A DNA stretch of 64,000 nucleotides from the NCBI GenBank assembly GCA_977862235.1, contig OZ374562.1, positions 1,736,001-1,800,000 on the forward strand. Reading direction: 5' to 3'. The notes beneath the pieces were generated by a model. That model was not told where the DNA came from, searched no databases, and saw only the letters and a program-made list of their open reading frames with translations. Source of the stretch: Dudresnaya verticillata (lineage: Eukaryota). The translations under genes and the position numbers were made by a program. Within the stretch, counting starts at the first letter, position 1, and each line of letters starts with the position of its first letter. This document shows positions 1-64,000 of this stretch, piece after piece.

Positions 1-2004
1 TGGAGTCTCCGTATGGTATACAGTGATTATGCAGTGATTATGGGGCTCAGAGCTGAATTCGAACTCACGTGTTACAGTATTAGCTTCTCTCAGTGTAGAA
101 AAAGGCCCCCAATGTGCACATTGGCGACCATGGTCGCTTGGAAGCAAGGTGGCGGTTCTTTCGCGCGAACAGAATCCTGCTTGAGGAGATGTGTGATTTG
201 GAGCCAGTCGAATGGTAATGCGATACTGAGATATGACATGTCACAGTAATGATTGGCAGAGAAAAAGGCATGTGAGGAGATATGATATCAGATCTACCAG
301 GCGCAGCGCCACAAGTTGAGATGCTACACAGAGATCGCCGCTGTCGACAGCCGCAGTACATTTGCGGCGAACGTCTCGACGCATTGCTGACTTGTGTACT
401 GACGAAGCTTCCCGTCTCATCGCGCTCCCTACAAGAAGCTCTAGTGCATGCCGCTGCGCTTCTCTTGCCAGCTGCTTCCGAGTTACCCCTCTACGCTCGA
501 CCTCTACACCGTGCACCGTCACTGAGCGCGCGTCAAGTTCGCGAGCCGCAATGCACTGCTGCTGTAAGTTCCTCATTAACTCTCGCAACGACCTTCGCAC
601 GTTTTTTCTCCTATTCCAGCTTACGAACAATGCCCTTTCAGCTCTATTCATGTGGCTTGCACTTTTTGCTACGAGTTACTTCCGTTATGGAGCGAAGAAT
701 GGGATCATAGCAACGATTTACTGGCCCTAAATGACGGATCACCAACTCGCTCTGACAACTCTTTCGATAAACGGGCTATGGAAGTGCACTAAATACCAAG
801 TGAGAGTGATGCAGAGACACCAATGTTTCCAGTACCAGAACCGGTACCGGCAATGATTTATACCATTCCCCTCTTGGTATGCGGTTCACTGGCCTTTCTT
901 AAGGTTGAAGGTTGTATCAGTGGTCAGTGCTTGGCATTGCCTCAGAGATTAGTTCCGATGAAGGGCCGAAGACTTGGTTACTTATCTTGCGAATGGGTAT
1001 TATTTCGAAGCGGAACTCACCAGCACCTCTGGCCACACCCTTTCGGCTCACCAATCCGTTACATATTAGGTCTGCAGTAACTAAGAAGATCGTTTCTGAT
1101 GCTTGCTGATTCTCGAAGTATATCAGTGGAGCGGGCCTTGGAACTCCCCATGCTGAATGCACCGATCTTAAAAAAGCATTACGAACTTCAGGCAGCACGA
1201 CGGAAGGAACGACGGCCATTAACAGAGAAAAAATAGGCGCCGCCGCAACGGCTTCAGCTGGATTGGTATACAAGCAGACGTCGCCGTCCCAAGAGAGTTT
1301 TTGCCTTCCACCATCGATACATAGAGCTACCGCTCCAGTAATAGTCTCCAGGGCGGACCTTGGCAACAGAGCATCGCCTCACCCTCCTTTTATCAATGCT
1401 GAAGACATTCGCATCCATCCTGCGACAGACCGAGTAGCCTTCTTCCGTCATCATCTGACCAACACGTCAATATCAAAAATGCGTTGATCTACAGTTCGTT
1501 GTGTGTGTGGCGGTGTGGCTGCGCAGGGTTGGGTGGGGGTGGGGGCGTGTAGCGACAGAGCAAGGTGGGGTGGGTGGGCGTGAAGCGACTGCGCAAGGTG
1601 GGCTGGGGGGCGTTTAGTGACCGTGGCGGTGCGGTTGACGGGGCCTGGTGTTGTGGCTGCGCTGGGGAATTGAGGGCCTCGGGCGACGTGAGTCCTGGGG
1701 CCCTTCGCTGCAGTCAGCAGCGAGTGGCTTGCCGGGCGGGGCCCGTTGACATGCGGGTCCAGTGCCAAATTACGGCAGGTCGGGCCTGGCCCGCAGGCCA
1801 TTGGCGGGGCCCGGGGCAATTTCTGAGAAATATTTCCGGAAATTTTCAGAAGAAATTCGGGGCAGTTCAGGGGCGCATTTAGCTGTGTGCGGACGACTAT
1901 AACTTCGGAACGGCTAGGCTTTAGAGCCAGCGGTTTCCACCGTTGTTCCCACGTCGTTCTCGCCTGTCGAATGCATGTAGGAAACGAGGGTTTTTTGATT
2001 CTGT

Positions 2005-2610
2005 TCAAATCGGAAAATTCTGAAGCTGTAAAAAGCAGTGTTCTGTGTAGTAGAGATGAAGCAACATTTCTTCAAGCGTTCTAAACGCTCGCTCGGACTG
2101 GCCATCTGTCTGTAGATGAAATGCGGTTGAAAGGTTCAGCTTAGCTTGTAACAATTTCATCTGCTCTTGCCAAAATGGCCCCGTAAAGCGGATATCTCTA
2201 TCTGATATAATTTTCTTCGGTATTCCATGATGTTTGTATACTTCTTCATAAAATACTTGCGCGACATTGAACCCGTTAAAGTTGGGTTCTACAGCGATGA
2301 AGTGCGCTCGCTTCAATAATTTGTCCACCGCAACCATGATGGCGTTTTTGTTAGGTTTCGTCTTAGGTAGGTCAAAAATGAAGTCAATGGATATTCCCTC
2401 CCACTTACGTGTTGGCGGAGGGAGTGGTCGGCTAGTTCCTGGTGCCTTTTGGTTCCTGCTTTTCGATTCCTGGCACCTCTGGCAACTCTTTACATAGTTG
2501 TAAACTTCCTTTTTCTTGTTTGACCAGAAGTAATGGCTCGATATATTATGAAGCGTCCGTTTATAACCTTGGTGTGCTCCAATTAAGGACTCATGGTTAT
2601 CATGTAGCAC
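2005..2610 (-). pseudogene. Retrotransposon integrase (HHCC zinc finger + DDE core), C-terminally truncated near 2050
   Basis: GAHQG...VKSCQRCQ, WEGISIDFI, IISDRD, STAFHLQTDGQSER motifs. Confidence 0.9.
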
Positions 2611-2700
2611 TGTTTTTCTTGTCCCGCCTTCTCGTAGGCATAATCTATTTTCGAAATAAAGCCTCCTGCCCTTCCGCTTATACGGTTCTGATGGCTTATT

Positions 2701-3510
2701 TTATTGTTCTCCAAATTTCTCGTCTTCCAGATACTCCTTTTCTAATCGTTTAAGCACCCGCTCTGAGACGGATACGGTAGTTATCGTCATTATTTTTGAC
2801 ATGAAGGAGGTGGATGTCTTATACACTTCCTTGTACTGCCTAGAAAGAGCGTCTGCGACTTTGTTTTCGTTTCCCTTGATAGTGTGTACTTCGTAATCAA
2901 ACTCTTGCATAAACTCAACCCACCTCGCTTGTGTACGTGATAGGTCTTTTTTGTATCCAAGTACTTCCATGGATTGATCCTCTGTATGTATCTTGAACTT
3001 AGCTCCATGTAGATAAGATCTCCACGTCTGTAATGCATGCACAATAGCTAATAACTCTCGCTCATGGGTACTGTAACCTTGCTCTGCAGGATTCAATTTC
3101 CTTGATGCATAAGCAACTGGTCTGCTTCCCACTTCATCTTTTTGTGATAATAATGCTCCTATTCCTGTACCAGAAGCGTCAGCTGTTATATCGTAGGGTA
3201 AACCTGGGCCTGCACAACGTAACACAGGTGTTTTCCTTAAAGATTATTTTAACTGTTCAAAGGCAATTTGTTCTTTTCAGCCCACACAAAGGCGTTTTTC
3301 TTTTTCGTCAGCTCTGTTAAAGGAGTCCCGAGAGTAGCAAAATATTCCATGAACCTCCTGTAATAATTGCAAAGTCCTAGAAAACTCTTCAAGCTCTGTT
3401 TTTGATAACTTGTAGAGTGGTCCCATCTTTGGTCTCACACTCTCTTCCAAGTTTATTTTCATCTCCACTACCCTCTTCGGGGGTACCCCTTTGGAAGTTG
3501 GGCTCGACAT
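2701..3510 (-). pseudogene. Gypsy RNase H plus RT remnants (RT core deleted near 3375)
   Basis: DITADASGTGIGALL, PVAYASRKL, ERELLAIV, NKVADALSR. The upstream PLYKLSKTELEE (RT N-terminus) joins directly to the RT thumb/connection region. Confidence 0.85.
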
Positions 3511-3717
3511 ATATCTTTTTAGTCCACCAATATTCTATTTAGTTTTATTTATATTCCTCTGCTTCAGGGCTGCTGGCTGATAAACCGTCAGGACTATTAC
3601 CTGCTTTACTTTCAGGACTGTTATCTGTGTGGTTCCCAGGACTATTACCTGTTTCTTTTTCTTGTTCTCTAGTGTTCTTTATCAATACGTGATATATCAC
3701 ACTTCTTTCTCTGCTGA

Positions 3718-4332
3718 CTAATATCTTACATTGTTTACTTGTAAGCAATATGTCCGGAGGGATGCCCCATGATTACAAGCCTCTGCGTCCAGAGCTATTA
3801 ACCTGTCCCCTTGCTTAAGGAGCATGCGGTTCAACTTCCAGTTGATTATTGGATTAGCTTTAGAACGCCACGTCTTGCCTAGGATTAAGTCGTAAGCGAT
3901 CCAATCAACTATATATGGTCTGACCATTATAAGGGCCTCTCCAATCCGCATTTCCAGGTCCTCCACACACCTTTCCATCGGAACAAGTGTCTGGTCCCAT
4001 AATTCTGCCTTAAGATCAGACTTTTCTCTCTGCAGTTCCATCTCGTCTGCGTATTTATTTGATATTGCTATTTCGTCACAACCAGAGTCGAACAACGTCT
4101 TGCAATGGAAATTACTGGTACCACTTCGTGCCGTCCCATTGTAGACCAACAATGCTTGTCGCCTGGACTTCCTTCTCTTTTTTGATGGTGAAAATGCACA
4201 TACTTTTATACTACCCACTAATCCCTCTTTTTGTTCTTTTTCTTGTTTTTGGAATGTTTTTGTATTTTTTGTATCTTTTTCTTGACCCTCGGATATTATT
4301 TGTTTCTCCGTCGCCGTGCCGAAGTGACTCAA
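3718..4332 (-). pseudogene. Retropepsin-like aspartic protease
   Basis: TLFDSGC catalytic motif, DLILGKTW, PIINWK. Confidence 0.85.
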
Positions 4333-4337
4333 CGGAA

Positions 4338-5137
4338 TTAGTTTTTCTCTTCCTGTTTTTCGGTTTGGTTAGCCCCATTTTTGTAATGCTGTGTTGTATA
4401 ACACACTTTTTGCGCACAGCTGAAACAAAGATTTTCATCCATATAGCGTTTCCTTTCTGCTAGTGATAGGCGATTTCCTCGTCTCTGGGGTATCGTTCCA
4501 ATCTGCATCGGTACTGGCCCATCTGATGGGTTTCTATTTCCATTCCGGAAACCACGTCCACTCTGGTCCTGTGTTTCAGACCCTGACTGTAGTGAAATAT
4601 CTGTTCTGCTGGAGCAATGCTGTGTATTTGTAACAGCCACTTAGAGAACTCCTGGTTGTATTTTCTAACTGCGTTTAGGCTTCCCATTTGTCTTAATTCA
4701 TTTAGCATCTTACGTGCATTCAACTCTCTGTTTACAGGTTCAAAGTGTCCGAACAATTTAGTCTTAAATACTTCAAATGTTGGTATATCAATGTTATTTG
4801 AACTTATTAACTTCCACCATTGTATTCCAGCACCATTCATATATCTTACGGCATACTTAACATTTTCATCTTCAGGTATAGGATTGTTCTGGCTATTGAA
4901 TATATTCTCAATGCTTTTAAGCCAACTCCGAGCAAATTTACCGCTGACCTTATCAGGTTTACCCGTTCTTAGGTTATTGCCGATGTTTGTTTGCGTCACA
5001 TTTTGATATGTCTGAGTTGCTTCTTGCAAGGTCTCGTTAGCCTGTCCAAGCTGTTGCTGTAAGGCGGCTACTTGGTTATGTAAATTTTGGACCTGCTGTG
5101 TTGGGTCCATTTTCCTAATTTCAATAATATCTTCCAA
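4338..5137 (-). pseudogene. Retrotransposon gag (frameshifted) with degenerate zinc knuckle
   Basis: Coiled-coil N-terminus; capsid-like region (LRQMGS..VRKYNQEF, FHYSQGLK); PVPMQIG; ENLCFSC. Confidence 0.8.
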
Positions 5138-5217
5138 ACAAGATCACTTTATTTCTTAGTTCTTGCAGTTTCGGAGCACCTTAGAAATCTCCCGAACGTA
5201 CACTTTTGGTGGCTTAG

Positions 5218-5607
5218 CTATGACGTGCCACTTGTAAATATAGCCACTCTCAGTTTCACTAGGTCACGAAGCCGATTTCCTCGCCTAATATGTTCCTCAC
5301 CGTACTGGTGATTTTTGAACAATATTTTACTACTGTAACGCGCTGCACAAAGGTCACAGTTAATGTTAACAAAACGGTCGTATTGGCGATCTAAATGGCT
5401 TGCAGCTGTATTGAATCCTTCTCTCTTGAATATTTCTTCCAGGTGTAATTTGGATGTGTTATAGTCGTCCCACGACTGGTTGGAAAATTTAGTGTGACCG
5501 CACTGGAAACACTTTTTGTTACTGTAATTAGGCTTGGGCGTAATATTGAATATCGGTCCCGATAAAGCCCTGGGTAATTTTGCCAAACATTTGCCCTTAT
5601 TTTCCAT
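5218..5607 (-). CDS. Extra ORF upstream of gag with two matrin/U1-type C2H2 zinc-finger repeats (one degenerate)
   Basis: CDLC-x12-H-QYGEE-H and CFQC-x12-Y-NTSKL-H; lies between the PBS and gag. Confidence 0.55.
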   Translation of the reverse strand: MENKGKCLAKLPRALSGPIFNITPKPNYSNKKCFQCGHTKFSNQSWDDYNTSKLHLEEIFKREGFNTAASHLDRQYDRFVNINCDLCAARYSSKILFKNHQYGEEHIRRGNRLRDLVKLRVAIFTSGTS

Positions 5608-5769
5608 GTTTGTTAGCTTCTCTTTTCCTTCATTTTCACTTGTTCTTTTTCAATTGTTTTCTCCGTATTTGACTTATTCGGTGCTGCTGGTCTCAGAGGT
5701 TGCTCGGCCTTATTTGGTTCACTGCTGTGCGGACTGGCGCTCACTGCTCACAAAAACGTTAGCGATCGG

Positions 5770-5785
5770 GTTGGCGATGCTACCA
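5770..5785 (-). promoter_or_regulatory. Putative primer-binding site of G0
   Basis: Minus strand reads ...CGACA-AAT-TGGTAGCATCGCC: a TGG start 3 nt after a CA LTR end. Confidence 0.5.
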
Positions 5786-5788
5786 ATT

Positions 5789-6157
5789 TGTCGTGCCACA
5801 GAGTGCACTGTAATGAATAAACGTACTGTTAGTTTTGTGGGTGATTGATGAAAACACGTAATTCTTTTGACGACTGCTTGGAACTTGCCGACTCAGAAGT
5901 TTTTGCTTCAGACTTTTGCGGCCTGCCTCCCTTTCTCTGAGAGGGGTCAGGGCAGACCTCCTTTATATAATTCTAGTAGTTACAGAAAGCTCGATGGAAC
6001 TTACTAAAACTAGATATTAGTCTATAGACTAAGTAAAAGACTAAAATAGGGACTAACACCTCTCTAGATTGATAATTCATTAAAAAATGCTGAGGTCAGC
6101 TGCTATTATGGCACGCTGCTGTTTTTCCACGGTGCTGTTTTGTTACTGATTGTAACA
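5789..6157 (-). repeat. Putative 5' LTR of G0
   Basis: Ends in ACA just before the PBS; minus-strand TATATAAAG at ~5961-5969; TGTTAC candidate start. No second copy in the window. Confidence 0.35.
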
Positions 6158-6781
6158 TCGAAGCCGGCTTCAAGCATGTAAAGTCGGCAAAGCCGTTGCG
6201 GAGCACTTTGTGCGACTGCTGGCGCGCCAGTACCGCCAATGCGCGGGTCACAGAGCGATGCGGGAGGCGCCTGGGCGCTGCGCGCGGCGACAGCGCTGGA
6301 CCGGGGCAAAAGTTGGAAATAAGATTTAAAGGAAGTTTCGAAACAAATCGAAACTTTTGCGAAAGTTTCGTGCTGTATAGACGCCATATGTAGAGAGCCA
6401 AAACTTCCGCTGCATAGGTGCCCTCCCAAACCGATTTCATCACTGTTCTTCGCTTGAGCTAGAAGCCAATCATGGAAATGTGGCTAAATTCGTAAATGCA
6501 GAAACATACAATCAATCGCGCATGGTCCTACAGAACCCAAACAAAAGCTCCAGATACAGGAAATGTTCGCCATAGGGGAGCTTCAAAAAGCGCAGAAGCC
6601 TCAAGCCATGGTTCCCAAGAGTGCCAAGCTTGATTTACCAAAGTTAACAACGCAGTTATGCGCTGCGATTGTACAAGAACACTTCCGCAGTTAGCAATAG
6701 CACTTCGGATTCAATACCGGATAAGGTAGCGAGCATCTGCTCATGCGATCGTAGATACAACGCAGGTGTTGAAAGTTTCTC

Positions 6782-7762
6782 TCAGATCTCCACATATGCG
6801 ATGTGTGCGTACATATAGAACTCTTCTGCAGACAGGTTATATTGTGAAAACAGGCGCGAATAATCCTTCTTCGACTGAACAATTGCCCGAGAGGTATGCA
6901 CGGGGTCGTACATAATCGGTTTTTTCAAGCCAGTGAGCGTCTCGTTGACAGCTGGAGGGAATTCATAGTAAAAGGATGTCCTTTCACGCATCTGATCTCC
7001 GAATTTCAAGTGCTCGTCCCAGGTTTGGGGTTTTCTAGTTCTCCCAAAATTATCAAGAACTCTGCCTGGCCATATATCCTTTCGGCGCCGCTCACATATC
7101 CACTTAAAACTATAGTTATCGCCTTCGTTGTATCCAAAGTTGTCATCAATAATGAACCGACGGAAACCCTTCGGTGCTGCCTCGAGGAATACACGACGGA
7201 AGCCGGACTGGTGGTCGTCTAGAAAGACGAGGGTCTCAGCAGGATCGATTCCCTTCGCGTGCCAATCCACTTCGGCGATATCAACAAAGTCATCCATGTT
7301 AAAGTACTCGACGCCTGGTAGTTTGGCGTCCGGAGGCCTCGGATCGAATGTAAATATCTTTACGCCAGGAAGGGTTTTGTACATGAGCCAGGTTGAGTGC
7401 CCACGGAAGGCGCTCGACTCGATAATAAACTTGGGTGGAGGGTGCATATGTCGGAGCATGTACCACAGTGCAAAGGAATGGTGCAGTTGCATTCCTCCTT
7501 TGTTGTTTTCGATAGTCCTTTCAGAATACAAGCGCAAGAATTCGGGTAGAGCTGCTCTTATATGATTCAAGCAAGCCCATGGGGGGCGGCGCGGCTTACC
7601 AATTGCTTGGCAGTCCCCACCGTCCGGAGGGGACTTCTCACAAGTGTTTGAACGTGTTACAGAAATCGGGTCCATTAACAGCCTTTGATAAATTAAGAAG
7701 GAAGCGGGTAAGAGAATTATTGCCACAATCGCACGCCGTGAATAAAAGCATTTCCCTGTCAT
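6782..7762 (-). CDS. Type II membrane (Golgi-like) protein with putative class I SAM-methyltransferase-like domain
   Basis: Intact 326-aa ORF; N-terminal TM (AIVAIILLPASFLIY); motifs FIIESSAFRGHSTW, FTFDP, LVFLDDHQ, IIDDN resemble an uncharacterised plant/algal MTase-fold family. Confidence 0.75.
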   Translation of the reverse strand: MTGKCFYSRRAIVAIILLPASFLIYQRLLMDPISVTRSNTCEKSPPDGGDCQAIGKPRRPPWACLNHIRAALPEFLRLYSERTIENNKGGMQLHHSFALWYMLRHMHPPPKFIIESSAFRGHSTWLMYKTLPGVKIFTFDPRPPDAKLPGVEYFNMDDFVDIAEVDWHAKGIDPAETLVFLDDHQSGFRRVFLEAAPKGFRRFIIDDNFGYNEGDNYSFKWICERRRKDIWPGRVLDNFGRTRKPQTWDEHLKFGDQMRERTSFYYEFPPAVNETLTGLKKPIMYDPVHTSRAIVQSKKDYSRLFSQYNLSAEEFYMYAHIAYVEI

Positions 7763-8599
7763 GGAAACTATGAACTGTGAGCCACACCGGCCTAGCGGGG
7801 AATGTGGATTAGGTATTCAGGTTTCAGAGGTTAGGATTTGTAGGAGATTGAAAGATGGCATAATTTTGCCTTCTGGGTTTCCTGTTCTCGAAAAACTTTA
7901 GTCCGGCATTCCTGAATTTCTATTTTCCTCCCAAGTATCATGCTCGCGAATCGCGGGATTTATGAATTTCTCAATCGACCTGTACTTCTATCATATCATC
8001 GGTTCTTTTGTTCATTTAATTACACACTTTTGCTAGGAAGTGCTCGAATGGATTTTTTCGTTTTGGGTATTACATTATTTGTAGAATATATCCGTTTTTA
8101 TTTTGTGGAAATTTCGCTCTGTGTAACTCAGGTAAAGAAAATAGTTTCGGATTTCTGATAGTTGCCGTAATCATAAAATAGTCATAAGAGGGAAGTTCTG
8201 CCTTATCGCCTTTTTTAAATTTGTGTTATGCTGTGTAGTCGGATTCGTGAATTCGGGAGCACTGGGATTTGTACTTTTTCGGAGTTTCAATATTCGTGAC
8301 GGTTTGGGATTTGGAAGTGGCATGATCGGTTGGATTTTTGTACATGGACCATTCAAATGTCCTACAAGGAAATGCTTGCCGATGAGTATTTCTCTTTTTT
8401 GCGCTTCAGAGCCTGTTTCACACATTGCAGTTTCGCGATGTTTATTTCAATTTAGTCTGGAACAGGCTACATATATCTTCTCAGACGTAATACGATATGG
8501 ACCTCCATCATTTAGCTAGGAATACAGATTTCATGTAAGGTCGGAGACGAGGAGCATAAGTACCGGACAGTTGCTTTGGGTATGCCCTACACTCATACT

Positions 8600-9450
8600 G
8601 AAGTAGTATCCAAATATAGAGTGCGGAAGGGGTTGTTGGAGAGAATTGCAGAAGTATGTGTTCTCGGTTTTGAGGAATCCCGAAGACGAGGAGAAGAGGT
8701 ACAATGGAAGGGCTCTGGGCGTTAATTCATACACTCAGATCACCATAGCCTCTGGATCCAGAAACGGGCTGAGAACTTTAGACGCCTCAATAGGCCCTTG
8801 GTCAATTATTATCTCTCTCGTTGGGCCGGAAGGATTGTAATTCCACAAGTGCTTCCGGTTCTCTGTATCCGAATTTAGATATAGAATCTGGGTTTGTAAT
8901 CGAAAGAAGTTCAGATTTGTACTGGATCCGGTAGGAACAGCATGGATTGTACTCACGTGTGGTGTGACGCACGCTGCTCTACTGGATCCTCTCGGGCAGC
9001 ATGCCATCGCCTGCGCTAGGCACAAAGGCGCTATCCGGCGTCATAACACCTTACGCGATGTTATGACCAACGAAATTCGTCGGGCGCAAAACGAACTGGC
9101 GGAATTCAATTCCGCCAGTCGGATTTGCGCCCGATATATGTTGAGTACTCGTTTCTCGCTGAACGTAATCTGTTTCCTAGTTCTCGCCGTCATATGGACG
9201 CGGTGGTTCCTATTCCTGCCCATATCCCCCGCCCTCAGTCCTTTGATGTTACTATGGTGGCCCCGTTTTGCTGAAAAGTACTGCACTGCGGCCGCTAACT
9301 TGGTTGGAGCCGCAGCGACACTCGCTGAACGCCCCAAACGGGCACATTACCAAGATCTGCTAGACACCAAGGGGATGGATTTCTAGGCTGTAGGTATTGA
9401 CTCGTATCGTCAGGCGTTACAGACCATTGACGGCTTTACGTCCTAACAGC
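8600..9450 (+). mobile_element. Degenerate non-LTR retrotransposon, C-terminal zinc knuckle / restriction-like endonuclease region (CRE/R2-like)
   Basis: LDPLGQHAIAC...RRHNTLRD and AATLAERPKRAHY motifs typical of RLE-type LINEs; frames disrupted; boundaries approximate. Confidence 0.6.
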
Positions 9451-9656
9451 GAGGATATAACTCTTCGGACGAAACGCAAGCGCTCACCATTCGCATTATA
9501 TCTCACCTTCCCCATTTTCAAACGCGGGCAATCAATCGCCGTCGTCCTGCCCCTCAGGTAGGTCCTTGAGTAGACCGGGCGACCTAACGCCCTTCGAACC
9601 CTACCATAAAGTTCTCCATCTCTATCTATCTCTCTCAAGAATCCGATCCGAAATGA

Positions 9657-10546
9657 TGTGGTGCAAACGTCTGTGACGGTATACCGCCGAGCAGTTCGGG
9701 GCTCGGTGGGTAGCTGCGCCCGTGGCGGTGAGTAGCCTCGCCTTGGGCGGCTTGTGGTAGAGCAGAGGACACGCCTTGGGCGGACTGTAGACGCCCGAGG
9801 CGAAAAGGAAGGGAAAAGGAAACAGAAAGGAAACACGTCAAGGACGGTGATAGACGTGGAAGCACGGGAGGTAGACGCTTGAACCGTAGGCAGCGGTAGG
9901 ATACGCGCGTGCGGAACGGGGAAGTCTGGACCAAGGCCGGCTTGCCCGGGCGTTTACTGCTACGTCTGGGACGGCTTACCTAAGTATAGTACGGCGGTGC
10001 GGCGGCGGCAGTGCGTGTGCGTCGCGCGGGAACTCGGGACACGTGTCGTCCCGACGCGCGTCTGACAGATCACCCATCGCATGCAGCCGCGCGCCTGACA
10101 GGTTGCCGTACAACCCCCTGTGTGGGTGCTTACACGCACACGTGGACGCGTGTGCCTAACACCCGTGCGCGCGCGCGTACTGTAGAGCGTGCGCGTTGGA
10201 TCTAATCTGATACTTGTCCGATCCCGATCCCATCCGGATCGGGCCAGCAATGCGAACACCTACAGCCTTACAGTATCTTACAGCTTAGGCGATCCAGATA
10301 GCCAATCTGGATACCGGATCCGGATCCCATCTGGATCCGTATTACAGTGCCCCGGGGCGCCATGTCGGCTCATCACCGTACAGTGCCCGTGTGGCGCGCA
10401 GTGTGCGCGCGCGCCCCAGTGAGCCGTCGATGACGTGTTCGCGCGCCAACGGCGGTGGTGAGCGCCGGTGGCGGTTTCTCCGTCGGTCGACGTATTTGTT
10501 GCTGCCCGCTTTCAGCGAAAAAGGGCTCACCTCCCCTTGCACCACA
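9657..10546 (-). repeat. 3' LTR of C1 (LTR family A)
   Basis: Perfect 10-bp terminal inverted repeat TGTGGTGCAA...TTGCACCACA; near-identical to 20133-20985 apart from indels; preceded on the minus strand by the PPT GGAGGGGGGTCG (10547-10558). Confidence 0.95.
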
Positions 10547-11035
10547 CGACCCCCCTCCAAAACGCGAACACGCCCGACCCTCAACCTGCTGCCGTGCGCA
10601 CTCCCGCTTCGTTCCTGCCAACTCTCGCACCTTCGCGTCTTGTGTTGGTGCGCCAACGTGTGCGTTGCGACCCCCGGCTGTGCCGTAAGAACTTCGCTCT
10701 TGTTGCGTGCTTGTGTCTGCGCGACTGCTTTGACGCTGCCCCGACATCACCGCCTGTGGCGCATAACGATTTCCGTCGTTGACGTCTATCGGATATCCCT
10801 CGCCTGGCGCGTCGCAACTTAATCGTCATCGACGTCGTTTGCCTTTGGCATCGCCAGTGGCGCAGCAGCCGAACGTCGTTGACGTGGGTTTCTTTTCCTC
10901 GCCTGAGGCGTTACAACAGTAATCGTCTTCGACGCACGCTTCTTGAAGCTTTCGCCAGTGGCGCAGAATACGAGTCGTCTTTGACGTTTGTACAGGCATC
11001 GCCGTTGGCGCGAACATATTCTCGTCGTTGACGTC

Positions 11036-13335
11036 ATGCCGATGTTCAATGGCATGCAGGTGGCGGCGCCCTCGGCCGCGCCGGTGTACGCTTCGCCGGT
11101 CGACTTCGTCGGAAAGAACCCTCGCGATCACGCGCATTTCCTCGCGCGGGCCCCCTTGTTTGACCAGGAGGCTTTGCGCGAGGAGGAATTGGTCGTTCAT
11201 TACGCTACTAGCGGTTTCTTGCCGGGGGGCCTGCCCCTCGGCGTCGTCTGGACGTTGGAATGGAAGTTGCGCTGTGCCGTTCCTGCGGAATGGCTTTGGG
11301 TGCGAGCGGGACAATCGCGTGCGGACGTCCACGCGCAGTTCGTCTCAGACGTGTATCGTCGCTTCACGCGTTATCCGGGGCCGACGTTAACGCCGCCCCT
11401 GTTCAATTATGATGCGGGACAATACCGCACAGTCGGCGAAGCCGAATATGGTGCTCGTCTCGGGACGTTATCGCTCAAACATGTGAGCGTGTCGATTGAA
11501 CCCCGTGTGTTGGGAGAGGCTTACCTATTAAGCGTACGCTTGAAAGCGGATTTCCGTTACTTGCATCGTACGGGTACGTTCTTTTGGGAGCGTTGTATCC
11601 GGTGGGATTGCGAGACGCGTCGCCGAAAGGGCGTATTCGTACCTTACCAGGACATGCAGGTCGATCGCATTAAGCGCAGTAAGTTACCCTTCTGTTTCGT
11701 GAAGGTACCGCCTGTATGGCGAGAGTTTGAGATATGCGAGGGTTTCTCCGTAGAGCTCCCTCCGTGTGTCACGTATCTTGGTTCCGAGGTGATGACCGAC
11801 CCGTATTCCAGGTATTGGATCGTGTTTTACACGGAGTGGGTCGCCAATGTGGCGTATGCGTGGTTATGGGAGGTGTATAGCACCTTCCGTATGTACCATC
11901 TACCCCCGCGTGTGGTGGCCCAGCTTGGTAGCCTCGACTTGGTCGGAATATTTGGCGGTTCCCGGAACGCCGAAGAGTTCTGGAACCTGCGCGCTGTTGC
12001 GGATGAGATCGATTGGAACGACCCGGCGATGGTGCCGTATGCGAACAACCGCCGTAAGGCGAACCGTCCGCGATTCGCGATGAGTCGTACTCACTCCGCC
12101 TGTGGCGATTGGATCCATTGTAATCCATGGACTAAGCGTCGTACGACGAAGAACGTTGCGGAGCGCCATCGCAAAACGGACCGCCTCACCCCGGGTAATC
12201 ACCCGCGTGGTTTGCGTAAGAGTTGCGACTTTGTCGGTGCTTTTCCTCCGCATTTGAGTGCCTTAATGGCCGAGGAGGATGCGTTTAACGCCGATGGCGA
12301 ACCAGGGAACCCGTCTGGGACGGATATCGCTATACGCCTATGGCGGTTGAGTCGTCTTCCGAGCCTGCACCCGCGCCTTCGGCTTTGCCCGGAGGTTCTG
12401 TCGGTGGCGGTGGAGTCCCAGATGTCCTGCCAGCTATTGCGCCTCTGGACCTTGCGGCTCCCGTCGCTGACGATGATGGCGATGCCGTTATGGCGACGCC
12501 AATATTTGAGTCGGCTCCGCCGATCGTAACGCCTCAAGGCGAAGTATCAAACTTCGTAGACGGTTCAGGGAGTCCAGCTTCGGTGCCGGTTTGGACCGAA
12601 GAGCAGCGCTGCACCGTGCTTGCGTTATTGCAGGCTGCCGGCGTCGCTACTAGCGGTCTAAGCGGCTCACCCACTGAGTGGATGAGCCAATCTTTGTCGG
12701 CTGCGGTTCCACCTCAGGGTAGGCCCGCGTCGAAGTCGACTAGTGCCGTAGGTTCTGCGTCGAAGGACGGTGTGGCAGAGAAGCCTTCGTCGCCTAAGGC
12801 GAATGGTCCGGCGTCTAAAGACGTGAGTATGGCTGTACCGCCTGCGGCGAGCGAAGCGAATGCCGCTATAGCGTCGTTGACGGCTCCGAAGGGGCCAGCT
12901 GCTCCTGCATCATTGACGGGTGTCGGATTAACAACGCCGAAGGCGAGTGAAGAGGCGACGCCAATCGAGGCGGTTTCTGAACTAACGCCAAAGGCGGTCG
13001 ATGAGTCGTTGACTGCGCTTAAAGCGGATGGGGCTGTGCCCGCGCCTAAGGCGAACGATAGCTTGAGCTCTGCGCCTATGGCGGGTGTTGTTGCTTCATC
13101 GCCTTTGGCGGATATTGTCGCGACGACGCCAAAGGCGATTGATAAGTCGCCCCTTTCGCCTGCGGCGCCTGTTGCGGCCACTCCGGCTGTTGCAGTGGCA
13201 AGTCCTTTGCGGTCCGCCCCGGCTCCTGCCGTGAGTGTACCGTCGAAGACGGAGGACGCCCTCTACGAAGAGGCGTTGCGTGAGTCCGCCGAAGGCGTTG
13301 CTGAGGATGTGCCAGCCGATTCGTCTGGGGCGTAA
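11036..13335 (+). CDS. Antisense extra ORF of C1 (unknown conserved domain plus Ala/Pro/Ser-rich tail; one inferred frameshift near 12330)
   Basis: ORF 10988-12529 (first ATG at 11036) overlaps ORF 12340-13335; homologous to the antisense ORF of element C2. Confidence 0.75.
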
Positions 13336-14633
13336 GAGTCTTGATGTCGTTTCAGGAACGGATAGCGGACGCGAGGGTGCGTATTGTGTTGCCTTCGGCT
13401 CCCTTGCGGGACCGATGAGTGGGGTATTCCCCTTCGTCTTTGACGATTAATGTAGCTGTAGTGGTCGATCGCTAGGGCGAGGGGTTGTCCCCATTTGTTT
13501 TTAGCCCGGTAAACTTCGGCCATTGTCAGCGTCTTTTCGTATCGCGTTTCACGTTGGTCTTAGGGTGTAACCTGTGATTCCCGTTCGACTTTGCGTCGTG
13601 TTCTTGATTGCCCGCTACAGTAGCGTTGGCGTTTGATGCCTTTAGCCTTGGTCGTGCGTTGCGCTTCAGCTGTGTTTGGCTGGTAGTGTCCGCTGTAGTG
13701 GCGTTGTTCTTCGTGTTTCACGTGCGGCTGTTGGCGTATTTCCGCTGACTTAGCGTTTTTGTAATGCATGTGTCGCACTGCGCCTTGGGTGTGGTTTTTC
13801 GGGTCACTGCGCCTCGGGCGTGGTTTGTCGGCGTCCTCGACGAGAGTCGCGAAGGCGGTGAGGTAGGTGTTGACGCCTTGGCGTTGCCGCCCTTTTCGTC
13901 TTCGACGCTCCTCCTTGGGGGTAGGGTAGGGTGATCTGCGACCGCGGCGGCCGCGGGCAGCGGCGGAGTCGTTGGCGATTTGTTGGCGCGTCGTGCACGG
14001 AACCCACAGCAACTGCGTCTTCAACCACCTTCCCCCCCTTCGGGGGTGGGTTTGTCGGTGCGCCCCTTCTTCGGCGAGTTACGTCGGAGACGTTCGACGG
14101 GTGCTTTCGAGCGAGACCGTGGCCGGCAGTATCGCGGTCCCAGGGACTTGGCCGTGGGGCGAGTGCACGTCTCGACGTCGGAGACGGTTGTTGTGCGCTA
14201 CCACTTACGCCTGTCGTCGCTGGGGCTCGTAGCACCTGCTCAGCCACTTGGTATGATTGCGTTCGTCGTGCGTTGACGGCGGGGTGGTGCACGCGGCCGT
14301 GTTTAGAAATTAAAATTTGACCAATTACTTCCTCCTAGTACCCGAGTGGCGCGGGCGGCGGATCTCGATTTGCGATCTGGATCCACTGTCAACAGCGCAC
14401 CCATCCAGAGGTTCCGTATGGGGGCTGCTACGAGGTGTCGTGCGCGAGGCTGTCTATGACGCAACGACTTGCGTCCGCGTTCGTCCATGGCGTGCATACG
14501 TGTTTGGCGCTGTCGCTCTGGCGACCGCGTCCACAGGCCATGGGTTGGGATTCCGCGCCTTTGGCGATCGTAGGGCGAGCACGCGATCTCGATCGTCCGT
14601 CCATTCGCTTCCAGCGGTATTTCCGGATTAGGG

Positions 14634-14903
14634 TTAGCCGCGCTGGGCGTCGTCGACGTTTGGCGGCAGCGGCGTACGTTTTCGACGGTGGTACCGTGTG
14701 ACGTGGGATCGCGGCAAACTGGAGACTGGCTCCCAGGTGTTCGCTGAAGCGGGGTATCCAAACCACTTGACGCGGCAGAGGATCTCATCATCATCCGCGT
14801 ACGCGTGCGACTCGATGCGTTCAATCACGTATTCTTTCCCGCTCACAGCGTTCGGCTTGTACGTGGGACTTTCCAGCGCCTTTGGTGGTTCGTCTCGTTG
14901 CAT
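14634..14903 (-). CDS. Integrase-associated chromodomain of C1
   Basis: EYVIERIESH...CRVKWFGYPASANTWEPVSSL. Confidence 0.9.
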   Translation of the reverse strand: MQRDEPPKALESPTYKPNAVSGKEYVIERIESHAYADDDEILCRVKWFGYPASANTWEPVSSLPRSHVTRYHRRKRTPLPPNVDDAQRG

Positions 14904-14992
14904 GATGGGCGTCTGTTCCGGTTCGGCGAAGCGTACTCGACGAGTTGATCGCCGAAGGCGTTGGCCTTGGGCCTCGGGCGCTCGATCAGCGG

Positions 14993-17400
14993 TTAGTGGG
15001 TGGTTGCGTCTTGAGACAAGTTCATCGCTTGCAACGCCATGCGTCGTGCTTGCACGGTTAACGTCTTCGTTATCGGACGCGATTCATTGTTCTCATTCGG
15101 CGGAGCCGTAGCGACGTGTTCCAAACGGGTGCGAACCCCTGGGGTATTGTCGTCGTTGGAGACGGATTGCGAAGCGCGGTCGTCGGGGTCGGCGGCGAAG
15201 GGCAAAAGCTCTGCCAACCCACGACTGCGTGACGTTGCGGTTATACGCTCCTGCGGATCTCCCGCAGTATGCGAAGTCTCTGCGTCACCCTCTGGGCTCG
15301 CTGGTGGCGTGTCGGGGGTAGTCGTCCCTTCGTCTTGTGACGTGGGGGCGACTGCGTCCTGCACCGCGGGCGGGCCTGGTGGGACGATGAGTGGAGGGGC
15401 CGCCTGACCCGGTGGGGCCGGCGCCCAGACCACGCGGTCTCGGGACAAACGTTCCCGCTCGTCACGTCCCTTGTCGACGGTTACTGTCTCTTTATCAACG
15501 TGAGTTACCCGATATGGTCCGTCCGCCACTGGCGCCAGCTTATGCTTACGCTCTGCGCGATCCGTGCTCCCGCCTCGGGCAAAGTATTCCTTGCGTACGA
15601 ATACGAAGTCGCTTACGGCGATTTTTTCCTTCGATTTCCTCAATCGGGTATCAAAGTTTCGTTTGTAACGTGCTTGAGTTGTCTCTAACGACGCTTTAGC
15701 GGTTCCCATCAGTGCGGCCAGCCAGGTTCGCCATTTGGTGTAGTATTGCCCCGCGGTGGGTACGCTTTCGAGCGACGGTTCCGCTTCAAGCGACAGTGGA
15801 CGTGGTGGCTTGGACAGCACCAATTCAAACGGAGCGAGATGCGTAGACGAATGCAACTGTGTGTTGTATGCGAACGTCAAGGCATCCGTGAACAGGTCCC
15901 AGTCTCTCGAATGATCCGCAACGTAGTGACGCAGCGAGGCCAGGATGGTTCGATTGAATCGTTCTACCTGGCCATTGCATTGCGGATGGTACGTCGTGGT
16001 GAAGAGATTCTCCACTCCCAAAAGACGGCAGATATCCTGAAACCGATTAGCCACAAACTGTGGTCCGTTGTCGGACAAACGTTTCTTCAGAGGGCCGTAC
16101 ACGAAGACCCAATGTCGTACAAACACCTTAGCGATTTCCAATGCCGTAATACTACACAGTGGGACCGTCCGGACCAGCTTCGAGAAGCGTTCCACAATGA
16201 CGAGTAGGAACTTGTTTCCTCGCTTCGTGCGTATGAGTTCGCCCAGGATGTCGATCGATACGAATTCGAGAGGCTCGGTTGCCGGGAATAACTTCAATTG
16301 CTTGGTGTTCTTTCGCAGCAATACGCGATTCTTAGCGCAGGTTACGCAGTTGCGGACGGTCGCATAGCAGTCCACTGGCATCGATGGCCAATAGTATTCA
16401 CGTCGAAGCGTATGATACAACTTACGCCCCCATGGGTGCCCTGCTAACTTGGCGTGGTGCCGGAGGTGGAGTAAGCGAGCGCGTAACGCGGAGGGTACGA
16501 CCACTTGTGGACGGACTTCTACTGTTCGAACCAACAGGCCCTGTTCATCCGTTGCGAACGGTAGGATGATCCCGTCATCCAGACGTTTCCTGAAATCGTT
16601 ACAGTATTTGTCATCGCCTTGGGCGTGTACCAACTCTTCATGCGTCACTTGACGAAGGAGTACCTCATTCGCCGGTGGCATGTTGTTGATCAACACTTGG
16701 TCGAACTCTTCGAACTCTCGTTCGGCGAAGTCGACCTCGCCTTCGGCGTCAGACAGATCGTCTTGTGACGTTTGATGGCCATCTTCGACGTAGCTTCCGT
16801 GGTAGCATGGTACATCATCGTCAATGGGCTCGACGGTTTCTCCCTTCGTCTGTAGACGAGAAAGGGCATCTGCCTGAGTATTCAGGTACCCCTTTTTGTA
16901 CTTCATGACAAAGTCGAACTCGGAAAGGCGAAGGCGCCACCGCATTAACCGTCCAGAGGGGTCGCTGATTGCCATCAGCCACCTCAATGACGAATAGTCC
17001 GTATGGACTGTGAACGACTCCATCTGGAGGTAAGGTCGCAGCGTCATGACGGACCATACTACTGCGAGGCACTCCTTTTCGGAGACCGAGTAGTTACGCT
17101 CTGGAGCGGTGAGCGAGCGGGACCAGAAGCCGAGTGGCTTACGCTCCCCGTCGGGCTGCGTTTGAAATAGAGCACAGCCGACCTGATACTCGCTTGCGTC
17201 ACAATCGACAGAATAGAGGAGACCCTGCTGTGGTAGCGCCAGTATAGGCGGATGAGTCACGGCCTCGACGAGCGTACTGAACGCTTTGGCTTGTGTCTCA
17301 TCAAACTGTTGTAACCGGAAGTCCTGTGACGACTCTATCTGCCGGTTGGTGTCATCGGTAACTAACTTCGGGCCCTCCTTCCGTGTCAGCACCCGAGGCC
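14993..17400 (-). pseudogene. C1 pol remnant: RNase H + integrase
   Basis: VDCDASEYQVG, FWSRSL, EKECLAVVW, ADALSRL, HAKLAGH..CVTC, VSIDILG, SDNGPQF, YHPQCNGQVER, GPY. Confidence 0.93.
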
Positions 17401-17451
17401 TAGGCCTCTCTTCGCGGTGCGACACCCCAGTGTCAGGAGTTGGTGCCCGAG

Positions 17452-20051
17452 TTAGTTTTTCGCCTGCGGCGGTGGTTGTGGCGCTACATAGCGATTGATC
17501 ATCGTCGGATGACGTTCTGCCACGTGCAGCATGGGTCCGCCTCGTGGCGATTGTGGTCGTGCAGCACGGCGAGCAGCGTTGCGGGTTGCGCGTTCCTTGC
17601 AACGTACATACGCATCAGCGGGGACATCAGCCTTCTCGGCTTCGGTTAGTCCTTCATAGTTGGTAATAACCTTCATGAAGTTGCTCATGCGCAGGAAGCA
17701 GTCCGGCGCGATGTGTCCGCGGGCGTAGCATTGGTGGCATACCAGCTGCCGACGCGCGTCTTGACGGGGCGGACCTCTGTCCTGCCATCCAGGCCTTGCT
17801 CGGTGAACGTGAGGGGCATACTCAGAATAGGGGACGCGTGGCGCGGGTACGACCGAGCGCCCAAAGTCGAGAGCGGGGTCCATATCCCTTGCGTCTTCGT
17901 CATCGAAGTAGCTGTCCGTTGGTAGAGCCGAGGTTGGCACCGACGCTTGCTCGTCTGCCAAGTACAGATCGCCTTCGGCGTGTGTTTCCATGTCATCGAC
18001 AGGGCGACTAACGTCTCGGAACTCGACGGAGGACTCCGCTATCATAGTGCGCGCTCCAGGCTTTGCGCATCTCGTCTGTGGACGCAGTACACCTCGGGCA
18101 TCGCCGATGGCGGATCGCGATGTGCGTACGGCTTGAGCCGGTGTCAGTAGGTCACGTCGTGCTGACGCGGAACCGGCCCTGCCGTGTCGTGCGCGGTTGG
18201 CATCCCCTTCGTCCTGTGCGAAGTGGACCAGCCGCTCAAATGACAGCTCCGCCCTTGGCGTTTCTTCGAAAGCGAGCGACCAGGGACCTGATCGACGGGT
18301 CTAACCCGTTGATGTACAGCGTCATCTTTTCCCAATCGGGATATACGTTACCGCAACGGATACAAGCGCTGGCTAGCCGCATCCCATAGGTCGTCTTGTC
18401 CTCGCCTTGCTTCTGGGCAGTCGACCGTAGGGCAAGGACAGCGTCCCTGATCGCCGCTGGCGTACGTGCGGAGGAGGTACTGTACCGCCTCCGGATACGA
18501 GGACACCCCGCCGCGATGGCGAGAAGACGTCGACTTGACGGAGCGGAATTGCGTGGCTGCCGTACCTCGCAAGAAGTACGGCAGTGCGACGAACGCTTGG
18601 GCTTCGCTCATCTCCAGCGTATCGGCTTCATCCGCGAAACGCGTCAGGAACTCCAGGACCATGACGGGGTCGCTGCCGTTGAAGGCGGCGTCCTTCATGG
18701 TCAGCTCCAGGCGCTTAATATGGTTCTTGAATTTACCCGTATCGCGCCCTGAGCGTTTTTGCCCTACGTCTTTGAGACGGTAAGTCCTGTACGATAATAA
18801 CTGATCGAAAAGGGGGTTGGAGGGGCGTAGCTCCTTCAACTCCTTGAACCGCTTTCCGCGAGGTCTTGCGGCACTGCCGAGAGCTGGGAAGTCGTCGTCT
18901 TCAGACGAAGAGTCTGACGACTCTCCGTCACTTGACGAGTCCGAAGAGGACGAGGATGAGTCCCCACTTCGATGACGGTTCTTCTTCCGTCTATGACGTA
19001 GCTTGCGGCGGCGTCTCTTCCGATCCTTGCGTCTGTGACGATCTTCGCACGAGCTCTCGTCACCCGACGGTGGACCGTTGCGCCACTTGGCGGTTTCGAG
19101 ACGCTCTAAGCGAGTCGCAAGTCGCTGAAAGCGTTCGCGTGAGCTAAGCTCAGAATGCGAATGAACCGTTACTGCCGGCGGTGATTGTGTACCCTCGCCT
19201 TGGGCGTTTTGGTTCGTCAATACACGGTCGAGATCGAATCGAAGCCCTTGTAGGGCGTCGTCCCGATCCTCTTCCAACGTCTGTAGACGACTTGCGATTC
19301 CTCCGACACTGTCGTCCAGTAACCCGGCGAACCTAGCGAACATAGCATCGTCTTCCAAGACGCACACCTCTCGGATCCGTTCGCGTGGTATCGTTAAGTT
19401 ACTCACGCGGACGGCCGAGGGTGACGCCGTTGGCGGTTGGCTTTCGCGGTTTGACCGGTCGGGCGTTCCTTGCGCCCTTTGGCTTGGCGACTTCGGCTTA
19501 GCCGGCGAACAACCGGCACTGCCGTGGGGAGTGGGACAACATGCCCCGTGTGCCAATGGGTCGTCAGCGACGTTGCGCTCCGCGGAGTGCCCTTGATCGT
19601 CGTTGACGGGGATGGTTGGTTGATCCGGAAGTTCCGGTTGTCCCTCGACGATGTCGGCTTGTGTTCCGTCTACGAAGTCCTGTTGCTCAGCTTGTACTGT
19701 ATCAGCCGAGTCAACATAGGAGTGGTAGGTGCGGAGGGCCGATCCCTCGGGGACTGAGGTGCGGACGACGACGGGGTTGCGCGTCGGCGGGGGAGGTAAC
19801 TCTCCTCCGTTGAGCGACGCGTGGGAGCCGGCGTGGCCGTGGCCCGGGGGTAGCGTTGGGAACGCCGACGCGATCTCGGGCTCACGAGGCGCCCAGACCT
19901 CGTTGTCATCCGATGTAGCGACCGTTCTGACGCGGGTACACTCCCAGGCGTCGAAGATGGTCTTCTTGAACTTGGGCCTCGCGACGGTGGCGGTCGTGAG
20001 GCCATGATGCAGTCGTAGAGTTGCTTGATCGTCGTGGACGATTAGCGACAA
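17452..20051 (-). pseudogene. C1 gag (frameshifted) with CCHC zinc knuckle
   Basis: ORFs 18348-20051 and 17452-18045; CHQCYARGHIAPDC; capsid region homologous to C2 gag (LSYRTYRL, FNGSDPV). Confidence 0.85.
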
Positions 20052-20112
20052 ACGTCTGAAGACGGAGAGTCGGACGTCGCACGACGGAGTATCTCGTTGA
20101 AACGTAGCACAA

Positions 20113-20130
20113 TTCTAGATCGGGAGACCA
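20113..20130 (-). promoter_or_regulatory. Primer-binding site of C1
   Basis: TGGTCTCCCGATCTAGAA, 2 nt after the LTR end; complementary to a tRNA ending GGGAGACCA (tRNA-Tyr-like by inference). Confidence 0.75.
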
Positions 20131-20132
20131 GA

Positions 20133-20985
20133 TGTGGTGCAAAGGTCTGTGGCGGTATACCGCCGAGCAGTTCGGGGCTCGGTGGTTAGCTGCGCCCTTG
20201 GCGGTGAGTAGCCTCGCCTTGGGCGGCTTGTGGTAGAGCAGAGGACACGCCTTGGGCGGACTGTAGACGCCCGAGGCGAAAAGGAAGGGAAAAGGAAACA
20301 GAAAGGAAACACGTCAAGGACGGTGATAGACGTGGAAGCACGGGAGGTAGACGCTTGAACCGTAGGCAGCGGTAGGATACGCGCGTGCGGAACGGGGAAG
20401 TCTGGACCAAGGCCGGCTTGCCCGGGCGTTTACTGCTACGTCTGGGACGGCTTACCTAAGTATAGTTCGGCGGTGCGGTGGCGGCAGTGCGTGTGGGTAG
20501 CGCGGGAACTCGGGACACGTGTCGTCCCGGGGCGCGTCTGACAGATCACCCATCGCATGCAGCCGCGCGCCTGACAGGTTGCCGCACAACCCCCCTGTGT
20601 GGGTGCTTACACGCCCACGTGGACGCGTGTGCCTTACAGCCGTGCGCAGCGCGTTCCCATCCGGATCGGGCCAGCAATGCGAACACCCACAGCCTTACAG
20701 GCGCGTATCTTACAGCTTACGCGATCCAGATAGCCAATCTGGATACCGTATCCGGATCCCATCTGGATCCGTATTACAGTGCCCCGGGGCGCCATGTCGG
20801 CTAATCACCGTACAGTGCCCGCGTGGCGCGCGGCGCGCAGTGTGCGCGCGCGCCCCAGTGAGCCGTCGATGACGTGTTCGCGCGCCAACGGCGGTGGTGA
20901 GCGCCGGTGGCGGTTTCTCCGTCGGTCGACGTATTTGTTGCTGCCCGCTTTCAGCGAAAAAGGGCTCACCCCCCCTTGCACCACA
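20133..20985 (-). repeat. 5' LTR of C1 (family A)
   Basis: TGTGGTGCAA...TTGCACCACA; direct repeat of 9657-10546. Confidence 0.95.
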
Positions 20986-21068
20986 AATATCACCTGAAAA
21001 GGTTTCCGATCCCGATTCTTACTTGTTACTAATTTGAGGTGAAAGTTCTCGTTGCTTTACAAGAGCTT

Positions 21069-24000
21069 TGATAAATGTTGAGGAGTTGGTTCTCTAGTTT
21101 TGTTTGTCTATCTCTCTCATCTCTACAATGCGTGAGGCAATTTATACAAATCTTGTCACTAAAGTATCGTCAAGTTTTTAAGACTAAAATGGGAACTCCT
21201 TCAGTTGGGTACTCACGAATTCGGTTGTTGTCAAATTCGTGTACATCCCGATTAAGGACGCACCTCCGTTGTTACTTATTTTGACATTCCCCCTCATCAT
21301 CAATTGTCAGTATCGCGGAGTCCCATGGCTTGAACAAAATAGATGTGCTTCTTTGAGTTGAACGACTTGGTCATGATATCGGCCACTACTTCGTTGGTTG
21401 GAATGTACGTCAGTTTGATAGTCCCATTCTGAACATGTTCGTGAAGATAATGAGACTTGACGTCGATGTGTTGGAACGTTCGTTGCATACGTCATTATTT
21501 GCTAGCTCGAGGGCACCTTGGTTGTCACCACGGATAAGTACCTGAATGCTACTAGACTGGGCAGTGCCAGACTCGGATAAATCCTGTGAGGCCGGATTGC
21601 TTCCCGAACCGTATATGACATTTCAACATACTCAGATTCCACAGTAGACTGTGCTACCGCCTCCTGCTTCTTACTACGCCAGGATAGTGCTCCACCTGAG
21701 CTTTGGAACATAAATCAACTCACTGATTTGCGTTTAATGCGGTCAGCTGCGAAATCAGAATCTGTATTGCCAAAACTATATACTTCTTGTTTGTTGCTGC
21801 TGCGGTTGTACACGATTCTCAGGCGTTTAATCTTTTTGAGATAACGTAGAAAATGCTTCGCAGCTTGCTAATGAATCATCAGCGTGTTATGCATGAATCG
21901 GGAAAGGAAAGATGTATCAAAAACAATATCCGGGCGAGTTGTGTTTGCCAAATATAGCAAGGCGCCAATCAGCTCGCGATACGGAACAAACTGCATACGG
22001 CGATACTCCCCTTCGTTACGAGACCCCAGAATGGATGGAGAGTCTAATATCATCCCCGGGGGATCGGGACGTCGGCTGTACGGCATTGCGACATTCCAAA
22101 CTTCTCAATCAGCTGTCCAATCATTAATTCGCTGTAAATCTTCAGCGTCCCAAGCTTAAGGTTACGTTCGATACGAATTCCCAGAAATTTCGTCGCGTCT
22201 GCCTATACTCGAATACATACCTGTGCGGCTATACGGTCTGCGAAGGTGCGAAGTTCGCATAGAGATGGTCCTGCGAGTAGCATATCGTCCACATAGACGA
22301 GTAAGTAGATGTATTTGTTCCGGATGCGGAGAATGTAGAAACTTGAATCAGATTTCGATTTCGTAAATTCTAAGGCAGTGAGGAATCTATTCACGACACG
22401 GTGCCATGCTCATGAGGCTTGTTTCAGTCCGTAGAGGGCTTTGAGTAGACGATAGACCCATTGGGATCGACTAGAGTCCACAAAGCCTTCCGGCTGTTCC
22501 ATGTAGATTATTTCTTCAAGTCCACCATTCAGGAAGGCTGCCTTTACATCAAGTTTCAGAAGTGCCAAATATTCATCCGTAGCGAGAGTCAGTATGAAGC
22601 GGACTGTGGAGTACTTGGCAACGGGGGAAATGTCTCGGTGAAGTCAATTCCATTTTGTTGAGTGAAACCTTTTGCGACCAAACGTGCGCGACGACGAGGC
22701 AGACGTCCCTCGGCATCTAACTTGTTCATATATACCCATTTTCTCTTGACTGCCTTGGCATTGGAGGGCTGCCGTTCTAGAAACCAGGCCTTATTATGAT
22801 TGATTAATCAGTTTCATTCTGCATTGCTTGGTTCCATTCTGGTGAAAAGGGTCCGCTGATGGCCTCTCGATAAGTAGTTCGAACGGTGGTGTCTTCATTG
22901 CCAAGACGTACATTCAAGGCAATGGAGGTGAGATCAGCATTGCGAGAGGGGGCCTGGATGGCAGTCCTGAGCGGGTGACATTGGGAAAACGGGTAAGCGT
23001 GTTGGGGTCACGATCTGCGTTTGGGCCGGTAGTGGACGTATCTTGCGCATCATGGAATGAATCACTGTCCTGTTCCGATGAATCGTCAGAATCTGTTCTA
23101 TTGTCGGAGTCAGTCTCGGTGTCAGAACCACTAATTGGGTGAGAATCAGTAATGGTACCAGGGTCTGAATCTGAATCGATTTGTTGCCTGTAGTTACCAG
23201 TCAGGTCGAAATAAGTACTGGTAGAGTTTTGAAGCCCTAAAGAAATATCATGGTAAGTAGCTGGAGCATGGCGATGCGTGGTCTCATCGAAAGTTGCATC
23301 GTGAGACGTTATGACTTTGTTCTCCGCTCGTATGTAGACTTTGTAGCTGGTGCCCTTGTCGTACCCGAAAAGCACTCCAGTCTTGGCACGCGGAGCGAAC
23401 TTACCAGAACGTCGTTGTGTCGGGATGTGTACGTAGGAAATGGCTTCGAACTTGCCAAAGTTGGAAACGTCGGGGCGCTCTCCAACAATGACCTCATACG
23501 TCGTCTTGTCAGGGTCCGAGCAGGCAGACGTGAACAACTGGTTTCGAATGTAGGTGGCGGTGTTCATGGCCTCAGGCCACAAACTTTGATACACCTTGAT
23601 GTGAGCTAATTTTTGCATAAGTGTTCTCGCTATGTCCATGAGGGTGCAGTTGAGACGTTCTGCTTTCCCATTTGATTCCGGTGAATACGGATCACTGCGT
23701 TCATGGATGATATCCTTGTCAGCGTGACATTTCTTGAAGGCAGTAGACAGAAATCCCTTGCTATTGTCAGTTCTAAGGCGAAGGACGCAAATGCGCGGGA
23801 TGTTTCCCAGAAAGATTGCTTCCAGGTCTAGAATCATATGCTTGACGGATGAAAAGTTTCCTTCTTTGTAATCATGAAGCGAACGAGTGATAATGCACTG
23901 GAGTCATCGTAGAGCGGAATGCAGTAGGGTGTACCATTGAAAGAAGGGTCACCAACGGGTCCGATGATATCAACGTGTACTAGGTCCAACGGATTCACTT

Positions 24001-25619
24001 TTTGAGATGTGGATACAGTATGAGAATCTCTTGTAGACTTTCCTTTCTTGCATGACCTGCTGGTCGAAAGTGCAGCGCAGTTCTTGATTCCAATCTCCTT
24101 AACAGGAGGGATAGTTTTCTCGATTACAGCCTTGCTCGCATATCCAAGACGGGCATTTCATAGGTCTTCTGCATCCGGTTTTGTTAACAAAGCGGACTCG
24201 TCTTCAAGGCGCATATCGACTTCATAAAGACCATCATGTCGCTCGATACCCTTAGGAGAAATGTAAGCAGTACCAGGACGTGTGACAAATAATATCCCGG
24301 TTCCATCGCGGCTGCTGTCAAAAGTTGTGCGGAACCCCGCGCGTCGCAGCTTGTAACAGAAATGAGGTTGCACATCAGATCTGTAATGAATAAGGTGTCC
24401 TGCATGCGGACAGATTGTTTCAATCCATCAACCTGCACAAAACATTTTACGGTTCCGAGACCATACACTCTAGCCTTCTTTCCCTCTCCAACAGATACGG
24501 AGGTATCATTTTTTTCAGGGTTCAGTTGTTCGAAAAACGTTTTGTTGTTACACATGTTTAATGAGGCACCCAAATCTATAAACCACCTGTCCTTGAGGCT
24601 AATACTTGACCCGGAGCACAATGTGAGGCACGTAGCGATGAACGTGACATAATTAGACCCTGTGGAGTTAGGTGGGTCATCTGTGTCTTGGTGTTTGTTA
24701 CGAGCGTGATGGAAGCCGGTGAGGTAGAATCCTCCTCAAGGTGAGGAGGCAGCGACATCTCATGGGTGATGAGCATCCCAATTGTAACTTCACGTCCGTG
24801 TTTCATAGCGCGTATGACCTGTACCGGAGACTTGCAATCTTCCGTCAATCCGCGAAGAAGTGCTTGTTTCTTCTCGCTGTTGGAAACAATATGGCCGACG
24901 CCGGACAATTTGCTTTCAAGTTCCCGAAGGCGGTTGATGTACTTGATTACTTTCTCAGTAGGATTCACTTTCAATGCTTGGTATTGTTCGAGATAGGTAT
25001 CAACGGACGCTTCAGAGATAGCTTGATATGTCTTCTGCAGCTGGTTCCGGACTTCGGTTGGGTCACGGAGATCAATGATATCAGCATTACAGGAGTCATC
25101 AATGGTGAGAAGGATGATACTCAATGCTGAGTAACGACGGCGGAGATACTTGACTTGCTCGGTAGGGAGCTCTGGTACAGTTTCAGTACCATTGTCGATG
25201 TCCCAGATGCCCTTGCCATGGAGGACCAATTCGATTTTGCGCCACCAGCGGTAGCAATTTGTAGAGTTTAGACGCTCAATGTGGTAACGGCTGGTATCCA
25301 CGGTGTCCAGGGGTTCTGTCATCGTGGTACTGACGGCCGTTGTTACAGTGTAGCGGAGACGAAAAACAACATAGCCGTGTAGCGTGTAGTTGCCCATAAC
25401 CTGATAAATGTTGAGGGGTTGGTTCTGTAGTTTTGTTTTTCTATCTCTCTCAACTCTACAATGCCTGAGGCAATTTATGCTGTTATTTCCACGGAAGTAT
25501 CTCCAATGTTTTAAGAATAAAATGGGAACTCCTTCATTTGGGTACTTACGAATTCAGTTGTTGTTACATTCGTGTACATCCCGATTGAGGGCGTACCTCC
25601 TTTGTTACTTACTTTGATA
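21069..25619 (-). mobile_element. Ty1/copia LTR retrotransposon, full length but degenerate
   Basis: 218-bp LTRs 21069-21286 and 25402-25619; 5-bp TSD AGCTT (21064-21068 / 25620-25624); PBS GGTTATGGGC; PPT TGAGGGGGAA; gag-PR-IN-RT-RH order. Confidence 0.95.
21300..25397 (-). pseudogene. Copia gag-pol (fragmented)
   Basis: gag (ERLNSTN), protease WFIDLGAS, integrase LRTDN..SPESNGKAER, RT LLVYVDDML, RNase H SWRSKKQ..HIDVKSH. Confidence 0.92.
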
Positions 25620-26889
25620 AGCTTCAGGTACCGATTCGGACCCTGAACCGGTCTGTCATCCAGACTTCACGCAAGAGCGCCTGTCTGCAAACAAGAGCTT
25701 CCGGTCTTGATTCGGACCTGATCCGGGCTGCTACGAAGCCGCTGAAGAAATTACTGATCTACGGGTGTTCGCCGGGTCGGATCTTGATTACGTTTTCGAT
25801 CTAGACTTTACGGGTAATCTCTTGTTGATGCGCAGAACCTTGCGCCCTCGAACTTGGCGCGCAAGCTTCTGTGAGTCAGACCTGTTTGTCCCGATTCGTA
25901 CTTGGTCCTGCTATGGATCCGTTTGAGGCGAGAGCGCTCGTCGGCTCACATGATTGGCTTCTCCCATAAATAGTCTCGAAGTCCCGGCACAAAACTGCGC
26001 TTCATGTCAAAACAGTTCGAGCATGGGTTCAGGGGTGTGAGAGTTGTCCCGGAAGTTTCCCGAAATCGCACCAATTCTCTGCATTGAATCGTACCTCGAG
26101 GTAGAAACAATCCCCACATTTGGTCGTGAGCTATTTCTTCATCCGCGCCACCTAAGGATTCACGGGATCATCCGGATCTAACGCCCCATTTGAATTTACT
26201 TGCAAATACTCGGGAGGGCGCTGCGCTCCAGCACGGCGTTGCCATTCTATTTTTAATTTATGTAATTCGTGGCGTTCAGAGGGGCAACCATTGAGTAACA
26301 TATGCGTACGGACGCAATAGTTTAACTTCGGTTTCTACAGACAAAAATGAATTATTTACTTTCTGAAAACGGGGAACCTAGTACATGACGATCAAGGCCT
26401 GCTCGCTCGACTTCAAGAAAAGTATTAGGTCTTTTTGCATTATCAAGTGGTGCGTTCCTTTCAGCCAGTTACGATACGACATATTTCATTGATTTACACA
26501 CCCAACGAACCAGGGAATTGAACATCTATCAGCCCTTAGAACTGACAGTAAACAAGCATTTAAGCGATTTCAGAATCTGACTTTCAAAACATACTGGAGT
26601 CCAATAGAATTTTATTTCTCATTGAAAAGGAGAGCTCGCTCTGAGTACGGTGCCGAAATCCGATTGGCGAGTAGAACATTTGGTGGAAAGATATGCCGGG
26701 TTGCGTGATTTACACAAAATATTTCCAGGCTTTCCGAATTTTAATTTCTTTGCGTCGATTTGGCCCGCGAGGGCCACTCTCTGGTCTGCATTGGCTAAAT
26801 TGCGCCCGCCGATCCCCACCTATCCCGACGTCAGTGTCCGCACCCCCATGCCTCGATACCATAGCACGCCCCTTCTATTGCGCATAATT

Positions 26890-27795
26890 TCGCGGTAGTG
26901 CCCATTATCGCACAGTACCCCCCGCTACAAAGCCCTGCAGACGCGAGCGCAACGCTGTTTACACATCCGACTTGTCCAGAGCAGGACGGACGCGACGCTG
27001 GGCGCTGCGTGTGGCATACTATGCCCACTGTGGCCCGCGCAGCTGTAAGACCAGCTGCGCCACGTGTGCACCGCTGTGCGCACGCTGTCAGCCAGTGGCG
27101 CCGAAGCCCCACTGAACTGTAAGGAAGTGCGCTGTGGCGTCCGCACGTACACGTGTACGCGTGTGACACTAACACTTTCGTGTAACTTGCACGTTTATTT
27201 TTGTGTAGCGTACAGTACTGTCTAGTGTAAGCGGCGGTCGAACGCCCTGTTGTCCCACGCGTCGTGCGCACGTACTCCGGCGTAGAGCCGTTGAGTGCAT
27301 GACACGCGCGTGCGTACTCAGGCCTCGAGCCGTTGAGTACGTGTGGACCGTTTCGAACACGCGCGCCCCCGGGTTACCGTTGCCCGTACGCGTCGACGCG
27401 TGTCGAGGCGTGCCGGCGCACCTCCCGCGTTGGTGCCGCCGCAGGCCCTGTAGTCTAGTTAGTAGTTGCCCCTCCGGGCTTGAGTAAACAAAGGCAAGCC
27501 AGCCTACGCCAGGTTTGCCCCTTTCTTCTTTGGGTTTCTTTCCCAGTCTTTCGCCCTACGGCTTCCCTCTTTCCCTAGCCGCCTAGGCTTTCCTTTCACT
27601 TTTCCCACCGGCGGCTTCGTGCCGCCCCACGACGGGGACGCAGGGATCCGGTCGCTGCCGCCCGCGTACTATACGACTCCGCGCGCGGCCGACACCACCG
27701 CTCTACCACCTACCGCTCCCACCCTTCGACGGGTCTGGGTGCGACGATGAGATCAGCCGCGCTAGACGTCAGTTCGACCTGAATTCTATGTCACA
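26890..27795 (+). repeat. Possible solo LTR distantly related to family A
   Basis: Similar composition and motifs (GAGTAAACAAAGGCAAGCCAGCC vs family A GCAGTAAACGCCCGGGCAAGCCGGCC, followed by a pyrimidine tract); ends ...GTCACA. Boundaries uncertain. Confidence 0.3.
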
Positions 27796-28424
27796 AAGAG
27801 CTCGGAATGTGCGTAAATTAATAGTATGGGGCATAATACCGGCGGATGTTAGGCCTATCAAAATCACACGCCACGAGAAATGACAGATATACATGTTAGA
27901 AAGACCAAAAGGCGATGAAACGAGATGCCTTTGAGTAACCATTACGACATAATATGAGGCCCGGCTTGGTATACGAAATCGCAGACGATAAAACCAGACA
28001 CGAATTCAGTAATACATACGGTCTGCAAATGGGGTTATCCATAAGGGTTCGGCCTTATCCACGGGTTTAGGCTCAAACATTCGTATGGATGCTGCGCGGA
28101 TTTCAGGTGAGCCTGAACCGCCGGATCGGCGATTGCCGATGTGGACAGTCGACTTGAAATTAGATGCAACGGAATGCTCACATATTCAAACATCCAATAT
28201 CAACATGGTGTGGTTTCACGTTGCCTGGCGCGGGGAAGTAGTCATTACGGCGTGGCCAACTAAAGTGCCAGTATGCTTAAGCATGTGAAAGGTTTGTGGC
28301 CTGTCAGTCTTGTGGTATCGTATTCGTTAAACATGACTATATTGATCAAGCCAGTGCTGGGATAGCGCGTGTTATAATATAAGTGAAAGATACCTTAGGG
28401 TATTGAAAATTGTGAGACCGTTCA

Positions 28425-28990
28425 CTGCAGTGCGCACTATCCGCACAAGGGAGCAATAGCTTCGGACACTGAATTATGCAGTGGGATACCGCCCGTAATA
28501 TGTCATCGAAACAGATGATGGAAGTGATTAGGTTATTTTGGCATATGGTCGACAAAAAGCCGACTCTCTCGAACTCCCATAATCTAACAAGACACGGAGC
28601 TGTGTCTATCCGATATCTATTGGATGCTGCGCTTGAAGGGCTTGGGAAAATCATAAGGGTGGCACGGCAGTCGCCGATACCTTCGGTTGGGTAATGTGAG
28701 CCGGTTGATTGCAGTGCGCAAAAGGGAGCAATGTCTTCGAGCACTGAATTGCGCTGTGGAATACCGCCGGGAATGTGTTATCAAAAACGATGATGGAGAT
28801 GATTCGGATATTTGGGCATATGGTCGACTTTTGTGACGTTTGCCGACCATATATAACCACCAGAATCTAACATGAAGCGCAGCTTTGTACACTCTACGGC
28901 ACTGTCTAACCAAAATCCAAACACACATGGGCTCTTGCGTATGAGGGGTTCAGCCGTAATCTCGAGGATTGTGCGAGAATGGTGCGGTCT
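28425..28990 (+). repeat. Diverged ~280-bp tandem duplication, possibly a decayed repeat-domain coding sequence
   Basis: QWDTARNMSSKQMMEVIRLFWHMVD vs LWNTAGNVLSKTMMEMIRIFGHMVD in successive units. Confidence 0.5.
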
Positions 28991-29399
28991 GGAACACGCG
29001 GTGACCACAGGCTAGGAGCTGTGCTGCGAGCTGAACACAACGTTGCTAGTGTACGGTATGGTTGCGATCTGAGCACACTCTGGAACGAGTGAGGTATACA
29101 GTATAGTGCAGCAGTGCTATACTACGGTACCGTTGCAATGCTACCGAATCAGTTTTATTGCACTGGATTTGACGGGTTTGGGTACTGCGTGCTTTGGTTG
29201 CTGAGTACTATCTGGGTCCGAACGGGATTACAACGACTGGAGCTCTGGAATCGGTACGTCATCGGGTTTCGGAACCGACGCATCGGGACGACTCGGAGCA
29301 TGAGACATCGTTTCTCAAGGAACAAGGAATGGCGAATTACGAACATGCAAAACTTCGGAACTAAGGTTCTAGGTTGGGAGACCAGTATGGTATAACGAA

Positions 29400-30107
29400 T
29401 AGTCCTCGGAGACCCGGAGAAGTCTCGAACTGTAAGCGGTGGCCTCGTAGCCAAACGGTTGGCCTCGTAGCCAAAGGGAAACGAAGAAAGTAAAAGGGTG
29501 TTAGAATGGTAGAGCAGGGAGACCGACGACGAGGACTACGGTGTAAACGAATAAGTGGGTGGACGGGAGACATGAGAGCTAACGATCAGCGGGATATTCC
29601 GGGTGCGCGAGGCTATCGAAAGCAAGACTCAACCGTGTCTTTGAACACGCACTCAAAGTCACAAAAACACCCACAACGAAGAAAAAGAGTTTGCCGAGGC
29701 CTCCGAGGTCCAGATGCTGGTTGCTTACCGAGAACCCTCGATGTTCGTGCCAGACGACTGTCTAAATACTATCTATGAACACGGGTACGCACGCGCGTTA
29801 ACTCGGGAAGCAGCTCGTACCCAAGTAATACGTAACGGCCTCGGAGCCTGCGAAAGGTCGCCTCACGTATGGTGCCGGTTACGCACGTCAGAAATGCATA
29901 CGGAGGCGCACGTGCATCGTGGGCCTCGGAGCCGTTCTCGCAAGAAACAAACAGGAAACACGGAGGGATCAGCGATTTCGTATAGGGTAGCCCACCGTAA
30001 TGCAAATGCCATTCTGGCGCACGCAATCACGAAGCTACCCGAGATTGCATTTCTCGATTACCTTCACGGAGATCACGTAGTCAATACATGCAGAGCTCTT
30101 ATACCGG
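29400..30107 (+). repeat. LTR-like repeat family C, copy 1 (5' boundary unknown)
   Basis: Inverted homology to 31148-31485 + 32415-32898. Confidence 0.55.
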
Positions 30108-30109
30108 AG

Positions 30110-30764
30110 TATGGTACAACGGGCGTTGATGTCCTGTAGGGATAAACGTGCACAAGTCATTTCTATCAGGCATGCATAACACGTATGCCTGCAGGTGATA
30201 TGGCCCTACGCCATTGGAGGATTATTTGCAAAAGCGCATAGCACTCTGAGTGGCTGTGCCGCGCGATATTTTCGTGGATATTTCGGCGCACGGCGTCGTA
30301 CATTGACACCATGCGCACGGAGGTCCGACGAACACTCGTCCCTATTTTTATTCCGTATCCTAACTATTAGTGTATAGAGCTACGTGATACCATTATAGAT
30401 CTAATTTAGCAGGCAGTATATTTCCGGCTTACGCTGTATTCATTAGGCCCCGGAGTAACAGCTGATCCGAATTAAACGGTCCGCGGTGTCCTTCTTGGGG
30501 TTTCTCCCATTTTGGACGCTTACGGGGCTATCGCTACAACTATCTTCAGACATCTACAATCCTTGTCGTCTACAACGAATTATTCTACACCACGGGGTTC
30601 ACTTTCCCATTTTTCCTCTTGCAAAGGGCTTTAAACCTTATCTAGCCTCTATAGGGGTATACCACCCCTTTACGCAGCAAACATTCACGCTGTAGAATAT
30701 CAATTCCCAGACACCTGTCGCACTGTGTTGTCGTCCCCTCTGACATTGAAGTCATTCTACCACA
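30110..30764 (+). repeat. Diverged LTR of family B
   Basis: TATGGTACAACGGGC...GAAGTCATTCTACCACA, homologous to 33304-34023. Confidence 0.75.
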
Positions 30765-31147
30765 CATAGCCAGCTCTAAAGTCGTATTTAGTCAGCGATA
30801 CCGCTAGTGATTGTGGTGCTTTTAGCGACCGTCGATCACCTTGCTTTCCGCAGCGACCGCGCGCCGTGCCGCACAGGGCGCTTCCTGGTGCTCTCCGACA
30901 TCAAGCCATTGAGAGGACCGCTTCCCGTTACGCCTCGCGCGCGCCCATGGGTAGCCGTTAGCCAGAAGTTCTGAAACATGTATGGGTGCGCTCACCTCTC
31001 CGTGTTAGTGGCGCAGTAGCGCATGAACTATAGCAGTAGCCATAGATGTACAATAGAGTTGGGTGTGTCTAAGGCCGTCTGCCTTAGAAGGCTTATTAAA
31101 TCTGGGAAGAAACTGCTGGTGCGCAAGCTGCCCCAGATGTTCGGGAT

Positions 31148-32898
31148 TGTGGTACAGACGCTGTGCGCAAAACGACTCCGTGGTCTACGTGAAAATAATC
31201 GAGAAATACGAATTTCGAAGTGACTCCGTGAATGCGCACGCCACGATGGCAAACGTATTACAGTGCGCATACTGTGCGCGCTCCACGATGGCATTCGCAT
31301 TACAGCACGCACGCGATACGAAATCGCTGACACCTCCGGACGAATTCCGAGCTGACTTCGTGATCGCGCGCGCCACGATGGCATTCGCACTACAATCCGC
31401 ACCCGATACGAAATCGCTAACACCTTAGTGATCTTCCCGTTGTTTCCTGCGCGTAACGGCACCGAGGCCCACGACGCGCGTGCACTGTGGTGCAAACGCG
31501 TCTGTTGACGGACTGCACCTCCGGACCGTTCGTAGTCCGGTGGGTAGCCTCTGGAATCGGGTAGGTGTGGTAGAGCAAAAGGAACTCGCCGAGAGCGGAC
31601 TGTAAACGCCCTGGGTGGTAAAAGGAAAACAAGAGAACAAATGGAAAAGGAGGGCAGGAAGAAGCACGTCTTGGACGCAGTGCAGACGCGGAAGCGCGGT
31701 AGGTCAGACGCTTGGGCCTCAAGGCTAGCGGGTAGGTACAAGGTACGCGTAGCGCGAGAAGGGTAGTCTGGACCAAGGCCGGCTTGCCGGGAGTTTAGCT
31801 CAACGTCGGGGACGGATCAATTAAGTATAGAACTACCTAGCGGCGGCGGTGTGTGCGTGCGCGGCGCGCGGGAACTCGGGACACGTGTTGTCCCGAGGCG
31901 CGTCTGACAAGTTTCGTCCGTCATGCAGCCGCGCGTCTGACAGACCACGCGTAGTTCGCCGCTTGAGTACTTACACGTGCACGTGGATGTACCTCCTTAC
32001 AGCCTCACGCGTCCTGTAGAGCCTGCGATCTTCATTCCTACCAATCCCGATCCAATCCGGATTCGGGCCAGCTATGCGGATGCGTCAGGCTTACAGGCGT
32101 GTGCCTTACCCTTCTTGATACCGATGTCTGATCTCGATGCGGGATCCTGATTGAATCCGGATCCAGGCCACGCTTACAGCGAACGTTCCCGCCACTGTGT
32201 CATGCGCGAACGCGTGGCGCCGTGCAGTGCTGCGGCGTCGGGCGTGCGGTCTGTACTCCAAATGAGCAGTTCTGGCCCGGGTGGCCAGCGGCATGCGTCG
32301 GTGACGTGTTTGCACCGCCGGCGGGTTGAGCGCGCCGTTGGCGGTCGCCCGTCAGTAGACGCGGACATATAAACCCGCTTAAAGTGAAAAGAGGGACTCA
32401 CACCTGGCACTACATGCACCTCCGTATGCATCGCTGGCGCACTCCGTAACCGCCACCATACGTGAGACGACCATTCCTTCGCACAGAGGCCGTTACGAAT
32501 CATTCGCGTACGACCCGTCTCCCGCGTTGTCATGTATTCGTGCTTTACAGTGCTCACGTAGTATTACTTAGCCAGTCTTCTGGCAAACCTCCGAGAGTTT
32601 CCGGTAAGCGACTATCGACCGGACCTCGGAGTCTTCGGTAAACTCCTGTTTCTTCGAGCTCGGTGTCCTCGTCTTCGTGACCGCGGATACGTTCGAGCCT
32701 CGCTTTCGATAGCTCCCCGCACCCGGAGTCATCCCCGGCGATCGATCGCTCGAGTGCTCCCTTCCACGTACGAATACGTTGACACCGTGGTCCTTCGTGT
32801 TGGTCGCTCCGCTCTACCACGCTACCACCCTTTTTCCTTTCTCCGTTAGGCTACGAGGCCACGCATTAGGCTCCGTGGCCATTTTTTACAGTTTGAGA
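31148..32898 (-). repeat. LTR-like repeat family C, copy 2, interrupted by a solo LTR
   Basis: Terminus TGTGGTACAG at 31148; homologous (inverted) to 29400-30107; internal tandem repeats at 31230-31425. Confidence 0.55.
31486..32414 (-). repeat. Solo LTR related to family A
   Basis: TGTGGTGCAA...GCACTACA; flanked by the 5-bp TSD TGCAC (31481-31485 / 32415-32419); shares blocks with the C1 LTRs (GTCTGGACCAAGGCCGGCTTGCC, GGGAACTCGGGACACGTGT). Confidence 0.9.
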
Positions 32899-33303
32899 TG
32901 TAGTAGAATGACTCCTAAGTCAACGAGGACAACAACACAACAAGACAGCTGTCTTAGAAGATACTCCACTGCGTAGATGGTAGCTCGGTAAAGGGGTTTG
33001 GTAGAGACTGATAGGGCTTAAAGCTTTCAGAAGAGGGGAAAAAGGAAGGCGAACCCAGCCGTGTAGAGCACTTAGTCGTAGACAACGGGGCTTGTAGAAG
33101 CCCAAAGGGGTTTGTAGCGGTAGCACCGTAAGTATCCAAAAAGGGGAAAGCCCAAGGCACAGACCGCTGCCGGTTTAGTGCAGGGCCCCTGCTACTCAGG
33201 GGTCCCATAAATGCTAATACTTAGCTAATACTGTACAATACAGTTATGATATGTCCTTAGATAGGGATGAGTGGTCAGGCCACGAGGCGAGCGCGGCATC
33301 ACT
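32899..33303 (-). repeat. 3' half of an inverted family-B LTR, split by C2
   Basis: Reverse complement of ~33574-34023, lacking one ~45-bp segment. Confidence 0.85.
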
Positions 33304-34023
33304 TGTGGTACAACGGGCGGTGTCGCCCTGTAAGGAGCCACGTGGACACGAGTCCTCTGTAAGGAATGGCAGGCGCCAACCGCCCGGATATGGCTGGCTT
33401 ACAGATTGATTTAATTGCTGAAGCGCTCCTTCGCAGTAAGGCGCCCCGTGTACAGCTTTAATCTACAAGGCGCATTGCTCCAGATGATATGGCATTATGC
33501 TATTTGGGGATTAACTATGACCGCATCATCGCGCCATGCATTGCTGGCGAATGTTTGCCCCGCGGCGCCTGACAGTGACACCGCGCTCGCCTCATGGCCT
33601 GACCACTCATTCCTATCTAAGGACGTATCATAACTGTATTGTACAGTATTAGCTAAGTATTAGCATTAGAACTCTAACTGAGCGAGCAGCACCTTTTGCT
33701 CTCGCCGTATTTATGGGGCCCCTGAATAGCAGGGGCCCGGCACTAAACTGGCAGCAGTCTGTGCCTTGGGTTTTCCCCTTTCTGGATACTTACGGTGCTA
33801 CCGCTACAAACCCCCTTGGGCATCTACAAGCCCCGTCGTCTACGACGAACTGCTCTACACGGCTGAGTTCGCCTTCCCTTTTCCCCTCTGCTTAGGGCTT
33901 TAAGCCCTATCAAGTCTCTACCAAACCCCTTTACCGAGCTACCATCTACGCAGTGGAGTATCTTCTAAGACAGCTGTCTTGTTGTGTTGTTGTCCTCGTT
34001 GACTTAGAAGTCATTCTACTACA
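33304..34023 (+). repeat. 5' LTR of C2 (family B)
   Basis: TG...CA termini; followed by the PBS; homologous copies at 30110-30764 and the split inverted copy. Confidence 0.9.
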
Positions 34024-34424
34024 GTGGTCTCCCGGCCTAGAACAAGTTCTCAGGGTCGGACCCTTTTTCTACATTACCCTCGACGGGCCAAATCAAGAGA
34101 TTCAAGACAGGTCGTAACGTCCGTTGAAGTCCCAAGACTTGGAACATCGAAGGGTAAAACCCTAGTCGTCTAATTGTCGACGGTTTCTACGCTTTACAAT
34201 AAGCTCCGGAGTGACGTCAAATCTTGTGAGCAAGCAAACTACATTTAACGGTTTTAAAACCGTCCCCAGAAGTGTCCCTCAACGGCGGATTGACGCTCGG
34301 GTTGAGCCCGCTTCAACAGGTTTTCCGTGCAACCTGAGAAAACACGTGTAATCCTACGGTCCTCGACCGTCGAGAAGCTTGGTAAGAAGTCCCCGCTACC
34401 TCATCGGCAGAGCCGAGAAAAATA

Positions 34425-36875
34425 GTGGCAATAATGCCAACTTCTAATGGCGATACTACCCGGCCCGGACTATCGAGCCGGGGAGCAAGCCGCACAGGCA
34501 GTATTGCCTCCGCGAGAACTACGAGAATTCGCACCCTTGCAGTGACCACCGCTCTCGCAGTAAATCCCCTAACGGGTGGTCCGGGACCCCCGCTTCAAGC
34601 GACGGGCGCCCCGGCCGGAGAAGGAGTACCTGGCCCAAATGGGGACCAGGTCCCAGAAGGAGAGAACACGGTGCGAACCGCAAGAGGAGTCCCCGGTGAA
34701 ATCGGGGAGAATGAGGGTTCGAACCCTAGAATGTTGCTGCCATCGATGGCCCTTGCCAGTGTGCAAACCGAGGGCGGACCGGCCCTAGAAGAAGAATTTT
34801 TGGCGCCCCCGGACGTGGGGATGCCGACAAAAACGAAGTACAATTCGTCAGACGTCCGATGTTTCACCGAGGGAGAAATCGGACGAATGGTCGAGTTGGG
34901 AATCGAGCGTTCCTTGAAGACAAGTGTCGTGGTGCTCCTGGAAAGTCAGGCCGACGAAACCTTTCCAAAGGTCAAGAGATATATCGACGAGGCGTCGGCG
35001 CGCCGTGACGACCGTCCTTTGGCTAAGCGCCAACAGGAGATGGAATCTCGATTTCGGCAAGGTCCTCTTACAGGATTAGAAGAAGAGAGGGTCGAAACCC
35101 TGCAAGCGCAAATGGATTCACTAGGTGACCAATTGGACGCCGTCCATGGAAACCTCCATACGCTTACAAAGGTCACCGACCTAACTCTAGAAGAAGCTAT
35201 ATTGGCTATTGAAGACGTTCGACGAAACGTAGACGACACCAGGTGTGTTGAACAAGAAAGAGCTATTGAGCTCCTGAGGCAGGAGCTTGAAGTTGAAAAG
35301 CGGAAGGTAACGTTGCTGGAAGCAAAGATGCGACGACTCAGTCGCGAGAGGGATGTAATCCCTGAGGTCGAGCGCCGACGCTCCCCCGTACCCCGTGGCA
35401 CGAGGGACCGTCGCAGGACGTCTCCAAGACGTGATTCGGATGGGGAGTCTGGACAAGACGACTTTAGTCGTAGGAAGTCCACGCACCCCCGGTGTGATTG
35501 CCGATAATCGCACGGTCCCACTGTATGTCGGAATACACGGGAATCCAGTCAACACCGGCTTTCAAGCCGCAATCATGAGGGGCAGCGTCGAAACGCCTCA
35601 TACCCAGCGCCGATGCAATCGGATGAGGACGAGCCGACGTCACGAGGTCTTTCAAGACCCTCCTGGAGCTCCTGTCGAGGACCGCGTCGAGCGGGAATTA
35701 TGGAGTTAACTCCACGAAACCCGGCGTTCATACAGGTACATTCGTATCGGAGATACCGATTATTGAATTTCGATTCATATCGTGGGCCCGAGGTAACGGA
35801 AGCCACCTCGAAAAGATCAAGCAGATTAAATCCGTAATGAGGAGTCGGCGATTCGATGGGAGGGACCCAGTTTCCATCATAGGCTTTCTAGCCACCTTGA
35901 ATAGACAGTTGGACCAAGCCCAAGTGAGCGAAGGAGCGGCCATCCTGGTCATACCTGAATTCCTTGAAAAGGACGCGAAGGACATGTTCGAAGCAAATTT
36001 CGACGCGGCCGGAGACGACAATGGCGGATTCAATGAGTGGCCCGAGGCCATAAATTGCCTCTTACGGACTTACGCCAAAGACGTTTACATTGAACGGATT
36101 TCTTCTGAAATGGATACGATGAACCAAGGGTCAGAGGAAGACGAAAGCTCCTTTTCAAGACGCCTACAGAATAAGGCGCGAAAGGTCGCGGGAGTCTACT
36201 AGGAACAAGACTTGATAACTAGTTTTTTACGCGGGCTTCTACCAGCGGTGAAACCGGTTCTAAGTACGTCCTCTCTGGACCCACGCTCCGCGCGACTAGC
36301 CGACTATGTCGAGTTAGCGACAGCTCAGGGAGATTCGCACCGTGCCCTTGCGGGTGGTGCTCGTCTCAAGAAGGCGAGCTCCTCGCTACCTCGCAAAACC
36401 CTGGAACGGGTCAAGACACACAAGTCAGGACGAGCGCTCCTCATTCGCCAAAATAGGACTCAACGGTCCTCAGACACCGATTCCTCGAAGAGCAGCAGTT
36501 CTGAGGCCGACAATGAGGATGCAGTGGGTGCAGCCATTGGTCACGAAGCGCCTCCGTCCAGCGTAACCCAATCAGACTCGTGGTCTGCCACGTTAAGCGA
36601 CCACCCAAATCATGGCGATGTGGACGCAGTCCTTCAGAACTACAACCACAGGATGCCTGCGTGGGCTCAGCCCACAAGGACACAACGTCCCGGTTGGGTG
36701 GCTGTCGAAGACAGACCAAAGTGGCATATGCTTCGAGTGTCTGGGCGTGGGCCATAAAAAGCCGAATTGCCCATATCTGGCTCGTACGGATGAACCTTCA
36801 TTTGAGGTACTAAAACGCCAGCAGTTTTACCAACTGTCTCGCGAACAGAAGGCATGGTTAGCCACCGTAGGGTGA
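34425..36875 (+). pseudogene. C2 gag (fragmented) with CCHC zinc knuckle
   Basis: ORFs 34425-35507, 35837-36202, 36212-36757; CFECLGVGHKKPNC. Confidence 0.85.
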
Positions 36876-37349
36876 CTACCTGATTTCGTCCCGGGGAATA
36901 TCCGTAGGGAATAACCCGACTATGCGTCGTCAGGACGTGGAGCAGGGCCATCGAGGGGGCCTTCTCAGAATTTGGGATCTGCCCCAAGCCGAAATGGCCA
37001 TGTCCAATTTCAAGGGGGACTGAATCATCCAGTGGACACTCCGAGACAGCCGCCGACGGCGCCACGGTCGCCAAGACCAGGCTCCAGAAGCCTTCCGCCG
37101 CGTCCACCGCTTCCGCAGTCGCCTGCTAGTAGGCCGAAAAACTAGCAAGGGGGAACCGGTTTCGGTCCACTGGGCGACTCCAGTCGTATCGGAACCCCCC
37201 GATCGCTCCAAGGAATTCCATTTCCTATGTCCTCCCCCACTCAAACGATCGGTCTCGCGGAAACTCCCGCTCCCTCTTCCAAAGAAGGTTTTAGCACGCC
37301 CCGTGGGCTTAGCCCCGGGGTGCAAGTATGATGAGTACATTAAGGACCC

Positions 37350-40300
37350 AGTGTGAGCGCTATCGAGATACAACTATAAAGTTGTCGCTTCCGTTGGGAC
37401 CTCTGTTGACAATATGACTCAAGTACTTTCAGTTCTGGACACGGGCGCAGGCCCCAATCTCATTAGAGCTGACGCGCTCTCTTTGAACGACCGGAAGAAG
37501 GTTTCCTCGACCCAGTCGATCGTCAACCTCACCTCGGCATCAAGCCACCGCTTACCAACATTAGGAATGATCTCACTCGCCGTCAGGATTGGAATCTACA
37601 CGGTCCGTCAACCCTTCGTCGTGGTTTCGGCGCTAGCCGTCGATATGATTCTAGGATACACCTATATCGATAGCCACGTTGAACAACTTCGAGTTCGTAA
37701 GCAACACGTAGTCTTACGTGACGGTTCGGTACATCCCATTCTACGACGACGATGCGGAATCCCGAGAGCCACACGCTCTGGCGAAACCATGGAGGTCCCT
37801 CCACTAACTACTTCGCGCCTCGTACGAGTTTCTCAAACAACTAACTTACAGCCCGGTTCTGAAACCTGGGTCGCGGTATCCTGCACCGCTAACGGCACAC
37901 ACTTATTGGATTCCTTCCAACGTCTCTACGACCGTCAGCAAGTGGTCGTCACGAATGGAATCGTCAAGATACAAGAGAACGTTCTCTTCCGTGTTAAGAT
38001 CGCTAACTTCTCTCCCCGCGTGCAACGGTTAACCAAGAACCAAGTCATTGGTCGCGCCGTTCCCGCTCCTACGGCCACGCCGGTTTATACTCTTTCCATC
38101 GCCGATGTCCACGCCAATACGGACCCGAAGCCACAGTACTTGAGTCCTCCTGCCGATACATCGTTCGATGCAGAGGGGCAGGGCTAGCTGCTGCTCTTGG
38201 CGCGGCCAACTCCAAAGTAGACGTCAAAACCGCCACTGAGAACACAGTCGACGAATGGGAATTAGAACACCTATGCCCGTCTGACAGACGCCGCGTTCAC
38301 AAAATGTTGCGTCCTTTCGCCGACATGTGGAACGGGAAATTAGGGACCATCAAGGTCACGGAGCATCGCATTGAGCTCACAGAAGGTTCCAAACCTGTAT
38401 TCGCACAACCCTATCGTTCAGGACCGAAAGCGCGACAAGCGGAGCAGGAAGAGGTCGATGAGATGCCAAAGGAAGGGGTCATAGAGCCAGCACGCTCTGA
38501 ATTCGCAAGTCCTGTAGTACTGGTTAAGAATCGTGACGGATACCTCCGGTTCTGTGTCGATTACAGGAAACTGAACGCGATTACCATCAAGGATTCTTAT
38601 CCTATACCGCGCATGGATGAGTGCTTGGACTCGTTGGGCGACGCCCAGTATTTCACCACCCTCGATTGCAATTCGGGCTACTGGAAAATATCAGTTGCGG
38701 CTGAAGATAAGCCCAAGACAGCGTTCACCTGTCATGCTGGTTGCTTTCAGTTCTGTCGAATGCCATTCGGATTGTGCAACGCACCTGCGACGTTTCAACG
38801 AACGGTTGACATCCTATTGTCGGGATACGGATGGAAATCCTGTCTCGTCTATTTGGGTGACATCATAGTCTTTTCCAAGAGTGTCGACGAACACATAGGC
38901 CACATTCAAGAGATACTCTCTATATTGAAGCAAGCAGGCGTATCGCTTCAGCTCAAGAAATATAATTTCTTTACAAAGAGTGTGGAATACCTCGGGCATT
39001 TGATCCGACCAGGGCTGCTAGAGGTGGCTACCAAAAACACCCAAGCTATCGAAGGTTTCAAGGAGCCTACGACTCAGACACAACTAAGGTCGTTTATTGG
39101 ATTGTGTAACTTCTATAGACGCTTCGTACCGAATTTCGTTAGGGTCGCGTCTCCTCTTAATAGACTTCTACAGAAGGATGTTGGGTTCAACTTACCCCCG
39201 TTTGATGAACGGCAACGCTAAGCCTTAGCCCTGTCGAAGAAGGCCCTCATAGCGCCAGCGATCCTCCGACTCCCTAAGGAAGATAGACCTCTCTCGGTAG
39301 ATACCGACGCGTGTGATTATCAGATAGGGTGTGCCCTTATGCAGATGGAGCCAGGAGGCACACGCCACCCGATCGGTTTCTGAAGCCGAGGCCTGACCCA
39401 GGCTGAACGGAATTATTCCGTTGGAGAAAAGGAGTGTCTCGCTGTAGTCTGGGCCACACAAAGGCTCAGACCGTATTTGGAAAGGTCGCATTTTGACCTC
39501 TATACCGACCACCAAGCGCTCAAGTGGATGATGAGTATGACTGAAGCATCAGGTCGCCTAGCGCGCTGGCGCTTGCGACTCTTGGAGTACGACTTCACGG
39601 TTCAATACCGTAAGGGAAATAAGAATCAGATAACGGATGCCGTCTCGCGACTGTCCACTTATGGATTCACCAGTTGGGAACCGGATCTAGAGATCCCTTG
39701 CTTCCTTATCGCCGACAGCGAGCGCGAGGGCTTTCCCAATCGTCCTTCCGAAGGAAAAGCGAGAGCCGACACCGAGCCGCGACCTTTGGAGGTTTGGGAA
39801 GTCGAACCCGAGGACCAATCAGCCGAGTTTGAATTCGAGGATGAGCAGCTGATAGCCACTGTGGTTGAAAAGTAAGTGGACGACAAGAGTCTATCTCTGA
39901 TTACGGTGGAAGAAATACTTCGCACGCAATTGACAGATCCATTCTGCAAGGGTTTAAGCTTGCCATCGAAGCTGGAAAGCCAGGCTGTTACCTCGAAGAC
40001 GAAAGGGGACTTTTAGTCCGACCGTCTTACATCGACGAAACCTTGCAGGTGGTGATGCCTCGGGTCCTTCAAGAACGGGTTCTACATCTGGCGCACTATC
40101 CCGAGATGGCAGGCCATCCCGGTGGCACCAGAATGTATCATAACTTGCGCCGACAGGTCTACTGGCCTGCTATGGCTCTCGCAGTATACGCGACCGTTCG
40201 AAATTGTGTCAAATGCGCTCGGGAACGAGTCCAATTACGACAACATGCTTCGCATATGAAGCTGTTCCCGGCTACGATGCCGTTAGAGTTCGTGGGGATT

Positions 40301-41712
40301 GACATCCTAGGACCGCTACCCCGATCGAGCAAGGGTAACGAGTACGTTCTCGTAATAACCGATCGCTTCTCAAAGCTCACCAGGGCTGTCCCATTGAAAA
40401 CGGTGACGGCTCATACCGTGGCAAGAGCGTTCTGCGAACATTGGGTATACACTTACGGACCTCCCCGCTATGCGTTGTCGGACAACGGCCCGCAGTTCGC
40501 ATCAAAGCTCTTTATAGCCGTCTGTGGCATACTTCGGATCAGGAATCTGTTCACGTCTACTTACCATCCACAGATGAATGGACAGACCGAGAGGTTTAAT
40601 AGAACCTTGTTGACTGGGCTGACACACTTCATCTCCGATAACCAGAAGGATTGGGATGAATTCACGTCGGCTTTGACGTACGCGTAAAACACGACCGTTC
40701 ACCGCGCGACGGGTCTCGCGCCCGTTCATCTGGGTTTATCTAACCCTCCAACGTCCATTATAATGGAAAAAGCCGAGATAGTAGACGTTGACAACGTTCC
40801 AGCGACTAACGTGAAAAAAGGCTGATTACCCGGCTCGAGAAGCCGGTGGATACAGCGTTACCACGCCTGCGGATGGCCCAACGACGATATGAAGTCAACT
40901 TCAACAATTTTATGCGCCTGACTAACCAGAACGTTCGCACAGACCAATGGGCATTTCTCGAGAGAGAAACGAAGATGAAAGACGCCAAAGGCGTGGCTCG
41001 AGACGGGAAGTTGTTTCCGAAAGCCGTAGGCCCCTTAAAGGTGCTCGAACGAGGAACACACACCATCGTTCTACAAAAAGCTGGCGAAAAAGAGTTGGTC
41101 TCTTTGGATCGCGTAACACTGGCCCCTTCACCAAACGATGAGCTCGGCGCTCTTGGGCAAGAGCCCCCTATCGTGGGATCTGGGCCTGACGACGCGGAAC
41201 CAGTAGACCCACCCTTGAGGGCAACGACCCCAAATAACATCTATGTTGAAAGAGCGCCGGCTCAGCCCGACGGTGAGTTGTTAGAAACGATGGTCGAGGC
41301 CGCAGATGCGCCGACTGTCTCGCCTCCACGGCGAGAGACCGATAATATCGATAACGACGCTGGCCCGGTTTCCATAACCACACCCGCTCGTGAGGTTCTC
41401 ATACCGCCTGGATCCGGCGATCGCGCGGCAATGGTATCCAAGGGCAATAGCCCCCCTCGGCCTGATGACGAGCCAGCTGCTACAGAAGCCGACGAGACGG
41501 CTCCCCACGGTAAGTTCTCACGCTTCAAGAAAGCTCCCCCTCGGGAGTATGTTTATGACAAGTTAGTCGGCTACGACGCAGAGTCGGAAATGTACAAGGT
41601 AAGCTGGTACCAGTGCCCTGCCTCGCAGGATACGTGGGAACCACGACGGCATCTCCCGGATAACTTAGTCAAGCGGTATCACCGTAAGAAGGGGATCCCC
41701 CTTCCCGCCTAA
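37350..41712 (+). pseudogene. C2 pol: protease, RT, RNase H, integrase, chromodomain
   Basis: VLDTGAG; FCVDYRKLN, MPFGLCNAPATFQ, YLGDII (YLDD mutated); EKECLAVVW; GHPGG..CVKC, SDNGPQF; EYVYDKL..YKVSWYQC..DTWEP. Confidence 0.95.
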
Positions 41713-41905
41713 CTACTGGTATACCAGTCTGTATATCAGCCTGTGGTCATACGGAAACCCTGTTTCATGTGAGAAGCTCACCTAGTTATCAGTGGCCCGC
41801 CAAGAGTGTATGTTTCGCCCCTTCACTCTGGATAAAAGGGGCGAGTGGGAGTGTAACAAAAGACTGATGTCTTAGAGGAAGAAGCCCCAATGCGATGTAT
41901 AATAT

Positions 41906-42050
41906 GGAAGGTTCAAGACCTGTGGATAGATGAAATGGATAGATGAAACAGAAGGTTCAAGACCTGTGGATAGATGAAATGGATAGATGAAATAGAAGGT
42001 TCAAGACCCCTGGATAGATGATATGGAAGGTTCAAGACCTTGGATAAGTT
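41906..42050. repeat. Minisatellite (GAAGGTTCAAGACC..TGGATAGATGAAAT units, ~30-44 bp) in the C2 spacer
   Basis: Four visible copies of GAAGGTTCAAGACC. Confidence 0.85.
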
Positions 42051-42850
42051 GTAGGAAATGTTGGAAACCATAGGGTACGAGCTCTGGGACGTTGTCACAA
42101 CGCGGAATAAGCAACCTCAGGCTTAGAGCCTCCACTGGGGTGGCGAAGGTGCATGCCCTAATACCATCGATCGCGGGACAGTTAGCTCCCTATGGGCGCT
42201 GTATCATACACGATAATAATCGTCTCTAACAGGTGTCCTCGCACCAGAGCACGAATCGCCCATACAACCTCATGGCTCATAAGCCATGACTCCCTTTTGA
42301 GGGCCCATGACCTATGAGTCCCCCGGCGTCGCTCGCCCCATGCTAACAATGAAAGGAAGGAGGATAGCATCGGCAAGAAGGGAGCGCGACTACCCCTCTC
42401 CATAGAAGGAGGGGTCTCACCCTGAATAAGGCCGCTTGATCAGCAAGGCAGGCGTTGGCGCCAAGTAGAGTTCAACTCTACAGTATGAACCATCCGTACT
42501 GTAGAGTGACTCCCCCTGAGATGGCCACCCTTCATTAGCTATCCACCAGGAAGGAGGCGGATTGCACGACGAATTAAAATTCGTGGAAGAAATATCCGCG
42601 GCACGGAGCCCCCACCGTGGCACCAGACTACAGTGGGTCTTCCAAGGAGTACGACGCGCACTTGCGTCATGATGCCGAGAGTACAGAGCGCTCAGTCGGC
42701 TAAGCTAATAACAGGTCGGCTCCAAGCCGGAGGTGATTCAAGAAGAAGAATTACTTTACGTTAGCGGATAAGCCGCTCTTGCCCAAGTAAGGCGTATTAC
42801 GGGACGGGAGCCTAAGGCGCATAAGGAAGCAAGGCAATTGGGCAACCAAC

Positions 42851-45109
42851 TTAAGCGGACAATAGGTCGATGACCTCGTACTCCTCAAGCGGAGGGTTAG
42901 GCTGCGGAGCCGAGTGGGAAACCACTACGCGACGGACCTCGCGCACAACGCGACGCCCTCGACCAAGTCGACGACTACCGCGTTCGTGACGCGATTCCAC
43001 GTTATTATCACCTCGGCTTCCCGCTCTCGGCTGGTCGATTTCCATCGCATCCACACCTTGAGCCGTCGCGGGAACACCGGGCTCCACTTCGTCCTCTTCT
43101 TTGACGACTAGCTCTGTTTTCACGACCACGTCGTCCCGATCAACTGGAGCCTTCTCGGTCTGGGTCCCCTCTTGAGGATGAAGGGTTATGGGCTTGGAGC
43201 CTTCGTTGCCAAGTGCAGCCGATTTCGATCCCAAAGTCGGGTCTGGTGCACTGTGCTTCATCTTGGTTTGAGAGCCAGTAGGTGGGCAGTCTTCGCCCAA
43301 GAGCTTCCCTGAGGGGACAAAGCCGGCTAACGATGTGGTGGGAGTTTGAGGCGTCACCAACGAGGCGCCAACCTCCTGCTGAAGGTCTCTCTCTACCGGC
43401 TTTGAGGCCGAAACCCCGCCCTTCACCACCGTCGCCGACGATTCCTCCCGTGGCACCATTGCCATGTCCTCGCTCGTCTGAGCACGAGGGTCAAGCCCGG
43501 CGACGCTGGTCGACTCCATCTTGACTGATGACACCCCAATATGACCTATGCCACGACGTGGGGTAGGATCGGCCTTAATGGCGCGTTTGCCAAGTGGCGG
43601 GAGGGACGCGAAGTGAGCACGAAGGCGCTTCATCTGGTCGACAGGACTAGGCGTCCTTATCCACTCATTTTCATAGTCTATCATGACTTCTTCAACCCAG
43701 TCTGCAAGGCTGTGTATGTTCAAGTGACGAAAGTCCCAGTGGGCGAAGAGGCGAATTGCCAGACCACGTCTGTTGAAAACATCTCGGATGAACTGGTCCG
43801 CCTTCGCATACGCGGATGCAGTTGGTGCATGAGGCCTCTGGGCCTGGCCATCAACGGTGCTGTCAAATAGCGGGACATCGTCCGGCGTCTGCGGCCCTGG
43901 CTCACGCCATTTCGCACTAACCCAACCAGTGGTGACGCCGGTCATACAAATGCCTTCGTCGAGAATGAGAGGGCTCTCCTCAGACGGCGCCGGCTGTATC
44001 ATATAGTCGGGCAAAACCGGATGCCACTTAAGGGGGTCAAAGTCAACCCAGTCCCCAGGGTCATAGACCGGTGTGAGATGCCCGGTATTCTCAGGAAGGT
44101 GGCGGTTACGCTTGGAGATATTACTCCACCGGATGCGCTCCACAAAACACAGTAGGGTTTCCAAGTCCTTGGCATCGGCGGCATCCCCCGTCAGCCCCGC
44201 CAGGCCCAGAGCCCTAATTGCTATGCGGAGGGGCTGCCCGATGAAGAACAACAGGCCTCGTCGGGCCTCGTAGACAAAGACTTGGGCCACGAGAACCACC
44301 CACTCGTGTCTGAAGATGCTTCATAGCACAATGTCGTCCATGGCCTTCGCCATCATTTCCAGTCCCAGGTATGCCACGATAGTCGGCACACCCACTGGCA
44401 TGCAATAGGACACTTCATAGTCCTTGTGGTCGTCGGGCACCAGGGGATACTTCCCATTATAGAATTCAGGCTTGATAGCTGAGACTTCCTGGCAGTGGCA
44501 GGGCGCCAGACATCCCGTCTTATGACGCTCACGAAGCTCGAAGCGTACAAACTCTAACGGCATCGCCGTCTGGGGATTGTATAGGGCATACTTCAAATTT
44601 GAAGATTCATCCCACCGCACGACGCGGGCGAGGGTATAGGGGAAGTTATCCCTCCCGACACGAATGAGCGGGCGTTGGTGCATCACCATGCGCAGGTCCC
44701 AGTCCCCCTTTTGATATATTTCTTCCAACATGATAGCCTCCGACGTGTGCTTCTGAGCTAACTTGTTGCTCCAGGGCACCTCGTGCCTAAACCGCACGTA
44801 CGCGAGGTCCCCTTGCAGAGTGCTGGCGTCGCGATCTAAACGGGGAAGGAAACGGTTCATCCCCGTGAGGGCGCTCACCCTAGCCCACATGAGGGAATTC
44901 CACACCCGGCTCTGCGCCACTCGGCTGCCGCGGCGGCGAATCTCTTCGCGACTGGCCCCCGCGCGCACCTTAAGGCGGGCAAGGTCGGTACGCAAGAGCC
45001 AGTCGCGGCTATACGAGACAACCCTCGGCACCCCAGCCGCATCTACTTCGTGGCCTAGCACATGGGCACTGGACACAGCGACCCCATAGGCGAAACGTGG
45101 CGGAGCCAT
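42851..45109 (-). CDS. Antisense extra ORF of C2 (752 codons, one in-frame TGA at 44321-44323)
   Basis: ORFs 44321-45109 and 42851-44299 are in the same frame; the stop aligns to a Trp in the C1 homolog. Confidence 0.75.
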
Positions 45110-45715
45110 TAGAAGCCGGTTCTTGATCTCGGAATTCTTCTAAGATTTCAAATCCTTTTGCGCCGGCTCCACAGTCGACGCGTGTCGACGAGCGCAACCT
45201 GCGAAATCCTTCTAATGCACGGAGGCCTTCTGACTGTCGCCTCCAAAGCCCCCTGTGGGTGACGAGCGCGACCTGAGTATTCTACGACTTCAAAGCAGTC
45301 TCGAATACTGACCGTCGGCTCCAAAGCCGATCCGCAGAAACGACGAGCGCGACCCACACCGAGAGCTTCTGAAAACTTAGTGAGGCACCTCACCAACCGC
45401 GATGGATGAAACGACTCGGCACCGCCGATGACAAAAAAACTACGCTACGTGGTCGGAAGAAGCCCAAAAAGGGTGTAATAGAATACGTCGCACGGCGGAC
45501 GCTGTAGGGGCGGTAAGGACGCTGGTTGAGAACCGCGGCCGGAGTCGCCAGGAAAAGCACGGGCAACAACTCAGGGAGAATCACGTTAGTGTGTCTACAG
45601 CGCCGCGAGGCGGACTGTGTTGGCGTGAGCCTGCGGAGGACGCAACAAGCCGGCGTGTAACGAGGGGTAAATGACGCTGATGGCGATACCGAATGTGGGC
45701 ACGTCCGCGTCCACT

Positions 45716-45987
45716 AGGCGCCGCGGTGCAAACAGCTGGCAGCAGTGCGCATGGAGCGATGTTGCGGACATAGTTAATCCCCAAAGGGCATAGTGCCATA
45801 TCACCTGGAGCCATGCGCGTTTCAGATTAAACTGTACACGTGTTGCCTTTCAGCGCAGGAGCGCTTCAGCAATTAAATAAATCTGTAAGCCAGTCATATC
45901 ACCCGAGCGGTTGTGCACCTGACACTTCTTACAAAGGACTCGTGTCCACGTGGCTCCTTACAGGGTGTCAGTGCCCGTTGTACCACA
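45716..45987 (-). repeat. 5' half of the inverted family-B LTR
   Basis: Reverse complement of 33304-~33570, ending TACCACA; PPT-like GGGAGAGTCTCG adjacent on the minus strand (45988-45999). Confidence 0.85.
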
Positions 45988-46634
45988 CGAGACTCTCCCG
46001 CGTCACCGTGGACTTTGTTATAGCACAGGGTTCGAATCCTTTCTCTACACACGCGGGCAGTTTCTGAGTTTTACTCTGCCTCGGCAGGCTTTCCTTTCTT
46101 TCATTTCCTGTCGGCCTTTTGTCGCCCTTCGATAGGGATGATGGGATCCGGCCGGTACCTACCCGCGTACCGTACGCCCCGTACGCGCTCCGGAATCGAT
46201 GCCGTCGATTCGTACCTGCGGGGGCGCGTGCGGCCTACAACGCTCTACCGCTAGCTACTTATCGACAGGGGCTGTGTGGCTGCCTCGTATCGGTGTCCGC
46301 AGACGTCGGATCGATCCGACGTCTGTGGTATAGCACTAGAAAGCCATTCAACGGATTTCGTAGTGCGACTATACGCCGACGATGTCCTTTGGATCACAAC
46401 TGCTCTATGGGTGATCGTGAAAGCACTTAAAACATGTGAAGACTACCCCGAGCTATTTCCCATGGTTTGAGCAACAGGGCCCGGCAAGAGCTAATTGGTT
46501 CTCAAAACTTGCAAAGAGAGCCTTGGCGAACTACACCCGTTCGCCGGGGGGAACATCATGGCAACGACAAGCAGTGGATATATTGGGGTAAGAATCAGAG
46601 GGAAAGGGATTGCACAAGATTACGGCATCATGAG

Positions 46635-46690
46635 GTATACGGTAGCCCTAAAGAGGTTGACAGTATACGGTAGCCCTAAAGAGGTTGACA
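46635..46690. repeat. Perfect 28-bp tandem duplication
   Basis: GTATACGGTAGCCCTAAAGAGGTTGACA x2. Confidence 0.9.
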
Positions 46691-47169
46691 ATGCTACTAG
46701 AACAAAAGGTTCTCTATTCCTGCGTATTGTCCGGATTTTCTCTCATGATCTACCTTTCCCTCTTTCAAAGTTCGTTCGATTTTGCATCACACTGTACAGT
46801 GGGGGAGAGACTAACGACATGGAGAACAGTAGAGATCTGGACGAGAAAGGAAAGACGGAAAGCAGAGTTGCTACAAACTGAATGAAGAAGGAAAGCGAAC
46901 TGAGGGCATTTACTACCCACCTAAAACAACCATTAAAAGTTTACCAACACTAATATTTGAGGGAGTTCGAGAAGGAAAAGCTCTGCAAATAAATAAAAAA
47001 AGGAAATAAATGAGAAAGCTGAAAGAGGTACTACTGTTCTGCTACACGCTGTACTCATACCAAGGCTATTTCTGTACGTAAATAGTTCTGCGACGATGAT
47101 CCCCCGGTCTCTGTCTAGCCAACTATACGTTGTGAACTGCATTGAAATTTGTATTGAATAAGAACGTAA

Positions 47170-48015
47170 CTAGTATGTTTTCTTCCCAGTGACAACATCT
47201 GCCCATGTCCTATGGCTGGTTTGCGTCGCGGAACTCAAAAAAGGCTCAATTTGCCTTGCACTAAAGGGCCCCTCCGCAATGAGACCAGACGCATTGTCCA
47301 TAGGCCGGTTTTCGTCATTATCGTCGTCAGACGCAGAAGACCATTTCATCGATTTGGACTCGAAGTTGGATAGAGACGGCACATTTCCGGAAGCGATCAC
47401 TTTTTCTTCCATCTCAACATCTACTTCTTTCGGCTCCGGAACTGGAGCTTCGGTGACCTCCGACACGGCATCTGCAGATCCATCCGTGTGAACCAGGGAA
47501 TCGTTCTCACATGTTTTAGTGTTAGAGTGGACAGCATTGTTTGAAGGAATCGGCGCAGTCACAAATGGTGAAACCTGATAAAAGCACTTGCCTTCTTCGG
47601 GAGCAGTCCAAGTCATGGAATCCTGTACGCTAAATTGCATATACGGTCCCAAATGTGCATGAAAGTACATCTCAGATACCGGAAAAGGAACCTGACCGCA
47701 TATAGGCCTCGGAATCTGTGTGGGCAAGGACGGGCGCCAAGCCGGCCTGATACGGTTCATGAACAGGTTAACCTGCACAATGGGTGGGTACCAGTACAGA
47801 AGAAGAGCGACAGGGACATCGTTGCTAACGCCCATCTGGGCCATTCGCGGGAAACGGAGGATATCTGTCAAAGATACCCATCCAAATTCGTCACACAGAC
47901 TGTGCATGAAGAAGTCAATCGGGAAGTTCTCCTGGCTCATGTAGTACTCAATCTGGAAAAGAATAGCTCGCTCCAGAGGGGCAAGGGCTGCACGCGGGAT
48001 GAGGTTGCTGTTCAT
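47170..48015 (-). CDS. La-motif (LAM) RNA-binding protein, LARP-like
   Basis: ILFQIEYYMSQENFPIDFFM...GWVSLTDILRFPRM matches the La domain consensus; disordered C-terminus ending TWADVVTGKK. Confidence 0.8.
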   Translation of the reverse strand: MNSNLIPRAALAPLERAILFQIEYYMSQENFPIDFFMHSLCDEFGWVSLTDILRFPRMAQMGVSNDVPVALLLYWYPPIVQVNLFMNRIRPAWRPSLPTQIPRPICGQVPFPVSEMYFHAHLGPYMQFSVQDSMTWTAPEEGKCFYQVSPFVTAPIPSNNAVHSNTKTCENDSLVHTDGSADAVSEVTEAPVPEPKEVDVEMEEKVIASGNVPSLSNFESKSMKWSSASDDDNDENRPMDNASGLIAEGPFSARQIEPFLSSATQTSHRTWADVVTGKKTY

Positions 48016-51000
48016 CTCTGAGATTTCTTTTGAAAGCTAGGACTGTAGTTTTCAAGGGTCAAACCGTTGGTTAATAGAAGTAGTTGTTGATACTTGATCG
48101 TTGTGGCTTTTATGCAATTGGAGTATCGTGATGATTTGAAAAACGGTATTTGCTCTTGAAATGATTCAATACCCCAAAGAAGAAACAGTGAGAGGATGAT
48201 GAGCTGGAAACTCACTAGGTATAGAAATATTTCGGTTTAAGCGGATGTCTTTAAGATGAAACGCCCGTTCAGCGAAAGAAGTTGCCTTCTTGAGGGCAAC
48301 TCGTTTAAGTAAACAGGCACTGACCTATCTTGTTACAAAACCAGGCCTAACGGTTAAGCTGTTTTGCAAAGCTATTGAGAAAATTGGTGGGGTGCTTTTT
48401 GCAGTAGAATGACTCGGGCTAAGATTTTGAGAAATTCTGAGTCAATAGCGGCTACAAGTAGTAGTCGGCTAGCGATATCTATTTGCGCTATTACGCTGAT
48501 ACTTTCTGATGTCTCCTTTGCATCTTTGGGCTTCAACGGCATTGATACCCTTCAAGTTATATGGGAGGGTCATATTTATAAAATAGCAGAAGTTGGCACA
48601 TAGAGAAGGACACAGATTCTCTACCAGAAATGAAGTACTATACTACTCAAAAACTGGTTTGAGATTACAACGAAGGTGTCCAAACCAGGGTGTTCTCAGT
48701 GGGGCAGTTGCAGAGATACAAAAGCTTGATACACGTCTGATAAAGGATCATAACTAAAATTTAACTCCGTAGCCGTGAACATGGCTTTTGGAAAGCGCGT
48801 AGGCCTCATCATTAAGAATGGGATTAGCAATTATTTAAGAGAACATTGGTTGCGAGAACCCATGACAATGTTTTGACTTATTCCAGTAGAATTGGACTGG
48901 TGAGAGCTGTTGGCACTCTTGATCCCGACTACATTTTGGGGCGAACCGCCCAAACAAAGGGTGCCCTTACTGACTGCATGCCTTGCAGTAACATGGGTTT
49001 CCAGCCCTTTCTAGACTGACTAAACCGTAGAATGGGAACCGGAATTGGATACCGGCCAGCAAACTTCAGGAACGTATTTTAGTTCTCTAATTAATTGTGC
49101 AAATCTCCGCCTCTGCGATAGAACACTATCCGGGGGTTGGATATAAGAGACTTTTGGCCTGCAGTGTTCTTAGCACACCGTCCCAACCTTTGGGTCTGAG
49201 TTAACCGATTTTGCAGCAAATACAAAAACAAGAATCAGCCGAACTGTCTTACCCTTCGAGGTACGAGAAGATTCTTTATTTGTGCAAGGGAAAGCAAGAG
49301 ATTAGAGTGAGGCTGTGGGGACCAGTCGGCCCTTCTGGGATGCGCTGGAGTCCTGAACAGACCGTGCGCAAAAATATCATTATTTTTGTGTTAACCCGCA
49401 CACCGCCGCCTAGAAGGAGCAAACGCCGCGACCGCAGCGGTCGTCATAGGAAGCCATTGATATCGACTCTCAAGCCTTGTTTCAGAGACCCCAAGCGCTC
49501 ACCCCCACGACTTGGAGACCCTGTCACCCTTGCGTCTATGGTGTTGATCAGGTTGTTGTTTTTGTTTCTCCACCTGCCCGCCCCCTAACCTGTAGACTGT
49601 AGTCTTGAGATTTGCTCTCCCACCTGGCCTGGATTGCAGCTCAAGAAGAGCTGCATGGTGGTCCCTAAGGCCATCGATGCAGAGCCTATGAAAGGACTCC
49701 GCAGTTCTGGGGGACCACCGCAGCGCGCGTGAGCTAGGCTAAGGTGAAACTGTTCAGCACTACACCCTTCACCTCAGACCCACACTCTGCCAAAAATACT
49801 AAAGTTATCTTTAAGTTCTGGAACTGTGGACGTCTCCACCTAATGATATGTCTGATATTGTTCCAACGAAGAACATTCGTTTAGAAGGATAAGGAAGAAT
49901 TACATGAAATGGAGTGATTTTCTTTGCAGTCTTTTTTCTGCATGATAAGTGAACTCTTTTATCTCAATATTACAAATGAGAAAGCGCTTTCTGTGTCCGC
50001 GGAATAAAATCTCATGATTATGCCACCATAGTTTATGTAATACAGACAGGGAATGGCATCAAAAATGGGCTTCCCTTGGATTATGATGGATGCAATATAT
50101 GCCTCGACTTGTTTACAACAAAAAAATAAGTCGTCTTCCAATGAAGCTGTCTCCCAGGAGCCCGAAAAGTTTTTTTGAGGAACAAGAGATGTGGTGTAGA
50201 CTTCCAAAACAAATGGTTTAATAAACTGTAGCTACAAACACAGCTGAAAGAGAGACGCCAGTTTAAAGCTCTGGTGCAGTGGAAATGGAAATGGACTCAT
50301 CGTCATAGATTCGAAGCAAAAACTCGAGAACGGAGGCTTTCATTTTGTTTTGGTAAGCTATAAAGTCAATCTGATCCCGAGCCTGTCGGCATCATCAATT
50401 AAGGAGAGGGATTTTTAATGAAGCGCCCTATACTGTAATAGCACAAGTGTAACGCTGTCCGGGTAAAAATAGCGTCTCGCGAATGAGGATCGTAAATGAA
50501 GGGAATGGAAGGGAAAATCAGGGAGGAAGGTGGAGGTTTGGGCACGGTTTAGTCGGCATGGTGTTAAACAGTACCATAGTACCGTGTCGATAACCAATCC
50601 GAGAGAAAGGCTTGTTGACGCAATAATGGCTATGCTGGCTGGACCCCTACCAACAGGTGGTGCTCCTCTTTCCCGACAGGCTCCCATGATGGCATTGCAC
50701 CGCTCCGCACTCCCCAGCTTCCCGTTGCGAGAGTTTTTCCAGGCGAGCAGGCGCGCGTGTGTTTCATAAGTTAACCTGACTTTGCGCGCCAACGGAACCA
50801 AGCCAGCATTTCCTTCGACGTGCGCATGTGAGCCTTACATGTTGCTGTAATCTGAGTCCATAGAATGCTCGTGACGTACCAGTTGTTTACTTCAATGTTG
50901 CAAAACGATGATCCCCTTTCCTTCTTACGGCCTACTCTGACACACAAGTACCCGCAAATTCTGCTCATCAAAGCGCTGTTATCGTTTGTGAGCTTAAAAG

Positions 51001-54000
51001 GATGAAACTCAGCCATCGAAAAGACTCAGCTTGCTACCATGAGTAGCAGTTTGGTAGCATTGCACTGTTCAAAACCTCTACCTGTACCGTTCGGTACCAT
51101 CGAGCCGGGGGTGACCGCAACTCCAAAGTGCAGCCAAAACCCAAAGTAAGAGCGCAAATCACGATGCAGCTGTATAAAAGGGGCCTTCCAGGCCCGCAGT
51201 AGATGTGCAGCGGTACACATTCCACGCCAGGATTACAGACCGACAAATCTCAAGCAGCTACAAACTCAGACGGTGCACCACCAATCGAGAATGCGGGTGG
51301 CGTCCACGCGGTGGACCACAAGCGCCCCACAAAGAGGCATCCGCGTCCAGCAGAGCCCAGTACAGACGCCAGCATGGCGGCTGCAGCGCGCCACGACAAG
51401 TTGGCGGTGCACGGCGATCGCGCCTCGAACGGCGAGGTCGAGGCGGCGTCCACACCGCGCCAGAGCGAGACAGGGTCGGTTGGAATGTACCCTGCGACGT
51501 GTTCGACCGCGACAGGGCACCGTGAGTGTCGGGGTAGCGTCGTTTGCACGCCAACCTTTTGCCAGAGCGGGTCTGCTGTGGATGGGTTCGTTGTGGAGAG
51601 AAGCCCCCGTCGCGGCCGGTAGGAGTCTGTCGGGTGGGGTGGGGCTGAGGTAGAAGACATGCCGGAGCAGCACCAGAGCGGGGTGGAGCTGGGAGCGGCG
51701 TGCGCTGAGGAGAATGCATCGTAGGGCTTCGCTGCCGGCGGCTCGGAGAGCGGAAGTCGCGTTATCAGCTTGCGGCGCAGGCGGCGTGAGTGCCACGAGG
51801 CTAGGGGGGACGTGAATGGCATTCTTGGCGAGGAAAGAGTGGTGACGGCGTGGTGGGGGGCGTGGTGCGGGCGCGGTGCGGGTGCTGGCGGAGCAGGATG
51901 GGTGTGGTGAGTGCAAGCGGGAGGTTCGTCTTTATTGGGCTCCGGGCTCCGGGGATGGAGACAGTCCGGCGAATTCGGGCGGTGCGCTTCGCTTGTGACG
52001 AGGTCCTGACGTCTCGTACTGATGTCTCGTACTGGTTGCCGGGTGGTTGTGCTGAGCCATCGTGCTAAGTTACCTCCATTGCTTCAAGTGCCTCGCGAAT
52101 CCGATGAATGACAGGCGAACGGCGCTTGTTGCTGTCTTGATAGCACTTTGCTCTTCCTCGCACGTCAAATTCCTTGCCACTGATGAATTCAAGCAAGCAG
52201 ATTCAATGCACAACAGCAACATGCAATTGTCATCACAGCCTGCAACGTATCACAGGGACGCCAGCCTGCCAGCCGACCTCGCCTCGAAAGTGATATCTGA
52301 GCATGCCTCTGTACTGTATCTATCGACCTCCAGCGCCCACGCAGCGTTCTGATGCGTGGCCCGTGCCTGTCACCCATTGCAGATCCTGACGCACGCGTTG
52401 CCGAGCATCGCCAGCCATTTGTATTCAGCCCGACAACCCGTCCCCCTTGCCCCGTATCCTAGAGTTCATTTAGCCATTCTGACACAGGTGGGTCAAGTTG
52501 CGCCGTCCATGACTGGTTTCGAGTCCCCGGCAATTGTGCTCGTCCCCGCAGCGGCCGTGTGTGAGTGCAGCACAAGATGACAGAACGACAGCCAAACTAC
52601 CCGCAGCTGCCCTGCTCCGAATGACGCTGCAGGCCAAGCGACCCGCAAGATCCGGATACTCTGTCAGGAGCCGATTCCCCCCACCGAGCGCAGCCCACTA
52701 CAGTAGACTACATCTCACCCGAGCTCCAAATACCCGCAGCAGCACTGCACCCAACACTGTACCCCCCTCCCCCCCAAAGTGGGCCTGCTAATGCCCCAAA
52801 GTTTTCCGTGCTCCTGCGCGGAAGGGGCGGCTTGCTTGTTTTCCGTGCTCCTGCGAGCGCCGCCCTGCCAGGGGTCTGCACAATCCCACCCTCACAGGCG
52901 CGTGTGTCGTGGTGATTACGTTATTGTGCTTGTTTTCCATGCTCCAGGGGGTCGCCGCGCGACACTTGCGTGGCAAAACAATTCGTAGCACGGCGTTTCG
53001 CAGCGTCTCGAGAGCACAACGCTCAGGCGCACGCACAACGCTTGAAGCTGCGTGTATTGGTCACACAGCCTCTCATTCCCTTCGCTGCAGCGTTGGCGTT
53101 GACGAGTAGCCGAGGGGTTCTCATAGGAACTGTACCTCGAGCTCCGGGATGGGAAGTTGGTAATCGGAATTTTTGTACGCTGCATCGACTGCGTAGCGCT
53201 GCGTACCCAGCATGAACTTGCACTGCGCAAAGTGGGAATTGGGCAGGAGGTTGAGACGATCTCGGTTGTCTGTGTGTCGTGAATAGTGGTCTTCGCAGTG
53301 GGCTATTCTGCAGAAAGTACGATTTGGTCATGCACTTACTGCACCTGAGATTGGTCAATCAATAACACCATTGATGGTGGATGGGCTAGATCCTTATTGC
53401 AATAGAGCGAACACCTCGAAACTGTGCAGGTGGGATATACTTGTTCTCGATGAGTGCTCTCACCATTGCGTTCCTTTGAAAGTAGTTGCCAGCCTCCCCC
53501 ACACACATTTGAGTACGCAATGCGCTATCCAACTGAAGGTGCTCCTGAAACGTATTCCGTGTGTCAGTCACTGGGTGCTTTCACGATAGCTTTTGCGTCT
53601 TCAACGTTCAGTGTGGTGTACCGAGCGTTGGAGCGCTGTAAGAAGATAAGCGCGCCGGTGACGGCTGTAGTAAGACTGGTGAGCCACGTTTCGCTACGTG
53701 TGGAATGGCTGTGCGCCATTGGTGGACCACTGCTGTCAGCCTTGCACGGTCTGTTGTGGCCAGAGAGCTGAATCTATTCGCAAGAGCTTTTGGTGAATGC
53801 GTTTTACAGCGACCGCGTGCGCGTTCAGTTGAAACTAAGAAGTGACGTTTGGTGCGATCCGTTGGCACCATGCTTGTCAGGCTGACGGCCCCTTTGCAAC
53901 GCACTAAAGAAAGACGGAATCGGATGACAGCGCCGGCAAATTGTGTTTGACGTTCCAAATTGTGAGCGTGGCGGAAATCAGCGTTGCGTGTACAGGACTG

Positions 54001-55593
54001 AAGCCTTGCCTCGTCAGTCGGACCCGTCCCGGGCATGGGATGACAGGCAGAGCGTTCGACCCGTGGCTTGAAAATTGTAGCTGGTCTGGTTGGTTTGATG
54101 ACAGAGAAGTACAGTACGGAAGAGAGACTAGAGTGTACAGTATTGTTCGCATACGCGAGAAGCGGCATCCTTGTCTCAAGGTACTGTACAAGGCATACAT
54201 CTGCAGACACTTGTCCAACTCGAGAACGTTGAATATAGCGGATGCGCAGGAGCGGGATGACGGCGGAGGATGCCTGATGCCTATTGAGGCTGCGGCGAGA
54301 GATACATGTAGATAGGTTGAAGACGCGGAAGTGTGCGTGATATGAGGCAGACTTGTCACATGTTGAGCTGAATTGTTTGCGTTGGCGCCGCATGATACAT
54401 GCAGTTGAAGGTACTGTACACTATAGTTTGATTGGAGAGAAACGGTATCGGATAAGTTGCGTCGGCGGGGAGCATCTGTAAGGCTGCATCGAGAAGGTAA
54501 CAATGCAGAGTGGTGTTGCGCCTATAGGGAGCATGCGGACGGGGTGTGTTTCATTCCGCGGTCGGAACGCGGTGGAAAGCAAAAAGTGTTCTACTGCACT
54601 CGCTTCAGTGCTCAAGCGAAGCAGGCGTGCGGCCGTGTGTGTTGCATAGAACGGAGTGCACATCGAGCTTCCTGCAGATACACTTGCTGTCTCCGCAACA
54701 CTAACAAGCGCACCAGAAGGACTGTCTGAATTGGCGGCATCGCAGCGTTCCTCGGCACTGCGCACGGCAACGCCGACACCGCGCCCCAAGTGACGCAGTG
54801 CGTCTCGTGCTGGCAGCGCGCATCTTTGGCGCGAGAGTGCGCAGCATAAGGTACTGCGCTTGCAAACGTGCGTTTGGGGTTCAGCCGCGCGGCTGGCTGG
54901 CGATGCAAGCGGCGTGACAGGAGCGCGTCAACACTGCAACGGGGTACACTCGCGGCGCTGGCAGTAGTGTAGCTCGCGGCATAAGGTGTTTGCTTGTACC
55001 TTTCCGCCGGGGCAGCGTTGAGGAGGGGGGAACCGGATTTTAAGCGGACATGACCGGAGGCGCTTGGAATGGCACCTGAGCGTAATGATACTGATAGGGC
55101 TGTTTGTTTTCTATTGCGCACCGCAATATTGATTCGATTAATTCGATTAATTTCTTGCATAAATGAAAGGCATCTCATCAGCAATCAGCAACAACCGCAT
55201 AAAATATTGATAGCGCGTCTCCGTATGTGCTCGTGGCAGGATCGCAGCAATAGTAGCGATGCATGCACTCAATTGTGCTGTTCCGTAGTTGCGCATCGTG
55301 CACCCGTCTATCAGGGTGCGGCAATGCGATTGACACGCACAACCACCTGTGCAGTACGGCACACGCCTACTCGTTTTCGGCTTGTTATCGGCAAATGATT
55401 CATTTGTTTATTTACTTATCTGCATTTTCCACTTACTGTACAGACTGAATCTGCTGCAAACGACTGTAATCTTCACAGATACGCGCGCCGACCCCCTCCC
55501 TCCCTCCCAACCCCCCGATCGAAACGCGCAATCCCCTCAAACGCCCCCCTTCACAGCACACAGCTTCGCCACCGCCACCCCGCACCCCCCAAC

Positions 55594-58061
55594 TCAGCAC
55601 CCTTTCCCAATTTCCGCCACATGCCGCGCCACGCCAAACCCAAACCTCGCAAACGTCCGCATGTAGCGCCGCGCGATGCGGCACCGGTTCGCGTCGAACG
55701 CCGCGCCGTCGAACATCGCGCCGCCCACCACGCGCGCCACGTCGTCCGCGCCGCGCGCCACGCCCGCGCCATGCCCCAGCACGAACGGCACGCGCATGGC
55801 CCGCGCCAGCTCCAGCGTGCGGTGGTCGCGCGCCACCACCACCGTCGGCACGGCCTCGCTCACGCTCAACATGCCGCCCATCGCCCGCGCCCCGATCGAC
55901 ACGTCCATCCCCCGCACGCTTTCCCGCCACGAGTCCACGTTCTGGAAGTACCGCACGCGCTCGAACGCCACGCCGCTGCTTCGCAGCGCCTCGAAATCGG
56001 AAGACGTTTGCGCGTATACGTAGCTTTCGGGGTACTTTTCTAGCAGCTGCTTGCACAGGCCTGAAATAGACGGCGCCATGTTGATCGCAACTTTCAGCCT
56101 CTTGTTCCCAATCTGAGTGCGTAGCCATCTGTACCGTGCTTCCAGTTTCCTGCCGAGTTGAACATCTCGTGAAAGCATCAGAGATGGGCAGCCGGTCACC
56201 ACACCATGTGAATAACCAGCCAGTTCGGCAGCCTTCATAGAGAATTCACCTCGGAAAAGCATTGGGTACCCCTTGGCTTGCATCTTTCGCAGAACACTCA
56301 GTCCGGCTTTTGAAAACATGTGTTCAGACGGTTTTCGCAGAGCTTTCATCCCAGCGCTGCCAGGGCTTAGAGCAAACGACTCCTGCACCCCAATTCCTAC
56401 CAATAAGGGAGCAACTCTCTCGCTCAGAGCCTCAAGTTCGTAGTCGAATTCGCCTCTTCGGGCGGGGTTGAAAAAGCTTGAAGTCGGTCTGTAGTCGACA
56501 AGATACTTTGCCTCTTTCGATGATCTCAGTCTCTGCATACAGGCAGACCGCGAAGCGTTACAGGTAGATGAGTGCCTGAAACTCGGCAGCTCCCTATATG
56601 CAGCGTATCGCCAGACAGAATGACCGGTATTGTATGTAGTTTTTTCTATGGCCTCGCTGTAGTCACTATAATTTCTTACTCTGTACGTCGGGTTCAAACG
56701 CATCTCACCATACATGTGAAACCGATCCCACACGCACACGAGATACTCCTGATCCATGTTATCGCCATTCACGAGTTTCTCTGCTGCGGATCCGCTTTGT
56801 ATCGTCGGAGCTGCACCAATGTTTCCCACTGCAGCAGTCCTATTCTTTCTTGCGTCCACAGCGTCCACGTTGAGAGCAATTAGGGAAGAGTCGTGTGCTA
56901 CGCTGGTGGAAGAATCCGAAAGAGATTCCTTGACAGAATCAATTGATTCTGCAACGTATCCGACAAGATTGTCGACCTGCAAGACACCGCCCCTGCAGAA
57001 GATGGCCGTAACGACTACTGTTGCTATAGCGCCAACCATGATATGGTTGGGTCGCCTCTTCGGCTTTGGACGGAACAAGGCAATGAGCGAGCTTGTGATC
57101 TTTGCGCCATACTTGGTGCCGCCAAAGACGTAGAGCGGGAAGCCGACAAAAGTGCACAGGAGCCCCAACAGATGCCTTGAAGTGAGGTTTTCATGGAGGA
57201 CAGCAAAGGAAAGGAGAATTCCCGTAAAGCGCTTCATGGTGTTTGCCAGCGAATGGGTGAGAGCATCGAGCTTTCCCAGGATGGCAATGCTCGCAAACTG
57301 ATACGAGTTGAAGAGCAGGCCGTTCCAGAGCATGACAAACGGGGACGAGAAGGCGCTACCGGTAATGCAAAACTTGACAAACACGGCCAGCATGCATGGC
57401 GGGAGGGCCGCGACGTGCATGGCATAGAAGCGAAGCTCAGTGGACTGGTGCACAGCAGCCGACTCGCGGCGCTGGTACAGCTTGAGCATGATGTTGCGCG
57501 TGGGGAAGGCGAGGTTGGCCAGGACGATGGGCGACACGGTGAGGGCGGTGAGCTTGCGAGCCGAGAAGACCAGCACGCCCACGAGAACCGCGGCCACGCC
57601 CGCCATGGACAGCACCGGGGTGTGCTGGCGCAGCACGACGCGCTTCAGAGCAATCGTGGCCACCGGCTCGGTCAGCTTCCACACCAGCGTGGACGACGCG
57701 CCGATGGCGCGGTACGACGCGTTGGTCAGCAGCGTGCCGGCCAGGTGCAGCAGCCCGGCCGCCGTGAGCTCTGCCGCCGGCAGCGCGTCGCGGAGCGTGC
57801 GCAACAGCGGCGGCGGCGGCGGCGCGGATTTGCGCGCGCGCGCGGACGCGGACGCGGACGCGGATGTGGTGATGACGTGCGACAGCACGGACAGAAGCAG
57901 GCCCACCACGAGCTGCACCGCGGTCAGGTCCACGAAGAACGGCGCGGGGTGCGCGGCCAGCACGCGGTGCGCGTCGATGGCGAAGGCGTTGTTGGCGCCC
58001 CACCACACGAAGACCTGCGCTGCGAGGACGAGCGCGGCGCGCGAGCGCGGGCGCGACGACG

Positions 58062-58099
<38 letters not shown>

Positions 58100-58155
58100 A
58101 TTGTTGGCGCTGCTGCTGGGGTGCGCGACGGGCGCGGCGGCGCGGGGCCGGGCAT
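55594..58155 (-). CDS. Fusion of a triose-phosphate/PEP-translocator-family transporter and a polysaccharide pyruvyltransferase-family domain
   Basis: 853-aa uninterrupted ORF. The N-half has about 10 TMs with TLVWKLTEP and HSLANTMKR. After an extra TM, the C-half has LVGIGVQ, FRGEFS, VVTGCPS, VSIGAR..G, ARDHRTLELA. Confidence 0.8.
58062..58099. repeat. (GGC)n microsatellite encoding poly-Pro
   Basis: Visible trinucleotide run in the N-terminus of the fusion ORF. Confidence 0.9.
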
Positions 58156-58599
58156 TGCGGCGGGGCGTGCGGGGTGGGGGGTGTGCGCGGGCGGGGCGGG
58201 GGAGGGGCGGGGCGCGGGTGGGCGTGCGGCTTTGAGGGCGCGCGGGGGGTTGGCAGGCGCGGCGAGCGGGGGCGGTGGGGGCTGGGCGTGGAGGTGACGG
58301 GGCGGCGGGTGGGTGATGGACGTGCGGCGCGCGGTGGCGCCGCGGTGCTGGAGCGCGAGCGTGACGAGGCGGCTTGCGCGTGTCGGCTAACGACGCGCGC
58401 GTGCGAGTGGGCGGCCTCTGCCTCGCTTTGCCGGCGCTGCGACGACGACGCTTTCACCTCACTCGCGACAGCGTTACCGGTTGCTACATGTTTCTCGGAG
58501 GAGGAACAGGACGTACACTGCTGCGCGCGCGCGCGTACGGATACACTACTTAGTGGCGCGACTGCGCGTGCTGCAGTACAAGTACTGTACTGCTCGTTT

Positions 58600-60021
58600 T
58601 CAACTACAATCACCCCCCTCCTCCTTCTCCGCGCGCCCCTCCCCCCCCGTCGTCAAGAACTGCCCCCTCTCCAGCTCCACCACCACGCTCTCCGAAGACC
58701 CCTTCGTCCACGACGCCCGAAACCCCCCCTCCGCCGCGCGCACCGTCCGCACCTCAACCCTCGTCCGCCGCGTCGTCTCCCCCAGCCCGTTGACCTGCCG
58801 GTAGCAACTCGACAGCGCGCGGTGCGCATCGTCCAGAAAGTCCGGCATACGTCTGCACACCACCGTCACCACCCCGTTCCACACGCCCACTACGCACAGC
58901 AACGCCGCCACGCCCACGCCCCAGTAGAACGCCCACACGGCCACGCTCGCGTACGTCTTGGGCACCAGCAGGTCGCGCCGGCACGTCGTCCCGGTCACCG
59001 ACGCCCAGTGCAGCCCCAGCACAAACCCGCACTCGCGCAGCAGCCGCGCGTCGTCAAACCCCGACGCGTACAGCCGCACGCGCAGCAGCTCCTGCAGCGT
59101 GTCCGGCCACGGCGTCGCGTCGGAGAACCGCACCTCGCCCACGCGCACGCTCATGCGGTACGTCCCGGCCCGCAGCCGCCGGTGCGCGCGCGTGTCGATC
59201 ACGGCGATTCGGTACGCTACGTGGTCTTGGAAGAACACCCCGACCATCGCGTCCGCGTCCTGCGACTCCCACAGCTGCCGCTTGGACGCCTTCTTCTTGG
59301 CCACGGAGAACGTCGCGTTCACCTTTTGGAAGAACGACCCCGTGCGCCGGTACCCGTCCTCTTCCTCCCACTGCTTGATCAAGTCCACGCCGTTATCCTC
59401 AAACTTCCATAGCTTGTTCCGAGAGTCGATAAACACGTCCATCGTCTTGATCTCGTCGCGCACTATCATGATGCGCGTCCCATTGTTGAAATCGTTGGCG
59501 TAGATCGACTCTTCCGCAGACACGTCCAGCACGCGCGGCACATTCGACATCTCCCCCACATCCACACCGTGCTTGACAGCATATTCGTACGTCTGGATAA
59601 TCGACCGCTCCGAGCCGTACGTTCTGACAAACTGGTCCTCCTTGTTCCTGCAAAACGAGTCTTGAAAGACCTTGCGGTAGCCCACCACGCGCTGGTCCGT
59701 GATTGTGGAGTAGTCAATCTGCGACTGCAACGTGGGCGCCGTCACGAATGACAGCGCAAACAGCACGGTGCTGACCACGGAGAGCACGCGGCCGGATAAG
59801 GTCCACTGCGAGTTGCGGTCGCGCGCAATGCGCACCTGCTCGCGCACGCCCGCGCCCTGGCGCATGACATTGTCCAGATAGCCGTGGCGGTGCAGCGCGC
59901 GGCGGCGCTCGTTGCGCGCGTTGCGCCGCATGAGAAAGCGGATGGCCATGTGCACCAGCTTGGACACGACCTCGATCACGGTGGCGAGGTAGTTGGCGCG
60001 GATGTTGAGCAGGATGGCCAT
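58600..60021 (-). CDS. Hypothetical membrane protein (two or three TM segments flanking a large loop)
   Basis: 473-aa ORF with G/C-ending codons; hydrophobic VLSVVSTVLFALSFV and VAVWAFYWGVGVAALLCVVGVW; no recognised family. Confidence 0.65.
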   Translation of the reverse strand: MAILLNIRANYLATVIEVVSKLVHMAIRFLMRRNARNERRRALHRHGYLDNVMRQGAGVREQVRIARDRNSQWTLSGRVLSVVSTVLFALSFVTAPTLQSQIDYSTITDQRVVGYRKVFQDSFCRNKEDQFVRTYGSERSIIQTYEYAVKHGVDVGEMSNVPRVLDVSAEESIYANDFNNGTRIMIVRDEIKTMDVFIDSRNKLWKFEDNGVDLIKQWEEEDGYRRTGSFFQKVNATFSVAKKKASKRQLWESQDADAMVGVFFQDHVAYRIAVIDTRAHRRLRAGTYRMSVRVGEVRFSDATPWPDTLQELLRVRLYASGFDDARLLRECGFVLGLHWASVTGTTCRRDLLVPKTYASVAVWAFYWGVGVAALLCVVGVWNGVVTVVCRRMPDFLDDAHRALSSCYRQVNGLGETTRRTRVEVRTVRAAEGGFRASWTKGSSESVVVELERGQFLTTGGEGRAEKEEGGDCS

Positions 60022-62789
60022 GGCGATGGCGGCGGCGGCGGCGCGCGCGGCGACCGGACTGCGCGGTGCGGCGGCGCGCGCGCTGCGGCTTGAAAGGGCC
60101 GCGGCGCAGGCGCTGGCTCGTCGGGTGTTCTCGGCGGCGCAGGAGCCCGCCGGCTGGAGACGGTGGCGGTGGGGCTTGCGGCGGTGCAGTTGGGGCGGCT
60201 GTGCATTGCGAATGCGCGTGTCGGGGTCGGGGGTAATGGAGGACAGACCGACTCGTTAGGGACGCGCGACGGGAGGCCCCATGAAAGGGGTGTTGCAGCT
60301 GGTTGTGTTGATAGCGCGGTTGGGGGCGACGGCACGTGGGCAGCGATGTGGCAGCGGCAACATAGCGTGCCATTGGTTGTATCCAGTCGGGCCTGGGGCC
60401 GTAGAGTGTAACGGGTATTGGCTTCGTCGTTACAGTGCGGAGAGTTTGTTCGCACTGTAAGCGTTGTTCTGTTGTATTGTAACGACCGTGCACGTGTACA
60501 CGTAGCAGTAGTGTACCTTTCTGTCCAGACGTCTATTGCATTGCATGACAGTCAACTTTGCAGCCAACTCAGACTGCCCCTGCTCCGGTCTACCGGGGCG
60601 GGGCGTGCATGGCCGCGTTTGCGCAACGAGTTGCAGTATGGCTCACCACCGTAAGCATTGTAGTGCTTTGCGCGGCCCGGATGGTGCAGCCGACGTCTCC
60701 GACAACGGCGCAGGCATAATTGATAGATGGATATGCTGCAGAGCACTGCTCGCCGCATTGTGAGTACAGCCCCTGCGACCTTGTTACACTCTGGGCGTTG
60801 GCGTCGTGCGTCCCGCAGCCATATGCCTCGACTGGTCGTTGGCCACCTAGTGTCTCTTAGGTATCGAGAGCGACTTTCCCTTCTGCAACGCTTCCAGCTG
60901 CTGCGTATCCTCGGCCAATGTTGACCACAAAACGATCTGAGAGTGACGCCTCCCAAGTAGATATCGCACGTGCGCAGCTAGCAAGACGGGGCCCGCACCC
61001 GCTTTAGCAGGGCAGAAGCAGTGGTTGGCTGAAAAGCGCTTGAGTGCAGACACATTCTGTGTGTACATACAATGCGATGCCCCGCTGAAACAACAGCACC
61101 ACCGCTGAACTGCAGCCTTTGCGTGCGAATGAGAGCAGAAGCTGCTTCGCCACTACTGTAGCGCTCGCTCCATAGCTTCGCATTCGCTGCTCAAGACTTG
61201 CCCTTCATCTGCATAGCACCGCGAGCTCCGATTACAAAGTATATAGTATAAAATGAGCAGACGACCGATCCTCAGACGTGGAAATTGTTTCTCGAGTAAA
61301 CGATAAAGATAATATTTAGGTCAAGCTCACCTTTAGAGCACACGATTTGAAACAAGACCTTCATTTCAATCTATGGCAAGACTCGAGGTCACCACAACGC
61401 TTTACGTATCGAGAGACCCAAGCGAGTGAGCCTCATCGCACTCTCCCGAGACGTGCAAGCAACACCAGAAATAGCATGGCCTTCGCAATACTGCTGTGCA
61501 GAAACTCACGGAAAACATAGGTATTGTGCAATCCATTCCACAAAGGCAACGCTGAGCATGCTCTCCATCGCTGTAAAGTCGCAATAGATGCATACTTGCG
61601 TTGTCCACGGCCGGTATGCTTTCATCGAGGGACTGCTGCACATCCCTCTTGCCACACAAGCATCATCAGTTGTTTGCGTGTGCCATTCTTTCAGGCAGTA
61701 TTCATTGCTCGCAGTGCTCGAGCAGCACCCTCGTCATGACTCTGCTAACATGGTAGTTAGACATATTACAGCATGCTGTATTCGTCGCAATGCCTACGCA
61801 ACATCGTCGAGATGCCCTTATAATTCTCATATCCATACAGAGGCGCTTGGAGATTCGACCTGCGCCGATGGTCGCTAGACAGTGGTCTACAGATACTGTA
61901 ACGTTAGCACACCCTCGCGGCGCAAAGTTCGGCAGCCTTGCTAGGAGTCGTTGCCAACGGTCACGCCCACGCATCCCGAGAACGCTTCCGACGGCACAGC
62001 TTGCGCGTTTGCAATGGGCCCGACAGCACGCCTGGCTTCGTTAATGAGGTCGAAGGGACCTTGAACAGGGAACAGCCCACAAACGACAATCCTGTTATCA
62101 CGCGGCGCTCAACGGCGGTCAAGGCACTACGGTTGCAGCCAGCACGGCGTACAATATGCGGCCAAGCCAGACCGGAGACCTTGTTAAGGAGCCAGCGGTC
62201 TGCTAAGGGGATAGAGTGATGCACATCTCCAGAGATCAATGCCTTCGTTGTGAATCTTGAAACGAAGCGTCGTGACTTGAATGACAGGTTTCCACGCTCG
62301 ATGCGGAGGGACCTTGTACACGCATATCCAGCGATCCGACAGTTACCCCCTTGTTCCGCGCTGATGATCCACAAAGAAGAGCTGCTCGAAACGGCGTCTT
62401 CATCAACAAGCCTGTAGTATGTGGATTGCAGAAAAGTCGAAGTGTCCATGTTGGAACCCGGCAATCTGCTCCACAACGAAGTTGCCAACCCGCAAGGCTC
62501 GGGGCCTCTGCAGCTGCTTCATTGGATTCAGGCAGTAAGGCATTATCAGATGCACATGCGCCATGCAAAGAATGAGTGTATGCAGAGCATGTGAAGGTTG
62601 CGGACCGCGAAGTGCTGTTGACACCTTGCATTCCAGCTTGTACTCCTGGACAACGCTTTTCTTCGAACAGCAGTAACACGTTCTCCGATACTCGGTTCCC
62701 AGGGAGATATCGATGCATATTCTACCAGATCTCGAGCAGGAAAACATCACGGTTGCCTTCCCACTTGGTTCCTGATAAACGCCTTCGAA

Positions 62790-64000
62790 TCAAAGCATTC
62801 CCCTGTCCCTGAATCTCTCTACGATCGACGCAAAATGGAAAAAAGAACGCAGCAAAAGCAGCTCGGATGAGTTAGCTTCTGCCACGGCAACACTTGCACC
62901 TCTCAAAGCCCATAACACGGGCAGAAAACCAACTCGCTACGTACCGAGCATCGTCTCGTTCCCTTCAACGCCGCCGCTGTGGTAGTAAATAAGATCCTCC
63001 CCTTCGCTGCAAAGGCGCCCCTCCTCCAGCGCAAGCATGCCTTCCTCCCATGCCTTGGGGGCATACACAAGGTCAAAGACGAAGTCTTCCGCGGCTCGGC
63101 ACATCTCAGTCCATATAGCCAGCTTGTCCCTTCTGACATCGGCAAATTTGCCTCGCAACCTCGGTCGAAGCACAGACGGGAGGGCAGCGGTGCCTATGCC
63201 ATCCGTATCTGCGGATAAGCGGGCCAATCTTCGCATCTGCCGCACGAGGTAGCGCTCATCACCCGACACAGGCACGGCAACGACAGTAGCAACATCACGC
63301 AAATGCTTGGCGAGAAAGTATGCAGTGGTGCCCGTGCCAGCGGCGAGCAAGACGACGGGGCGCTTCGAGGCGAGACGGCGCTGTTGGCGCAGATCATCAA
63401 TCTGCTCGCGCAGCTCAGCAGCCAGCACTGCAATGCCTGGCTCAGCAAGCGGGAAGGCACCGCCCTGCGGGACGAAGAGGGCGTTGGCAGCGTCCAGATC
63501 GGGCAGGTGTTCTGCGGCCGCGGCGCGCGCAGAGGACTCGGCGACGTGTGGCATGGTGTCACTGAAGGCGGCGGCGTATTCTACAGAGGGAAGCTGCACG
63601 TGACGCATGCCGTTTTGCAGGGCGGTTGCGAAGTTGCCGCGCTCAGGAATGTGCGGCGGGAGCGGGCGCGAGAGGTAGACAAACGGCAGGCGGCGCAGGG
63701 CGGCTACGGCGGACAGCGCGGCCATGGCGTTCGACTGCGTGCCGCCGAGCGAGAGCACGTACGAGTGCGGGAGCGGCGCGGGCGGGAGCAGGGCGTGGAA
63801 CTTGCGCAGCTTGCTGGCGTGTAGGCCGGCGTGGTGCAGGACATCGTCGCGCTTGACCAGCACCGTGCGGGCGCGGAAGGTCAGCGCGGTCAGAGGCGTT
63901 GCCGGGAGCGACGGGAGCGCCGGCGCGGGCGGGCGCTGCGACGCGCAGGTTGGGGAGGTGCGGTGGCGGGGGGGAGGGCGGGCGCGGGCGCGGGCGCGGG
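62790..64000 (-). CDS. PLP-dependent D-cysteine desulfhydrase / ACC deaminase-family protein; 5' end likely outside the window; predicted intron 62819-62944
   Basis: VKRDD..SKLRKF, SLGGTQSNAM, VPQGG, AAGTGTT, FDLVYAPK, YYHSGG. A GT...GCTAAC...TAG intron yields the C-terminus GNETMLERFRDRGML*. Confidence 0.88.

Follow-up and report, generated by a model that had tools for sequence, protein, structure and literature searches.

Two chromodomain-bearing Gypsy elements share a conserved antisense gene and an excess of short perfect dyads

Two LTR retrotransposons (C1 and C2) in a 64,000-nucleotide window of Dudresnaya verticillata (contig OZ374562.1) each carry an additional gene antisense to gag-pol. 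Both are chromodomain-bearing Ty3/Gypsy LTR retrotransposons. C2 shows the order PR-RT-RH-IN and its RT had Ty3 as best PDB match, whilst C1 retains RH-IN only. Named RT relatives came from the red algae Chondrus crispus and Agarophyton chilense. A preliminary description had called the elements diverged chromoviruses. Their divergence was evident both in the LTRs, which gave no blastn match to each other, and in gag (33% identity over 97 aa). Pfam Chromo scored above cut-off at the integrase C-terminus of both elements and is the sole ground for the label 'chromovirus'; chromodomain Gypsy lineages outside the chromoviruses are also described (PMC12477816).

C1 lies on the reverse strand. Its 5' LTR (20133..20985) is followed by a primer-binding site (20115..20130) starting TGGTCTCCC, the same start as in C2, by gag in pieces (17452..20114), by RNase H-integrase (14993..17614; RT and protease absent) and by the integrase C-terminus with its chromodomain (14637..14993; E = 5e-8), which is out of frame with the integrase core. 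A polypurine tract (10550..10558) and the TG..CA 3' LTR (9657..10546) complete the element. The LTR pair differed by 21 substitutions over 841 aligned sites, and the flanks, AATGA and AATAT, represent an imperfect target-site duplication. C2, on the forward strand, begins with a fold-back LTR (32899..34023), in which ~400-bp inverted arms (381/405 aligned sites matching) surround an inverted U3 segment. This segment matched the U3 of the C2 3' LTR at 231/266 sites; the R-U5 of the fold-back gave no match to that LTR. The primer-binding site (34025..34040) and a gag plus PR-RT-RH-IN-chromodomain region interrupted by stops and frameshifts (34434..41712) follow, then a 44-bp tandem repeat carrying GGT-N5-ACC dyads in the spacer between pol and the 3' end (41907..42046), and finally a polypurine tract (45659-45671) and the 3' LTR, from 45672 to approximately 46330. 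The ends of C2 are rearranged and no target-site duplication was found around it. A solo LTR with 71% identity, from a family related to C1 (31486..32414, reverse strand), is flanked by the duplication TGCAC.

The antisense gene is real in both elements. It sits between the integrase chromodomain and the 3' LTR, opposite in orientation to gag-pol in each case. In C1 (forward strand), region 11036-13335 consists of two overlapping frames: the first (11036..12529, 497 aa) holds a conserved core at around residues 11-395 (to ~12220), and the second (12289..13335, 348 aa from stop to stop) encodes a low-complexity, dyad-rich tail. In C2 (42851..45109, reverse strand), the gene spans 752 codons with an in-frame TGA (44321-44323) inside the core. 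The single intact reading frame of ~750 codons proposed in the preliminary description is thus found in neither copy, whilst the colinear blocks it quoted and the disordered, low-complexity tails of both proteins were recovered. The two proteins are homologous beyond chance (BLASTP E = 9e-11), with a Smith-Waterman score of 127 compared to a mean of 36 and a maximum of 66 among 2000 shuffles. A profile built from 50 relatives, from which both window proteins were excluded, scored C1 at 368 bits and C2 at 101 bits. As the strand opposite the gene contains 15-30 stops per frame, the reading frame is not the shadow of another gene.

A full HMMER scan identified 404 clusters of homologues (E ≤ 1e-3), and it alone revealed the family; word-index protein searches gave 0 and 1 relatives. 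Among 51 full cores (~385 aa, median identity 30%), 25 columns were at least 85% conserved, chiefly R, E, D, W, Y, P and G, and the C2 protein keeps 14 of these. Judged by this conservation, the protein is under long purifying selection. AlphaFold2 predicted a globular core with confidence (pLDDT 93.3, pTM 0.91). Searches of Pfam, PHROGs, NCBIfam and PDB sequences with the family gave no credible match, and none of the 51 members had a Pfam match at E ≤ 0.05, so at HMM level the protein is, as first described, neither env nor a member of a named family. Comparison of the core model with PDB and BFVD structures, in which the N-terminal part was included only as part of the whole core, gave 0 Foldseek matches at E ≤ 0.001. 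The best VIA-align scores were Z 2.5 for the whole core (rmsd 3.7, 60 aligned) and Z 2.5 for residues 163-395 (rmsd 3.8, 86 aligned). Failure to match these libraries does not in itself make the fold a new one. The core carries almost no net charge (-0.9 per 100 aa), with 10% Arg and many aromatics, and an NLS-like motif occurred in the extensions of only 9/51 members. A helix pair in the tail, left as a weak trace in the second frame of C1, may be a chromatin tether. This is a weak lead: 1 of 23 fragments, chosen for its resemblance, matched profiles below cut-off (HeH E = 0.18, Ish1 E = 0.21), and the PDB gave no support for a HeH/SAP/LEM-like pair. Taken together, family size, conserved core, confident fold, chromodomains and red-algal RT relatives support the proposal of a selected accessory gene in an algal chromodomain-Gypsy lineage. 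In the literature searched, neither the antisense gene nor such dyads are described for red-algal Gypsy elements; the reading frame may possibly be annotated in Repbase.

Perfect dyads of 4-5 bp were also roughly twofold more numerous than expected in both elements, an excess that is new here and that persisted against synonymous codon shuffling. In C1, against respective expectations of 1.2 and 1.4, CGCC-N3-GGCG was counted 37 times and CGTC-N3-GACG 26 times (Bonferroni P < 1e-19 across the 3840 patterns). All 10 coding segments of C1 and C2 lay above their synonymous shuffles (z 2.4-6.3), compared to 0/7 control segments (z -0.5 to 1.5). Dyads extended through gag and pol of both elements and the map of sites tracked the element borders; a neighbouring Copia and another Gypsy had little or no excess, and host genes had none. 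The densest and most regular array directly precedes the ATG of the antisense gene. In C1, this leader (10751..11033) contains 11 perfect dyads, alternating between the two sequences ~25 bp apart within a degenerate ~50-bp repeat, with the last site 2 nt before the ATG. Its arms are invariant whilst loops and spacers have diverged. The corresponding leader of C2 (45110..45420, reverse strand) comprises three degenerate ~78-bp repeats, read by eye. Contiguous 7- and 8-mers were not significantly enriched in either leader. In the related solo LTR, dyad arms were better conserved (76/85 sites) than the remainder (568/735; P = 0.008).

The two arms of a site covary. This strict covariation spans at least five half-sites. 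In a matrix of CGxC arms, 78 sites fell on the diagonal and 9 off it, ruling out a single degenerate half-site (CGYC on either side). Arm preferences differ between the elements: C1 prefers CG-led 4-bp arms and C2 GG/CG-led arms of 4-5 bp, with no dominant sequence and spacers of 3-6. Loops had no consensus. The excess was mostly in perfect Watson-Crick stems, and G.T variants in C2 were about equal on both strands, which fits reading of the dyads as DNA. CpG was not depleted in either element (observed/expected 1.31 and 1.07). Between the two C1 LTRs, 7 differences were transitions and 14 transversions, and neither measure is a sign of methylation pressure. In viral, metagenome and prokaryote collections searched for homologue DNA, the domain was encoded at 0/11 and 0/4 dyad-pattern loci.

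Each element thus combines a broken copy of a conserved antisense gene with short perfect dyads throughout. We propose, with a probability of roughly 0.35, that the accessory protein binds these dyads as self-marks, in a manner akin to VANC of VANDAL transposons, and so switches the element on or shields it from silencing. The observations beneath this proposal are the gene family, the predicted globular core, an excess of dyads limited to C1 and C2, the covariation of their arms and the leader array of 11 sites. The gene would be transcribed from the 3' LTR side, and its product, rather than Gag, integrase or a host factor, would bind the dyads on the integrated element, reading them as DNA, either as a dyad or as an extruded mini-cruciform. 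Once bound, it may activate the element or protect it from silencing, and it would probably also act on its own gene via the array before the start codon. The element-specific arm preferences go with diverged proteins and count in favour of this model. Counted against it are the neutral core, the few NLS-like motifs, the variable dyad sequences and spacers of C2, a slight forward-strand structure bias in C1 and the broken state of both copies. Strict covariation of the arms signals base pairing, for which a simple dimeric protein reading double-stranded DNA would have no need, and the lack of CpG depletion argues against a methylation-erasing role specifically. More tentative still is the full form of the proposal. 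A protein of new fold, encoded antisense by a red-algal Gypsy lineage, would recognise short perfect dyads, as mini-cruciforms or hairpins, throughout the element and its codons, and an array ahead of its start codon would resemble an operator. Such self-recognition would parallel VANC but respond to symmetry in addition to sequence, and would have diversified into several hundred variants, each particular to a family.

An only slightly less probable alternative is that the dyads are unrelated to the accessory gene. Gag, integrase or a host factor would be their reader, or they would be the product of a lineage-specific, palindrome-correcting bias in reverse transcription, leaving the protein as a helper of particles, nuclear import or integration. 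In some RNA viruses, capsid proteins recognise scattered stem-loops, and the dyads here also cover gag and pol. The sample is two related elements; because only these two offer both DNA and gene, the dyads may follow the RT lineage and not the gene. Against this reading stand the placement of the densest array before the accessory ATG and the little or no excess in the Copia and the other Gypsy element. A mutational bias should also lengthen stems regardless of sequence, whereas in C1 stems longer than 4 bp were depleted (7/65, compared to ~16 predicted by the flanking composition) and no arms other than CG-led ones stood out.

It is unlikely that the protein instead reads the dyads as hairpins in single-stranded element RNA or cDNA, assisting export or packaging or protecting from RNA silencing, on the model of Rev and its response element. 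Arm covariation does imply pairing, the core is rich in Arg and aromatics, and folding is predicted for the 13-mers (on average -4.1 kcal/mol as RNA and -3.2 as DNA). C1 also showed a slight forward-strand excess of 6-bp G.T stems (45 versus 30 ± 6) and a lower folding z on that strand (-0.77 versus -0.32; paired difference -0.44 ± 0.23). Against this, tolerance of G.U was small, with only 2 and 0 CGTC/CGCC cross pairs compared to 63 perfect sites in C1, no folding bias between strands occurred in C2 (0.08 ± 0.27), and loops had no consensus.

Less probable again is a mobile accessory gene of red-algal transposons or a captured host gene, such as PAG1 of Plavaka, that is not specific to the Gypsy lineage. 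PAG1 is described as a red-algal TE gene without a detectable domain, and PAG genes as moving between TE families (bioRxiv 10.1101/2025.02.11.637652). Position and orientation are nevertheless the same in C1 and C2 despite their unrelated LTRs, and none of 51 members has a host domain fused to the protein. As an indirect indication, 2/13 homologue contigs of at least 6 kb were identical in length to contigs with close RT relatives (null mean 0.03, P ~0.0005). A membrane protein akin to env, or an antisense frame that arose by chance, is very improbable: although the position is that of env and a hydropathy window of at least 1.6 occurred in 9/51 cores, none (0/51) reached 1.9, and the antisense orientation, the opposite-strand stops, the fold model and the family size largely refute this reading.

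What antisense extra ORFs do in LTR retrotransposons has yet to be settled (PMC7264820), and the chromatin of red seaweeds is described as unexplored (bioRxiv 10.1101/2025.02.11.637652). For the gene presented here there is a candidate target in the form of specific 11-bp dyads, with an array ahead of the ATG, and the protein exists in hundreds of natural variants. Should the dyad-reading model prove true, sequence-directed self-recognition would extend from DNA transposons to retrotransposons, with a new nucleic-acid-binding fold, and would open up TE control in red seaweeds. Even without a link to the gene, an account is needed of why dyads are selected at synonymous positions over the full length of the elements.

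Among known systems, the closest in location are the aORF-3R, antisense additional ORFs between pol and the 3' LTR described for maize Grande (gene23), rice RIRE2, Retand (TRP28 ORFs) and Botrytis Boty (PMC7264820; PMC11963269); gene23 is described as nuclear and as having a promoter of its own (PMC7264820). The genes of C1 and C2 share with them this position, antisense orientation, a long region with tandem repeats and conservation across diverged elements. They differ in their unrelated domain (0/51 members matched PF04195 or PF10536 at E ≤ 0.05, at sequence-profile level), in their chromodomain-bearing elements of likely red-algal host and, relative to aORF-3R as described, in their element-wide perfect dyads and array before the ATG. 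Plant mobile domain (PF10536) genes of Gypsy and MULE elements likewise represent a non-canonical domain borne by Gypsy, theirs being linked to gene and TE regulation (PMC9289625); at the same sequence-profile level, the 51 members differ from them in having no Pfam match. PAG1-3 are also red-algal TE accessory genes, PAG1 (compared by description only) likewise lacking a detectable domain, and PAG3 of Plavaka adjoins inverted repeats in tandem arrays, and binding to its own element has been proposed for it (bioRxiv 10.1101/2025.02.11.637652). Those genes are, however, described from EnSpm, Mutator and Zisupton elements, and PAG2 and PAG3 have methylase, SET, ParB or 2OG domains, of which our family has none. 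VANC is carried by VANDAL Mutator-like DNA transposons and not LTR retrotransposons. Its sites are described as non-coding and not palindromic, whereas the motifs of C1 and C2 are covarying palindromes that also occupy coding DNA, in elements without CpG depletion and alongside a protein without a Pfam family. As in C1 and C2, VANC is an accessory protein encoded by a TE, with a conserved and a variable part, and short family-specific motifs have accumulated in the element, partly via tandem repeats (PMC5735166). The dyad excess lends real substance to the comparison with VANC.

An antisense accessory gene lies between the chromodomain and the 3' LTR of each of two Ty3/Gypsy elements, C1 and C2, and is real, ancient and a member of an unnamed family. 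The C2 protein, with X put for its stop, matched that of C1 at E=9e-11. Smith-Waterman alignment of the first 400 residues scored 127 (shuffles: mean 36, maximum 66, n=2000; maximum 67 under local shuffles) and recovered, in the same order, the colinear blocks reported in the preliminary description. The strand opposite the gene contains 15-30 stops per frame. The single intact ORF of ~750 codons previously proposed for each element did not hold: neither gene appears as one open frame in the ORF listing, and both copies in the window are dead. In C1, the first frame (11036-12529, 497 aa) is overlapped by a second in a different frame (12289-13335), a break that may be biological or an assembly error. 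In C2, the first piece (45109-44321, 262 aa) ends at an in-frame TGA and the remainder occupies 44320-42851.

Using C1 residues 1-400 as a phmmer query against 1.84 billion representatives, we retrieved 404 clusters at a threshold of E<=1e-3; tightening it to 1e-10 left 161, and to 1e-30 left 38. The full core (the conserved ~385-aa part) was covered by 51 of the 150 matches listed, with a median identity of 30% (range 19-57%). C1 retains 21 of the 25 columns conserved in at least 85% of these cores and C2, a long branch within the family, 14. As the preliminary description had suspected, no named family emerged, with a credible Pfam domain in 0/51 members scanned. Since the longest protein among the matches listed was also only 893 aa, these matches give no sign of pol fusion. 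Twenty clusters traced to their source derive from ENA, Logan and JGI assemblies. Two of 13 homologue contigs of at least 6 kb equalled in size (21,947 and 6,678 bases) contigs with a close RT relative (null mean 0.03, P about 0.0005; 119/120 RT rows had a size), which points indirectly to a Gypsy context for these homologues. The AlphaFold2 model of the core is compact and largely helical (pLDDT 93.3, pTM 0.91; residues 163-395 alone, pLDDT 94.8). The core is net neutral (10% Arg, 3.6% Trp, 4.3% Tyr), and no strong hydrophobic helix was found in it. A second, ~35-aa helix pair exceeded the best of 1140 shuffles in 35/57 tails, 33 of these with at least 18 bits; it scored under the shuffle threshold in C1 and gave no score in C2. 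We take this pair to resemble HeH/SAP, a weakly supported likeness.

C1 is a minus-strand element bounded by LTRs at 9657-10546 and 20133-20985 (21 substitutions over 841 sites, plus 64 gap columns) and contains a PBS, PPT, gag, RNase H-integrase and chromodomain; RT and protease were looked for in C1 and neither was found. C2, on the plus strand, has the order gag-PR-RT-RH-IN-chromodomain, and Ty3 was the best PDB match to its RT. The two organism-named RT relatives among the 120 matches listed were from Chondrus crispus (69%) and from Agarophyton chilense (54%), which makes a red-algal host likely. The two integrases are 55-57% identical, and the chromodomain is the sole basis for classing both as putative chromoviruses. 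At its 5' end C2 carries a fold-back (32899-34023, 1125 bp) whose inverted arms, ~400 bp long, are 94% identical and which is followed by a PBS. A U3 segment alone matches the 3' LTR (231/266 sites); C2 is therefore possibly rearranged or chimeric. Hairpin RNA directed at the R-U5 of the family could arise from this fold-back. Inverted partial copies represent a third related LTR family (29370-30800 and 31174-32898; 72-78%), with a minus-strand PBS starting TGGTCTCCC near 29385; one copy is interrupted by a solo LTR and by C2, and a further LTR end, near 30764, resembles the R-U5 of C2 at 70%. Self-complementary stretches occur at 9080-9134 (55 bp) and 46297-46328 (32 bp), the latter near the presumed end of the C2 3' LTR. 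Host ORFs, all on the minus strand, lie at 6782-7762 (326 aa, N-terminal membrane anchor, without Pfam match), 47170-48015 (La-domain protein), 58600-60021 (473 aa, without credible Pfam match) and 55594-58155 (853 aa). The last joins a triose-phosphate-transporter-family domain to a region weakly similar to polysaccharide pyruvyl transferase (E=0.001, below cut-off) and possibly acts in cell-wall galactan modification.

Later analysis added a feature absent from the preliminary description: C1 and C2 are marked along their whole length by selected dyads, short perfect inverted half-site pairs with 4-5-bp arms. Scanning every 4-bp half-site with spacers 0-14, and counting C1 with one LTR, we found in C1 CGCC-N3-GGCG (37 observed, 1.2 expected), CGTC-N3-GACG (26, 1.4), CGTC-N4-GACG (17, 1.4), CGGC-N3-GCCG (10, 0.6) and CGCT-N3-AGCG (9, 0.5), and in C2 AGGT-N5-ACCT (6, 0.2), partly tandem-repeat derived. 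Across the window CGTC-N3-GACG had 35 matches, of which C1 holds 29; shuffles gave 1.7. The C2 excess was broader: perfect stems of 5 bp with loops of 3-6 nt numbered 177 vs 57±8, while G.T variants numbered 81 vs 65 on one strand and 101 vs 81 on the other. After correction, the same scan left nothing in the 26-31 kb region, in the Gypsy at 1-6 kb or in the Copia, and host DNA yielded CGCG-N2-CGCG alone (13 vs 2.1 expected). This Copia (21069-25617, minus strand), an insertion 83 bp past C1 whose 216-bp LTRs share 87% identity, served as a control without dyad excess. With the protein fixed, synonymous shuffles (spacers 3-6, picked after the preceding dyad analysis) placed 10/10 C1/C2 coding segments above the null (z 2.4-6.3) and 0/7 control segments. 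A shared pattern, S-G-N-Y-N3-R-N'-C-S', derived post hoc from the data it was counted in (chance 1 in 16), was perfect in 97/184 frames in C1, 40/124 in C2 and 6/137 in host DNA. Its density tracks the element borders, except for five sites at 1001-2000, within the 3' region of a more distant Gypsy (1-5110, minus strand) in which the accessory domain had no match. The integrase of this Gypsy shares about 25% identity with those of C1 and C2. In a related solo LTR, arms were kept at 89% against 77% for other sites (P=0.008). The C1 tail (12530-13335) repeats xPKA, the translation of CGCC-NAA-GGCG dyads. Of the 14 dyads there, 12 share a reading phase, and the DNA motif may thus influence the sequence of the tail. 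Before the C1 antisense ATG stands a leader array of 11 dyads, alternating CGCC/CGTC in ~25-bp steps from 10751 to 11033, with invariant arms, variable loops and spacers, and one expected site, near 10801, degenerate; the last dyad stops 2 nt before the ATG.

From the gene, its predicted fold and the dyads we infer a first-ranked model, to which we give a probability of roughly 35%: the gene would be transcribed, its protein would recognise dyads on integrated element DNA, this reading would promote or protect the element's expression, and the leader array would allow autoregulation. Counting against it are the restriction to two elements, the lack of a charge or NLS signature in the protein and the lack of CpG depletion (o/e 1.31 and 1.07). 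As CpG is not depleted, any silencing countered would probably be of a kind other than cytosine methylation; in Cyanidioschyzon, H3K27me3 is reported as a TE silencer. Dyads independent of the accessory gene are the next, somewhat unlikely, explanation. Arm covariation also counts against the first-ranked model and points to base pairing: a CGxC arm faced its own complement in 78 cases and another CGxC in 9, and CGCC/CGTC mixed-arm dyads numbered 0 and 2. Reading as hairpins in RNA or cDNA is less likely again; C1 shows a slight plus-strand bias and C2 none. A PAG1-like mobile or captured gene is improbable, and an env gene or artefact is scarcely credible.

Membership of TRP28, the plant mobile domain, env or VANC, the VANDAL anti-silencing protein, was rejected on the features tested. 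By position the gene belongs among, and may work like, antisense aORF-3R genes (additional ORFs between pol and the 3' LTR), also recorded for Botrytis Boty in the available text of PMC7264820 and PMC11963269. Further related literature, likewise in its available text, comprises PMC9289625, PMC12477816, PMC6431247, PMC2774666 and bioRxiv 10.64898/2026.08.24.746577. VANC (PMC5735166, available text) offers a parallel in possible mode of action, not in membership. The accessory genes of red-algal Plavaka DNA transposons are described in the available text of bioRxiv 10.1101/2025.02.11.637652; one of them, PAG1, could be a member of the family found here. PAG3, proposed there to bind the inverted repeats of its own element, is a closer conceptual precedent than VANC.

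Follow-up and report, generated by a model that had tools for sequence, protein, structure and literature searches.

Can a single polypeptide import PEP into the Golgi lumen and use it there for the pyruvylation of a glycan? This question is raised by an 853-aa ORF in the window, namely the 64,000-nucleotide stretch of Dudresnaya verticillata DNA analysed here, for which a preliminary description proposed a self-supplying module of a PEP transporter and a polysaccharide pyruvyltransferase. That agarans and carrageenans bear pyruvate ketals is well established, but very little is known from experiments about the biosynthetic enzymes of the algae (PMC7511586). In S. pombe, the pyruvyltransferase Pvg1p is supplied with PEP by the Golgi proteins Pet1p and Pet2p (PMC4872226). 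As described below, the idea of a self-supplying module fits the family of fused proteins to which the 853-aa protein belongs, but is not supported for this copy as an active enzyme, in which motifs are altered and the enzyme domain is fast-evolving. We therefore favour, with moderate confidence, a reading in which the 853-aa protein is a Golgi PEP/phosphate exchanger carrying a probably dead or weak pyruvyltransferase-fold domain.

Layout of the polypeptide

The ORF of 2562 nt was confirmed to be uninterrupted, with 853 codons and zero internal stops; no in-frame ATG occurs upstream before the preceding stop, and homologues match the ORF end to end in the absence of frame breaks. A second ATG is present at aa 20, and pLDDT is <50 at aa 1-19. 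The possibility that two genes are read as one was rejected, because fused homologues exist among transcript-derived proteins, namely those of Agarophyton chilense, Gracilaria changii, and a diplonemid; one polypeptide, as originally supposed, is hence upheld. The basic linker, the additional TM, and the Ser-rich stem mentioned in the preliminary description were also all located (Table 1). Five Lys/Arg residues are found among the 15 residues preceding the eleventh helix and none among the following 15, and the region is helical in the structure model with pLDDT of about 51-56. Indeed, a clear equivalent of this helix is present in 44 of 48 fused proteins, 42 of which have at least two Lys/Arg residues before the helix. 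The stem, which is ~30 aa longer than those of P0002 and P0003, shows pLDDT <50 at aa 407-457, and a Pfam match to Glyco_hyd_65N_2 across the stem was rejected (E 0.004, below cut-off). With this layout, the 853-aa protein would be located in the Golgi with its enzyme domain on the luminal side.

Table 1. Features of the 853-aa ORF in the window
Feature	Position	Strand	Basis or remark
Whole ORF: TPT-family transporter and pyruvyltransferase-fold domain, 853 aa	55594..58155	-	ORF call, Pfam, homologue alignment
Pro-rich N-terminal tail, aa 1-37	58045..58155	-	Absent in P0002 and P0003
10-TM TPT/SLC35-type transporter domain, aa 43-342	57130..58029	-	Pfam PF03151, E 5.9e-23
K160 (GsTPT2 K204), phosphate-binding	57676..57678	-	Alignment
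F217 (GsTPT2 F263)	57505..57507	-	Alignment; Asn in plastid PEP translocator
Y285 (GsTPT2 Y339), phosphate-binding	57301..57303	-	Alignment
K308-R309 (GsTPT2 K362-R363), phosphate-binding	57229..57234	-	Alignment
Basic linker RPKPKRR, aa 362-368	57052..57072	-	Cytosolic by positive-inside rule (predicted)
Eleventh membrane helix, I372-C387	56995..57042	-	Hydropathy 1.97; predicted type-II anchor of enzyme domain
Ser-rich flexible stem, aa 388-468	56752..56994	-	Homologue alignment, pLDDT
GT-B pyruvyltransferase-fold domain, aa 469-853	55597..56751	-	Folded (model), eroded active site
N509-T-G-H512 in place of NxG[D/N]	56620..56631	-	Last position N 106, D 14, H 1 of 123
S559-S560 for family A-N (PxAN to PTSS)	56476..56481	-	A 113/129, N 115/129
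R635-G-E-F-S639, RxxxS/T motif intact	56239..56253	-	Pvg1p R217, WbbZ R121, CsaB R148
R757-A758-M759 for family R-I-H	55879..55887	-	R 130, I 119, H 129 of 134

The carrier half

The N-terminal half was verified as a TPT-family transporter: it matches Pfam TPT with 82.1 bits against a cut-off of 30, ten long helices span aa 36-345 of its structure model, and GsTPT2 (5y78), a red-algal translocator of solved structure, is the top match in Foldseek (TMt 0.81) and also the nearest solved relative by profile (E 4.5e-34, compared with 3.5e-13 for SLC35B1). By profile and Foldseek, the transporter is thus closer to phosphate translocators than to nucleotide-sugar carriers, in agreement with the earlier proposal. 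The K(xxEP) and NxxKR motifs noted previously correspond to K160-LTEP and N305-TM-K308-R309, and all four phosphate ligands of GsTPT2 are kept as K160, Y285, K308, and R309; GsTPT2 mutants of K204, Y339, K362, and R363 lose transport (bioRxiv 10.1101/169169).

The carrier thus resembles plastid translocators (GsTPT2; TPT/PPT/GPT/XPT) in the 10-TM fold and the four ligands, but the 853-aa protein is 20% identical to them, has Thr in place of GsTPT2 H185, lacks a transit peptide, and adds the eleventh helix and the C-terminal enzyme. By inspection, indeed, no plastid transit peptide was found in the 853-aa protein, the tail of which is rich in Pro and not in Ser/Thr; P0002 begins 4 residues ahead of TM1, and P0002 and P0003 are both without a transit peptide. 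When five relatives were scanned with TIGR00817, the scores were 33-71 bits against a cut-off of 317.9, the own carrier of the 853-aa protein being outside that scan. The diplonemid carrying the fusion is plastid-less, and this member of the family together with the absence of a transit peptide led us to reject a plastid translocator.

PEP would be the cargo by association, because the partner domain uses PEP and because Pvg1p is fed by Pet1p/Pet2p. Strict 1:1 exchange is the mechanism of the phosphate-translocator family. The PEP affinity of GsTPT2 is approximately tenfold below that for 3-PGA (Ki of 8.3 and 0.6 mM, respectively), and Phe at its F263 has been modelled to clash with PEP, the plastid PEP translocator having Asn there. 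Among 64 aligned rows, the PPT-type Asn was found at this site in none; Phe occupies it in most close relatives including the 853-aa protein, and Leu, Ile, Met, or Tyr in distant ones.

The pyruvyltransferase-fold half and its eroded motifs

A Pfam scan of the one ORF, from which both domains had been expected, detected TPT clearly but left PS_pyruv_trans under its cut-off (residues 634-778, E 1.1e-3, 19.4 bits against 25.3). The isolated enzyme domain also scored under 25.3 with PF04230 (21.5 bits); close relatives pass, and PF04230 was detected at E ≤1e-3 in 73 of the 73 members of alignment A4, so that the C-terminal domain is assigned to PF04230 through the matches of its relatives. The ESM Atlas feature search also gave PF04230 clusters at 0.94. 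In the AlphaFold model (pLDDT 92, pTM 0.92), the top structural match among 48161 chains was WbbZ (6x1l; VIA-align, Z 13.8, rmsd 3.4, 213 aligned), and Pvg1p (5ax7) was fifth, tied with generic GT-B folds (Z 12.0, rmsd 4.5, 252 aligned); the margin of pyruvyltransferases over other GT-B folds is ~1 Z. PDB sequence searches with the enzyme domain or its relatives gave no match to 5ax7 or 6x1l, Foldseek with the enzyme domain gave only generic GT-B folds among the matches listed, and the CsaB equivalog model, which has a cut-off of 213 bits, scored 12. With WbbZ as the first fold match and the PF04230 matches of the relatives, nonetheless, the description of the C-terminal domain as pyruvyltransferase-like was sustained.

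Pvg1p (PDB 5AX7) is a type-II anchored Golgi GT-B pyruvyltransferase that needs imported PEP and shares the fold (PMC4872226, PMC10435577), but Pvg1p and Pet1p/Pet2p are encoded by separate yeast genes in contrast to the one chain here, and the identity is 12%. Klebsiella WbbZ and Paenibacillus CsaB are bacterial, cytoplasmic, and without a transporter. Their motifs, i.e., NxGD, RxxxS/T, and His, occur in intact members of the fusion family (PMC10629545), whereas the 853-aa copy keeps only RxxxS/T intact. Equivalence to the Pvg1p, WbbZ, and CsaB motifs was assigned by motif pattern and order and not by residue-level alignment; on this basis, NxGD corresponds to Pvg1p D106 and WbbZ N29-x-G31-D32, where the 853-aa protein has H512 as the last residue, and R-x-H corresponds to Pvg1p R337/H339, CsaB R306/H308, and WbbZ H226, where R757 is kept and His is replaced by M759. 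The fusion subfamily is mostly NxGN and thereby differs from Pvg1p, and the 853-aa copy differs further with NTGH and RAM. R635, R757, D777, R779, and E782 are retained. At 36 columns with at least 85% conservation, the 853-aa protein shows 6 departures, 5 of which fall inside the three motifs, and 103 of 130 domains have 0-2. The RAM codons (CGG GCG ATG) are several base changes away from any His codon, and a frameshift or single-base error behind RAM was rejected from the gap-free alignment and the multi-base codon changes.

Known mutants bear on these changes. In CsaB, H308A and H308R are inactive and H308S and H308K are partly active (PMC10435577); loss of the His therefore need not be fatal. 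Pvg1p D106A is almost inactive (PMC4872226), but Pvg1p mutants transfer imperfectly to a subfamily in which NxGN is far more frequent than NxGD (106 against 14, of 123).

The enzyme half has also evolved rapidly. In trees of the same 11 taxa, the branch of the 853-aa protein is 1.17 in the enzyme and 0.36 in the carrier, a ratio of 3.2 compared with 0.6-1.4 in the other ten relatives. Relative-rate tests gave p<0.05 in 20 of 24 triplets for the enzyme and in 1 of 24 for the carrier, although the triplets are non-independent and a Fisher test of the domain-by-domain rate contrast reached significance in just 6 of the 24. The closest relative, P0008, has intact motifs and is 65.8% identical in the carrier and 43.8% in the enzyme. 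Among enzyme positions invariant in the sister sequences, 73 of 92 are kept, and the 19 that differ are spread along the whole domain. The enzyme domain is thus folded in the model but probably dead or weakened, and the 853-aa copy would have lost catalysis. As the gene for a galactan pyruvyltransferase, accordingly, it is a poor candidate, the three altered motifs having gone unnoticed earlier.

These features can also be read in other ways. That the 853-aa protein is a fully working, self-supplying galactan pyruvyltransferase tolerating the substitutions would be consistent with retention of both Arg equivalents of the proposed PEP ligands (R635 and R757), the confident fold prediction, the intact ORF, the tolerance of H308S/H308K in CsaB, and the sister-invariant positions that are kept; we nonetheless regard it as unlikely, given that three motifs are altered together, at columns where 106-129 of 123-134 relatives agree, and that the threefold longer branch is confined to the enzyme half. 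A His gained in the N-terminal motif with a His lost in the C-terminal motif might instead indicate a re-purposed enzyme, in which His512 takes over from the Asp/Asn as base or ligand, facing the lost His at 759 over the cleft, and the acceptor, linkage, or donor is altered. Other GT-B enzymes are known to use a His as base where the first helix begins, and both the concentration of changes in the cleft motifs (5/6) and the fast evolution, which is also compatible with positive selection, would agree with such a change. This is rather improbable, however, since the His at 512 was found in 1 of 123 sequences, the 853-aa protein itself, with no conserved subfamily sharing it, and since the domain-wide differences at sister-invariant positions resemble relaxed constraint.

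It is similarly improbable that the carrier of the 853-aa copy has as its cargo another phosphorylated solute (such as 3-PGA, triose phosphate, or only phosphate) or a nucleotide sugar, its connection with PEP being incidental. The TPT-type Phe at F217 in place of the PPT-type Asn, a weak Pfam UAA match (E 0.003), and the fusions in which an altered carrier site accompanies an intact enzyme (6/37) would speak for such a cargo, but 30 of 37 fusions retain the K-Y-K-R site, the scores of nucleotide-sugar carriers are much poorer, and no other purpose is obvious for the recurrent pairing with a PEP-consuming enzyme. Finally, retrotransposon remains are abundant in the window, and the exact 853-aa protein is absent from the protein collections searched, as might be expected of a duplicate in early decay or of assembly errors in the altered codons, with no current role for the protein. 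Such an origin is very improbable when 853 codons are read through with neither a stop nor a frameshift, the carrier shows no acceleration compared with relatives, each changed codon needs several substitutions, and the alignment is gap-free.

The fusion family and its possible roles

The family was collected by an exhaustive profile search, of which the best 150 of 3067 matches were taken, word-indexed searches being insensitive (3, 1, and 6 matches); both domains are present in 41 of the 155 collected proteins. Carrier and enzyme sites are both kept in 27 of 37 fully alignable fusions, among them A. chilense CAN8074326.1 and G. changii EP00178_P013003. In Amoeba proteus, P0130 joins a carrier with K-Y-K-R to a pyruvyltransferase of another subtype, which, like the retention of both sites in the fusions, speaks for PEP as the cargo. 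A state like that of the 853-aa copy was reached in an older lineage, the members of which (P0056, P0062, P0068, and P0104) keep K-Y-K-R with a barely recognisable enzyme domain; the family tree was built without unfused reference carriers as root. Among metagenome contigs, 227 pattern matches were obtained, none of which was confirmed, and the fusion was not found in the published literature searched. A published “polysaccharide pyruvyltransferase” of G. changii, GC_3116, is also not shown to be this fusion, since neither qPCR primer can be translated into P0013 or its close relatives, the sole match being a 5-residue chance match in P0065; the primers may sit in untranslated regions.

In intact members, the carrier would import cytosolic PEP into the lumen 1:1 against phosphate, and the enzyme, which would be kept in the lumen by the eleventh helix, would attach pyruvate as a ketal to a sugar of the glycan, with the released phosphate leaving through the same carrier. 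Galactan may be the acceptor for the fusion family, but the fusion also occurs outside red algae, and the architecture by itself hence does not point to galactans. In our favoured reading of the 853-aa copy as an exchanger, the carrier is conserved and the enzyme fold kept, with the PEP-binding His lost and the acceptor-side Asp/Asn changed. Because the enzyme half has lost key residues, the carrier would feed PEP to other pyruvyltransferases, either intact fusions or stand-alone type-II relatives; an intact paralogue in the same organism is assumed here. CASD1/Cas1p-type O-acetyltransferases are likewise single chains in which a multi-pass membrane part is combined with a luminal domain that modifies glycans, and the two are separate proteins in other lineages, but the folds and the donor (acetyl-CoA) are unrelated, and the analogy is of design only.

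More speculatively, and with little confidence, agar and carrageenan might be pyruvylated in red seaweeds by a family of one-chain proteins that both import PEP and transfer its pyruvate, recycling the phosphate that they release. The labour might have been split repeatedly within this family, giving stand-alone type-II enzymes on the one hand and, on the other, transporter-only fusions with a dead domain (the 853-aa gene and, independently, P0056, P0062, P0068, and P0104), in which the dead domain would be retained for docking and would bring active enzymes to where PEP is supplied. For enzyme assays the 853-aa copy is the wrong choice, but it forms with its intact sister P0008 a natural pair for probing important residues. 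As named and testable candidates, the family offers CAN8074326.1 and EP00178_P013003, and intact fusions of agar-producing seaweeds are candidates for the decoration of agar. A single intact fusion gene should substitute for Pvg1p and the Pet carriers in yeast and is a possible one-gene tool for glycan pyruvylation. Through the fusion family, furthermore, carriers of the phosphate-translocator type would gain a non-plastid job.

Architecture of the fusion and its surroundings

As claimed in the preliminary description, the fusion occupies a single uninterrupted ORF in which a basic linker, an additional transmembrane helix and a Ser-rich stem lie between the carrier and enzyme domains (table below). 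The Pfam check proposed there held for TPT, but PS_pyruv_trans on the same ORF stayed under the cut-off. The C-terminal domain is nonetheless pyruvyltransferase-like, as had been proposed; PF04230 was matched by all 73 members of alignment A4, the enzyme-domain model has a pLDDT of 92.1, and a structure search over 48161 chains ranked 6x1l first (Z 13.8) and Pvg1p fifth (Z 12.0) amid many GT-B folds. WbbZ, the protein in 6x1l, has been proven to be a pyruvyltransferase (PMC10629545). In the full-length AlphaFold model (mean pLDDT 83.8, pTM 0.59), carrier and enzyme are each predicted to fold well, but their placement relative to each other is not fixed, and direct carrier-to-enzyme channelling is thus unsupported here.

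Features of the fusion protein and of the window
Feature	Position	Strand	Remarks
Fusion ORF	58155 to 55594	-	853 aa, stop-free
TPT (Pfam)	aa 43-342		E 5.9e-23
PS_pyruv_trans (Pfam)	aa 634-778		E 1.1e-3, under Pfam cut-off
Basic patch	R362-R368		between carrier and enzyme domains
Hydrophobic helix	I372-C387		between carrier and enzyme domains
Ser-rich stem			between carrier and enzyme domains; disordered in AlphaFold model
473-aa ORF	58600-60021	-	directly upstream, 445 bases from fusion start; hydrophobic stretches near both ends; no credible Pfam match
ORF extending past window end	62937-64000	-	no significant Pfam match; by eye, presumably like PLP-dependent ACC deaminase/D-cysteine desulfhydrase proteins
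326-aa ORF	6782-7762	-	N-terminal membrane anchor; no Pfam match; looks like a type-II secretory-pathway enzyme, at a guess a methyltransferase-like glycan modifier
281-aa ORF	47170-48015	-	La domain aa 18-63 (E 2.1e-12)
Integrase + RNase H	14993-17047	-	fragmented LTR retrotransposon genes
Copia-type SH3/integrase piece	22914-25397	-	fragmented LTR retrotransposon gene
Reverse transcriptase	37414-41712	+	fragmented LTR retrotransposon gene

Among 48 fused proteins, a count that leaves out five with no real carrier domain, 44 have a clear 19-residue hydrophobic window at most 45 residues past TM10; in the other four, the window picked was TM10 itself (two proteins), lay far off (one) or fell below 1.5 (one). 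At least two Lys/Arg residues stand just ahead of the extra helix in 42 of the 44 (raw count). By the positive-inside rule, the linker would be cytosolic and the enzyme luminal, and the proposal that the extra helix places the enzyme in the lumen thus stands as a prediction. This layout is that of the type-II protein Pvg1p (PMC10435577).

The window consists for the most part of retrotransposon remains, with few and apparently intronless genes. Third-position GC of the fusion ORF lies at 0.88-0.98 over the opening 250 and closing 100 codons and at 0.40-0.58 between codons 401 and 700, a gradient by position that does not match the domain boundary.

The fusion as a family

When 1.84 billion representatives were searched with a profile, 3067 matched at E≤0.001, and from the best 150 of these the family was drawn. 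The fusion belongs to a family: with custom domain HMMs, 41 of 155 collected proteins had both domains, 98 the enzyme only and 16 the carrier only, the single-domain counts including some fragments, while Pfam found both in 31 of 59 selected proteins. The C-terminal region as query added two further fusions and one stand-alone type-II protein. Sources looked up for 24 proteins named five fusions, namely those of Agarophyton chilense (NCBI CAN8074326.1, plus a transcript-derived ORF labelled complete), Gracilaria changii (a Trinity transcript), the diplonemid Lacrimia lanifica, an MMETSP transcript and Amoeba proteus; the fused form is therefore present at the transcript level in relatives, and beyond red algae too. 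The A. chilense (P0009) and G. changii (P0013) proteins, the nearest named relatives (35% and 34% in alignment A2), share one carrier clade with the window protein, which makes a red seaweed the likely host.

Carrier-tree and enzyme-tree distances over 40 fusions correlate (Spearman 0.56; as high in 0 of 2000 permutations), as expected if the two halves were mostly co-inherited. In the Amoeba protein (P0130), the pyruvyltransferase belongs to a different subtype (Pfam E 9.3e-10; unmatched by the custom HMM), which suggests, the trees being unrooted, at least one separate carrier-pyruvyltransferase pairing.

Several variants were also observed. The clade of P0054, P0096 and P0102 has R-Y-S-R/K, not K-Y-K-R, at the carrier site while its enzyme is intact; P0054, at 1387 aa, carries a tandem pair of pyruvyltransferase domains, and the P0102 cluster holds 849-aa members alongside 323-aa and 516-aa ones. 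Seven short carriers of this clade (P0051, P0055, P0057, P0058, P0059, P0064 and P0066; 312-380 aa) end after the eleventh helix and are either fission products or truncated gene calls. The fusions P0079 and P0110 score >200 bits on Pfam TPT against 28-90 bits in red-algal fusions and retain a plastid-translocator-like THxxKSLEP segment, a possible link to the origin of the fusion carrier.

A kept carrier and an altered enzyme

The closest solved relative of the carrier is the red-algal translocator GsTPT2 (profile E 4.5e-34 versus 3.5e-13 for SLC35B1), and the fold search agrees. Its phosphate ligands K204, Y339, K362 and R363 are required for transport, which is a strict 1:1 exchange (10.1101/169169). 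When the numbering is mapped by a chain offset of 89, all eight named residues match the printed alignment, and the equivalents in the window carrier are K160, Y285, K308 and R309; the substrate-site Lys and NxxKR motif were thus rightly described as kept. The predicted cargo is a phosphorylated small molecule. PEP is the candidate suggested by the enzyme fused to the carrier and by the precedent in S. pombe (PMC4872226, PMC6801904), but a simple assignment is weakened by F217, where the plastid PEP translocator has Asn and Phe was modelled to clash with PEP, and by the Ki values of GsTPT2 (PEP 8.3 mM, 3-PGA 0.6 mM; 10.1101/169169). Neither is the pocket TPT-like, since Thr replaces H185, which binds the 3-PGA carboxylate in GsTPT2 (10.1101/169169).

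The pyruvyltransferase family has the motifs NxGD, RxxxS/T and His (PMC10629545). Among 140 aligned domains of the subfamily, NxGN or NxGD occurs in 120 of 123, R-G in 131 of 136 and R-I-H with its His in 129 of 134; the window enzyme has NTGH, RGEFS and RAM, and SS where AN occurs in 113-115 of 129. Among 36 highly conserved columns it deviates at six, five of which lie inside these motifs, while 103 of 130 domains show at most two departures. In CsaB, H308A and H308R are inactive and H308S and H308K partly active (PMC10435577), and Pvg1p D106A is almost inactive (PMC4872226); equivalence to CsaB, Pvg1p and WbbZ was drawn from motif pattern and order, not residue-level superposition.

The erosion appears to be recent and confined to the enzyme half. 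In trees of an identical set of 11 taxa, the window protein has a terminal branch of 1.17 for the enzyme and 0.36 for the carrier, the ratio in the other ten being 0.6-1.4. For the enzyme, 20 of 24 triplets reached p<0.05 in the relative-rate test, and for the carrier one did; the triplets are non-independent, and the direct enzyme-versus-carrier contrast was significant in only 6 of 24. The closest relative, P0008, with intact motifs, shares 65.8% identity in the carrier but only 43.8% in the enzyme, below the 46-61% among the four sisters themselves. Both sites were scored in 50 proteins, 13 of them incomplete; of the remaining 37, 27 kept both, six had a changed carrier site, three (the window protein included) a changed enzyme site and one both. 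In a separate group (P0056, P0062, P0068 and P0104), K-Y-K-R is kept and the enzyme far more decayed, still detectable by profile comparison (probability 88% and 50% in the two tested).

Function and significance

In intact fusions, the carrier would bring PEP in and send phosphate out, the pyruvate ketal would be made in the lumen, and the phosphate freed by the enzyme would serve as counter-substrate of the carrier. For the window copy, we consider at about even odds that the carrier is active and the enzyme dead or weak, as the kept ligands and altered motifs would have it. A fully active enzyme, for which the folded domain and the partly active CsaB variants might speak, is unlikely beside five departures inside motifs; re-purposing via His512 is improbable, and a carrier for other cargo, with F217 in its favour and the phosphate ligands against it, slightly more so. 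Mere decay or error, set against a stop-free ORF and a conserved carrier, seems very improbable.

Red-algal galactans are Golgi-built, and those of some groups, Gracilaria among them, bear pyruvate ketals (PMC7511586). Candidate acceptors are agar, carrageenan and a glycan on a glycoprotein. Our literature search, with subscription papers mostly outside its reach, found no description of a transporter-pyruvyltransferase fusion, and two red-algal papers refer to pyruvyltransferases solely as genes that were annotated or expected (PMC5402284, PMC5970526). Public sequence records already contain the architecture, though unnamed. The fusion is a real feature, a variant of the Pvg1p and Pet system, to which the window adds the branch in red algae, where intact candidates can be named, and an instance in which the carrier is kept and the enzyme eroded.
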